From: Octopus vulgaris
Lineage: Eukaryota
DNA: 64,000 nucleotides
Assembly: GCA_951406725.2 (NCBI GenBank)
Contig: OX597814.1
Span: 166,594,001 to 166,658,000 of the forward strand
Direction of reading: 5' to 3'
Shown here one piece after another: positions 1 through 64,000 of the stretch. Position numbers and translations under genes: made by a program. The notes beneath the pieces are model-generated. The model was not told the origin of the DNA and did no database searches. It saw only the letters and a list, made by a program, of their open reading frames with translations. The first letter of the stretch is position 1, and each line of letters starts with the position of its first letter.

Positions 1-324
1 AGTAAAATTGCTGTCTTCCACACATACAAGCTTCTCCTTTCAGGTGCCGGTGCCACTTAAAATGCAACTGTGTTGGTGCTGTGTTAACAGATTTCTGCCG
101 GTACTGCATAAACACACCTGTTCCAGTGGCATGTAAAAAGCACCTGGCACACTCTGTTAAGTGGTTGGCATTAGGAAGGGCATACAGCCATAGAAACCAT
201 GTCACAACAGACAGTTGGAGTTTGGACAGCTTCTTGCTAGCCAGCTCCATGTCAAACCATCCAACCCATGTCAGCATGGAGTGAAGACATTAAAAGATGA
301 TGATGATCATGATATATATATACA

Positions 325-738
325 GGCGCAGGTGTGGCTGTGGTAAGTAGCTTGCTTACCAACCACATGGTTCAGTCCCATTGCATGGCACCTTGGGCAA
401 GTGTCTTCTACTATAGCCTCAGGCCAACCAAAGCCTTGTGAGTGGATTTGGTAGATGGAAACTGAAAGAAGCCCATTGTATATATATATGTGTGTATATA
501 TATATAGAGAGATATGTATGTATGTGTGTGTACATGTTTGTGTGTCTGTGATTGTCCCCCCAACATCGCTTGACAACCGATGCTGGTGTGTATACATCCC
601 CGTCACTTAGCAGTTCGGCAGGAGAGACCGATAGAATAAGTACTAAGCTTACAAAGAATAAGTCCTGGGGTCGATTTGCTCAACTAAAGGCAGTGCTCCA
701 ACGTGGCCGCAGTCAAATGACTGAAACAAATAAAAGAA
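325..738 (+). mobile_element. tRNA-derived SINE family A (internal TA/TG microsatellite, gtaaaaga tail)
   Basis: A/B-box-like head, ccttgggcaagt motif and conserved 3' half; more than 10 copies in the window. Confidence 0.85.
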
Positions 739-1145
739 TATATATATATATATATATCCTCATCATCATTTAGCATTAACTTTTCCATGCTGGTAGGGGT
801 CAGACAGAATTTGTAAAGGCAAATTTTCTACATCTGGATGCCCTTCCTGTCAGCAACCCTCACCTACTTCCATATATGGTAATATTTCTCCATGACCAGA
901 CATGTTTACACAGAAGAATTACATAATTGTTTCTGTGCAATGATAAATCTACATTTAAAAGTTCTAGAAAATATGAAATTCACCACTGAATACTAAATAC
1001 AACAAACACAAAGGCAAAGGATGTGGACATAGGTACAAACACAACTTTCACCACCCTCACAACCAGTAGCAGATAAACCACCATAAAAACTACTACCTTC
1101 ACTCTGACCACCACCATTACTGCTATAAGAGTTACAGAAGCCACA

Positions 1146-1363
1146 TGAGGGAGTGCTGAAAAGTTCTTGGCTTTGGGTAAAAGAAAATACAAGAGTATCA
1201 GTTAATTATGATTTTTACTCAACATATTCCCCTCTTAGATTCACACATTTATTGCAGTGGTTCTTCAGTTTTTCTAAGCCATGTAAAAGAATTCGCAAGG
1301 TTGGGCCTCTGACCAGGCCTTTTGTGATACCTTTAAGGCCAGGAACTTTTCAACACCACCTCA
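1146..1363. mobile_element. Mariner-derived MITE
   Basis: TIRs tgagggagtgctgaaaagttcttggc / gccaggaacttttcaacaccacctca; partial copy at ~55693-55790. Confidence 0.7.
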
Positions 1364-1539
1364 TATCATCATCATCATCATCATCATCGTTTAACATCTG
1401 CTCTCCATGCTAGCATGGGTTGGACGATTTTGACTGAGGGTTGACGAACCAGATGGCCGCACCAGGCTCCAATCTTGATCTGGCAGAGTTTCTGCAGCTG
1501 GATGCCAGAAAGAGGAAGGAATTGAGGCTATTGAAAGAA

Positions 1540-2650
1540 CATCACCAGCTAAATTACCCCACCCCCAAGAAAAAGTTCTAAGATAAAAATTGATAAGGTA
1601 ACTAGCAATTTCAACAACCTGTAGCTACTATATACAAAACATGTTTGCGCAGACAAAGAGTGACTAGGATGGACTAACATTAGACACACCCAAAACCCTG
1701 TCAAAGCTATAATATATGGGAGCCTATTCCTGTCCATAAATCACATTGAAGTAATAAAGTTTCAACCTACAAGTATACATATGAAATGCAATACAGTGCA
1801 ATGTATCAAAAATAAAAGTAGAATCCCTGAACAACAGGTGGTAATATATACGCCTGAAGTGGACACAATGCAAACAGCTTTCTGATACCATGAAACAATG
1901 AACAGATTTCAGCAACAGAGTAACAAAAGAATTTCTTAAACTGCATTTAGAAGGTGGTGGAACAGGTGCCCTAGATACAACAGACACAAAGCCATGTACT
2001 TCAGCACACAAGGTTACTTCAACTGTTAAACCCAGGATGTTGACTCAATACACAATTTCCTTATATTAAATGAGCTATACTTTTTAAATATCTGAGGGGT
2101 TTTTCCATGACTAACTAGAGTAAATTACCTCCTGTCTATGTCTCTACCTGAAAGATCTTGTCACATGCAAGGAGGTGATATGCAGAGAACATATAGAAAC
2201 AGATCAGCTAACAAACACATCAGATGTAGAACTATACATATTAAAATATGTCTGCTTTTGTTTTGATAAGAAAGTAAGAAACTACATGGAGCTGCTATGT
2301 ATTTGCATGAAGATGTAATACCAAAAGCGGTGTTGCCACACCCAAACGCTGTTTGTGACACAAAGAAAAATTTAACATGGTTATGCAAAAAAACATAACA
2401 CTCAACACATTGCCCACAAGATACCTTAAACAACAACACAAAATTTGAGAAAAGTTTTAGACAGGAGCAGCGATAACCAGTTTGAATCAACATGCCAATG
2501 AATTCATATTGAGTGGCTTTAATATTTCAAACCTCAAGTAGACAAAAGGCTATATTCTATTGAGAAAACAACAGCATGATTGCAGGTCAGCTGTTTCTGC
2601 TTAACCTCATGGGCATGATGTCCAAATATGTTACTATATAAGAGATCCCT
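1540..2650 (+). mobile_element. Highly decayed LINE 5' part (CCCH-like ORF1 and APE-like remnant)
   Basis: CSYYIQN..THPKPCQ and KYVCFCFDKK..GAAMYLHE fragments with many disruptions. Confidence 0.35.
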
Positions 2651-2679
2651 GATGGTCAATTAATGCAAAAATGATCCAC

Positions 2680-3093
2680 AATATTTTGTTGTAGTTTGGG
2701 AGGGTCATTATGCCAATAATAAATACATGCACTGGTTCTGTTTCACTTCTGTATTATTTGTCAATTGGTTAATTATATTACCATTTAACTAGCTGATTTT
2801 TTGATTAATCATTTAGGGTTGTCAAAGTCCTTTTGCTACCATTCACAATCTGATCAATGACATTCCCTCTTTACTCATGTCTGCTTCACCTGAAGTACAG
2901 AGAGCAAACCATTGCTGAGGTTGCAAATGGTAACCTAACTGATTTACTGATTAGCTGAATGATCATAAAACAACTTATTAATAAATTGGTTAAATAGTTA
3001 ATCAATTGTCAAATAAAAAATAAAGAAGTGAAATATAACTAGTGCATGTATTTCCTATTAGCATAATGACCCTCCCAAGATACAGCAAAATAT
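2680..3093. mobile_element. MITE-like element with ~95-bp imperfect inverted repeats
   Basis: ttgggagggtcattatgccaata..tacatgcactgg / ctagtgcatgta..tattagcataatgaccctcccaa; related fragment near 13354-13480. Confidence 0.6.
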
Positions 3094-3210
3094 GCTTCAA
3101 CCCACAATTTCACATCAAGATTCTTGCAAACCAAACACAAAAATGAAAATGATCCTCAATATGACTTGCATAATATTTATTCTCTGACTATATTGTAGTC
3201 AAATTAATAT

Positions 3211-3640
3211 AGGCGTAGGAGTAGCTGTGTGGTAAGCAGCTTACTTACGAACCACATGGTTCCAGGTTCAGTCCCACTGCATGGCACCTTGGGCAAGTGT
3301 CGTCTACTATAGCCTCGGGCCAACCAAAGCCTTGTGAGTGGATTTGGTAGACGGAAACTGAAAGAAGCCCATCGTATATATATATATATATATATGTTTG
3401 TGTGTGTTTGTGTGTGTGTGTGTGTGTCTGTGTTTGTCCCCCCCCCCCCCCAACATCGCTTGACAACCGATGCTGATGTGTTTACGTCCCTGTAACTTAG
3501 CAATTTGGCAAGAGAGACCGATAGAATAAGTAGTACTAGGCTTACAAAGAATAAGTCCTGGGGTCGATTTGCTCAACTAAAAGCGGTCCTCCAGCATGGC
3601 CACAGTCAAATGATTGAAATAAGTAAAAGAGTAAAGAGTA
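3211..3640 (+). mobile_element. SINE family A
   Basis: Full-length copy. Confidence 0.85.
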
Positions 3641-3985
3641 ATGTTTTGTCCAAAGAAACTTTTGGCTCAGTACCTAACAAAAATGCACTCCAATCATTTC
3701 TAACAAATATCCACAAGGCTTAATGAAAACCAATTCAATAGAATCTTGATTCATGTATGTGACTCTAAATTCTACACACTTAAGAATGTTTCAAATACCT
3801 TTATAATTTGTATTAGGGAATAAAAAAAAACACAAAGATGCATTTAAAATTACAATAATACAAATATGTACAAGAGCAACTGTACACACACATATATGCA
3901 TATATTAATATGCATAAGCTAATAAACAATAGGTATTTATATAAATCTTAAAATACTTCTTTTTTTTTTTTTCAATGTGGAACAA

Positions 3986-3994
3986 AAAGGATAT
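3986..3994 (-). other. U12-type (AT-AC class) 5' splice site ATATCCTTT
   Basis: Exact match to the minor-spliceosome donor consensus RTATCCTTT, immediately after the RFX-like exon. Read-through gives low-complexity KYPFCSTLKKKKRSILRFI-stop, and no canonical GT donor was seen at the exon end. Confidence 0.75.
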
Positions 3995-4163
3995 TTCTTG
4001 AACTTCCCTTTCCTCTGAGCCATACTGCTCGGAAACTCTTCTCTCACAGCCTTGTTACATGCTGGTCCCCAATGAACCATTTCTGGAATGTTCAGCAGCA
4101 TACTAATTTTCTGAAGAAGTAGGTCACGTGATACATAACCTTTAGCACAGCCAACTAATAACT
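3995..4163 (-). CDS. Internal coding exon (169 nt) encoding the core of an RFX-like winged-helix domain
   Basis: Acceptor ttcacttcattattttcag| at 4164/4163, phase-compatible with the 39673 donor. Translates (E)LLVGCAKGYVSRDLLLQKISMLLNIPEMVHWGPACNKAVREEFPSSMAQRKGKFKK with no stops. NKAVREEFP..AQRKG matches the RFX pattern GKLIRSVF...RRLG. The exon ends at AA|ATATCCTTT. Confidence 0.8.
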
Positions 4164-4960
4164 CTGAAAATAATGAAGTGAAATTAATTTAAAAAACAAA
4201 AAAAAAAACTTGATAAATAGCAAAAAAAATAATGCTCTTTTCTGATTGAAATTTTAAATATTTTAATCAATAAATTAGTGCTAACATGCTATCTTAAAAA
4301 GAGAGGGTTGGCAATAATAAAGTATTCCTTCTCCCTAAGCATGTAAACTAGCTTTGAAAGATCAATTCATCATTTCTCGGAATTATCTTCCTTTACTTTG
4401 TATGTTACTTATAATAGCTGCCAGGATTTTTTCTGTCTCTCAAAGGGAAATTTCAATTATTTAGGACAGTTTTTGTTTACCATTTAACTTCTATTCACAG
4501 AGATTATTTAAACATATGCCTGATGGGTTAAATAGTAAAATAATCAAATGAGGGCACAAGAGGGTGAATTACAGAGAAGGTGCTGAGAATCATTGAAAGA
4601 AAGGATTCCTAATCATTTGGAAGCATTTACAGTTGTTTTGTAACCCCAGGCCAGCTGTGATTCAGTAAGGTTATTATAAAAGTATTCCAGCCATGACGAT
4701 CTAAAATGTCAAGCAGTGGAGAGAGAATAAACACAAAGAGACACAGATATAACCACAAATATACATGCAAACAAGGGGTGGAGGCACATGGCTTAAAAGT
4801 TAGGATGTTGGACTCATGATCGGAAGATTGTGGTTTCAGTTCTTGGAGTGGGCAATGCATTGAATTCTTAAGCAAAACACTTCATTTCACATTGCTCCTG
4901 ACCACTCAGCTGGTAAAAATGAATAATCCTGTGATATGGACTAGCATCTAATACAGGGAA

Positions 4961-5016
<56 letters not shown>

Positions 5017-5896
5017 TGGCTTGGCTTCATGAACAAATATCAGGAAGGCTGTCCACGTCGTGTGCATGCACACTCATGTCTGACAAGTCCTCTTGTGTCT
5101 CTTGTCTTTAAACGCGTCTCTTCTTTGTTCCTCAGACTCGCTGACTGCGTTGAAGATCGTGTGGAGCCAAAAAGCACCCACTACACTCACGGAGTGGTTG
5201 GGGTTAGGAAGGGCATCCAGCAGTAGAAACACTGCCAGATCAGACTAGAGCCTTACAGCCTCCTGGCTTCCCAGACCCCGGTCGAACCGCCCAACCCATG
5301 CTAGCATGGAAAGCGGACGTTAAACGATGATGATAATCATCATCATGTTACAGTATTCAATTTGGTGAATAAAATATAATTTTTTTAAAAACTATTATTA
5401 ATACAAATTTAGTCAGAAACTGTTTTTGTATTAGAGTAAACGGAAACACACACATTCATGGGCAGTGGGCCATGGTTATCCGGAATGTGGTGCTGGTACC
5501 ACCAACAGCCAGCAGTAACCAGAAATATGTAAGACAGCAAAACAATGTAAGATGGTATACATATGTATGTGTATGCAAGTATGTGTGCATATAGTTGCGT
5601 GTGTCTGCATGTGAGAGTCTGTTCTTTTATATATATGTGTGTTATCATTTGATGACACACCTACCACTTTAGCCAAAGTAGCAGAGGAATTTGAGTATGT
5701 TTTTAACTTCATAGTTGAGTGCGCAATTGTAGGAGTACATCCAAAGATGCCCCACAGAGTAAATTATATACCCCAGTTCATATGTTAATGTCAACATTTA
5801 CACAAGTTTCCACCAATTAACAATCATATATGTTCTATGTAATAAGAATAAATAAACATCAGATTGAGTGCATACATATCTGTGTATGTGTGTATG

Positions 5897-5941
<45 letters not shown>

Positions 5942-6072
5942 ATTTACTGAGACCATAAATACTAGGTTGGTATCTAGTACAAGATAACTCACCTCATGGG
6001 TAGATAGTCACTATTTTGTTCTGGCTGGCAAATTATCTAGGAGATGGAAAATTCTTACAAGAACACAACTAT

Positions 6073-6131
<59 letters not shown>

Positions 6132-6581
6132 TACATATATATAAATATGTATAGGAATGTATATGTGTATATATGTATGTATGTATATATATTATATATA
6201 TATGCATATATATATACATATGTACACATGCACACATACACACACGTACACATGCTGTTACTAGCTATATGGTTTATTTCATGGTAGTTATGAAGTTTGA
6301 TTCCGATACATAACACTACAATTTCTATATATAATAGCTATTAATAATACTAGTCATACATTGGTTAGTGTGGAGTTCCTCATTGAAAGCCACTGCAATG
6401 AGGACTCCTTGCTTGTTATATTAAGGATTTAAATTTAGGTGGCAGAAGTTCTAGGGGTTGCTTTGGTGCAGTTATCAGAATTTATGGCAGATATTCAATT
6501 CTTGTAGTTGATCATATAAACCTTTTCCATCTGATATATATACATATATACACACACACATATATACATATATATACATAT

Positions 6582-6780
6582 ATTTATTTTATAGAAGGAG
6601 CTTCTACAGGACTAGAACTGTTTCATTCAAAAGAAATCATCAGGAAGCTCTGATGATTTCTTTTGAATGAAACAGTTCTAGTCCTGTAGAAGCTCCTTCT
6701 ATAAAATAAATTAATTTACTCTGCTATGTATTGAGTACCTTATTTACTGTGGTTAACCCCGACTCAACCCGGGACCTACA
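6582..6780. mobile_element. Fold-back Penelope-like remnant in (TA)n
   Basis: Perfect inverted repeat 6582-6643 / 6650-6711 with a 6-nt loop, carrying hammerhead cores and flanked by TA/TACA microsatellite. Confidence 0.6.
6598..6650 (-). ncRNA. Type I hammerhead ribozyme motif (Penelope-like element derived)
   Basis: GAGCUUC-CUGAUGA-U UUC uuuu GAA U-GAA-ACAG uucuaguc CUGU-A|GAAGCUC: 7-bp stem I, 4-bp stem III, GUA triplet, predicted cut at 6605/6604. Lies inside a 62-bp-arm palindrome. Confidence 0.7.
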
Positions 6781-7682
6781 TATATATACATATATATATA
6801 TACATATATATATTTACATATATATATGCATATATATATACATATATACATACATACATACATACATACATACATACATACATACATACATAGTGAGAGT
6901 GAGCGGGGGAAAAAAGAGAAAGAGAGTGTAACTTTTATGTACAAATAGATGTATGATTGCTACAGTTATGTTTAGATTATCATCATCCAGTCTGCTTCTA
7001 TTATAGCAGTTAAGCAACTGCTATACAGAGCAAACATAGGTGAAATTACAATAAACACAAATTCATATTATTTGTTCCTATGCTCCAGCATGGCCACAGT
7101 CAAATGACTGAAACAAGTAAAAGAAAAAAAATATGTTTCACCATTGTAGTTATTTGTGCAATTGGTTGCTTAATATCAATGGATGACCAGGGAATACTTT
7201 ATGGCATTATGTTATAGAGAGCTAATGTCTGGAGTTGGATAGCTTTCTGGATATTTTATAAGTATTTGTGAGGGAAGTAGAGAAAGAGCTAAGAGCTTAA
7301 AAAAAAAGATAAAGAAGGATGAAGAGACAAGAGAAAGGGAGAGAGCATAAACAAAATAGAGAATAAAGAGAGGTAATATTTATCCATACTTAAATGTGGA
7401 TGTTCTGTTAGAACAAACAATACTGTGGTAAATACATGAGAGAAACTCTCATATTGGCTTTAGGTGCAAAATGTATTCTTGTTTACATTGCTAGCAGGGA
7501 GATAAATCTCCTCTACCTCCAGCACTGAGACCACCAGTCTTGACAATGATGGACACTCAACTGCTAGAGATAACAGTAACTCATCTACCTGCCAGTAATA
7601 TATAGAAAAACAGTGCCAGAACAGGAGCTGGTGTTGCAATTAGCCAGCAAGCTTGTTAAAAATATATAAGTGGCGTGTTAGG

Positions 7683-8626
7683 ATCTGTTCAATTTGGCTC
7701 ACGGATTTTTTTGAATAAATTTTTTTGAAACTCTGTATACTGGTGGAATTTCTCACACAGAACACAGTTTACTCTGAACATTTTTGACAAAATTTTGTAC
7801 TTTACAAGTTATTTCGTGTTAAAGTTGTCGTATTTGGGTAATTTTAGCCAATCAACAATGTGTATCCAGTTGAAAAAAGCTACTGCTGTTTATGATAGTA
7901 ATTGATGAGGAACAATTTCCGGGTCATCTCTACTAAATGTCACCACTCTGTTCTATTATATTTTTTGTTTACTGCCTGTGTTGCATATTTCACACCTTTT
8001 TCTTTGGTTCTCACATAGGAGTAACCAGTAAATATATAGAGCTACAGGTCCACAGCTAACTTTTATGTTGTTGACATGGATGTAGTTTCAAAATGCCTTA
8101 TTTTACAACTATGAGATGTATTATTGTTATGATTTTATCTTACTATAATCAACAACAAACACATTTCCTCAATATAAAAGTCTTTATTAGATTAAAAATA
8201 ACATTATCAAAACATGAAGGTAAAACAAATCTGCTTTGTTTTCTTCCAGGCATGCTAGTAGGGAGGAAAAGAGTAAGGAATGCAGGGTGCTGACTAGAAA
8301 GGAAGAAAGGATAAAGGTTGCATCATCTTCACTCGACATACGAATAGAACAGAGTGGTGACTTAGGAGAGTTGACCCGGAAGTTGTTCCTCTTTGATTAC
8401 TATCACAAACAGCTGTAGCTTTCTTCAACTGAATGCACATGTTGATCGGTTAAAATTACCCAAATATGACAACTTTAACATGAAATAACTTCTAAAATAC
8501 AAAATTTTGTCAAAAATGTTCAAAGTAAATGGTGTTCTGGGTAAGAAATTTCACCAGTATACAAAGTTTCAAACTGTTTAGTTAAAAAAAATTAATTAAA
8601 AAATCTGTGTGTCAAACTGAACAGAT
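7683..8626. mobile_element. Non-autonomous DNA element with ~175-bp inverted repeats
   Basis: 7683-7857 is the imperfect reverse complement of 8442-8626; no internal ORF. Confidence 0.7.
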
Positions 8627-8786
8627 AAGAAAGAAAGAAAGAAAGAAAGAATGAATGAAGGAAAGAAGGAAGGACAGAAAGAAGGGAAAGACTGATTTGG
8701 ACAACCGTAAAAAGGAGCGAACAAATAATAAAGTAACATTTAAACAAAATAATAAAGTAAAAATTGATATATATATCACCATCATT

Positions 8787-9240
8787 ATCATCATCATCAT
8801 CATTTAGCATTCGCTTTCCATGCTAGCATGGGTTGGACGGTTCAACTGGGGTCTGGGAAGCCAGAAGGCTGCATCAGGCCCAGTCTGATCTGGCAGTGTT
8901 TCTACGGCTGGATGCCCTTCCTAACACCAACCACTCCGTGAGTGTAGTGGGTGCTTTTTGGTGCCACCCGCACAGGTGCCAGACGGGTCTGGCAAACGCC
9001 CACAGACGGATGGTGCTTTTTATGTGCCACCAGCACGAGGGCCAGGTGAGGCTGGCAACGGCCACGAATGGATGGTGCATTTTACGTGCCACCGGCACGG
9101 AGGCCAGTCGGGGCGGCGCTGGCAACGGTCACAATCGGATGGTTTGCTTACTTGTCACCAGCACTGGTATCACAGCTGCAATTTCCATCGATGTTGATTA
9201 ACTTCGATTTTGGTTCTGCTTTCTGATATCTGATTTGATT
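8787..9240 (-). mobile_element. RTE-family 3' fragment
   Basis: Reverse complement of the same module. Further copies at ~60-306, 1365-1506, 5168-5345, 17920-18270, 45455-45810, 47236-47410, 54480-54835 and 63870-64000. Confidence 0.7.
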
Positions 9241-9256
9241 TGATATATATATATAT

Positions 9257-9450
9257 ATAGTTGAAAATTTACAGAAAAACAAAAAATGAAGCCAGGTGTA
9301 TAAACAATAAACAGGTGTATTAGTTAAATGCTTGGGAAGGTGAGAAAGTCTTTTACATTTCGAGCCTATGCTCTTCAACAGAAAGGAACATGAGGAAATA
9401 AACAGAGACAATAAAAAAAAATTCTGTAGCTAGCAGCCAATCATGGCAGC
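9257..9450 (-). mobile_element. Penelope-like terminal fragment, same family as 25597-25800
   Basis: Shared aaaaacaaaa..gaagacaggtgt..tattagt..aaagtcttttacgtttcgagcctacgctcttc..cagaaagg sequence; abuts (TA)n. Confidence 0.5.
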
Positions 9451-9549
9451 TGGCTGGACAATGGTAGTTAGACAGGAGAGCTAGGAAGAAGGGGAAATAT
9501 TTGGGCTTCAACGTAGCCAATGAACAGGTTCGCATAGATGGAATCCCTT

Positions 9550-9615
<66 letters not shown>

Positions 9616-10753
9616 CACACACACATGCACACACATATATAAATGAATACACCCAAGAAGGAAAGAAAGAAAGAAAGAAAAAAAGGAAGCATGGTGAGAA
9701 ACAGAGTACATAACAGAGGGAGGAGGAAGTAAGAGATTATTAAAAAAGTATTTCAAGTGGTCAATCTGTTAACTAATCCACTGAAACCAATAGAAATTGG
9801 AAAATGAATATAAACACAAATATACATAACTAAAGGAGTATGAAAAGGTCATGACCTTACACAGCATAAGTGTTCAAAGGTCAATTTGTATATTTAAAAA
9901 AGGACTAAATCTAAACACATATATTTTTAAGTATAAAACTATGGATTCATATAAACACACACCCACACAATATATATAAATATACACTCATGCACATCAT
10001 CATCATCGTTTAGCGTCCGTTTTCCATGCTAGCATGGGTTGGACAAAGCACATATGCATATATATTAGAAAGAGAGACTAGCCAGCAAGCTTGTTAAAAT
10101 ATGTAAATTAGCAACAGAGACAACATTAATACTGAGAGGTAATATTTATCCTCACTTGAACATGGATGTACTGTTTGGAACAAACTATACTGTGGAAGAT
10201 ACCATGAGAGAAACTCTCATAACGTGTGTGTCTAAGGAACACATAGGTGCCTCTCCAGTGTTACAAAAAAAAAATCATCCTGTAAAGTGGTTGTTGTTCT
10301 AAAAGGCAGCCAATCATAGAAACCAAACAAAATATGAACTATTGTGCTACCATCATCATCAGTGTTGTCCAATCGTTATTATATTCCATAAATCAACACA
10401 AATCAGAAGACTTTAGATATTCCATCAAATCAATACACTTCAATATAGGACAAATGTGAATATAAATGGCATCTGATATTATTTTCAGACTTTGAAGTTA
10501 AAAACAAAGAATTTCAGGCAAGACACGTAATGCAATATAAATAGAGAAGATAAACAGTTAAAAAAAAAACAAGGTAATAAGACAAAGCTGGAGTATACCA
10601 AGAAAAATACTTTTGGTATTAGGTGTGAAAAGTTACATCGTGTAAATTACAAATAAAAAACACGTAATTAAAAGAAATCTATTAAAAATTTAAGACCCTT
10701 TATGACTTTTGGACCACCCTGTATATGTATGTGTGTGTGTGTGTATATATATA

Positions 10754-10786
<33 letters not shown>

Positions 10787-10789
<3 letters not shown>

Positions 10790-10930
10790 GTGCAAGTTTA
10801 TAGAAAAACAAAAGACAAAGACAGGTGTATGAACAACAAACAGGTATATTAGTTTGACACATGGAAAAATGGAAAAGTCTTTTATGTTTCAAGCCTACGC
10901 TCTTCGACAGAAAGGAATAAGAGAAAATAA
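10787..10930 (-). mobile_element. Penelope-like terminal fragment, same family as 25597-25800
   Basis: Homologous to the 9257 and 25597 copies; CUGUCGA core; abuts (TA)n. Confidence 0.5.
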
Positions 10931-11219
10931 ACATCATCATCATCATCGTCATCGTTTAACATCCGGTTTGTATGCTGGCATGGGTTGGATGGTTTGACTG
11001 AGGACTGGTGAGCCAGAAGGCTGCACCAGGCTCCAATCTGATCTGGCAAAGTTTCTACAGCTGGATGCCCTTCCTAATGCCAACCACTCTGAAAGTGTAG
11101 CGGGTGCTTTTACATGCCACCGGCACGAGAGCCAGCCAGGTGGATGCTTTGAAAGATTATGACTGTGATCTCACTTTATTTGCCTATACCAGTGTCACAT
11201 AACCAGCCTATTTAAAAAG

Positions 11220-11770
11220 TACCTTTGAATTGTCAGGCAACATGCTATGCTTGAGGAGACCAACTGAGTCAAGTAAAATCAAAAATCAAAATAATAATCA
11301 GAATCTCAATCGAATCAAAATCAAAAATGGAAATTGTAGTTGTGGCCGATGTCAGTGTTTCCTGTCTGGCTCATGTGCTGGTGGCACACAATAAGCACCA
11401 TTCATGCATGGGTCATTGCCAGTGCTCCCTGACTGGCTCCCCATGCTGGTGGCGTGTAAAAGGTACCATCTGAATGTGGTCGATGCCATCACTCTGTCCC
11501 TACTGACTCCTGTGCCAATAGCACATAGAAAGTACCATTCGAACGTGGCTGATGCCAGTGCCACTTGACTGGCTCCCATGCCAGTGGCACATAAAAAGCA
11601 CCCACTACACTCTCGGAGTAGTTGGCATTAGGAAGGGCATCCAGCTGTAGAAACATTGCCAGGTTAGATTGGAGCCTGGTGCAGCCTCCTGGCTTGCCAG
11701 TCTCCTGTCAAACTGTCCAACATATGACAGCATGGAAAACAGACGTTAAACAATGATGATGGCAATGATG
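11220..11770 (+). mobile_element. RTE-family 3' fragment
   Basis: ORF-end remnant (atgctatgcttgaggagacc), tandem units and 3' module. An inverted copy lies at 10933-11150. Confidence 0.7.
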
Positions 11771-12119
11771 ACTTGTAAGTTATATATAAATGTAATTTGA
11801 CATTATATTGAACTGGGGTAGAATTGGGATAGAAAATAAGTGCAGATTCAAAATCAAAAACACAGGTTACAACAACATCAGTTTCAATGTAGAATTTCAC
11901 GTTAAGAATCTTCACAAAAATGAACTTAGCATGGTATTGTTAAAGGTGAAGTTTTATGAAAGATTCTTTTATTTTTTTTTAAACTACAATTATTCTAAAT
12001 AATAAACACACATGATATGCATAAATGATAGAGTGTAAGTGATTTGAGAGAAAAGCTGGGTATATGAGGCATCAGATGAAGCGTGCAAAAGAGAAGACTG
12101 TGTTGGTATAGCAATGTAA

Positions 12120-12506
12120 TACTCTTTACTTGTTTCAGTCATTTGACTGAGACCATGCTGGAGCACTGCTTTTAGTCGAGTAAATCGAGCCCAGGACTTA
12201 TTCCTTGTAAGCCCAGTACTTATTCTATCAGTCTCTTTTGCTGAACTGCTAAGTTATGGGGATGTAAACACACCAGCATTGGTTGTCAAGCGATGTTGGG
12301 GGGACAAACACAGACCCACAAACATACATATATATATTCATATATACGATGGGCTTCTTTCAGTTTCCATCTACCAAATCCACTCACAAGACTTTGGTCG
12401 GCCCGAGGCTATAGTAGAAGACACTTGTCCAAGGTGCCACGCAGTGGGATTGTACCCGGAACCATGTGGTTCGTAAGCAAGCTACCACACAGCCACTCCT
12501 ACACCT
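12120..12506 (-). mobile_element. SINE family A
   Basis: Full-length reverse copy. Confidence 0.85.
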
Positions 12507-12509
12507 AAT

Positions 12510-13350
12510 GTGGATTAATGAAGACAATTGCATCAAGCGGTGCTGATCTCTAATTTTGGAGGGAACATGTGGAAGCGGTAGACCCAGGAAGATGTGGGAT
12601 TAGTGGTGAGAAAGGAACTTCAGATGTTGGGCCTCACAGACAGGATGACAGGGGACAGAAACTCTTGGCAGTTTGTTGTACTTGAGAACACACATCAAGG
12701 CTAAGTAAAAGCATGATTGTCCTTGCATGCTGACATACTCTGCATCCGTCTCAAGCCAAGCATTTCTAATCATGCAGGCTCGTGGGTGCTGGTGCCATGT
12801 AAAAAGCACCCACACTGATGCCACATAAACACAACTATGCTGATGTTTTTTGTTTGTTCCTACTCAAGCCACGCCTGGCTCATAAGGGCTGATTTCCCGG
12901 TTTCCTTGGCATATAGGTTCCCCACCTGGACGGGATGCTGGTCCATCGCAGGTGAGCTGCAAAATGCAGGAGGAAAGCGTGAGAGAAAGTTGTGGCAAAA
13001 GAGTCAGCAGAAGTTTACCGTTACCTTCTGCTGGAGCTGCGTGGAGCTTAAGTGTTTCGCTCATAAATACACACATCGCCCGGTCTGAGATTCGAACCCG
13101 CAATCCCTCAATCGCAAGTCTGCTGCTTTAACCACTAGGCCATGTGCCTCCACAACTATGCTGAGGCCATGTATAAAGCACCCAGTACACTCTGTAAAGT
13201 GATTGGTGTTAGGAAGAGCATCCAGCTGTAGAAAACATGCCAAAACAGTCATGGCGCCAGGACAGCTCTTTGGCTGGCCAGCTCCTGTCAAACTGTCCAA
13301 CCCGTTTCAGAATGGAAAACTGAGGTTAAGTGACGATGATGATGATGATG
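12510..13350 (+). mobile_element. RTE-clade LINE 3' end with (GAT)n tail, interrupted by a SINE
   Basis: EGTCGSGRPRKMWD..VRKELQMLGLTDRMTGDRNSWQFVVLENT, followed by the abundant aaagcaccc..ttaggaagggcatccagctgtagaaa..gatgatg 3' module. Confidence 0.7.
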
Positions 13351-13559
13351 ACTGGTTCAGTTTCACTTCTTTATAATTATTCATTAATTGGTAAACTATT
13401 TAACCAACTAACTAATCAATTGTTTGATTACTCATTCAGTAAACCAATCAATCAGGTATGTTTGTCAAAGTCCTTTTGGAAAACCATTATCAAGAATCTT
13501 GCAAATCAAATACAAAAAATTAAATATTATTCTATAATTTTAGTTATTATGCTTTATAT

Positions 13560-13963
13560 GTGTAGGAGTGGCTGTGTGGTAAGTAGCTTGCTTATGAACC
13601 ACATGATTCCGGGTTCAGTCCTACTGCGTGGCACCTTGGGCAAGTGTCTTCTACTGTAGTCTCGGGCCAACCAAAGCCTTGTGAGTGGATTTGGTAGACA
13701 GAAACTGAAAGAAGACCGTCGTATATATGTATATGTGTGTGTGTGTGTATGTTTGTGTGTCTGTGTTTGTACCCCCAACATCGCTTGACAACTGCTGCTG
13801 GTGTGTTTATGTCCCTGTAACTTAGCGGTTCGGGAAAAGAGACCAATAGAATAAGTACTAGGCTTACAAAGAATAAGTCCTGGGGTCGATTTGCTCGACT
13901 AAAGGTGGTGCTCCAGCATGGCCACAGTCAAAATGACTGAAACAAGTAAAAGAGTAAAAGAGT
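13560..13963 (+). mobile_element. SINE family A
   Basis: Full-length copy. Confidence 0.85.
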
Positions 13964-16077
13964 ATGTGTACAAGTGTATAAAGAAATGTATACACATATA
14001 TAACTAATTCGCACACATGGAAATGAGCATATTTTTATCATACAATGTTGTTTTAGAATGCAGGAGAAATTCCAATTCTAATCTAGCAGTTTTAAATCAT
14101 GGACTATAAGCCTTTAATTACTAGAACACTTTTCATTTACGTCACTCCTCTTTTTTCCTTAATCCATTTCCTCCAAGACCACTGATTATTTAGTAAATAA
14201 GTGGATTGTAGTTTGCAAAAGATGTGGAGATAATTATTTAAGTTCTACTAAAAGTATGCACAAATCATTATACATATCTCAAGGGAAGCATATAATGAAG
14301 GAAAATTCCACAGTATAGTTAGAAAACTTAGTAGTGTGTAGGAAGAAACAGACTTTTACTTAAGGGCTATGAATAAACACAAATTGTGTATTCAAATGTG
14401 AGAGAATATCAAGAATAGCAAATAGATATAATTTAGGAAAAGATTGTTTGATGAAAGTTGCATACAGCTTGCTTTAAGTAGACCTACATGAACAGAACAT
14501 ATAAACTTAACAGAGCAAAGATTTCTCAGAGTAATAGATTTTTGGTTATATCTATCAGGCTTTATATGCAATAACAGTGACTGACAAAGGCGTAAATCTC
14601 TATTACTGACTCGTATAGCAACAGACTTTATTTACTTTGGTCATGGATACATTCAGACACTGAAGTGGTAGTTTGACTTTCTAATACAGATGATTGGTAG
14701 AATCTCTGAAGTGATTTCTGTTTTCAGAGAAGGTTTTACCATAGTTGAATAATTCTAGATCAGATGATTGATCATGCATAACATGTCATTCATGGAGGTC
14801 GGTCATGTTGATGTTAAAAATATGTAATTTCAAAAATAATTATTATTATCAAATGATTGTTGTTGCAAACATTTCGATTCTGTTTAGAGAAGGTTTCTGT
14901 CAATATTGAAATAACTAAGAAAACTATTTGTGAAATAATTAAAATCTCAATTTCAACAAACAGAAAAGCATGCTTTTCAAAGAGAAAGTCAATAGGAAGC
15001 AAACACTATTGAGAAATATGTTGAATGGTGTAGTTTGAAACTTGATAGTTAGGATGAATTTTATTGCATACACATAGTGGAATAAGTTGTTGTCAATGTA
15101 AACGCTTGTAAAGATTGTACTCATTCACTTTCAGTGAGATATAATGCTATTACAAAAATAATGAAAATAAACACAGCTTTGCAGCGTACAATATTTAAGA
15201 CTTTAACAGCAAGCAAAGGTAACGTAGTCTAGAAGTTAGGGTATTAGACTCACATCATAAAACCATGGAGTCAATTCCTGGAACCGGTAGTGCATTGTTT
15301 TCTTGAGCAAGGTACTTCATTTCACACTGCTCCAGTCTTCTTATCTGAAGAGAGTGTCAGCTAAGTGCTGGTGAGTTTAGCCTGCTATCTCTCCAGCAGT
15401 CACACCCCGGATGATTTGTTAGGCCAATTTTGGAAATTACAATCCCCACTTTCTTAATTTTCAAACAGGAAATGAAACATAATTTAAAAACAATAGCAAA
15501 TTTTTTTTTATGTTTTCATTCACCCCCATCCTCCCCATAAACCTGTAAAATATCAGCTTTTTTCAAAATTTTTTTTAATCATGGATTTAAAATATGGATA
15601 GTCTGAATCTGCAATTTGTTTCTAATTTCAAAATAATTTTCAGAAGAGGTGATTTAAGGGAGATTTAGTTGTTGTTTCTAGCACATTGCATGACTACTTG
15701 GTACCTTGCTCGTTTCTTTGTCACTCTGACATGTATTGATGTTTTTCAATATTTCCACCACTCCTATCCCCCACAAACATATTTTATGGAGTGATGATGC
15801 GGTGGTTTGTTACTGGGAAGCATGCAACAACACAAAAATTTCTTATATTAATCTTTAACCCCACACCTGCATCAAGTGGGACCATGTGTATGTGCATGTG
15901 TGTAAAAGAAAAACATTTTCTAACAAAAAAGCATGCTATTAAAATGAATCATCTTTTACATAACTTTTTAAAATCACATGCACACACACACATACAGAGT
16001 ATGAGCGATATACTTTTATAGAAAGTGAAAAAGTTTACAATCTGAAAATGAAAGAAATAGACAAATATACATACATA

Positions 16078-16113
<36 letters not shown>

Positions 16114-16644
16114 CAGAGAGAGAAAGAGAGAAATTCTGTTGCTTTCACCAAATTTTGAAATTTCAAAATTAAGTGCAAATGTTCAGATTTGGTATATTGA
16201 TGTACTTTTTCACAATGAATCCAATTTTGCAATTCTTTTATTCAAAAATAATTTTAAAGAAAAATGTTACAGGATTTGGAAGCTAAGCATTTTGCATGTG
16301 ATAAGTTAAGTATCATAAAATGAAAGTAAATATTAGATGACAAAGTTTTAAACAAAATGAAATTTATGCATGAGAGTACATATACAGAGTGAGTGTCAAA
16401 GAGCATGGTAAGAATATATAGAGAGATACTTTGATGGCGATAGGGAGTGGGAGATTTGTGGATCTAAAAGTTGAGTTAGTTCTAGTAGCGAATTATATTT
16501 TATAACTATTTATGAATGACATTGTCTGTGGGACACAGGTTTTGAGAATCAAATTTGGTTTTCTTGAGGATGCACACATACATAACCATATACACTCACA
16601 TTTATACAGTAGATATATATGTATGCATATACATGTATACATAT

Positions 16645-17083
16645 GTGTGCTAAGAGCACCATCCAAGCATGATCGTTGCCAGAGCAACTAACTGGATTCC
16701 GTGCTGGTGGCACGTAAAAAGCACCATTCGAGCGTGATCGTTACCAGTGTCGCCTTACTGGCACTTGTGCCGGTGGCACGTGAAATAAGCATTCGAGTGA
16801 GGTCGTTGCCAGTGCCGCTGGACTGGCTCCTGTGCAGGTGGCATGTAAAAAACACCATTTGAGCATGGCCGTTGCCCGTATCGCCTGACTGGCCCTCATG
16901 CTGGTGGAACGTAAAAGCACCCACTATACTCTCGGAGTGGTTGGCGTTAGGAAGGGCATCCAGCTGTAGAAACTCTACCAGATCCGATTGGAGCCTGGTG
17001 CAGCCATCTGATTCGCCAGTCCTCAGTTAAATCATCTACCCCAAGCAAACATGGAAAGCAGACGTTAAACGATGATGATGATG
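16645..17083 (+). mobile_element. RTE-family 3'UTR fragment with ~62-bp tandem units
   Basis: About four gcaccattcgagcgtg..gccag..ctggc..gtgccggtggcacgtaaaaa units, then the conserved 3' module and (GAT)n. Confidence 0.75.
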
Positions 17084-18799
17084 ATATATGTGTGTGTGCA
17101 TGTGTGTTGTATGATATGTGAAGGTGCGTAGCCTAGTGATTAGGCTGTTGCTCTCATGATTGCTAGATCATGAGTTCAATTCCCTGACTGGGTGGAATGT
17201 TGTGTTCTTGAGCAAAGCACTTAATTTTACATTTCTCCATTCCCCCTTTGATCAGGGTGTATTGTTGGCCTGCTTACCTAGCCAGTGGGGGAGCATCATT
17301 TGAAGGCTAAAACAATGCAAAAAGTGCATTGTGACCAGCAATATGTAACAACATCTGATACTGTGGTCGGTCACATGTTCACGTGATGTGTGTGTGTGTA
17401 TATATATCTATTTATACGTATATAACCCATATCAGTATGAAAAATGAACATATGATGGTGATGATGACATATGTAATATATGTATAATGTAAAATTGTAA
17501 AAAATATTTTTTTAAATGTGAAAATCAGACTATTTGAATTTGATCAATGATGCACTCAAACACACACACACACATGCATGCATGCACACATGTACACACA
17601 CGTTGGTGATAATAAGTTTATGAAAATTGATGTCCAATCACAACTTATGTTCATAAATATTTTCCCTATTTTCTTATACAAATCATATTTTTATACTTGC
17701 TATATAAAGTTATATTTAAATGTATTTCATTAAAATCAAAGCCAATTTTTTACAGATTTAGTTGATATTTAAAATAATGAGTACTATGTATTTATGATAT
17801 ACAACAAAGATGTTTGAATTATCCTCATTTAATGTCTGCTTTCCATGTTGACATGGGTTAGGAAAATTGGTTCTTGCAATTGCCCTCACCTCCACCACCA
17901 ACAAGTCATCATCATATATGAACATGATCGATGCCAGGTCTGCCAGTCTGGCTCCTATGCCAGTGGCACATAAGAAGCACCATACAAACCTGGTTGATGC
18001 TAGTGCCCCCTAACTAGCTCCAATACCAGTGCCACATGGAAAGCATCATCCAATTGTGATCGATGCCAGGGCTGCCTTACTGGCCCCTGTGCCGGTGGCA
18101 TGTAAAAAGTACCCACTACCCTCACGGAGTGGTTGGCATTAGGAAGGACATCCAGCTGTAGAAACATTGCCAGATCAGATTGGAACCTAGTGCAGCCCAC
18201 TGGCTTTCCAGACCTCAGTCAAACCGTCCAACCTATGCCAGCATGAAAAACGGACATTAAACGATGATGATCATCATCACACACACACATGACTGACTTC
18301 TTTCAGTTTCTGTCTACCAAATCCACTCACATGGCTTTGATTGTCCTAGAGAACATTATCCAGGATGCCACGCAGTGGGACTGAACCTGAAACTATGTGC
18401 TCATGAAGCAAACTTCTTACCACCACACAACCATGTTAGTACTCTATGTGCAAATGTTCTAATTTTTCCTTCATGTTATGTGTTCATTGATACATGTCTA
18501 TATTTTCTTGTGTAAAAGATTAGCCATTCTAAGCTATTCACAAAATATTTACTTTTTTTTAGGGTTGTATAAACCAATTCTTATTTTATGAGATACGTTT
18601 GAAGAAAATGAAGCTTCCAATGTAAGCTATTTACTCTAATATTATCAACTGCTCATGTTTAGCAACTAAAAAATTGAGTGCCACCATAAATATTGTTTGT
18701 ATAATGTTTGAATATTTGAATAGGAACAAATTTTATTGTAGATAATAGGCTTTTTTTCCTATACATATATATATATTGTTTTTATCCTTTGGACCACAC

Positions 18800-19279
18800 T
18801 GGTATGGCTGTGCTATAAGAAGTTTGTTACCCAACCACATGGTTCTGGGATCAGTCCCACTGAGTGACACTTTATGCAAGTGTCTTCTACTACAGCCCTG
18901 GGCTGACCAAAGCCTTGTGAGTGGATTTGATTGGTGAAAACTGAAAGAAGCCCATTATATATATATATATGGAGGTGCAATGGTCCAGTGGTTAGGACAG
19001 CGAACTCACGGTTGTAGGATCACGGTTTCAATTCCCAGACTGGGTGTTGCAAGTGTTTATTGAGCAAAAACACCAAAAGCTCCACGAGGCTCCGGCAAGT
19101 GGTGGTGGCGATCCCTGCTGTACTCTTTTGCCACAACTTTCTTTCATTCTTTCTTCTGTTGGCCTACTTGCTTAGCCAGTGGAGTGGCGTCATTTGAAGG
19201 CTAAAACAATATGAAGCACATTGTGACCCGCGATGTGTAGCAACATCTGATAGCCTGGTCGGTAATGGTGATCATGGTG

Positions 19280-19330
<51 letters not shown>

Positions 19331-19460
19331 TGTGTGTGTGTGCACACGTTTGTTTTTGTCACCCACCACTGCTTGACAACTGGGCTTGATTTGTTTGACC
19401 AAATCCTTCAAGGTCATGTTCTGGCATAGCTGCAGTCTAATGATGGAAAAAAGTAAAGTC
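18800..19460 (+). mobile_element. SINE family A with nested SINE family E (18971-19279)
   Basis: The 5' and 3' halves are separated at the internal (TA)n by a second tRNA-headed SINE. Confidence 0.75.
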
Positions 19461-19898
19461 AATATGGCCAACTTTTATTGGAGAAGTATATGAATAATTG
19501 CACTGAACTCAGTATATTACTGGTAAATAAGTATTGGAGCAAGAAATCAAAAGCCACCTTTGACTTCTTATTCAAACTGCCTCCTCTCTGACACTCTTGG
19601 TCATTTACTCTCCTTCCAGTTACACTCTGGGTCAAGAGCAGAGACTTTGATGAGAGGACTCTTTAGACATGATGAACATGACAACCTCTCCAGTGTTGGC
19701 ATCACAATACTACACATTGAATACACTGTGTAAAGTGGTTCATGTTATGACAGACATGACAACCTGTGCAACCCATGCCAGTAAGAAAAACATATAAATT
19801 ATGATAATACACCACACCATAGTTGTTACACACAAGTGAATATGACTCAGTAGCACCACATACAATGGTTAGTGCACAGTACTCTGCAAGGAGCATTG

Positions 19899-20180
19899 GT
19901 GGAGGCACATGGCCCAGTGGTTAGAGTAGCGGACTCGCAGTCGAGGGATTGCGGGTTCGAATCTCAGACTGGACGATGTGTGTGTTTATGAGCAAAACAC
20001 CTAAGCTCCATGCGGCTCCGGCAGAAGGTAATGGTGAACTTCTGTTGACTCTTTCGCCACAACTTTCTCTCACTCTTTCCTCCTACAATGGATCGTCCTG
20101 TCCAGGTGGGGAACCTATATGCCAAGAAACTGGGAAACTAGCCCTTATGAGCCAGGCACGGCTCAAGAAGGAACAAACAA
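19899..20180 (+). mobile_element. tRNA-derived SINE family E
   Basis: tggcccagtggttagag..gggttcgaatctc head and (aaca)n tail; reverse copy at 12846-13152. Confidence 0.75.
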
Positions 20181-20443
20181 GGAGCATTGGGTCGGTTTCC
20201 TGGTTTCTCTGGCATATATATTCTCCACTTGGATGGGATGTCAGTCTGTCATAGGATTACTCATTTTCACCAGCTGAGCAGACTCGAGCAATGTAAAATG
20301 AAGTGTTTTGCTGAAGAACACAATGTGTCACCCAGTCCAGGAATTGAAACCACAATTTTACAATCATGAGTTTGACACCCTAACTACTAAGTCATGCTCT
20401 TCCATATACTGTGGCTTTTTCTGATTGCCTTACGTGTCTATGA

Positions 20444-21702
20444 ATTGTGTCATCCTATAAATAATGTGGTTTCTCAATTGCATGAACTAAAAGTCAGTGG
20501 GGGATGGGAAAAACTACCTGCATCAACTTGTTATAAAAGTAGTTAGTAATTTTACTTTGTCCTTATTCTTAGTGCAAGTTTTGAAGAGTGTAGTTCGATT
20601 TTAAGTTATTTTTTCAAAGCAATAATGGAAGTGACAAAGGAGCATATTCGGCATATTTTGTTTTAGAAGTTCAATAAAGGCAACAATGGAAAATACAAGG
20701 AATATTAATGCAGTATATGGGGATCAGATGATAAGCGTAAGCCAGTGTCAATGGTGGTTCCAGTAATCCCAAGCCAGAAGCTACAGCCTAAAAGACAAGC
20801 TTTGTTTTGGAAGATCTGTAGAGCTTGATGAGGACATCCTGGAAACCTTGATGGAACAAAATCCCATCATAACTGTTGAGGAACTAACAGAGAAGCTTGG
20901 ATTTGATCATTCAACCATTCATCAACACCTGCTTGCCATCGAAAAAGTCAGCAAATTGGGTCAGTGGGTTCTTTGCAAACTTTTCGAGTCGAATAGTGAG
21001 CAGAGAGCGAATGTGTGCTCTTCTTTGCAGCCATGTCTCATGAACAAACCTTTTCTGAACGAATAGTGGCTTGTGACGAGAAATGGGTTCTCTATGGAAA
21101 TGTCAAGCACTGAAGACAGTGGGTGGGGAAAGGAGAAACACCAGGACCCCAAATTAAAGAAGGTCTTCACCTACAGAAGGTGTTGTTATCTGTTTGGTGG
21201 GATATAAAAGGTTTAGTCCACTTTGAACTTTTAAACCCAAACCAAATGATAACAAAGGAAATCTACTGCAAGCAGCTTGAATGGCTTAAGTCTATACAAG
21301 AAGAAAAACGACCATCTCTGGTTTCAAGACGAAAGGTGTTCTTCCATCAGGATAATGCTCAGCCACATACAGCAAGGATGACATTCCAAAGGCTGGAGCA
21401 GTTTGAATGGGAAACGATGCTCCACCCACCATATTCACTGGACATTTCTCTATCTGTAGTCTTCAAAACCATTTGGATGGAAAAAAATATGAATTCTGTA
21501 GACAAGGTCAGAACAGTAGTAGAAGAGTATTTTTCATCATGGGCAAGTGAGTTGTAGAAGAGGGGGTTTTCAAGTCTACCAGATACATGGCATTGTAGAA
21601 AATGAAGGAGAGTACTTTTTAAGATTAAAAAAGAACTTTGTTTATCGTAATTTTGAAAAGTAAAAGTACAAAAACACTGCAATATTTAGGAGATTACCCA
21701 AT
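20444..21702 (+). mobile_element. Full-length decayed mariner (DD34D-type) transposon
   Basis: Degenerate TIRs attgtgtcatcctataaataatgtgg / ctgcaatatttaggagattacccaat; ~1.26 kb long; encloses a transposase pseudogene. Confidence 0.85.
20625..21620 (+). pseudogene. Mariner transposase pseudogene
   Basis: Fragments MEVTKEHIRHILF, KLGQWVLCKL (WVPHEL-like), CDEKWV, KVLLSVWWD, FHQDNAQPH and HPPYSLDIS, broken by stops and frameshifts. Confidence 0.9.
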
Positions 21703-22036
21703 ATATATGTACAGATAGTTAGATAAATTCCCATGCACACAGAAATACACATATTCTGTGTGTGTGTGTGTGTGTGGTACATGGATGGAAGTATGGCTGT
21801 TGTTGCATGATTATGAAATTTTTTGGATGGTGTTCAGGTATGAAGAAATGGCCTGATTTACTCCAACGATTAATGTGGAGCAGTAAATTGGACCATTTTC
21901 TCATACCCAAATACCACCTGAGGCTGATGTGTGTGCAAGTTCAATATGTATACACACACACACATACATACATTCATTCACATGCACACACACACACACA
22001 CGCATACATTCATTCACATGCACACACACACACACA

Positions 22037-22076
<40 letters not shown>

Positions 22077-22600
22077 GTATAAAGCAAAAAAGTGTAAATT
22101 TTGTAAATACTTCAAAATCTAATTTATATTGTTTCATTAGCATAATTAATTCCATAATTATGTAATTGAGATACATAATCTATTTTGATTGATTTAAAGC
22201 AATGTTTATCCCGGATCATCGGGAATATGAATTATATTAATCAGAAACTGTTACTAAAATTAATCAATTACGTAAGTTAATTGGATTAATGGTAGTTATT
22301 TTACTGAAACAGCTGTTGGATGAAATTAAATTGTGAATTATTAATGAATTTTTTTGTTTTTATGCTTTTCACTCTAAATATGTTACTCTCAAGGATTGCT
22401 TTAGCAAATTATGTATATATATAGGTGTAGGAGTGGCTGTGTGGTAAGTATCTTGCTTACGAACCACATGGTTCTGGGTTCAGTCCCACTGCGTGGCAAC
22501 TTGGGCAAGTGTCTTCTACTATAGTCTCAGGCCAACCAAAGCCTTGTGAGTGGATTTGGTAGACAGAAACTGAAAGAAGCCCATCGTATATATATATATG

Positions 22601-22637
<37 letters not shown>

Positions 22638-22639
<2 letters not shown>

Positions 22640-22920
22640 CTTATAAATAAGGGCTAAAGAAAATTATTTCTATGCCAATATGCTGATAACAGACTTTTAA
22701 ATCGTCAATTTCCACAAATTATTTACTCGCTACAGAAAACATGTAGAGCTTTGACGATTTAAAAGTCATAGATTTAAAAGTCATATTGGCATAGAAATAT
22801 TTTTCTTTAGACCTTATTTATAAGTTGTTTATAATTTTAGCCATAAAGGTATTTTAATATGCTGCCACATTTTTTGATGGAATTTTTTTCTGTAAAAAAG
22901 CTTCATCCTATATTAGTAGT
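22638..22920. mobile_element. Fold-back insertion in the (TA)n tract of a SINE (probably Penelope-like)
   Basis: Inverted arms aacttataaataagg..ttctatgccaatatg / catattggcatagaa..ccttatttataagtt, with TA tracts on both sides. Confidence 0.45.
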
Positions 22921-23115
22921 ATATATATATATATATATATATATAACAATATAATAAATAAATAAAATATATGCATATATACATACATATATGTACATAC
23001 TTACATCTATATGTATATATACAAGCATACATATATATATATGAGTACAGGACACCACAAATAAACGTAGAACACAACGAGAAACGAAAACATAAAATCA
23101 AACAAGGAAACAGAC

Positions 23116-23603
23116 TTTTTTTTAACAACGAAAAAACAGAGAACAGGACAAACAATACAAGGAAAATTCCCCTTCATCAGCTGCCCCTGGTTCGATTCAA
23201 TGCGTGTTTCGAGTCCCCCCCCCCAACATTGCTTGACAACCAATGCTGGTGTGTTTACACCCCCGTAACTTAGTGGTTCAGCAAAAGAGACCAATAGAAC
23301 AAGTACTAGGCTTACAAAGAATAAGTCCTGGGATCGATTTGCCCGACTAAAGACGGTGCTGTAGCATGGCCACAGCAAATCGATCCCAGGCCTTATTCTT
23401 TGTAAGCCTAGTACTTGTTCTATTGGTCTCTTTTGCTGAACCACTAAGTTATGGGGGTGTAAACACACCAGCATTGGTTGTCAAGCGATGTTGGGGGGGG
23501 GCGCACTCGAAACACGCATTGAATCGAACCAGGGGCAGCTGATGAAGGGGAATTTTCCTTGTATTGTTTGTCCTGTACTCTGTTTTTTCATTGTAAAAAA
23601 AAA
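23116..23603. repeat. ~228-bp-arm inverted duplication of a Penelope-like fragment plus SINE 3' half
   Basis: Arms 23116-23342 / 23375-23603 with a 32-nt loop; the arms share private substitutions. Confidence 0.85.
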
Positions 23604-24092
23604 GTAAAAAAGTAGAAGAGAGTAAAGAGAGTAATACATGCAAGCCTTTTCCATTTAGATTTACCGTCATGTTATAAGGTGTTAGAGCTTAATTACCTAT
23701 TATTAGTTGAGTACTTAATTATTGTGCATATATTTTTTTATCCTTTTAACATCTATTTTTTCCATGCTTGCATGACCCTGTTGGAATTCATTGAGGCAGA
23801 TTTTCTACAGCTGGATGCCACCAACCTTCCTGTCACCAACCTTCACATGATTTCAAGCAAGCAAATATTTCCACATGGCCAGACATGTTTTCACAAAATA
23901 TTAGAAATGAAAGACATTGTTTGCACGGCAGTGATACTTGTGTGCAACAATCACATGATGTTAAGCCAGGGAGACTCAAACATAACACACACACACACAA
24001 AAGGTTTCTTTCAGCTTCCGTCTAATCCACTCAAAAGACTTTGGTAGTAATGGTATATTGTAGCCTAAAATGGCATGTAGTATAGGGTAAAG

Positions 24093-24430
24093 TGAAGGCG
24101 CATGGCTCAGTGGTTAGAGTGTTGAACTTACGACCGAGAGGTTGTGAGTTCGAATCCTGGACCGGGCTGCGTGTTGTGTTCTTGAGCAAGACACTTTATT
24201 TCACGTTGCTCCAGTTTACTCATCTGTAGAAATGAGTTGCGATATCACTGGTGCCAAGCTGTATCAGCCTTTGCCTTTCCCTTGGATAACATTGGTGGTG
24301 AGGAGAGGGGAAGCTGGAATGCATGGGCGACTGCTGGTCTTCCATAACTAACCTTGCCCGAACTTGTGCCTTGGAGGGTAACTTTCTAGGTGCAATCCCA
24401 TGGTCATTCGTGACCGAAGGGGGTCTCCAA
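24093..24430 (+). mobile_element. CORE-like SINE family B
   Basis: tRNA head tggctcagtggttagag..gagttcgaatcc, then the CORE-like tgtgttcttgagcaagacactt..ctcatctgtagaaatgag. TSD-like atagggtaaag / atagagtaaag. Confidence 0.8.
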
Positions 24431-24440
24431 TAGAGTAAAG

Positions 24441-24771
24441 ACCTCCTTCGGTAATGAATGACCATGGGATTGCAACTAGAAAGTTACCCTCCGAGGTACA
24501 AGTCTGGGCAAGATTGTTTAAAGAAGACCAGCATTTACTCATGCATACCAGCTTCCTTGCTCCACGATGCCAATGTTATCCAAGGGGAAAGCAAAGGCCA
24601 ATACATTTGGCACCAGTGATGTCTCAACTCATTTCTACAGCTGAGTGAACTGGAGCAACATGAAATAAAGTGTCTTGCTCAAGAACATAACACAAAGCCC
24701 TATCCAAGAATTGAACTCACTACCTCATGATGATGAGCCCAATGCTCTAACCACTGAGCCATATGCCTTCA
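24441..24771 (-). mobile_element. CORE-like SINE family B (tail-to-tail with the previous copy)
   Basis: Reverse-complement homologue; another copy at 34135-34440. Confidence 0.8.
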
Positions 24772-25596
24772 TCATGTAGTATAAGTGAACCCTAAACCAT
24801 GCAGTTGAGAAGTAAAAGAAAAGTGTGTGACTAATTTAACACTTTATCATTTAAACTGACCATATCTGGCCAAAATATCTGATCTGGTTTATGTTCAAAC
24901 AGGCCAGATCTGGCCTCTCACACTACAATGTCATTATGAAAATAAACAATCATGTCATTGAAATCTTGAAGCTAAAAGATAATGCATGATTAATTCAAAA
25001 CAATGCAAATAAAAAAGAATTACATTTGACAAAATAATCTGAATGCTAAAGAGTTAATCATTTAATTCCTTTACATATGCTTCAGTGATACAATTTCATG
25101 AGTACCATATTTTCAGAAGGTAAACAATTAAATATAAATACACAATTTGTTAGAAAGTATTTATATTGTAGGAATTACTGAGAAAATAGTATAGATATAG
25201 TGTCTATTTTGTAGAGGTCAGAAGCAGTTGTATCGTAAATATACTTACTGATATATTCTATATATTTAATTGTTTTCCTTCTGCAGAAGTGATACCCTTG
25301 AAACTGTATCACTGATATGTTTAAAGGAATGAAATAATTAAGCTAATCACTCTTGTTTGTGTACTTTTTCTCTTATTACTTAATCATTATATATAATCTA
25401 TGATTGTTACAGCATGTAGGCCTGCATCATAAGATCATGTGTATGGTAACACAAATTTATTTTCCAAGTGTTTATATTGGAGTGCAACAGAGCATATGGA
25501 GTTCTAAATAAATAGTTATGTGAAGCCTTATAAAGGCACATTACTAACATATATTATACATACACATGTGTGTGTATGTGTGTGTATATATATATA

Positions 25597-25796
25597 TAGG
25601 GAGAGTTTACGAAAAAAACAAAAGACGAAGACAGGTGGTGTACAAAACAAACAGACGTATTAGTATAACGCTCAGGAATAGAAAAAGTCTTTTACGTTTC
25701 GAGCCTACACTCTTCTACAGAAAGGGACACAAAAGAACAAGGAGAGAAACAAGGAGAGAAAAAAATGTGTGTAGTGGCTAACGATCTATCATGGCA

Positions 25797-25800
<4 letters not shown>
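25597..25800 (-). mobile_element. Penelope-like terminal fragment with hammerhead-like motif (CUGUAGA core)
   Basis: Inserted in (TA)n. At 25689-25724 it reads CUUU-CUGUAGA-A-GAGU guag GCUC-GAAA-CG-UA|AAAG. Homologous copies at 9257-9450 and 10787-10930. Confidence 0.55.
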
Positions 25801-25831
<31 letters not shown>

Positions 25832-26556
25832 AAACATAATATATGTACATATATATATGCATACATATGAACACACACACACATTAATACATACATATCT
25901 GTATATACATATGCATATATACATACATATATGTGTGTTTATGTTTGTGTTCTACATATGTGGTTGTCGTATATGAGACGAGCATTCAACACCAGTTTGT
26001 GAAGTTTATTATGGTTTATTAGTGTACGAATCAGCGGAATACACTGTAAGTAATTTCACAAGATAATGTCATAATTATACAATTCACTCATCTGATGCAC
26101 AAACAACCAATGACTGCTTGGAGTGAAAACAGAAGCAATTAGAATGGATTGTATTGCTAGCATATTGTAAAAGGGAGAGTTAAACCAAGTCTTTTATACA
26201 AGATTTGCTTTTATACATACCAGCCCTACACACTTAAAACATGTGTATGTGTGTGTGTATGAAGCACTTCATACATAACCACAAACAGACAAATGGTAGT
26301 TAAATCTGAATTTTACCTTCATACAAAAATCCATCTGTGAAAGATGACTCCATTACTTTCAAGAGTTGTATGGAAAAATAATTTCAGATTTTTCTAACTT
26401 TATTATACAATATATAAAAAGTTATAAAATTGCATTTAATGTATGTATGGATATATATATATATATATATATAAACAATTGCAGCGTGGAAGGTGTTTGT
26501 AAGTCATTTAAGAAACACACAAAAGCCGTTCGATTCACTTCAACATTCAAGTTTAA

Positions 26557-26607
26557 TTTGTCAAAATATTTTCGTCGCTATAAGACTGCGACCTGTTCAC
26601 TGACAAA
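26557..26607 (-). ncRNA. Minimal type I hammerhead motif with G3:C8 variant core
   Basis: UUUGUCA-GUGAACA-G-GUCGC agucuuaua GCGAC-GAA-AAUAUU-U|UGACAAA: 7-bp stem I, 5-bp stem II, palindromic AAUAUU stem III. Confidence 0.65.
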
Positions 26608-27550
26608 ATTCCGTGCTTATATATTAATATTTAGAAGAAGCAGTAAAGTGACTCATGGGCTGAGAGTTTCATGCATCAGCATTAACAAGCTAATTACAGA
26701 TTGTGGGTTTAACTAACTGGTGATATATGAAAATGAAAATATAAAAATATGTTTTCACGTAATAAATGTTTTGATTAACTGAAAATATATTGGTGTACAT
26801 ATTCATGAGGTAAGTTTGTCAAGTAAAATAGGAGTCATCTGTATTGAAAAAAATTTTGGTGAATCCATTTTTGTGTGTGTTGTGATTAAGAGAGAATTTA
26901 TAGTGGAAGAAAGAAATCATATGTAACTGACCAGGATCTGGTTAATGCTGATGTTCAGCTTATCAAAATTTTGGGTAAGGACCATGTGTAAATTAAATGA
27001 ATAAATAGCATGGGTCAAATAGAATTTATTAAGACAAGATTTTTCCATAGCCAGATGTTCTTCCTGTTGTCAACTCTCATTTGTTTCTAGGAAAAGTAAT
27101 ATTTTCCCATGATCAGACAGGTTTGTCATGGAAGGTTGGAAACAAACAACACCACTTGTATGACATTTACAACATCACATGATGTCAAGAAAAGAGTACA
27201 CTCTAACACACACATATGTATGTGTGTATATACACATGCATTTTCTTTTCTCCAAAATCCATTCACAAAGATTAAGCAGAAGACACTTGCCCAAAGTGCC
27301 ACGTGGTGGGATTGAACATAAGACACATAGGATGCAAGCTTAATACCTATACTTTATACATACACACATACACACTCACATGCATGCACATGCATACTCA
27401 CACACACACAAACACACACAGATATATATAGGAAATATAATTCTAGTAAATATAGGAAATTCTGGTATATATATAGGAAATATAATTGTAGATGAAATAT
27501 GGGAAAAAACATGACAAAGGTAAGCAAATTGTCTTATTCAATCATTTAAA

Positions 27551-27613
<63 letters not shown>

Positions 27614-28222
27614 TGAGTGTGTATGCAAACGCATGAGAGAGAGTTTTTTTGAATTTACTGAAAGCCTTGTTTAGTAATATCATGAGGTCTGGAGTTGGCA
27701 AACAGGATTATAGACTACAATAAGCAATAGAATCACTTTTTTAAGGTGCCTTGTATAGAATATTCATTATCTCTGACAACAGATTCTCTGTTAAACCATA
27801 ACAGCATTGGCTGGAGCCAGAAGTTTATTGATACCTTTCACATTTCTGAATTACCAACACTGCATCTAAAAAAAGACCTCAAGAATATTATTTGTTTAAT
27901 GCATATATATATATATATATATATATAATGACAGAGAGAGTGAGAAAGATGTGCATGTGTATGTGTGAACATATGTGTGTATGTGTGTGAATACACACAC
28001 ATGCAAATGCAGACATGTATATATTCACAGAAATATTGTTGTTATTATTTGGCAAAGTGAAATTGTAAGCAAGCGTTTAACAAAAAAATAATAAAAAACA
28101 GCCTTGCTTGCTTGGAATGAAATGAACTGCTGCTGATGATAAAATGGAAGTGTGTGCCAGATCTAAGCAAATCTTGGATAACAACATAGATATTATACTC
28201 ACACACACATGCACAAAGAGAC

Positions 28223-28255
<33 letters not shown>

Positions 28256-28799
28256 TGAAGGTGTGTGGCTTAATGGTAAAGGTGTTTGATTCATGATCAT
28301 AATATTGATGGTTCACTTTCTGGACCTGGTAATACATTGTGTCCTTCAGCAAGGAACTTCATTTTACATTGCTCTAGTTTACTCAGCTGAAAATGCTCTT
28401 GTAATGTCGGTAGTCTTTCTGTTGTCTTTTCATTTCCAGATTTATTTTGAAAATGCTGTAATGTTTACTGGGTGTATTGGCAGAAAGACAAAGAATATAT
28501 TTGTATAGGGATATATCCAACCAAATCCATTTCGCTTTACATCCAACCAAGGTTGATAAGATAAGTACTTGAGCTGATGCAATTGACTACAACTTAGAAG
28601 ACAATGTTCCAATATGAATGCAATCAAATGAGTGGAACCAATAAACCAGTAAAAGAAGACAAGAATAAAAGAATAGTGAAAAAAGAACAAGAATGAACAC
28701 AACTTATTGATATTAATACAGCAAATGTTAAGAATGTAATCAAAAGTGTAATAGAAAATTAAGGAAGGGCTGGCACTAAACTGTTGTTATGGCCAAGAT

Positions 28800-29770
28800 A
28801 TATTTCTTTACCACCCACAAGGGGCTAAACACAGAGGGGACAAACAAGAACAAAGGGATTAAGTCGATAACATCAACCCCAGTACGTAACTGGTACTTAA
28901 TTTATCGATCCCGAAAGGATGAAAGGCAAAGTCGACTTCAGTGGAATTTGAACTCTGAACGTAACAACATATGAAATATGGCTACACATTTCGCCCGGCG
29001 TGCTAACGATTCTGCCAGCTTGCCACTTACATGGCCAAGATAATTAATTTTCAATGACTCAGTCCATTTAGCTGCAGGTATGGCAGGTACAACAGTCTAA
29101 TGTAATTTGCTACAACACTATAATATTGGCTTCAAGTTTTGTTACAAGAAAAGCAAGTTTGTGGGAGGGAGTAGTCATTTACATCAACCCCGGTACTCAG
29201 CTGATACTTATTTCATCAACCATGAAAGATGAGAGGCAAAGTTGACCTCAGCAGAATTTCAACTCAGAAATGTAAACACAGACAAAACGTTACTAAGTAT
29301 TTTGCCTGGCATGATAACAATTCTTATTTCTGTATTGCCCACAAGGGGCTAAACATAGAGGGGAAAAACAAGGACAGACAAAGGGATTAAGTCAATTGCA
29401 TCGACCCCAGTGCGTAACTGGTATAAATTTATTGACCCCCAAAAGGATGAAAGGCGAAGTCGACCTCAGTGGAATTTGAACTCAGAACATAACAACAGAT
29501 AAAATACCTATTTCTTTACTACCCACAAGGGGTTAAACACAGAAGGGACAAACAAGGACAGACAAAAGGATTAAGTCAAGTCGATTATATCGACTCCAGT
29601 GCGTAACTGGTACTTATTTAATCGACCCCGAAAGGATGAAAGGCAAAGTCGACCTCGGCGGAAATTGAACTCAGAACGTAGTGACAGATGAAATACCACT
29701 AAACATTTCGCCCGGCGTGCTAACGTTTCTGCCAGCTCGCCGCCTTCATTCTAACAATTCTGCCAGCACT
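28800..29770 (-). mobile_element. Cluster of tandem/nested SINE family C copies
   Basis: Four repeats of the gtcgactttgcctttcatcctttcggggtcgataaattaagtaccag central domain (reverse strand). Confidence 0.8.
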
Positions 29771-29939
29771 CCACCCTGCTACATCATCATTATCATCCAT
29801 ATCATCATCACCATTGTTTAAGGCCCACTTTCCATGCTGGCATAAATTGGACAATTTGACATGGAGCTGACCAACAGGGAGCTGTCCAGACTCCAATTGT
29901 CTGTTGTGGCATTGTTTCTATAGCTGGATGTCCTTCCTA

Positions 29940-30470
29940 ATTTTTTATTTTTTATTTCATCTAGTTTCAGCTCATGAGCCGTGGCCATGCAGGGGCACCG
30001 CCATTTGGTGTTGCTACATGATTTTATTTCACGAATGCTTTTTAGCAATCAACATTTGGTGCATGAGAGAGTTTGATGCAGCTGCCCTCATCTGCACCTC
30101 CTGCCGCGAAGTTGGTTCATCTGGGACACCTGACAAGAAGAGGTCCAGCTTTATTTTGAAGACACATCCACCAAATGCAGGTCTCTCAGGTCCTTCGGGA
30201 GGATATTGAAGAGCTGTGGACCTCTGAAGCCCAGGCTATTGCAGTATCTTGTCCTACCATCTTGATGGCAAATTTGGAGTCCTTGGCACTATGCAGTCGC
30301 ACCCAGTTCTAGTATTTGTGTAACTCTCAATGCCAAAGTTTGGGACAAGTCATTCCAAGATCTTCCAAATGTATATTATGGCATACCTTTCTCGCCTACG
30401 CACTAAGGAATAGAGTCTTAATCTCTTGAGTCTTTCCCAATAGCTTATATGCTGCATAGAGGCTATCTTT
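29940..30470 (-). mobile_element. CR1-like LINE 3' end
   Basis: SYWERLKRLRLYSLVRRRERYAIIYIWKILE..FKIKLDLFLSGVPDEP..AAASNSL with stops and frameshifts; A-rich tail. Confidence 0.8.
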
Positions 30471-30966
30471 TTCATGCCAAATAATATTGATGAGTATTCT
30501 GCAACATCACAGTTTTCATTTCACCTGCCAGAAACTAATACTAATATTAAATACTAAACATTTTACCAAAACATTTCCAGAACTCCAACCTTCTAGAACT
30601 CACTCTCTGCTCATATTTCTGTTCCCTAGCCCCACTGTAAATGCCAACCTGTAAAATGCTCAACTTGAATATCACTTGCCTCAATATCACTTTACTGAAG
30701 GCCTACAAAAGTCATGGCTATTGCTCTTCCACTTTTGACTGATTTACACATAAAGGAATGTAGTACATAATAACTAGAGGGAAATTTGTCTCCAGTACCA
30801 AGGAAGCAGGAAGAAGGCACAGTATTCAGGAGAAAGTAGAGGTACAAGAGGAAATGTTGCTTTTGGATACATAATAGACATGTATGTGTGTGTGTGAGAG
30901 AGAGAGACAGTTTTATATTCATTTTTCTATGACAGTAAGTGGGATCATTTGAAAAAAATTTTGATA

Positions 30967-31340
30967 TTTACTCTTTTACTTGTTTCAGTCATTCGATTGT
31001 GGTCATGCTGGAGCACCGCCTTTAGTCGAGCAAATCGACCCCCAGGACTTATTCTTTGTAAGCCTAGTACTTATTCTATTGGTCTCTTTAGCCGAACCGC
31101 TAAGTTACGGGGACGTAAACACACCAGTATCAGTTGTCAAGCAATGTTGAGAGGACAAACACACACACACACATATGACGGGCTTCTTCCAGTTTCCATC
31201 TACCAAATCCACTCACAAAGCCTTGGTCGGCTCGAGGCTATAGTAGAAAACACTTGCCCAAGGTGCCACACAGTGGGACTGAACCCGGAACCATGTGGTT
31301 GGTAAGCAAGCTACTTACCACACAGCCACTCCTACGCCTA
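30967..31340 (-). mobile_element. SINE family A
   Basis: Full-length reverse copy. Confidence 0.85.
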
Positions 31341-32204
31341 TTTGTGCACTTTTAAAGCAATATTTTTAACAAATCAATACACATCCTACAACTAAGCATG
31401 CCACAAGTATATAGGAGTGCAACTTGATGCTGCTCAAACAGAAGTTAAGCAACGTAATATGCATTACCTTACTGTAATCGTATGATTTGAATCTGTGACT
31501 ATATGGTCAAATAAACCAACATCTTAACTTCTAAGCTGATGTAAAAAACAAGTTTTAAAGTTGTTTTCTCTGTTAAGGGAAAGCAAGGTTTAGTCATATG
31601 AAATCCTGTGACAGTTTTCTCTAGTTTACCCTTCCTCTACATCTCCTTTCACTAACCTCTTTGCCCTCATTTTCTCTTCCATCATCTTTATCTGTCATTC
31701 TTCATCATCTTACTCTGCTTCCTTCCACTTTCATTTTCACCACTCATCTCAGCCAATCACTTTCACCCTTCCTCGGCACATGACCCAGCCACCTCATTCC
31801 ATTTCTTTTCACTACATCCATCACTGACTCCATTCCCATCATTCTTTGCAATTCGTTGTTTGTCTTCCTCTCACTAAGTGATACTATACTCAACTACCGA
31901 AACATTCTTCATTTCAATTCTTTCCAATCTTCTCTGCTATTCCATGTCCATTATCAATGTGTCATTCCTATAAATCAACCAATATATACAAACGAAAATC
32001 CCAAAAAGGACTGTTCAATAGAATCCGACTAGAAAGAATTCCTTGTAATAATTGTCAGCTAACCAATTCTTGCTTTTTTTTTTTTGATAGCACAAAACAA
32101 CATATGACACAATATTTGTTTACAGCAGTAAAGAATATTACAATTCTTTTCCCATCTTCTTAGACGTGTATATATTACTACAGAATCAGAAACACCAGTT
32201 CTTT

Positions 32205-32832
32205 CTCAGCGAACTGGTAGAAACATTAGCATGCCGAGCAAAATGTTTAGCGGTATTTCATCTGCCATTACATTCTGAGTTCAAATTCTGCCGAGGTCGA
32301 CTTTGCCTTTCATCCTTTCGGGGTCGATAAATTAAGTACCAGTTATGCACTGGGGTCAATGTAATCAACTTAATCCGTTTGTCTGTCCTTGTTTGTCCCC
32401 TCTGTGTTTAGCCCTTTGTGGGTAGTAAAGAAATAGGCATTTCATGTCTTTAAATTCTGAATTCAAATTCCGCCAAAGTCAACTTTGCATTTCATCCTTT
32501 CAGGGTCGATAAATTAAGTACCAGTTGCGTACGGGGGTCGATCTAATTGACTGGCCCCCTCCCCAAAAATTTCAGGCCTTGTGCCTAGAGGAGAAAAGAA
32601 TACTAATATTGTAGTAAGGCAGCGAGCTGGCAGAAACATTAGCATGCCAGGCAAAATGTTTAGCGGTATTTCGTCTGTCTTTATATTGAGTTCAAATTCT
32701 GCCAAGGTCGACTTGGCCTTTCATCCTTTCGGGGTCAATAAATTAAGTACCAGCTACATACTGGGGTCAATCTAATCGACTGACCCCTTCTCCAAAAATT
32801 TCAGGCCTTGTGCCTAGAGTAAAAAAGAATAA
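32205..32832 (+). mobile_element. Cluster of SINE family C copies
   Basis: Three copies of the same central domain. More at 36700-36900, 37233-37447, 52880-53490 and 57670-58190. Confidence 0.8.
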
Positions 32833-33099
32833 TAATATTGTAGTTAACATTATTGATGATGAGAATTATGCTGATGATAATTCTTCTTAACAGCTTAGTT
32901 GTCATTTGTAAGTGAATATGAACAGATAGCAGTGTACCATGCTTTAGGTACCTACCTATAAAGTCTTTAGCAGACATAGATATTGTCTCAGTTTCACACC
33001 CTTGATTCAGGGGAACATCAAAGATGTGTAAGCTGGAGGGAGAGACAGCTGCACCAAGTCAGTTATTGCCATTTTCAGCAGAGTAGACAAACAATATGA

Positions 33100-33157
<58 letters not shown>

Positions 33158-33559
33158 TAATGAAATTATTGTATACAGTACTCAGGTGCACCAAAACTTG
33201 TCAAAAGTGCGTATAAAGCATATGACGTAATGTACAAATGTCTGGGAAGTGAACAGTGTATGAGTCAGATACATGTTTGCATGCGCATGGAGGGAAGAAA
33301 ATCAGGTGTAGTGTTGGCAAATCTCAGGAAGCATGGAAGTTTTGAAGGATGCAATGCTCGGACAACTAACAACTGATGCCGGCAGTTTGTTCCATGCTTC
33401 AGCAACTCTTAGCATGAAAAAATGTTTCCAAAAGTCATGGGAGCTGTGCTGTTTTCTGACTTTGTAAACATGTCCATGGGTGTTAGACAGATGGAGTTTG
33501 AAAAGGTGCTCAGAGTTATTGTTTGTAAGATGGTTAATAATTTTATGGATGTCTGCCAA
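33100..33559 (-). mobile_element. CR1-clade LINE 3' end with (ATT)n tail
   Basis: HKII..THGHVYKV..KHFFMLRVAEAWNKLPASVV..SIASFK. Confidence 0.85.
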
Positions 33560-33769
33560 TGTTATGTCTTACTCAAGAACCTAATGAGTCTAAGAATTGA
33601 ACCAATGAACTTTTGACCACAAATCCAACACCATAACCACTAGGTTTTGCAACACAATGCAGCACAATTTTTTCATCTATTTACTGAGATACAGATATTC
33701 AAGTGTTCCAAAAATCCAATGAACACCTGACTAGATAGTTCCAAGTCAAATTATCTCATAGCAAAATAT

Positions 33770-34715
33770 GAGGTGGTATCAAAAAGTTCCCAGACTAGAT
33801 CAGTAGTGTACCAACAGATGGCAGCACAGGGTTGCTTGCACAGTAAGAGCTAGCAGTGACCTTCGTGAGGCAGTGTACCAAGTGACATTGCTGTGTTTAC
33901 TTCACAAGTTGTGAAATTTGTGCTTTTCTGATCACATGTATAATGTAGTCTGCAACTTTGCCATTGATAGGAACAAAGAGCCAACGTGAAATTTTGTGTT
34001 AAACTTGGGAGGGCTGCCACAGAGACATTGAGCATGCTTTGGCAAGTTTGTGGTGATGAAGCAATAGACCGTACACAATGTTTCAAGAAGCACAAGTGCT
34101 TCAGAAGTGAAAGAATATCCCTGAAAGACATCGGAGACCCCCTTTGGTCACGACACAGACCATGGGATTGCACCTAGAAAGTTATCCTCCCAGGCACAAG
34201 TCTGGGCAAGGTTGTTTTATGGAAGACCAGTAGTCGCCCATGCATAACGACCTCCCCTCTTCACACCACCAGTGTTATACAAGGGAAAGGCAAAGGTCGA
34301 TACAGATTGGCACCTGTGACATCGCAACTCATTTCTACAGCTGAGTGAACTGGGGCAACGTGAAATGAAGTGTCTTTCTCAAGAACACAACACACAGCCC
34401 GGTCCTTGATGCTCTAACCACTGAGCCATGCGCCTTCACACCTGGAAGACAACGGTTGATCTAAAAGACCTGTCACGAGTGTCACCCCCAGAAATGTGGT
34501 ATTTTGCATTGAGAATTCATCCTCCCCAGTGCCAGACTGTCAATTGAGAGTTCTATTGCAATGTTTTGAAGTGTTTGAGGAAGGACATTCAGCAAAAGTG
34601 ACTGGATCAGGTGAGTGTGAAGAATTGGATTCTTCGTGATGACAAAGCACCCTGTTACTGAGCTCTCCTCACTCATGAGTTTCACATCAAAAACATGGTG
34701 TCATTTCTGCACCCA
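33770..34715 (+). mobile_element. Internally deleted mariner, interrupted by a SINE
   Basis: TIR-like gaggtggtatcaaaaagttccc; N-terminal HTH EQRANVKFCVKLGRAATETLSML; later NWILRDDKAPC and HPLY fragments. The SINE at 34135-34440 has a ~15-bp TSD (34120-34134 / 34441-34455). Confidence 0.75.
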
Positions 34716-35681
34716 CTCTACCACCACCACTACCACTACCACCACTGCCTCCACCACCGCTGCTGCTGCCACCACCACCAGCATCATCATTTAATGTCCA
34801 TTTTCCATGCTGGCATGAGTTGGACAGTTTGACAGTGGCTGGCTAGGCAGAAGACTGCACCAATTCACTGTATATTTTGGTAAGTTTTCATGGTTTTTAC
34901 AGCTGAATGCCCTTCCTGTCACTAACCACCTTACAGAATGGACTGTATGTGCTTTTTATGTGACACCAGCATAATATAGATATGTATATAAATATATGGA
35001 TAAACAGATGCATCAATACACAAAATCACACACACATACATGCACACACACACACCTTATGCAACTCTTCTATGTATATTATAATTGTTCAATAGTTGTG
35101 AAAGGAGAGGACCAATATAAATACGATGAACTGCTACAAGAGAAATGCAAAAAGAATCATATGATAAAACAAAACATTTACCAAACAATTATAGAATGGT
35201 AACTGATTGCCAAATCTATTAGCTAGTGTCTACAACTTAATTCTAAACTATAACAATTGAACACCAGAACACTATAAAAGTGATAATATATGTACTGACA
35301 AAACTGATTAGAAAACCAAGTATCGAATGGCTATTCGGGGCTCAACTTCCATTCTGTTGTTAGTATTGCTATTGTGTTTGGAACAAACATATTCTTTAAT
35401 TATTGGCAACATAGAATTAGTTTCATCCAAAAGAAATCCATTAATCTGATTGTTGATATCTCAATGAGAATCTGCTATCTCTAACACATCAGTGTATGTT
35501 CTCTGGTGTGTCTACAAAATCTACAGCAAAATCTTCAGCTTACTGTTTTTATTTAACGATGATGATGATGATGATGATGATAATAATAATAATAATAATA
35601 ATAATGATAATAATAATAATGATAATAATAATGATAATAATAATAATGATAATAATGATGATGATGATGATGATGATGATG

Positions 35682-35877
35682 GAGTTCTATATTTAAGAGA
35701 TGAGGAATTATGTACATTATTTACATTATTTACATTTGACGGATATTTGTCCTCATTTTGTTTGTTGTTAACACAACATTTTGGCTGATGAAGGCTGGAG
35801 GGTATATCAGCCGAAACATGTTAACAACAAACAAGATGAAGACAAATATCTGTCAAGTGTAAATAATGTAAATAATA
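35682..35877. mobile_element. Fold-back Penelope-like remnant with truncated hammerhead
   Basis: Inverted arms ~35713-35773 / 35819-35876 around CTGATGAAGGCTG..CAGCCGAAAC. Same family as 61836-62058. Confidence 0.6.
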
Positions 35878-35960
35878 ATGATAATTATCATCATCATCAT
35901 GGCTCTGCATTTGTTTTTCCATGAGTATGTCTAAGTATTTCCTTTATTTTTATTTTGTGT

Positions 35961-36022
35961 TCCTCACTGATGAAGGAAGAATCCTTTTTGGATTAATCCA
36001 GAAATCGGAACTGATTTGGGGA
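35961..36022 (+). ncRNA. Type I hammerhead motif with extended stem II
   Basis: UCCUCA-CUGAUGA-A GGA ag AAUCC uuuuu GGAUU aa UCC A-GAA-AUCG gaac UGAU-U|UGGGGA; all three helices can pair (some G-U pairs). Confidence 0.65.
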
Positions 36023-36643
36023 TAACTATATTTTTATGAATTTCTGTTAGCTTACTTTCCTCATTTCAGTATGTGGTTAGACGATTTAGCATCTATTTTT
36101 CAGTATATTGGCAAAGAAAAAATTTTCATTTTGCCCTTATAATTGTGCATGTGTGAGAGGGAGAGAGAGAGAGAGAGAGAGAGAGTGCATGTGTGCGTGT
36201 GTGTTTGTGTCTATGTTTGTCCCTCCCTACCATTGCTTGACAACCGATGTTAGTGTGTTTGCATCCCCGTAAATTAGCTGTTCGGCAGAGGAAACTAATA
36301 GAATAAGCACCAGTTTTACAGGGAATAAAGTGTGGTGCTCCTGTATGGCCAGTGTCAAATGATTGAAACAAGTAAAAGAATAGAAGAATACCAGATGAAC
36401 GTTCCGTACCACTAAACCAAGATAGTTCTTTGAGTATGTACGATGTATTTAAAGGCTAAATAGTAATTCTGTTTACGTTTGCATAACAGATATTTTTGTT
36501 GGATTATATAGTTATCGGTTTTACATTTCTTTCTATGTTCAGTAACTGTCACAATACAGAAACATTTCTCATGGCACCAGCACAAAATTTACAGATGCTT
36601 ACATTTTTTATGTTTGCCATGAATTTTTCATGAGTCCAGCTAG

Positions 36644-36695
<52 letters not shown>

Positions 36696-36945
36696 CATTA
36701 AGGTGGCGAGCTGGCAGAATTATTAGCACACCAGGCAAAATACTAAGCTGTTCGTCTTTACGTTCAAATTCCACCGAGGTTGACTCTGCCTTTCATCCTT
36801 TCGGGGTCAATGAAATAAGTACCAGTTACAAACTAGGATCAATGAAATCGACTATTCCCCTCCCCCAAATTGCAGCCCTTGTGCCTATAATAGAAAAGAT
36901 TATTATTACTATTATTATTATTACTATTATTATTATTATTATCAT

Positions 36946-37125
36946 TCAGTAGTTTTATTTTTATAGCGTGCTTTCACTTCACTACTGAGCTCTGTGTGCC
37001 TTGGGTATGTGCTGTGATTTGTTGTGATGCCCTGATGGTTATTGTATGGAAAGTGCTCTGCGTAGGATGTGTGCAGTGCCTAGTAGTGCAATTTTCTGTA
37101 TGTTATATGTGTTTGTAAGTCCTGG

Positions 37126-37127
<2 letters not shown>
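36946..37127 (-). mobile_element. R4/Dong-like (RLE) LINE 3' end in (TAA)n
   Basis: PGLTNTYNIQKIALLGTAHILRRALSIQ-stop, flanked by ATT repeats. Second truncated copy at 37848-37967. Confidence 0.75.
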
Positions 37128-37172
<45 letters not shown>

Positions 37173-37817
37173 ATTGTTATTGTTGTTGTTGTTGTTGTTG
37201 TTGTTATTGTTATTATTATTATTATTATTATTAGGCAAGCTGGCAGAATTGTTAGCATGCTGGGCAAAATTCTTAGTGGTATTTTGTCTGTCTTTTCATT
37301 CTGAGTTCAAAATCTACCACGGTTGACTTTGCCTTTCAGCCTTTCGAGGTCGATAAAATAGATAACTAGTTAAGCATTGGGGTTGATGTAATCAACTTAA
37401 CCCATGGCCACTTGAAATTGCTGGCCCTGAGCCAAAATTTGGAACCATTATTATTATGATCATTTGTTATCACCATTGATGTCATCATTATCATTAAACA
37501 TTATCTTTATACAAGCTGCGCCAAAGTTTCAAGTAAAAATGGCAAAAAGGACAACAAAATTTTGCATCTAAAGAAGTTAACAGGTGAGGTACCAAACAAC
37601 TAAAAAAAAACTGATAACTGTGTGTTAAAAAAAAAAAACATTGCATTTATATGGAGAGGAATTTATGTGAGGTACCTATGAATATGGTTGTTAGCAATTC
37701 ACTTATTTTGGGGCAGCTAGGAAGTTGATCCACATATTTGTTTGCTTTGTTTGATATCATTCCAAATGCCCTGATAACAATAGATAACATTAAGGTACCA
37801 CATTCTTCTGATTGCAA

Positions 37818-37851
<34 letters not shown>

Positions 37852-37963
37852 TAGTTTTATTTTTATAGTGTGCTTTCACTTCACTACCGAGCACAGCTCT
37901 GTGTGCCTTGGGTATGTGCTGTGATTTGTTGTGATGCTCTGATGGTTACTGTATTGAAAGTGT

Positions 37964-38016
<53 letters not shown>

Positions 38017-38033
38017 CATCATCATCATCATTA

Positions 38034-38333
38034 TCTGTTTGACTTTTGCTTTGTATTTGTACAAGTTGGCTCCAAGTCCCACCCAGAGACCTCAAGAGAC
38101 AACAAGTTAGAAGTTCATGTCGGTGTTATGCCTAGGGTGTCATATATTTGGTTTTGCACATAGTATTGTTCTAGAGAATTTTAAAATTATGAGTGTGTTA
38201 GATTACATAGACAGTATTTTACGTAGGATATGGACAGTGCCCATGAGCACTATCTTTAGAATTTCTGCCATTTTGAAGTTTCCTGGTACTTGAGCTAAGT
38301 AGCAATCAGCCCCTTTTGCTATCATTCCTAGGA
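38034..38333 (-). mobile_element. Second R4/Dong-like family 3' end
   Basis: VLGMIAKGADCYLAQVPGNFKMAEILKIVLMGTVHILRKILSM-stop, between ATT/CAT repeats. Confidence 0.7.
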
Positions 38334-38340
38334 CATTCAT

Positions 38341-38371
<31 letters not shown>

Positions 38372-38996
38372 CCACCACCACCACCACCACCACCATCACC
38401 ACATCATCATCATCATCATCATCATTATCATTATTATTGGCTGCATTTACATTCATTGGCACTTGCCAATCTATTTTTCATTATCTTGCAACAAGCTTTA
38501 TATGCTAACTTTTGTTTCCTGAAATATTTTGCTCAGTAGAGCTTCCTTTTGTCTATTAATATCCAAAGTTTCAAACCTCATATTAACCACAGTACTGTCA
38601 ATCATCTATCTCCTTGACACTTTTTTTCTTATAATGCTAAAGAGAAAAGCAAAATGGAACAAAATTCAAGAAGTAGTGATATGTTAACAAGCAACAATGT
38701 AGGACTGTAAATGTGCTATAAATTATGATCTGTAAATTTATCACAATCATACAAGCTGCGTTATACAACAGGAAAAATTAAACATAGTCATCCACACACA
38801 ACTTTAAAAGATTCCTAATTTATTCAGCAAGACAATTAGGTGTTCTGTTAAAAGGAAATTACAAGGCAATTAATAATTGTGTTGTTATAATTAATTATTA
38901 TTTTGCTAGAAGGTGAAATGACTATAAAGTTGAGTGCTGTGCAAACATCATCCACAGTAACAAAGATATTTGTATAAATTTAATTTTAAAAAAATA

Positions 38997-39372
38997 TCTC
39001 TATATATATAAACGGCAAAATGTCTGTCTCTGTGTGTGTGTGTGTATCCTTTATACAAATCCACAAGTTTTCAGTTAGAGGGCTCGCACTTTCTATGGTC
39101 ATTCAAAACCGTCTAAGGGTGGTCATGCACATCTTTACATTACCCCAGTCACCCCGCAAAGCGATTAAAAAATCAATAGAAGTGACTTTTTTGTGAATTT
39201 TCTATCCAAAACCCAATCAAAATGCTCGAAACTTGATACGCCAATTGAATGCCAGCTAGCTGTATGTGATTGGTCGGAGATTTGGACAGTACTCGCATGT
39301 ATGTGCGCACGCATGCAACTGTATATGCATGCACTAGTAGTATGACCTGGCATTGCCAGGTCATAGTGCTAG
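38997..39372 (+). mobile_element. Non-autonomous Helitron
   Basis: A|TCTCTATATATATAAA start, 3' hairpin tatgacctggca-t-tgccaggtcata, then CTAG|T. Confidence 0.8.
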
Positions 39373-39672
39373 TTTATTTATAAACACTGGAAGAGACACT
39401 TCAAGATTGTAGAATATAATCCTATAAGAAAAAACATCTAACCCCCAAAGAACAATGAAAGCAGACATAAATACCATATGAATAAAACTAGGGCAGGAGG
39501 AGTAGTGGGTAAATTACAAAAAGAAAAATTTGCATCAAACTGCTAACTTAATAAATATCACCAAATATTTTACATCTGCAATACACAGAACAATCTAAAA
39601 TGTAAACTTAATTTTGAAACATGAATTTTTCAAAATGTCTACTTAAAAATGAATTTATGCTGAAATACTTAC

Positions 39673-42199
39673 CTGGTAAAACCTCCTTAATTTTTAACAT
39701 CTTCCAGTATTCTCCGTGAACAGACTTCCCTGAAGAATCCGTAATGTTAGCATCAAGAAGATCAGAGTCATGTTCTCGAATGAAATGCTCCTCATAGTCT
39801 CGTATGTCATAGCAGACAAAATCACAAAATGAGCATCGGTAAATTCCTTTAAGGCCAATGTCATTTTCACTTTGGTCTTCAGGTTCAGTTTTTATAGTTG
39901 TCCCCAAAACTTTCTCCAAGCTCTGAGAAGTGGACATGGACTGGTTTGGATGTATGAGCAAGCTTTCAACAACAGAAGATAACATACCTAACGAATCTAC
40001 AGCCTGTGGAAAAGTTTGTTCCATAGAAGAGAACTGAGTCTGATTCTCCAGAACATCTTGATTGTTACTACTAGAGCTTTGTTTATTTGTAAAGCTTCTG
40101 TCGGAGGTATCTTTTGTCTTTTTTAGTGGAGGGAAGTCTTTACTTTGTTCATTAACAGTTTGATCAGAACTGCTCGCATGAACTTGATTTTTGTCTTCTT
40201 TAGACTTACAAGAAAGTTTTTCGAGTGAAGAATTTTCACCAGCAGTTAACGACATATTATCAGCAGTTTTTTTATTATTTTTACTTGAGTTAAACTCCTC
40301 GTCTGAATCTGAATCAGACCAAGAGGTTGTCAGCTGTGGTTGATGACGTACAGCCACAGGAGCATGTCGCTTACGCCTCTGTCGAGGAGCAGACTCGCGG
40401 TCAGAATTTGGTTCACCATCACTAGTTACCTCTTGACTCTTTGTTTCTTTATCCAGTTCATTGTCAGAAACCTCTTTTGGGGTGTCACTAGAAACTGGTG
40501 ACAGCCGTTCTCCTCCCAAAGGAATATTTGTTGCATGAGATCTTGAGTTTGGTTGGGTACTTGGCTGAGTAACACTATTATCGTCCGAGTCTGTTTTACA
40601 GTTATTACTATTATGGGAGCTGCTTGTGGTAGCATTATTTGTATCATTGTTGCTAGAATCTTCTAATAAAGAAGTGGGAGAATAGGCTGAGGAGGAAGAA
40701 GAAGATGTAAGTGAAGATGGCATAGAAGAATAACTGGACACTTTCTTTGTTGAAACATAGTTACCATTACTGTTTGAGGGACAATGAGATGATTCTCTTT
40801 TGAAATTAGGAGACAATTTTTGTTGTGGTTGTTGTGGCTGTTTTTGCTGTTGATGCTGTTTCTGATGATGGGATTGTATGTTCTGATGTGATGAATGTAT
40901 ATTTGTTTGTGGGGGTATTGGATGGGGTAGAGATTGTGAATGTGTAGGTAGAGGTGGGAGGGTTGTGAGCTGTTGTTTGTGTTGTTGTTGTTGCGATTGA
41001 TGATGGTGTTGTATCTGTTGGTCAGAAGACACACTTCTATCAGCAGTCTCGACACGCGCCCGATGCTGGTAACTCGAACAATGGCTTAAGAAAGCCGCAC
41101 GTGCCTGACACTTACAGTTACACACCTGGCAAAAATAAACAATGTTGCCACCTTCTCGGATCAGCTTAGTGTACTTACCAAAGTCATGTGTGTAACTTGG
41201 GTTTGACATAGCACTATGGAAGCCAGAGGAATTTCCACCTGCATGTAGCCGAGTGTTTGATATCAGAATTTGATCTGCTAGCTGCTGAAGACGTGTTATA
41301 TTTTCTTCCATAGTCATTTTCTCTGGTTTCACGCTATCTTTGACAGAATTTACACTGATCTTGTTATTGCTGTTACTATTAGCGCAGCCGTTGCTACTGT
41401 TATTATTAACAGATATATTTGTACCAGTACTACTACTGCTGCTAGCTACACTGTTACCATTAACTTGCCCAAATAACGGTGCTGAGGGTGCCAGTTGTCG
41501 CTGCTTCCCATGGACTGTATCCATGACAAATCGCGATGTCCGGTACTGCATCGTCTTGTTGGGATCACTTATTGTACACTGATTTTCTGTACTGATTTCA
41601 GTTCCGCTCTTATTGGTAAATTCATCGATAGGTGAAGCTTCAGGAGAGTCTAATTCAGTATCAGAAGTTTCAATGCCATGAGAAAAACGGCAATGTGCAC
41701 GGAGATCTTCTTCAGTACTAAAGTTGAAATTGCAATGTTGGCAATCTTTATAAGATTGCTTTTTTGTTAAGTGTTGGTCATTGACATGGCTAATGAAGCT
41801 ATCCCGTGATGTCAGAATAGATGGCAGAGTTGTACACAAAGTACATTTGTATAAGATTTCAGCAAATTTCATCAAGTTCTCAACAGAGTGTCCAAGAACT
41901 TTATCAAGCAGAAAGTTTTTCTGATTACTAACATCTGAGGATTCCTTAAAACAACTTTTAGATTCTTGACTCGTAGAAAATGTTTGGTTCCCACCACTTT
42001 TCGCAGACATGGTAAAATCCACATTGGAATTCGACCCGTTAAGAAGTAATTTTGAAGAATTTTTATAGTTTGGACTAAAATTACAGGAACCGAGATCTTT
42101 GTCATCTTCAGTTTTGATTTTTATATGGCATTGGTTTGTAGAATCAACAACAGAGTTTGAGCAACTGTTGGTAAGATGGTTATACATGACAGCATGCAT
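39673..42199 (-). CDS. Large first coding exon of an uncharacterised zinc-finger transcription factor (4 dispersed C2H2/matrin-type fingers plus the start of an RFX-like winged helix)
   Basis: 863-aa ORF in the track. Fingers: YKCTLC..HVNDQH, DCQHC..HCRFSH, YFCQVC..HCSSYQH (matrin/U1-like spacing), YRCSFC..HFIREH. Also a basic NLS-like RQRRKRH, two IKTE SUMO-type motifs and Q/S/N-rich linkers. An in-frame TGA upstream of ATG 42199 supports it as the start. A strong donor CCAG|GTAAGT at 39673/39672 (phase 1) means the last ~20 aa of the track ORF are probably intronic. Confidence 0.9.
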
Positions 42200-42282
42200 T
42201 TCTGGAGAAAAATTTTTAAATTTGGTAAAATGGAGTTTGTAGTGTCATTGAATCCACAGTATGTACTCAAAGTGAGAACAAC
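42200..42282 (-). other. 5'UTR portion of the large exon, with upstream acceptor
   Basis: Polypyrimidine tract and AG (ttttttttctgctctctttctag|) at 42283/42282. A second possible acceptor (tttttctccag|aaATG) lies at 42202/42201. Implies upstream non-coding exon(s), not located. Confidence 0.6.
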
Positions 42283-44694
42283 CTAGAAAGAGAGCAGAAA
42301 AAAAATTATTAACAATTTTTAACTGATGCATCAATATAAGTATTTTCCTTTTAAATAATATATCTATCTATATCTCTTTTGAACTGTCCAAATGCAAAAT
42401 TTACTTACCATATTTACTCATGTTTACCCTTATGTATCCCTATCTCTCCTTGTCTACAGATCCTAAATCTTGCACACTGTTCTACTACTTTCTGTTTTTA
42501 TTCTCCTTCCTTGATTCCATACCTATATATAAACCACGTTACCCCTTAGCATATTGGTATTTCCCATCATCTGCCCCCCCCCTATCCTTGTTCATCACTC
42601 ACTACACTAAACTCTACATTCACCTGTTTATTCCTTCCTCACACTGAAAGCATCCACTCACACATCCCCCCCACCCCAAAACTAATTGTCCTTGTCCTCT
42701 TTTATGCTCACCTTCTTGTTTCTTGTTCCTTAAGGGTTTGCTCTAAAACCCCATTACTAACTTCTCATCTCCTTTAGCCATACATCTCCTCTACAGCAAG
42801 ACACCTGCACTTGTCCCTCTATCATCCTTTAGCCTTTTGACACCTGGCATACAGCCCCTCACCTCCATCTGCCCCTCCCAAATACTTTTTCTTGTTAGTA
42901 CGAGCTTTTTCTTCCCTTTCCTTGTCCTCCTTCTCCATTCTTTCCTGTCTTGCAAGTTACATGACCACCTCATTAGCGCCCATGCATGGAAAAAGCACCC
43001 AATACATTCTGTAAAGTGGTTTGCATTAGGAAGGGCATCCAGCCTATAGGATCCATACCAAACATGACATCAGAACTCAGCACAGCTCTGCAACTTGCCA
43101 CTTCCCTGTCAAACTGTTCTACCCATGCAAGCATAGAAAACAGACATTAAACGATGATGATGATGGATTTGTGCTATTTTATACTTAATTTTAACTGAAA
43201 AAAAACAGGAACACAACTTATATGAAGGGCAAAGCTAATATCAAATTTAAATATGCAGGGAAAAAATTTTATACCAAGATTTAAAGCTAAATTAGGGGTA
43301 TGACTTTAACATGAGTGTAACTTATGCACAAGTAAATATGGTATATTGTGATAAATGGTTCACGACTATACTTTTTAACACACAGACTGCTTTTATATTC
43401 CAATTTAATCAAAGTTTAGGTTTAGGAAGAATTCAACAAAATAGCTATAACTTTAGATATAAATTTCTTAGTATTATTTTGCTGATATTAACCAACCAAA
43501 ATATCACAAAATAATTTATGCTACAATAAAATATTGTTTAATTAATGAAAGTCTATGAATACTTCAGCACAAGTTAGTATTAAAACAATTGAGATTTTTT
43601 TACAGATATTGAAACAAATATTGCTTTATCTGATTTCCCTGATCAAACCACTGAAGAACCCCCCCACCCCCACAAAAAAGCAACATTTCAAACATAGAAA
43701 TAAATGATGAGTACAATCAAATCAAAGATACTGTAAAGATTACATGAAAATACAGGAGGACAGAAAGTAGTTGACATTTATAGGGTGAATTGGAGGCGAA
43801 AAGAGTGGCAGCCCAGTGTAAAGGCTACAAATCATACAACTAAGTAACTATGGTAGTAGAGTTGATGATGACAATATCTTTGTCTTTGTTGTTGTTCAGC
43901 TCCTAATCAGACCTAATTGAGCAGGTCTACAAGCAAAGATGTTCCAACCATGACCATCCAAACTTTTTTCAATATAGTGGGTATAGGAATACATTATCCA
44001 ATGTGTCCTTACCTTTTTTTTATGATGGTAAGGTGTGGTTTTACGAAAATGACAGCAAGAACCAGTAAGTCAGGTGGCCACATGCAGGCTCCATTAATGA
44101 CAATAATGATGATGATGATTATTATTTTATAGATATGTATGTACATAGGTACATAGGCACATAGAGGCGCACACACACACACAAACACACACACACGCAC
44201 CCACACACACACACCACACAAAGAGAGTAATAAAAAGCATACATGGAGTGTTAAGTTACAATTCTGAGTCTCTCAGTAATCACTAACAAATATCAACAAT
44301 CATCACAGTTAAGAAACGCTATAACAACACCACATCTTTTGGGTACTTTCAACCTTCATCTTATCCTAACATCAACTCCACTGTGGTAAAGTTTGTGAAA
44401 GGAGAGCAAATACTGGCAGAGGATTAATTGTTTGCAAATTAGAAAATATTTCATTTTAAATAAACATGTCAAAACAGATTGTTTTGCAGCCAGAATAAAA
44501 ATGAAGAATATTTATTTTCTCTCATAAATTTTGTGGGGGGGTTTGGGGGTGGATGGGGGTGAGTGGGACTGGATAGAAGTGGTGTGCAGCTATGCTTAAT
44601 TTACATGAGCCAGAGATTGTTGCAACAGAGATTGAAAAAGGTGTCAAAAATGAATATGTATCTGTAAGTCAGTAGCAGCAAAATGTTAGGAGTA

Positions 44695-45218
44695 CCGTAA
44701 ATCCTCGAGTATAATCCGCATTTTTTTCCAAAACAATTTAAAGGTCAAAATCCCTAGTGCGTACTAATACATGAGGTTAGAAATGAAAATTATTTTCTAA
44801 GCAATGTCCGAGTCTCTATTTACTGTCCGGCAATGTTTATTCAGATGCATTTTGTGATGTCGGGCACGAAAATACCTTAAGCTAAGCCTTAAAGCAATGA
44901 AGTCATAAAAGAATCATCCATAACTTGCAGTAAGCAACATTTATTAAATGTTATTACTGTTATTGCTGTTATTTCTTTATTTTCTGCAAACAAAATGCAC
45001 AAAAAAGCTACACGGTTGCATTATGTTATATATACAATAATAATAAAGCACATTACCGTATACATATTTACAAACCAAGAATGTTATATAGACCTCCTTG
45101 GCTCAAGTTAGAGAAGGGGTGCATATTATACACAAGGTTTAAGTTTTTCAGAGATACAGCCCCCTAAAAATCCCCCGCGTATTATACTCAAGGGTGGACT
45201 ATACTCGAGGATTTATGG
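44695..45218. mobile_element. Tc1/mariner/pogo-superfamily MITE
   Basis: TIRs ccgtaaatcctcgagtata / tatactcgaggatttatgg, flanked by TA on both sides. Confidence 0.8.
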
Positions 45219-45905
45219 TAGATTCTTTGTGGGACATCATCATCATCATCATCACCAGTACCATTTTATGCTTGTTTTCTTTTTTTCTTTTCTATTCTAA
45301 CGGGTGTAGATGTATGGTAAGATGTTTAGTTCCCAACCACATGGTTTTAGGTTCGGTCCCACTGCATGACACCTTGGCAAGTGTCTTCTACTATAGCATC
45401 AGGCCAACCAAAACCTTATGAGTAGATTTGGTAGATGGAAACCCTCACCTGTTTTCATCATCATCATTTAACGTCCGTTGTCCATACTGGTATGGGTTGG
45501 ACAGTTTGACCAGGGCTAGCAAGCTGGAAGGCTGCACCAGACTGCAGTCTGTTTTGGCATGGCTTCTACAGCTGGATGCCCTTGCAAACACCAACCACTC
45601 TGAGAGCGTAGTGGGCACTTTTATGTGCCATTCGCATGACACAGGTATCTGCCATGATGGTGGTTTTACTTGGTTTGATAGGTCTTCTTCTCAAATACGG
45701 CATAATGCCAAATGGACTCGGTCGTTGCCTCTGTGAAGCCCAATGCTTAAAGCATGGCATAATGCCAAATAGTCTCGTCCTTGTCTCAGTGAGGTGCAAT
45801 GACACTGTTTGTATGAAGAAGACACAAGCACCACACACACACACACACACACACACAAAGGTGAGATAGTATCAATTTTTAAGAGCCTTTGTTTTAGACA
45901 GACCC

Positions 45906-46135
<230 letters not shown>

Positions 46136-46509
46136 TATTAAATAATATATTAAATATAATGTATTAAATAATACATATAGATATATTAATTCACATAGCA
46201 CTGTTTGGCCTAGGACTTAAGTAAAAGACACCAGTTCAATGTGCTAATGTGCTGTGCAGTGGGCCTGAACCTGAAATCAAGTGGTTGCTAAGAAAGCTTC
46301 TTAATCATACAGCCATGCCTGTAAGTAAGTATAAATCTCATATGAATATACATAATTAAAATAAAATTTTCATTTTATGACTTTCAGCTGTGAATGGTTG
46401 AAACATTACAACAAAAATGTTAAACAACATTCATGTTTCTCATCAATAAATTAATGTCAACAATTAAAAAAAGTTAGATGAACATAAACTATGTTGAAAA
46501 TATTCTCTC

Positions 46510-46887
46510 ATGAATGACGAAGCCACCTTGAGCATAATCCTATGGACCCGGAAAAATTTTAAACAGAGAGTTACTTGCAAATAAATGTGTTAACATGTGA
46601 CATTTATGACCGAGGTTACCGTGGTCTTTTCCGTTGGCTTTTCTTTCCACGGATAAACCTTATCTGCTTTCCCCTTTACACTTTACATCATGACATTTCT
46701 GTGAGACACGATCCTTATTGATCGTTTTTTCTTTTCTTTTTTTCTTTTGTCTTTTTTTTTCCTTTCTACGATCCCTTTTGATCCAAAACCTGCCCCACCC
46801 TTTTTTTTTCTGCCCAAAAAGAAAATCTCTACTTTGTAATTTGTCCTGTCTGCGTCCAACCCTGTGTGGCTAATAAAGAAACATATC
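46510..46887 (+). mobile_element. Probable L1/Tx1-like LINE 3' end
   Basis: Short ORF-end-like segment (MNDEATLSIIL), T-rich UTR and terminal AATAAAGAAA. Confidence 0.4.
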
Positions 46888-47065
46888 TGCCACTAAATAC
46901 AATCACAATGCTCTTCACTAAGAATTTGAATTTCATCATGGCAACCATTTAAATTCTGCACAAATAGGCTTCATTTTACTTAATACAATATCAATTAAGA
47001 GTAAAAGTCTTGAATTTAGGCAATGTTATTATTCATAAGAATATTGTTAACAAAAACATTAATAT

Positions 47066-47411
47066 AGGCGCAAGCATGGCTGTGTGGTAGGAAGCTTGCT
47101 TTCCAACAGCATGGTTCTAGGTTCAGTTCCACTGTGTGACACGTTGGGCAAGTGTCTTCTACTATAACTTCGGGCTGACCAAAGCCTTGTGAGTGGATTT
47201 GGTAGCAGGAAACTGAAATGAGCCTGTCGTATATATCATCATCATCATCATCATTTAGCGTCCGCTTTCCATGCTAGCATGGGTTGGACGGTTCAACTGG
47301 GGTCTGTGAAGCCAGAAGGCTGCATCAGGCCCAGTCTGATCTGGCAGTGTTTCTACGGCTGGATGCCCTTCCTAACGCCAACCACTCTGTGAGCGTAGTG
47401 GGTGCTTTTAC

Positions 47412-47445
<34 letters not shown>

Positions 47446-47803
47446 GTATGTAGATATATATATATATATATATATATAAATATACATTATATATATGTAT
47501 ATATACATATGTATGTATGTATATGTATGTATGTAGATATATATATATACACACACACATATATACATATATATATATATAAACACACACACATACATAT
47601 AGATAGATAGATAGATATACATATATATATGTATGTATTTGTGTTTACATCCCCGTAACTTAGCAGTTCAACAAAAGAGACTGATAGAATTAGTACCAGG
47701 CTTACAAAGAAATAAGTCCAGGGGTCAATTTCTTTGACTAAAAGGTGGTGCTCCAACATGGCCACAGTCAAAATGACTGAGACAAGTAAAAGAGTAAAAG
47801 AGT
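47066..47803 (+). mobile_element. SINE family A with nested RTE 3' fragment
   Basis: RTE module at 47236-47410 inserted into the internal microsatellite. Confidence 0.75.
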
Positions 47804-48764
47804 ATAATTTATGATGCTTTTGATTTTGACGCAATTCTCAGGTTGTCTTCCAGTTTGTGAGCAATAAAGTAAAAGTTTAAGCAGAAAGTTGAAAACAAAT
47901 ACAGTAAAATATGGTTGAGGTAGCAACAACGCAGTCATTCAATCTACTAGAAATAGCAGCCAAATCTCACCCTACTGTCTTAAGAAAGGAAGAACTGAAA
48001 ATATAATGCACCTAACTCTCAAATGCAAAGACACACACACACACACATCATCAGCATTTATATTGGCTTTTCCATGTTGGTATATTTAGGATGGTTTTGC
48101 AGAGGATTCTCATTAACAGCCCTTTTAGATGCCTCTTATGATTCATAGAGACACAATGCGCCAATTCTAAAACAGATACATACTTGCACACACACAGATA
48201 ATATAATGACCTGTTTCTTGGAGTTGCTGCCTTCATTCAGACACATCTAACCCATTCCTCTCTTTCTCTCTCTCTCTCTCTTCTCATCCCACTTGTTGTA
48301 TCTATTGTAACTTATGCTCAAGTCTTCTTAAAACATTATCTTCTGCAATCTCCTCCAGGTTAACATCCTCCCTGTAGGCATTCAACTCGCAATGGTTTAA
48401 ATGGAATGTTAATGACATCCATCTTATGTCTCAGAAGACCTGCAAAGGCCATAATTCATTACCTTGTCTTCCTAACCCAGCAAGTAAAAAATAGTTTGGA
48501 TCTGAATTGGATTTCCAAGGAAGCGATAAAAAACAATTTATCGCTTCCTTGGGGAAATCCAATCATTTTGTGTGCTTGCATACTTTTGTTGTTCTTTTGT
48601 TGTCATCTAGTGCTGGATAAAAACATACAAAAAACGATACAAGAATTTCAACAGTATTCTATCATTTCATTAGAAAATGCAGACTTTGTAAATCTGTATA
48701 TAAACCAAGAAAAGATACCTTTATTACTTCTGAATAATTTTCCTACCATTATTAATTTATATAT

Positions 48765-49323
48765 GAAATTGAAATCAAAATCAAAGTGAAATTCGATGAT
48801 GGGCACGAGCACCATACGAGTGTGATCGTTGACAGAGCGGCCAACTGGCTTCCGTGCCAGTGGCACATAAAAGGCACCATTTGAGTGCGATCGTTACCAG
48901 CTTCGCCTTACTGGCACTTGTGTCCTGTGCTTGTAGGGTGCTAAGAGCACCATCCAAGCATGATCGTTGCCTGAGCGGCTAACTGGCTTCCATGCCGGTG
49001 GCATGTAGGAGGCACCATTCGAGCGGGATCATTACCAGCATCGCCTTACTGGCACCTGTGCCGTTGGCATGTGTAAAAAAAAATTCAAGCGAGGTCATTG
49101 CCAGTACCGCCTGACTGGCCCCCGTGCCGGTGGCACGTAAAAGTATCCACTACACTCTCGGAGTGGTTGACGTTAGGAAGGGCATCCAGCTGTAAAAACT
49201 CAGCCTGATCAAGACTGGAGCCTGGTGCAGCCATCTGGTTTGCCAGCCCACAGTCAAACCGTCCAACCCATGCTAGCATGGAAAGCGGACGTTAAACGAT
49301 GATTATGATGATGATGATGATGA
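48765..49323 (+). mobile_element. RTE-family 3'UTR fragment with tandem units
   Basis: Five to six units plus the conserved 3' module and (GAT)n tail. Confidence 0.75.
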
Positions 49324-49569
49324 CATGAAACATTTTCATTGAGTTGTATATTTTTATTGAGGATATACATGCACAGGGATATAATTACTCGCTAGCACCA
49401 TTTAATTATTATAGATGCCAGGAAATTTCTAAGCTAAATACAGTCCAGTCTATTTGGAAAACAACCTATTTCTTGGTTAATACTTATTCTCTGTGCTTTT
49501 TAGACAGCTCATTAATGTGGATGACAGTCAAATGACAATTTGATCATGAATTCTTAATAAAGAAGCTAC

Positions 49570-49880
49570 CAAAACGTTGCAAGCTGGATTGACCAGAACA
49601 AAGACAACAAAAGCTTGCAGAAAATAGAAAGCGGGAAGCAGCCACTGTCAACAAAACACACCAGAACAGTGGCACCGAAAGTGTGAAGAAAATAGATTGT
49701 ATGGAGTGAACTGTTGCTTGCAAGAAACGTTAGAGCATCAACAAAGACTTGAAGAATATAGAATGCACGGAGTTAACCATCATAAGCAAGAATCTGGAGT
49801 TCAAGGATAACAGTAAACATACTTTATGTAGAGCAATTAATGTAGACAACACAGAACATGTCTACCAAAGAAGAGCATCA
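49570..49880 (+). pseudogene. Decayed ~23-aa-periodic (STPR-like) coding fragment, possibly from a Helitron N-terminus
   Basis: Frameshifted PEQRQQKLAENRKREAA / TPEQWHRKCEENRLYGVNCCLQE-TLEHQQRLEEYRMHGVNHHKQE. Confidence 0.35.
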
Positions 49881-49977
49881 ATCACCTCAAAATAATGAGA
49901 TGAAGGAGCCTTTAACTCTGACCTAACTTATGATTATGAATCTCATGAATATTCTCTATTGATGCCATATAAAAATT

Positions 49978-50120
49978 GGTTCTAGGTGAATTCGTCTACA
50001 GCAATTCATCTGCAACAATTTATCTACAACAATTTATCTGTGTGGTTGTATGTCTGCGCATGCATGTGTGTGGTTGTTTGTGTGTGTGTATGTGTGTGGT
50101 TCTGTGTATGTGTATGTAGT

Positions 50121-50151
<31 letters not shown>

Positions 50152-50215
50152 ATGAATTGTATCCATAGATAAACTGCTGTAGATGAATTGTTGCAGACAA
50201 ATTCGCCGGATACCA
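49978..50215. mobile_element. MITE with TIRs built of ~14-bp subrepeats around (GT)n
   Basis: aattcgtctacagc-aattcatctgcaac-aatttatctacaac mirrored by tagataaactgctg-tagatgaattgttg-cagacaaattcgcc. Confidence 0.6.
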
Positions 50216-50619
50216 TAAAGTTTGTGCACCAAGCATGTAGCAAAAATGGAGACACTGAAATTTGTTGCTTAGATGGTAAAGTCCATCTGAGAATGTTGCC
50301 ACAATCTCCCAGTGCTTTTATGAATGCTGCTGGAGTCCAATCATTTGCTTAAAAACATTCAGGCTTATAACTGTGAATTTCAAATGATATCACTTGGAGC
50401 TATTATCATCCATGGAAGAAGTTCCATACTGACTTTCAAAGTCCTGGGACTGGAGTACCACGGAATTGGTTCTTTACTTTCTCTTCCTGAAGTTGTTTTC
50501 TCTAGCTGATTTGAACAAAGATATGAGAACCATCATAGTTTAAAGTTTAACTCTAAAACTGCATGAAATGTGACATTCTAGAAAAAGCTATATAAGAACG
50601 TCGTGAAGTATATTTGTCA

Positions 50620-51090
50620 CTTAAATGTGGCTAACCCTTAAAAGTGGATGCTACTGTAGTTTGTAGCCCCAGGAGGACACCTCCTCCAGCTGGCTATTGA
50701 CACACTTTCTGTGCCCTATCAGTATTTGCAACGGGAAGCCATCCTCCATCTTCGATCTGACATGATACACACGGACTCGAGTTTCTGGGTATTGACCCGT
50801 CATCAGCGTGTAACAATCACTGATTGCTGATGACTCGCTCAGAGATTTATTATTGCTTGTTTACACTTTTTTGATATCAGTGACCTTTTGTCACTGGAAA
50901 AAGGATATATATTTGAAAAGGGAACCCACTTTTCATCGGCAATCAGCGATTGTCACACGCTGATAAAGAGCCAATACCCAGAAACTCGAGTCTGTGTGTA
51001 TCATGTCAGACTGAAGATGGAGGATGGCTTCCCTTTGCAAATACTGATAGGGCACAGAAAATGTGTCAATAGCCAGCTGGAGGAGGTGTC
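50620..51090. mobile_element. Penelope-like remnant with ~158-bp inverted repeats
   Basis: Arms 50676-50833 and 50933-51090, each carrying a hammerhead motif. Confidence 0.6.
50769..50811 (-). ncRNA. Minimal type I hammerhead motif (Penelope-like)
   Basis: ACACG-CUGAUGA-C GGGU caau ACCC A-GAA-AC ucga GU-C|CGUGU. Canonical GUC triplet and palindromic ACUCGAGU stem III. A degenerate inverted copy lies at ~50955-50997. Confidence 0.75.
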
Positions 51091-51404
51091 GTATATATGT
51101 ATATGTATATATATATGTGCGTATTTATATGTTTATGTTTGTCCACCCCCCCAAACATCACTTGACAACCGATGCTGGTGTGTTTATGTCCCAGTAACTT
51201 AGCAGTTCAGCAAAAGAGACTGACAGAATAAGTACTAGGCTTACAAAGAATAAGTCCTGGGGTTGATTTCTTCGACTAAAGGCAGTGCTCCAGCATGGCC
51301 GCAGTCAAATGACTGAAACAAGTAAAATAGTTAAAGAGTGATACACATGTGATATGTTGGATGGCCTGGCTTGTTATTAACCTTTATCTATAATCCTGCA
51401 AGGC

Positions 51405-51690
51405 CACCATGAAATCCAGTCCTTGTCGTGGCGTGGTAGCTTGTGTGCTTCAATAGCCCTGAGAGCTGTGCTGTGCTGGACAAATCAAAGAATAAGAGCC
51501 AGACTAATATGAACTGCCTCTTCTCAGAGGTAAAAATAGGTGCATGTAGAGTCAATACCCCTACCTAGTAAAAAACAAAGTTACAGAAGCACCGATGACT
51601 ATACAAACCCAGCAAGACCTGGGAGAGGAAAACCTTCCCTCACACAAGCAGAAAAGACAGCCCGGAAGTGAGAACTATGAAGAAAATTTA
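51405..51690 (+). mobile_element. RTE/BovB-like 5'UTR fragment
   Basis: ccttgtcgtggcgtggtagcttgtgtgcttcaatagccctgagagctgtgc resembles RTE 5' ends (recalled similarity). Confidence 0.4.
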
Positions 51691-51848
51691 TCAACATGTT
51701 TTTGTAGAATGCTTGTACAATCTTCATTTACAACTACCATGTGTTGTCAAGACATGTAGACAAGCACACACACACACTCACACATACATACATGCATACA
51801 TACATACATACATACATACATACATACATACATACATACATACATACA

Positions 51849-51883
<35 letters not shown>

Positions 51884-52050
51884 GTGTGTGTATGTATGTA
51901 CAGCAGGTCTCTTTCAGTTTCTCTGTACAAAATCCATTCACAAAGCTTCGACTAACCCAGGGCTATAGTAGAAGACACTTGCCCAATGTGTCATGCAGGA
52001 CTGAAGCACACTTGTTATTCACACAGCTATGTGCACGCTTGTGCATGCAT

Positions 52051-52125
<75 letters not shown>

Positions 52126-52819
52126 TGTGTTTTATGAACATTATACGGGCTAAAATAGATTTGCCAACCCATTAAATTCTTTCTGTTTCACTGCTGAGCT
52201 CATGCAAGCAGAAAAACTGAGATCTCAAGGTACAAGAAATGTTTGCTTATATCAAGAATTTATGTAATTATATTTTCATATGTATACTGAATATATTATA
52301 TAACTTACATGAGTATATCACTAGATATGTTCTATGAACCTTACAGAGACCAATATTGATCACTCTGCAGCAAAACACAAAACAGAATATTACGAGATAT
52401 ATTTCTAAATATATATATATATATATATAATATAAAGTTATGCTCTTGACCAAAGTGGAGCGCTATAATGTAGAAGGAGGTAAGTGCAATTTTAAATTTA
52501 TCATTCACAATCTTTGGTTAAGAAGTAAATTTCACACAGAAGCACCACAATTTGATTACTTAGATCATTCCAACCAAATAAAATAGATTTGTCAGCCCAC
52601 AAAATTCTTTCCAGCTCACTGACGAATGCAGGCTTGTAAGAAACTGGAGATTTTCATCTCCAGGGGAAAATGCTTGGGTCTATGACAATTTTTTCATGTA
52701 TTTACGTATATTCCTTATTACTGAACATATACTTATATAAGTATGTATGTGTGTGTGTGAGTGTGTGTGTGTACACACATATACATATGAGTGGACAAAT
52801 GAAAGAAAGTGGAATTCAA

Positions 52820-52857
<38 letters not shown>

Positions 52858-53253
52858 CATCATTATTATTATTATTATTAACACAGTGAACTGGCAGAAT
52901 CATTAGCACGCGGGGCGAACTGCTTAACAGTATTTTGTCTGTTGTTACATTCTGAGTTCAAATTTTGCCGAGGTTGACTTTGCCTTTCATCCATTTGAAG
53001 TCGATAAATTAAGTACCAGTGAAACACTTGTAGGCCGGGGGGGGTTTCGAAGAAATTGACTAGTCCCCTTCCCCAAAATTTCATGGTTTTGTGCCTTCAG
53101 TAGAAAGGATTATTATTATTATTGTTATTATTATTATTCTTTTATATTCTAAGCACAAGGCCTGAAATTTGGGGGGAGGGCGCCAGTCGATTAGATCGAC
53201 CCCAGTATGCAACTGGTACTTAATTTATCGACACCGAAAGGATGAAAGGCAAA

Positions 53254-53287
<34 letters not shown>

Positions 53288-53540
53288 TTTAAGGTGGTTA
53301 GCTGGTTGAAGCATTAGCACACAGGGTGATATGCTTAGCAGTATTTCGTCTGCTGCTACGTTCTGAGTTCAAATTCCACCAAGGCTGAATTTACCTTTCA
53401 TCCTTTAGGGTCAATTAAATAAGTACCAGTGGAGCACTGGGGTTGATGTAATTGACTAACCCCATCTCCTGAATTTCAGGCCTTGTCAAACTCTCCAACC
53501 CACAACAGCAAGGAAGATGGATGTTAAATGATGATGATGA

Positions 53541-53575
<35 letters not shown>

Positions 53576-53638
53576 AGTTGAACCGTCCAACCCATGCTAG
53601 CATGGAAAGCGGACGCTAAACGATGATGATGATGATGA

Positions 53639-53675
<37 letters not shown>

Positions 53676-53841
53676 ACAATTGAGGGTAAAATTAATTAAT
53701 TATTAATCAATTTCACCAAGTGTTCAGTATGCAAAGGGACCATTTAAGGCGAATTCAAATTATTACATTATATAAAAGGGCTTAGTAAAATAAATTACTT
53801 TGCCGCATACTGATATATTATATATATATATATATATATAC

Positions 53842-54310
53842 GAGGGAGGGAGTATGTGTTTCGTATTTCTTCCTCGGGCAAAATTCTTTCCATGTACATA
53901 TGGACCAGTTTTTCTTTCAAGCGTGTATTAAAGATATAACTTTTTGAATTTAATCTGTTTTGTGAAGGATTTTAAATATTTTATCAGTTATTTCAGTTTG
54001 GAACAATCGCATTCCTAAATCTATTAATGCTCGAATACCTTCATTGTCCGATCATCTGAATGGAATGATAACTGTATGAGCATGTCTTCCACACACTTTG
54101 CAATTGGTCATGCAGCATCATGGGAATATTCTTGTAACTGATATAATCATCAATGCCAGATATAATACTGTGCAATGATAATAAGCTTCTGATAGAAGTC
54201 ATGGTTTATTTCACATGTGCTGTATCTGTGAGTTGATTTTTGATTTGTGTTTTGCTATTAATAAAGCTTCCATTGTAAATGTCCTTACATTTGTTAATTT
54301 ATATTCATTT
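53842..54310 (-). mobile_element. Penelope-like element 3' fragment (GIY-YIG C-terminus plus degenerate hammerhead)
   Basis: Minus-strand NVRTFTMEALLIAKHKSKINSQ-stop resembles the E-x-x-x-I...P-x-L-N end of GIY-YIG endonucleases. Downstream cattcc..CAGATGA tcggac..ggaatg resembles a decayed hammerhead. Ends in (TA)n. Confidence 0.5.
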
Positions 54311-55986
54311 TATTTTCGAATGTTATATATGATGGTAGTGCAATCAGCTAATGATTTTTCTATCTAATTTTGCTCCTTCATCATCTTTATCACCACCACT
54401 ACCACCACCACTATTGTCATCATCACCATTGTTTTATGTCCATTTTCCAAACTGGTATGAGTATGATGATGATGATGATGATCATCATCATCATCATCAT
54501 TGTTTAACGTCCGTTTTCCATGCTAGCATGGGTTGGACGGTTCGACTGGGGTCTGGGAAGCCAGGAGGCTGCACCAGGCTCCAGTCTGATCTGGCAGTGT
54601 TTCTACAGCTAGTTGCCCTTCCTAACGCCAACCACTCCGTGAGTGTAGTGGGTGCTTTTTACGTGCCACCTGCACGGAAGCGAGTCAAGGCGGCGCTGGC
54701 ATTGACCACATATGGATGGCACTTTTTAGGTGTCAGGGTAGGTTGGCAACGGCCACGATCGGTTGGTTCTTTTTACGTGCCACCGGCACAGGTGCCAGGG
54801 GAGGCTGACAACGGTTGGTGCTTTATCGTGCCAGATGTATATATACATATATATGTAGGTCGTGAGTTCAATTCCTAGCAATGCATTGTGTCCTTGAGCA
54901 AGACACTTTATTTTTTCATGCCCAGTCAGCTGGCAAAGATGAGTAGTACCTGTGTTTCAAAGGGCCAGCCTCGTCACACTCTTTGTCCCGCTGAATCTCC
55001 CTGAGAACTATGTTAAGAGTATACGTGTCTGTGGAATGCTTAGCCACTTGCATGTTAATTTCATGAAGATGATCCGTTGATCATATTAGCTGGGAGCATC
55101 ATCGTCATAATGAACGTAGTACTTCTTACATATATATATAAATATATATATATATGGATTGATTTTCGTCATTTTTCCTCTTTGCCTGCGTAGATTGTTT
55201 TCAAGTACTTTGGTTTTTCTGGGAGCCCCTTTTAAAGTAGAGGGAATAGCTACGATTTTTTGACTGTTATTTCTAAACTTTGGAATGTGGTGAAGCAAAT
55301 CTTTGCTGAACCCTAATTATAAAGTATATATATGTATATGTATACCTATATACGTACATATATATATATATATATACATACACATACATATATATGCATA
55401 TATATACATACATATACATATATATACATATATTTATATATACATACATATATATATATACATTTATATATACATATATATATATATGTATGTATGTATG
55501 TATGTATAGAGTATTTGAAGTGGTGTACAAATATTGTATATTGAGAAAAAGGAGGCAGTTAAAATTTTGGATAATTTGTCATATACATGCGTGTGTGTGT
55601 GTGTGTGCGTGCATGTGTATGTATGTGTGTGTATATATATATATAGTCCAATCCATGCCAGCATGGACAATGGACATTATATGATGATGATGATATTCCC
55701 CTCTCAGATTCACACCCTTATTGCAGTGGTCCTTCAGCTTTGTGAAGAATTGTAAAAGAACCTTAAAACCAGGAACTTTTCAACACCCCTACTATAGCCT
55801 TGGGCCAACCAAATCCTTGTTAGTAGATTTGGTAGATGGAAACTCAAAAAAAGCCTCTGTGTGTGTGTATATATATACAACAGGAAATAATTGTCTCTTT
55901 TTGTGGAAACAAAAGGGTTTATAGGACAACAAAAATGAAGTACTTAAGTGTAAATGAGACAAATATATGACCAATGTTTCTTTATA

Positions 55987-56065
<79 letters not shown>

Positions 56066-56170
56066 ATATAGTTATGTCCATGTGTATTTCTGCCAATGTT
56101 CATCCCTCCAGCACTGCTTGACAAAGCAGTGTTCCAGCATGGCCAAAGTCAAATGACTGAAACAAGTAAA

Positions 56171-56232
<62 letters not shown>

Positions 56233-56235
<3 letters not shown>

Positions 56236-56452
56236 TAATCGGTGGACGCATGCAGTTGTGAAGTGGTACCCGCGTGAGTGGAAAAGACCACCTGGAAGAC
56301 CTCCACGACGGTGGAGTTACGATTTCAGGGGGACGATTGGGATCACGTGGATGAGAAAGGCGCGATCCAGAGAGGAGTGGACAGCGTGCTGTGACCAGCG
56401 GTGTCAAATGGACGCCTGACGGACTGGTTGGTCAAGGTGAAGGTGAAGGTGA
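56233..56452 (+). mobile_element. Young RTE-clade LINE 3' end
   Basis: NRWTHAVVKWYPREWKRPPGRPPRRWSYD..WMRKARSREEW-stop, CpG-rich, (AGGTGA)n tail, inserted in (TA)n. Confidence 0.85.
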
Positions 56453-58564
56453 TATGTACATATATATATGTATATATGTGTGCTTGTACATTATACACAC
56501 AAACAAAGATGTAGTAACATGCAAACATTCAGAATATATATTCAAATACATCATGTTTATGTATGCATGTATGTATAAGTATATATATGTTTGTATGACA
56601 GATGGCAGGAAGACAGATGTACTAACCGATCCTATAAATTTGTACGCTCTTCACATTACAGGAAAAAATAGATTACCAATAATTGATTTAAAAATAAAAT
56701 TAGTCTCCTAATTTTCAAATGAATAAAACTTACGCACTACTTAAAAGAAAGCAGCAACAAAAAAAGATAAAGGGAGGAAGAGAAAATGAAGAGAGAAAGA
56801 GACTAATCTCGAATTATCTGTCTTTGCAATAAGTAAAGCAAAGCCAAAAAAAAAAAAACTAAAAAAACAACAACAAACTAAATTATTGGACTAACAAATA
56901 TTTACACAGTTCTGTGACAATAAAACTCATTAAAACCAGGCAGGAGGAGCATGAATGAGAAAAGAAATTATATCTCACCTATATATTGTGACTGAATTTT
57001 TGCAGAATCTGTAGCATAGATAATTATTACAATTTTTTCCATTCATCATTGCTTACATTATTTCTTTATCTAATTCTTTCACTGCTTGCTAGTTCTTTTT
57101 TTTTTCTGTTTTTAAGCTTTTTTATATCAGTCTGGACACCCCCGCCTTATCTTCTTTCACCTAAACATGTTTATCTCAGCATAGATACATTTCTCCTCTT
57201 TAACAGTTCTTGGTCAGCCTCCAATGCTATATATAAACATTTCAGCAATATCTCTATAAAGAGAGTAACAGTATGATTGTTGTTGTTGTTGGTATTCTTT
57301 ATTTTTATTATTTTTGTCATTCTTATTTGCTGGGTTTTTGTTTTTAAAACTATAAAGATGTATTTAGGTAGAATCAATTAATTTCAGATGTGACTGATTT
57401 GATTTGACCAAAAGGAAACTAGGACTCAGTCCTTAATGTAGCAGAACAATCAGTTTATTTATTTATTAATTTATTTACTCTAATATATTTCAATAGGCAA
57501 TAAGTTTGCGTCAAGTCAACTGTAAACAACGAAATTATATTTGCAGGTGTCTGTAGGTGTGTATGTATGCGTATGTGAGTTGTGTAGGTGTGTATTTTTC
57601 TGCATACACATGAATATATCTATATAACTGTGTGAGATATTAGAGATAAGAAATAATAATAAAAATCATTCTTTCTACTAATAGGCATAAGGCCAAAATT
57701 TGGTGGAGGGGGCGAGGCTAAGTGATTACATCAACCCCAGTGCTTAACTGGTACTTATTTTATTGACTCCCAAAAGGATGGCAAGCAAAGTCAACCTCTG
57801 TAGAATTTGAACTTAGAATGTAAAGACCAGCAAAGTGCCACAAAGCATTTTGCTCAGTGTGCTAACACTTTATAATAATAATGATGATGATGGTGGTGGT
57901 GGTGGTGGTGATGGTTGTGGTGGTGGTGGTGGTGATGGTGGTGGTGGTGGTGGTGGTGGTGGTGGTGATGATGATCCTTTCTACTAGAGGAACAAGGCCT
58001 GAAATTTTAGGGGACGGGTCTAGTCAATTACATCAATCACAGTATTCAACTGGTACTTATTTTATCAACCCTGAAAGGATGAAAGTCAAAGTTGACCTTG
58101 GCAGAATTTGAATTCAGAATGTGCAGATGGACAAAATACCACTAAGCATTTTGTCTGGCATGCTAATTATCCAGCCAGTTTGCTGCCTTTGTAATAATAA
58201 TAACAAAACTATGATCATAAACTGTCTTTTCTTTCAAACACTGCTATATATCTATATATTAGCTGTTCCCAGCTCTGTATGTGAACACATAAAAAATGCA
58301 ATCCTCTTGATATAGGAGTACCTCAAACTTGAGCCAATCAAAGAACCTCAACTTGACCAAAGGCACAAGCCCTCACCCAAGTATTGTTCTCCAAACTACA
58401 GGTTCGTGCTTAGAGTAGGTCCATTTATTTTAGCCATTTTTGTCACAGCCACCAACATTTTGACAAATTCACTACAAGAGAGCACTTCCCTCTCCACATT
58501 CACTTTCCAAGTGGAACTTAAAACAGTCATTGAGGACTTGACTGGAAAGGAAGGTGCCTCTCCT

Positions 58565-58781
58565 CAACACAACCTCTTTCACAACAGCTTTGTCCACAAC
58601 ACAACCTCTTTCACAACAGCTTTGTCCACAACACAACCTCTTTTACAACAGCTTTGTCCACAACACAACCTCTTTCACAACAGCTTTGTCCACAACACAA
58701 CCTCTTTCACAAAAGCTTTGTCCACAACACAACCTCTTTCACAAAAGCTTTGTCCACAACACAACCTCTTTCACCACAGCT
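58565..58781. repeat. 32-bp minisatellite, ~6.7 copies
   Basis: Unit caacacaacctctttcacaacagctttgtcca, near-identical copies. Confidence 0.95.
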
Positions 58782-61257
58782 ACTAGACAGAGGAACTGCT
58801 CTACATTGTTCAAAGTGAATAATGGGGTAATCCTCATGATAGACTTGTCCAAGTTAGGTTTGTCCCACACACTACAACAGCTGTTTGACAAAACTCCATA
58901 TGTTAGCAATGCTCAGACACTGCACAAGTGCAAACAGTACTGTACAGTTGGAGATCAAAGTGATGCTCTAATTCTTCTGCAAGGATGTGATTATGATACA
59001 GTTGAGAACTGAAGTATGAAAGTTAAAGAATGTTATTTTCATTCCAGAGAACAGGATACAGCAACATCCTTTAAAGCCAGTATTTCCAATTTTTCTCACT
59101 TCCATTAATTTCCGAGGTGTTGATGGAGACAATTACCAATGACTGCCTCAAAGCTATTTCCTGCCTCAGTCCTTTTTATCTTGGAAATCATTGTGTAGTC
59201 AAGCTTGTTGCACTAAATATTAACTATTACATTAGCTAATTGCAGATTACAAACAAACCACCTGGATTACAGCCAAAAATAATTTCCTTGATTCTCAAGA
59301 GCTTTCTGACTTGTACTATATTACATATATTATTAGTGATCTATGTCTATTTTACTTCTGTACTCACCATTTCTGGTGTCCACCACTCTTCCTTCTCTTC
59401 ATCAATGATCCCCTGTGAACTTTATCAAATTTAGATGTACTCATCATCATCATCATTATCATCATCGCATAACATTCAGTGTTCCATGCTTGCATGAGCC
59501 AGACAGAGTTGGTGGAGGTAGATTTTCTGTGGCCGGATGCCCTACCTGTTGTCAGCTCTTATAGTTTCCAAGCAAGGTAATATTTTCTCATAGCTAGGCA
59601 TGTTTTCCATGGAAGAAAGGAAACAAATAACCTCTCTTGTATGATGGCAAGTCATTTACAACCATCACAAATTGTCTACACAAGGTACACATATTCACAC
59701 ACATACACACACAATAATTTCATTAGGGTATGTAACACTGGTGTTTACAGTATTAAGCTCATCCATGGATACTGACTATCAGATGAAGCTGTAAACTTGA
59801 AATTGTTTGTTCTACCAAACAAATGTCTGAAAATCCAAAAGTATACATAGAGTTTTTATAGTGATAAATAAAAAGAATGGAGTGAGCATGTCATTTTACT
59901 ACTTCAATTTACAATTGTTTCATCTTAGTTCAGTACAATCAATCTTACAACATTATGTAATAATTCATGCAACTATTGATTACTTTCCATGTGCTATTTC
60001 GGGTAACTTTAATAACACATGCTGAATAAGATCCTTCAGAAATGCTTATAAAATAATATATATGCATATGTGATGGGTTCCTTTCAGTTTCTTAATTCCA
60101 AATCTACTAACGAGGTTTTGGTCAGCCCAGGGCTATAGAGACTGAACCCAAAAACCATATGATTGAGAAGCTTCTTAATCTCACATCCACCTCTATACCT
60201 AATAGAGTGTAGTCAATTTAGTCAAACTCAGTACTTCGCTAGTATTTATTTTATCAACTCTGGAGAGATGAAAGGTAAATATCAACATTAATGGGATATG
60301 AACTCAGAACATAATGAAATGTGATAAATAACACCTGACAGCTCTGTGATCCTCCTTATCCATACTGTAATAAACACCACTACGTGCTGTTTACAAATTT
60401 TGCTTAACAAAAGGATCTAAGAATTTCTATATCTCCTCCTCAGGTTCATGATTCTGAGTCTGTTTGGTCTTCAGTTTAAAATCCTCCACTTTCTCTCTGT
60501 ACACTCAATTCCATGCTAAATCAACTGATAAAATAATATTGACACAAGGCCTGAGATTTGGAAGGAACTGAGGAAGATAGACAATTATATTGACCACAAT
60601 ACACAACTGGTACTTTATTTTATCTACCTCAGAGGATTGAAGGGCAAAGTTGAAAAATGCCAGGTCTTATGTGACACTGACATTCTCATTAACAGGGATC
60701 TGCTATGTGACCTTTAACAAGGATCTAGTAACATTAACAATATCTAAAATGTAAGTATTTCCAAATGAAAGAAAAACACATCACCACCTCCAACCACAGA
60801 CTTCATATCCTTTAATAGTCATACAACATTCTTTCTAAGGCTTATAGATTTATGAAGCTGATGAAACTCTATCAAACACAAATATACTCAAAATTAGAGA
60901 AATGATCTCATATCTGAGATGGTACATCACCTTTTAATTCAAGCATCTTACAACATCACTCACAGAAGCTAATTAATCTGATTGAGAATTCTTCCCTCAT
61001 TGACAACCTTTCTATTCTTACACATCAACATAGTGGATTTAATTTTTTTTTTATCACATCAGACCCTATTCTTCAAAACTTGTTGCCAGCCATTTATTTC
61101 AACTCAAAAATGTTTGATGCACACAGCACTTTGCTTTGCAACATCTAATCCAGTGCTTCTCAATTTGGGTGATACCAACCTCTGGGAGTAGAGAAAATTT
61201 TAAATGGGTAATGAAAACAAAATAAAGGTGGTGGAGCAATAGATGCAATTTTCTGTT

Positions 61258-61548
61258 ATTCTTTTATTCTTTTAATTGTTTCAGTCACTTGATTGACTGC
61301 AGCCATGCTGGAGCACCGCCTTCAATGATTTTAGTCAAACAGTTTTACCCAGGACTTATTTTTTAAGCCTACTACTTATTCTATTAATCGCTTTTGCTGA
61401 AGCACTAAGTTATGGGGACATAAACGCACCAACACCAATTGTCGAGCAGTGATGGGGGACAAACACAAACACACACACTCAGATACATACATACATACAT
61501 ACATACACACACACATATGATGAGATTCTTTCAGTTTCTGTCAACCAA

Positions 61549-61585
<37 letters not shown>

Positions 61586-61690
61586 CGATGGACTTCTTTC
61601 AGTTTTTGTAAACCAAATCTAGCCCGAGGCTACAGAAGACACTTGCCCAAAGTACCATGCAGGCTTCTTGCCCCACAGCCATGCCTGCAT
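61258..61690 (-). mobile_element. SINE family A (diverged)
   Basis: Reverse copy with partial internal duplication. Confidence 0.7.
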
Positions 61691-61835
61691 GGTTGTATAT
61701 TTTTTTCAGTCTTTGTCCCTTATTTAAATATTAATGCGTAAAATACTTTTAAATGTTAACATTAAAAATTGCCTGCAAACCACTATCACAACAATAACAA
61801 TGACATCATCAACAATAATAACAAACTTGAAAATA

Positions 61836-62058
61836 CTACATTATTTACATTCGACAGATATTTGTCCTCATCTTGTTTGTTGTTAACACAATGTTTTGGC
61901 TGACATATCCTCCAGCCTTCTTCAAGTGTCTTGATGCACACAGCACTTTGCTTTGCAACATCTAATCCAGTGCTTCTCAAATTGGGTGATACCAACCTCT
62001 CGAATATCCGTCGAATGTAAATAATGTACATAATTCCTCATCTCTTAAATATAGAATT
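61836..62058. mobile_element. Fold-back Penelope-like remnant with a captured 70-bp local duplicate
   Basis: Homologous to 35682-35877, with a mutated hammerhead core on the minus strand. 61931-62000 duplicates 61114-61183. Confidence 0.6.
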
Positions 62059-62376
62059 GAAAATGCTATTAAATTAAATAAACAAAACTAAATATATACC
62101 ATCTATACATACAAATTATAAAGAATAAGCTAAAATATAATTTAAAAGGTACTAGCAAAATTCATAGCTATTTCCATACATGCAATAAAGACAGCCACTG
62201 CACTGTGGTGTTGGGTAATATCCTGACTTGTGTATATAATAATAATATGCACATGCTTGAATGCCTTCAAATTTAGCAATGAATGTCTTCTGTGATATGC
62301 AGTCCCCTAGTTACTATATATCACACAGTGATACATAATCAGTAGGGGGTTGAAACAAAATTTCTCTGGCCTGATA

Positions 62377-62675
62377 TCTTTATATATAAAAGTGAAGTTG
62401 TGTGTCTGTCTCCTATGATTTAGATTCCTAACTACTCCCACATTTTGCGGTGCAGTTTAACCAAAACCGGGTACCTTATAGTCGTGATTCATATCGAGCC
62501 CTTCTGGGTATTAGCGCGCGTCTACAATGAGTCTACGATTTAAAAAAAAATTTACCATTATTTTTTCCCATTTTGAATGCATTTTTTTGCTATTATATAA
62601 GGGAAGTAACTCTCTAAAAATGCTTATATAGTTATTTCCCTTACAAACCCGAGCAACGCCGGGCGATACTGCTAG
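62377..62675 (+). mobile_element. Non-autonomous Helitron
   Basis: A|TCTTTATATATAAAA start, cccgagcaacgccggg hairpin, CTAG|T end. Confidence 0.8.
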
Positions 62676-63032
62676 TTACACATAAGTACATTAAAAAAAA
62701 GAGGCTTCAATCATAGCAAGGGGATATTGGAAAAAAGTTATAGTTCAAAAAGTTTGAAAAGCTTTGATCTAAACCATATACATCTTTCAAGACCAATGTC
62801 AAATACCACATGCGGATATTGATTTTAAAAAATACCTTACAACAGAACTCACTACTTTACGTGTATACTACGAATAATATATTCAAAATATTTTGAATAT
62901 AATTCAAAATCAAATCATTTTTACTCAATATCTACTTATTTCAAATCAGATAGGATTCAGATCAAACAGCATTGTCCAAACTCTTGTAATATTGAAAAAT
63001 TGATACCAAAAGAATTTCAACTTTATTATAAA

Positions 63033-63619
63033 CTAGCAGTATCGCCTGGCATTGCTCAGGTTTGTTTCGACCCTTTAGTATTGGAATTTTTGAAAAGTAA
63101 AAATTTTGCATTATGTAGCTTGTTATTCTCTTTAAGTGAACATTTTTCTGGTTGAAATACACCAAAAAAATGGTGACACAGCAGTCAAAAAATCGTAAAA
63201 ATAGGAATTTTCATAGAAAAAAAGCACCTTTTTGATGTAAATAATTTTTGGTGTTAACATGGTCTAAGGAAGGAAGAGCAAGCCTTCTTCTATCATACTC
63301 TCAATTTTGGTCAACTTGCGCCACAGGGTCTCGAAGGAGATAGTGTTACTTGAAGGCTACCAAACCTGCTATACACATCATCATCATTGTTCGACTGTGG
63401 TCGAGACAATGGAATTTACTATGTTACACCAGACTTCACGGTCCATCATAGCATTATGGAGGTCCTGTTGCTGGATGCCTGTATCCCTGGAGATTACATC
63501 AGAGTAGGAGAGAGTGCGCCCTCTGGTATCGCGAGCAGATGGCTTCCAGAGGAGAAAGTAGGGATTACCTCATTTTCAGCTGCCATACACAGACAACTTC
63601 AGCTTTATATATATAGAGA
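63033..63619 (-). mobile_element. Non-autonomous Helitron carrying a LINE 3' fragment
   Basis: Minus-strand TCTCTATATATATAAA start and the same 3' end as 62377-62675 (..gcgatactgCTAG). Confidence 0.75.
63375..63562 (-). mobile_element. RTE-like LINE 3' end
   Basis: TFLLWKPSARDTRGRTLSYSDVISRDTGIQQQDLHNAMMDREVWCNIV..-stop followed by a (GAT)n tail. Confidence 0.7.
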
Positions 63620-64000
63620 TTAAGTCTTCTGACACCAACCTGCCAGTAACTGCCTGTGGTTTATGATACAAAAATTCATTTTAAAATGTTCATATCTAAA
63701 TTTTTTAAATTCCTTCATAATTTTATGAAAGAACCCATTTTGTTATGTTCTAAACTCTAACTTATATTGAAAAAGGTAGGTAAATGACAATTTAACTGTA
63801 AATTCTTCGTTATATTCAAAATCAATTTCAACACACAAGCATGTTTCACAGGAAATACAGATATCACCATCATTTAACATGTTTTCCATGCTGGCATGGG
63901 TTGGATGGTTTGACAGAAGCTGGAGAGCCACAGAGTTGTGTCAAGTGTCAATGTCAGCTTTCATATGCTTTTTATGGTTTGGTATCCTTCCTAAAGCAAA

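Follow-up and report, generated by a model that had tools for sequence, protein, structure and literature searches.

Two predicted RFX-like winged-helix domains, each split by a minor intron, behind dispersed zinc fingers in a conserved octopus gene

The window analysed here, a 64,000-nt stretch of the Octopus vulgaris genome (contig OX597814.1), carries on its minus strand the first part of a gene whose six-exon structure is virtually certain. The gene encodes a 1085-aa protein, one residue off the O. sinensis RefSeq protein P0002, and runs past the end of the window. Its features are as follows (exons 3 to 6 are in contig coordinates):

39673..42199, minus strand: coding exon 1 (842 codons + 1 nt), with four zinc fingers, long low-complexity spacers, a basic NLS-like motif and the first helix of RFX-like repeat 1
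41771..41845, minus strand: zinc finger 1, C2H2 pattern with a long loop (aa 119-143)
41678..41743, minus strand: zinc finger 2, C2H2 (aa 153-174)
41063..41131, minus strand: zinc finger 3, C-x2-C-x12-H-x5-H with matrin/U1-type spacing (aa 357-379)
40358..40378, minus strand: basic NLS-like motif (aa 608-614)
39770..39835, minus strand: zinc finger 4, C2H2 (aa 789-810)
4164..39672, minus strand: intron 1, GT-AG, phase 1, 35,509 nt, repeat-filled
3995..4163, minus strand: exon 2, 169 nt, the core of repeat 1 (strand 1, helices 2-3, first wing strand)
1..3994, minus strand: 5' part of intron 2, U12 AT-AC, phase 2, 12,722 nt in total, exiting the window
G000:C1:166585272-166585139, minus strand: exon 3, outside the window
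166581532-166581358, minus strand: exon 4, outside the window, core of repeat 2
Between exons 4 and 5: second U12 AT-AC intron, 1,485 nt
166579872-166579827, minus strand: exon 5, outside the window
166568677-166568471, minus strand: exon 6, outside the window, carrying the stop

Exon 1 ends at a phase-1 GT donor, and exon 2 starts after a pyrimidine tract and AG. The 39673 to 4163 join, proposed earlier by a sequence-only reading, gives a peptide identical to P0002 and also agrees with the O. bimaculoides model P0049 and with contiguous ORFs on short assembled contigs; judged from these comparisons, the join is real. The conserved motifs flanking the junction lie 11 residues apart in 39 of 41 pattern-matched homologues and 12 apart in two, a count that takes in isoforms and near-duplicates. 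Searching intron 1 with 58 long homologues (tblastn) returned only exon 1 read-through and thus no hint of an additional coding exon there, a possibility that was rejected. The 35.5 kb intron itself is ordinary, and the RefSeq models already use it. A genome search with exon 2 matched only exons 2 and 4 among the best candidates listed, and the octopus gene appears to be single-copy. Among the sequencing runs listed, 20 contain exon 1, none of them on record as RNA, and they were given no weight as evidence; an Rfam search of the 64-kb window gave one marginal tRNA-like match.

The sequence-only reading had confined the RFX-like domain to these two exons. The core is indeed there, but the domain does not stop at 3995: a U12 AT-AC donor, ATATCCTTT, starts at 3994, the last strand of repeat 1 is encoded 12.7 kb away in the next exon, and after it comes a second complete repeat. 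The two AT-AC introns are where many gene models fail, both of those deposited for O. vulgaris among them. P0003 and P0050, two O. vulgaris models, were not accepted as the true product since their GT-AG joins cut the conserved domains, and the single-ORF read-through at 39608 was rejected as well.

The three C2H2-pattern fingers and the single C-x2-C-x12-H-x5-H finger, recognised from the start, are all present and dispersed along exon 1. A finger with the spacing of zinc finger 1 comes first in 24 of the 25 homologues examined, and a conserved motif is found upstream of zinc finger 3 in the same proportion (24/25). Zinc finger 3, which we take from its spacing to be matrin-type, obtains no more than weak zf-met/jaz/KIN17 Pfam scores in orthologues. 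The pattern of the basic motif at aa 608-614, which may act as an NLS, recurs in 13 of 25 homologues. Repeat 2 is followed by about 70 poorly conserved residues, and an AT-hook-like motif is located C-terminal to it in 10 of 25 homologues. A CtBP-type motif (7/25 homologues, 0 cephalopods) was left out of the argument. Pieces of the window searched against Pfam gave no match.

The C-terminus of the protein consists of two tandem repeats that are homologous to each other (hhalign probability 99.7, 43% identity). An AlphaFold model of repeat 1 from the Argonauta orthologue (pLDDT 93) was compared with 48,161 chains; the best matches were RFX5 (8zjr; Z 10.5, rmsd 2.9, 80 aligned residues) and RFX1 (1dp7; Z 9.0, rmsd 2.6, 72 aligned), and the next fold followed at Z 6.5. 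The same two proteins rank first and second for residues 101-183 of the tandem model (RFX5 Z 10.5, RFX1 Z 8.7, next fold 6.8). Foldseek also placed RFX5 on top for repeat 1 (TM 0.70, E 1.5e-3), with no match reaching E 0.001. In the predicted models, the order of elements is that of an RFX-type winged helix (helix-strand-helix-helix-strand-wing-strand), and with high confidence, as far as models can tell, both repeats adopt this fold. The linker between them is predicted to be unstructured and acidic, and the tandem model has a pTM of 0.48; a fixed arrangement of the two domains is therefore unsupported. ESM Atlas gave no usable match for the tandem region, and for P0138 only zinc-finger leads, all below 0.9.

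Sequence comparison is far less telling. Pfam RFX_DNA_binding at its curated cut-off matched neither the octopus protein nor any other of the 17 full proteins and 18 tandem stretches scanned. Below the cut-off, RFX scored weakly in 6 of the 18 stretches (best E 0.0012), with NAMPT_N scoring about equally in five. PDB sequence searches with both family profiles returned no RFX chain. Against five octopus RFX domains, hhalign gave 14.6 for repeat 1 (best of 60 column shuffles, 16.8) and 24.0 for repeat 2 (shuffle control, 22.9). Thus, the profile comparison of repeat 1 with RFX does not rise above shuffled controls, sequence by itself hardly reveals the relationship, and most of the sequence-based checks suggested by the sequence-only reading would fail.

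A further link to RFX genes lies in the wing. In each repeat, a phase-2 intron falls five codons ahead of the last strand's conserved Gly. Octopus RFX5/7 is interrupted at exactly this codon and in this phase by a U12 GT-AG intron; in three octopus RFX4/6/8-like genes, a U2 donor occupies the codon. The subtype differs (AT-AC in the repeats, GT-AG in octopus RFX5/7), and only one of the two intron positions per repeat recurs in RFX; the phase-1 intron of the repeats and the internal introns of the RFX genes fall at different places. The U12 donor in the wing is conserved: among 86 distinct wing contexts, 40 read through into the Tyr-Pro encoded by the donor, 41 are spliced, and five are of other kinds. 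According to the available text of the sources, U12 introns make up <0.5% of introns (PMC2831892), and minor introns are known from the genes RFX5 and RFX7 (bioRxiv 10.64898/2026.08.20.745718). That the repeats and octopus RFX5/7 carry a U12 intron in the same phase of the same wing codon argues for descent from an RFX gene, which we consider very likely for the repeats. The claim of an RFX-type domain behind dispersed fingers is thus upheld by the fold searches and the shared minor intron, with the amendment that there are two such domains, not one. It is also a clean example of how a minor intron can mark homology after similarity in sequence has decayed.

Members of the family were found in cephalopods, bivalves, gastropods, a chiton and Lingula, all under unnamed or misnamed records; P0135 is a single-domain relative. 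Octopus against Haliotis gives 74% over the tandem region, which on sequence comparison is strongly conserved across molluscs and a brachiopod. The name Ser/Thr protein kinase on Octopus records was rejected, as no protein kinase domain is matched by Pfam; it most likely stems from low-complexity similarity. No prior description of the family was found in the titles and abstracts of the literature searched, and supplements could list these genes. The available text of PMC10225672 mentions Rfx6 as the sole RFX, and the term 'RFX' is absent from PMC12513265. The family is likely an overlooked RFX offshoot.

Nine DNA-contact residues of RFX1 are listed in the available text of PMC12311785. In an 18-sequence alignment, the equivalents of R19, R48, R58 and G60 are invariant in both repeats, the K45 equivalent is K or R, and K66 is kept in repeat 1; this invariance rests on that alignment, the counts for R57-Y67 and R19 being partly built into the anchoring pattern. 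In an ungapped register set by hand rather than taken from a printed structural alignment, repeat 1 keeps six of the nine contacts, with R57 replaced by Q, Y67 by T, and a two-residue deletion around R62. In the same register, repeat 2 has four identical and two conservatively replaced contacts, two lost and one changed. The Y67 and R62 positions are altered in both repeats. The R149Q change in RFX5, the same as R57 to Q of repeat 1, weakens binding (PMC12311785, available text). With three contacts of repeat 1 changed, binding might therefore be weak or non-specific. That the family binds DNA is nevertheless probable, and its sequence preference may be altered; sequence-specific recognition of a motif other than the X-box by the repeat pair stands at slightly better than even.

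The published criteria for an RFX protein (PMC2873420) ask for at least 40% identity in the DNA-binding domain and for conservation of all nine DNA contacts, assumed here to be the nine of PMC12311785. Identity to RFX is 13-25% (53-54 positions in three ungapped blocks, with the repeats of octopus and Lingula compared with three RFX domains of octopus), and contacts have changed in both repeats. The family thus lies outside the published definition and is RFX-like, not RFX. Scanning the whole of P0002 against Pfam, in a search for matches that would include B/C/D dimerisation domains, gave one spurious weak match only, and no ARID match turned up in any of the 17 proteins scanned. The domains are too short and divergent for a tree.

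We lean slightly towards a single-copy gene whose tandem RFX-type winged helices come from an RFX ancestor and act as a one-chain pair reading a non-X-box motif. An RFX DNA-binding domain with its wing minor intron would have been joined to a zinc-finger gene, and tandem duplication with both flanking introns would have followed before the mollusc-brachiopod split. Each wing would enter a major groove, as in RFX1/RFX5. RFX dimers bind X-boxes (PMC10530576, available text); here the covalent pair would take the place of the dimer, its unequal wings each reading one of two unequal half-sites. Partners may be recruited through the zinc fingers and the disordered regions, and the minor spliceosome would be needed twice for the full-length protein.

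Rather unlikely, in our estimate, is that the two domains dock to chromatin or to proteins with little preference for sequence, in a subunit of a chromatin complex, as is often assumed for the RFX-like domain of ARID2. Chromatin adaptors typically have fingers that are dispersed rather than arrayed, and the contact losses in both repeats point the same way. The RFX5 domain also touches histones (PMC12311785), and ARID2 retains five of the nine contacts (PMC2873420; available text of both). However, both repeats keep their basic wing and helix-3 residues unchanged all the way from octopus to Lingula, and the fixed difference between the two wings suggests defined base or backbone contacts. A protein that still reads X-box half-sites, modulating or competing with canonical RFX at targets such as ciliary genes, is improbable: RFX5/RFX1 are the closest folds and the R19, K/R45, R48, R58 and G60 equivalents are retained, but neither repeat keeps the residue at the Y67 or R62 position, and Gln at R57 of repeat 1 is a change that lowers RFX5 binding.

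The remaining two alternatives carry still less weight. Origin of the domain from a mobile element with an RFX-type winged helix (a transposase, or a primase with its origin-binding domain), or by convergence, would concern origin only, not function. Similarity of repeat 1 to RFX is at noise level, and the lower fold matches (Z 5-6.6) include phage P4 origin-binding and ASFV primase domains, but RFX5 and RFX1 stand 2-4 Z units over other folds, and the rare-class U12 intron, placed at exactly the codon and phase seen in RFX5/7, largely refutes this origin, which we regard as very improbable. Hardly credible is an RNA-binding protein whose matrin-type finger and winged helices act on RNA. Zinc finger 3 has the matching matrin/U1-type spacing, and some winged helices that bind RNA (La, LOTUS) turn up well down the fold lists (Z under 5), yet the best fold matches are DNA-bound RFX domains, and an AT-hook-like motif follows repeat 2 in part of the homologues.

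RFX factors are described as three animal subfamilies whose members have a single DNA-binding domain that hardly varies (PMC10530576, available text). Tentatively, and at somewhat less than even chances, the present family could be an unrecognised fourth, lophotrochozoan branch: a conserved transcription factor whose duplicated DNA-binding domain forms a covalent, asymmetric two-domain reader of a new motif, with a perhaps ancestral AT-AC wing intron and double control by the minor spliceosome, including a 3-nt alternative acceptor that drops a residue at the base-reading Y67 position. The family would show the RFX domain reused in a new architecture, retuned and then kept strongly conserved, and the gene is a directly testable candidate regulator. 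Domain-based catalogues of cephalopod and bivalve transcription factors miss the family because Pfam is blind to it, Octopus records carry the kinase name, and many models are broken at the AT-AC introns.

Among known systems, ARID2 (BAF200) is a protein that also carries C2H2 fingers; the present family differs from it in that an ARID domain is missing and Pfam gives no match at all. The ARID2-like candidate of octopus sits on a different contig, with no intron at the wing codon and without the basic wing motif. As in the family, the RFX-like domain of ARID2 is divergent and falls outside the RFX criteria, with 29% identity and five of nine contacts (PMC2873420, available text). RFX1/2/3 and RFX4/6/8 (1dp7) share the predicted fold (Z 8.7-9.0) as well as Arg19 and Arg48 with the family, and in the RFX4/6/8-like octopus genes the wing codon also carries an intron donor, though of U2 type. 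They differ in having one domain plus B/C/D dimerisation regions (PMC2533330, available text), in an identity of 15-25% and, in octopus RFX1/2/3, in a wing intron four codons earlier. Compared with RFX5/7 (8zjr; PF02257), the family has two C-terminal domains instead of one, four zinc fingers in front, a shorter wing, 13-22% identity in the aligned blocks, AT-AC instead of the GT-AG of octopus RFX5/7, and Arg instead of Lys at position 19. RFX5/7 lack dimerisation domains (PMC2533330, available text), and none is evident behind the repeats, where Pfam matches none; RFX5/7 also provides the best fold match for both repeats and, in octopus, shares the wing codon and phase of their U12 introns.

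The splice across the 35,509-nt intron 1 by which a sequence-only reading had joined an RFX-like domain to a dispersed-zinc-finger protein is a real feature, and the exons meeting at 39673 and 4163 give the peptide written there. The gene segments concerned are:

Exon 1, 39673-42199, minus strand: 842 codons from the start ATG at 42199, with a phase-1 GT donor after 39673
Exon 2, 3995-4163, minus strand: 169 nt; its start at 4163 follows a pyrimidine tract and AG, and it ends at the U12 donor ATATCCTTT at 3994
Intron 2, minus strand: 12,722 nt, AT-AC, CCTTAA branch site near the acceptor
Intron 4, minus strand: 1,485 nt, AT-AC, CCTTAA branch site near the acceptor

Exon 1 is 100% identical to a deposited Octopus vulgaris model, and the same 39673/4163 join is used in the RefSeq records of O. 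sinensis (P0002) and O. bimaculoides (P0049), as well as in an Argonauta model; since these gene models are in databases, the splice is not new. Independently of annotation, a 345-aa cephalopod-like ORF on a 1,280-nt Logan contig covers this junction and all later ones, a second such ORF lies on a Logan contig of 1,376 nt (homologue records P0138, P0145), and oyster ORFs of 960 aa sit on 3.2-3.5 kb contigs. These short contigs are most simply read as spliced transcripts. Of 41 matched homologues, 39 have a spacing of 11 residues over the junction. Intervening exons, which would have contradicted the join, were sought in intron 1 with 58 long homologues, and only the exon 1 read-through matched; the long intron is ordinary. 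Ahead of the coding start (42201-42300, minus strand), acceptor-like AGs lie 2 nt and ~80 nt from the ATG, so untranslated exons probably precede it. Other features of the window are:

21114-21557, plus strand: mariner-type transposase fragment in intron 1 (Pfam Transposase_1, E 1.3e-20)
28259-28328, plus strand: borderline tRNA match in Rfam (30.8 bits against a cut-off of 29), probably a tRNA-derived repeat
56072-56419, plus strand: fragment without a useful Pfam match, presumably similar to the C-terminal part of a LINE ORF
58316-59012, plus strand: open frame made of tandem repeats

Traced out of the window, the gene has six coding exons (3,258 nt, 1,085 aa) and differs from P0002 by one residue. 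The 9-mer U12 donor occurs three times in 264 kb of the gene's strand, two of these exactly at the exon ends of introns 2 and 4. The AT-AC introns are missing from both O. vulgaris models on deposit, so that the domains are wholly or partly lost. The U12 donor occurs throughout the family: 86 distinct wing contexts comprise 40 read-throughs into the donor-encoded Tyr-Pro, 41 spliced forms and five others, two of which are read-throughs without the Tyr-Pro signature. The repeat-1 exons of P0110, P0111 and P0127 read through without this signature, a possible U12-to-U2 conversion in one lineage. Beyond the window, which spans G000:C1:166594001-166658000, the main intron 2 acceptor at G000:C1:166585272 is followed 3 nt downstream by a second AC. 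The X2 isoforms in RefSeq, P0048 (O. sinensis) and P0053 (O. bimaculoides), are shorter by exactly one residue, the Thr at the RFX Y67 position; the two acceptors thus offer a minor intron a NAGNAG-like alternative that alters the wing.

The C-terminus consists of two repeats of ~80 residues (hhalign probability 99.7, 43% identity), each interrupted after its first helix by a phase-1 GT-AG intron and in its wing by a phase-2 U12 intron. From this identical layout, we infer that the repeat was duplicated together with its introns. A Pfam search, proposed with the original reading, gave no RFX match at cut-off for the octopus protein or the tandem stretches, and no RFX chain was matched in PDB profile searches. 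Identity to octopus RFX domains is 13-25%; against these domains, hhalign scored repeat 1 at 14.6, below the best of 60 shuffled controls (16.8), and repeat 2 at 24.0, just above the best shuffled control (22.9). Structure prediction, also suggested originally, gave models of both repeats that match RFX5 (PDB 8zjr) and RFX1 (PDB 1dp7) above other folds. The tandem model (18 sequences; pLDDT 84, pTM 0.48, linker disordered) matches RFX5 over repeat 2 with Z 10.5 (rmsd 2.9, 80 aligned) and RFX1 with Z 8.7 (next fold 6.8), and a separate Argonauta repeat-1 model (27 sequences; pLDDT 93) gives Z 10.5 and 9.0, respectively (next fold 6.5). In Foldseek, RFX5 is the top match for repeat 1 (TM 0.70) and the third for the tandem; neither match reaches E 0.001. 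The repeats are RFX-like barely by sequence and clearly by predicted structure; the predicted fold upholds the proposed RFX-type domain, but there are two repeats and the gene continues past 3995.

Homologue searches yielded 44, 23, 42 and 66 proteins, the last from a full HMM scan of 1.84 billion representatives and including one spurious repeat protein. The named homologues all belong to cephalopods, bivalves, gastropods, a chiton and the brachiopod Lingula, and every one of them is uncharacterised or misnamed. Many matches are single-exon fragments without an assignable phylum, which makes this taxonomic range a minimum, and the lack of named arthropod or deuterostome matches in these searches is weak evidence. 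Homologues usually have four dispersed fingers. In the divergent relative P0135 (962 aa), the first finger is related and there is only one RFX-like domain, with a weak RFX score (E 0.19, model positions 14-76). In P0135/P0116, the wing of the one RFX-like domain is more RFX-like and runs uninterrupted within an 11-kb contig that otherwise seems to be broken up by introns, which suggests that the minor intron was lost; these may represent a pre-duplication or a reduced form. Behind repeat 2, 10 of 25 homologues have an AT-hook-like motif (P0005, P0009, P0010, P0013-16, P0022, P0033, P0044), none of them cephalopod proteins.

A search of the octopus genome found RFX-domain matches at nine places (loci L022-L030). 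They represent genes on contigs C4, C5, C15 (two), C18 and C27, none on the contig of the two-repeat gene: one RFX5/7-like gene and what we take, on sequence features, to be one RFX1/2/3-like gene, three RFX4/6/8-like genes and a weak ARID2-like candidate. A U12 GT-AG intron, complete with donor, branch site and acceptor, splits the RFX5/7-like gene in phase 2 of a Lys five codons before the last-strand Gly, and both repeats are cut at the same codon and phase. In the RFX4/6/8-like genes, a U2 donor lies at the identical point, and the RFX1/2/3-like intron lies four codons earlier. RFX5 and RFX7 have been reported to carry minor introns (bioRxiv 10.64898/2026.08.20.745718). Because minor introns make up <0.5% of introns according to PMC2831892, chance placement at the shared codon is very unlikely; the same source describes AT-AC to GT-AG to U2 as a favoured, non-exclusive path, so the AT-AC form in the two-repeat gene may be the older state. 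Two points weigh against this link: the phase-1 position has no counterpart in octopus RFX genes, and at residue 19 the repeats have the Arg of RFX1-4/6; hence the source gene could be an early RFX5/7 or RFX4/6/8 gene.

Nine DNA contacts are given for RFX1 in PMC12311785: R19, K45, R48, R57, R58, G60, R62, K66 and Y67. In our ungapped register, repeat 1 retains R19, K/R45, R48, R58, G60 and K66; positions 57 and 67 are occupied by Gln and Thr, and around R62 the wing is two residues shorter. In repeat 2, R19, R48, R58 and G60 are retained, position 45 is Arg, position 57 is Lys, and both 66 and 67 are Thr. An identical substitution in RFX5, R149Q, is reported there to lower binding and cause disease, yet Gln57 is invariant in 18 of 18 repeat-1 sequences; this suggests different contacts kept by selection rather than decay. 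That the RFX-like repeats form a non-specific chromatin module is unlikely; RNA binding is scarcely credible and a mobile-element origin highly improbable.

RFX proteins are described as occupying X-boxes as dimers (PMC10530576), and RFX5/7 as being without dimerisation domains (PMC2533330). Retained X-box binding by the two-repeat protein is improbable; in the most economical model, one chain would supply a two-domain pair on a flexible acidic linker, reading two unequal half-sites, and the fingers and disordered regions would serve partners. No description of the family turned up in the titles, abstracts and passages of the papers searched. The RFX criteria published in PMC2873420 are 40% identity and the nine contact residues; since the two-repeat family fails both, it is not an RFX member; it probably works like an RFX and likely descends from one.
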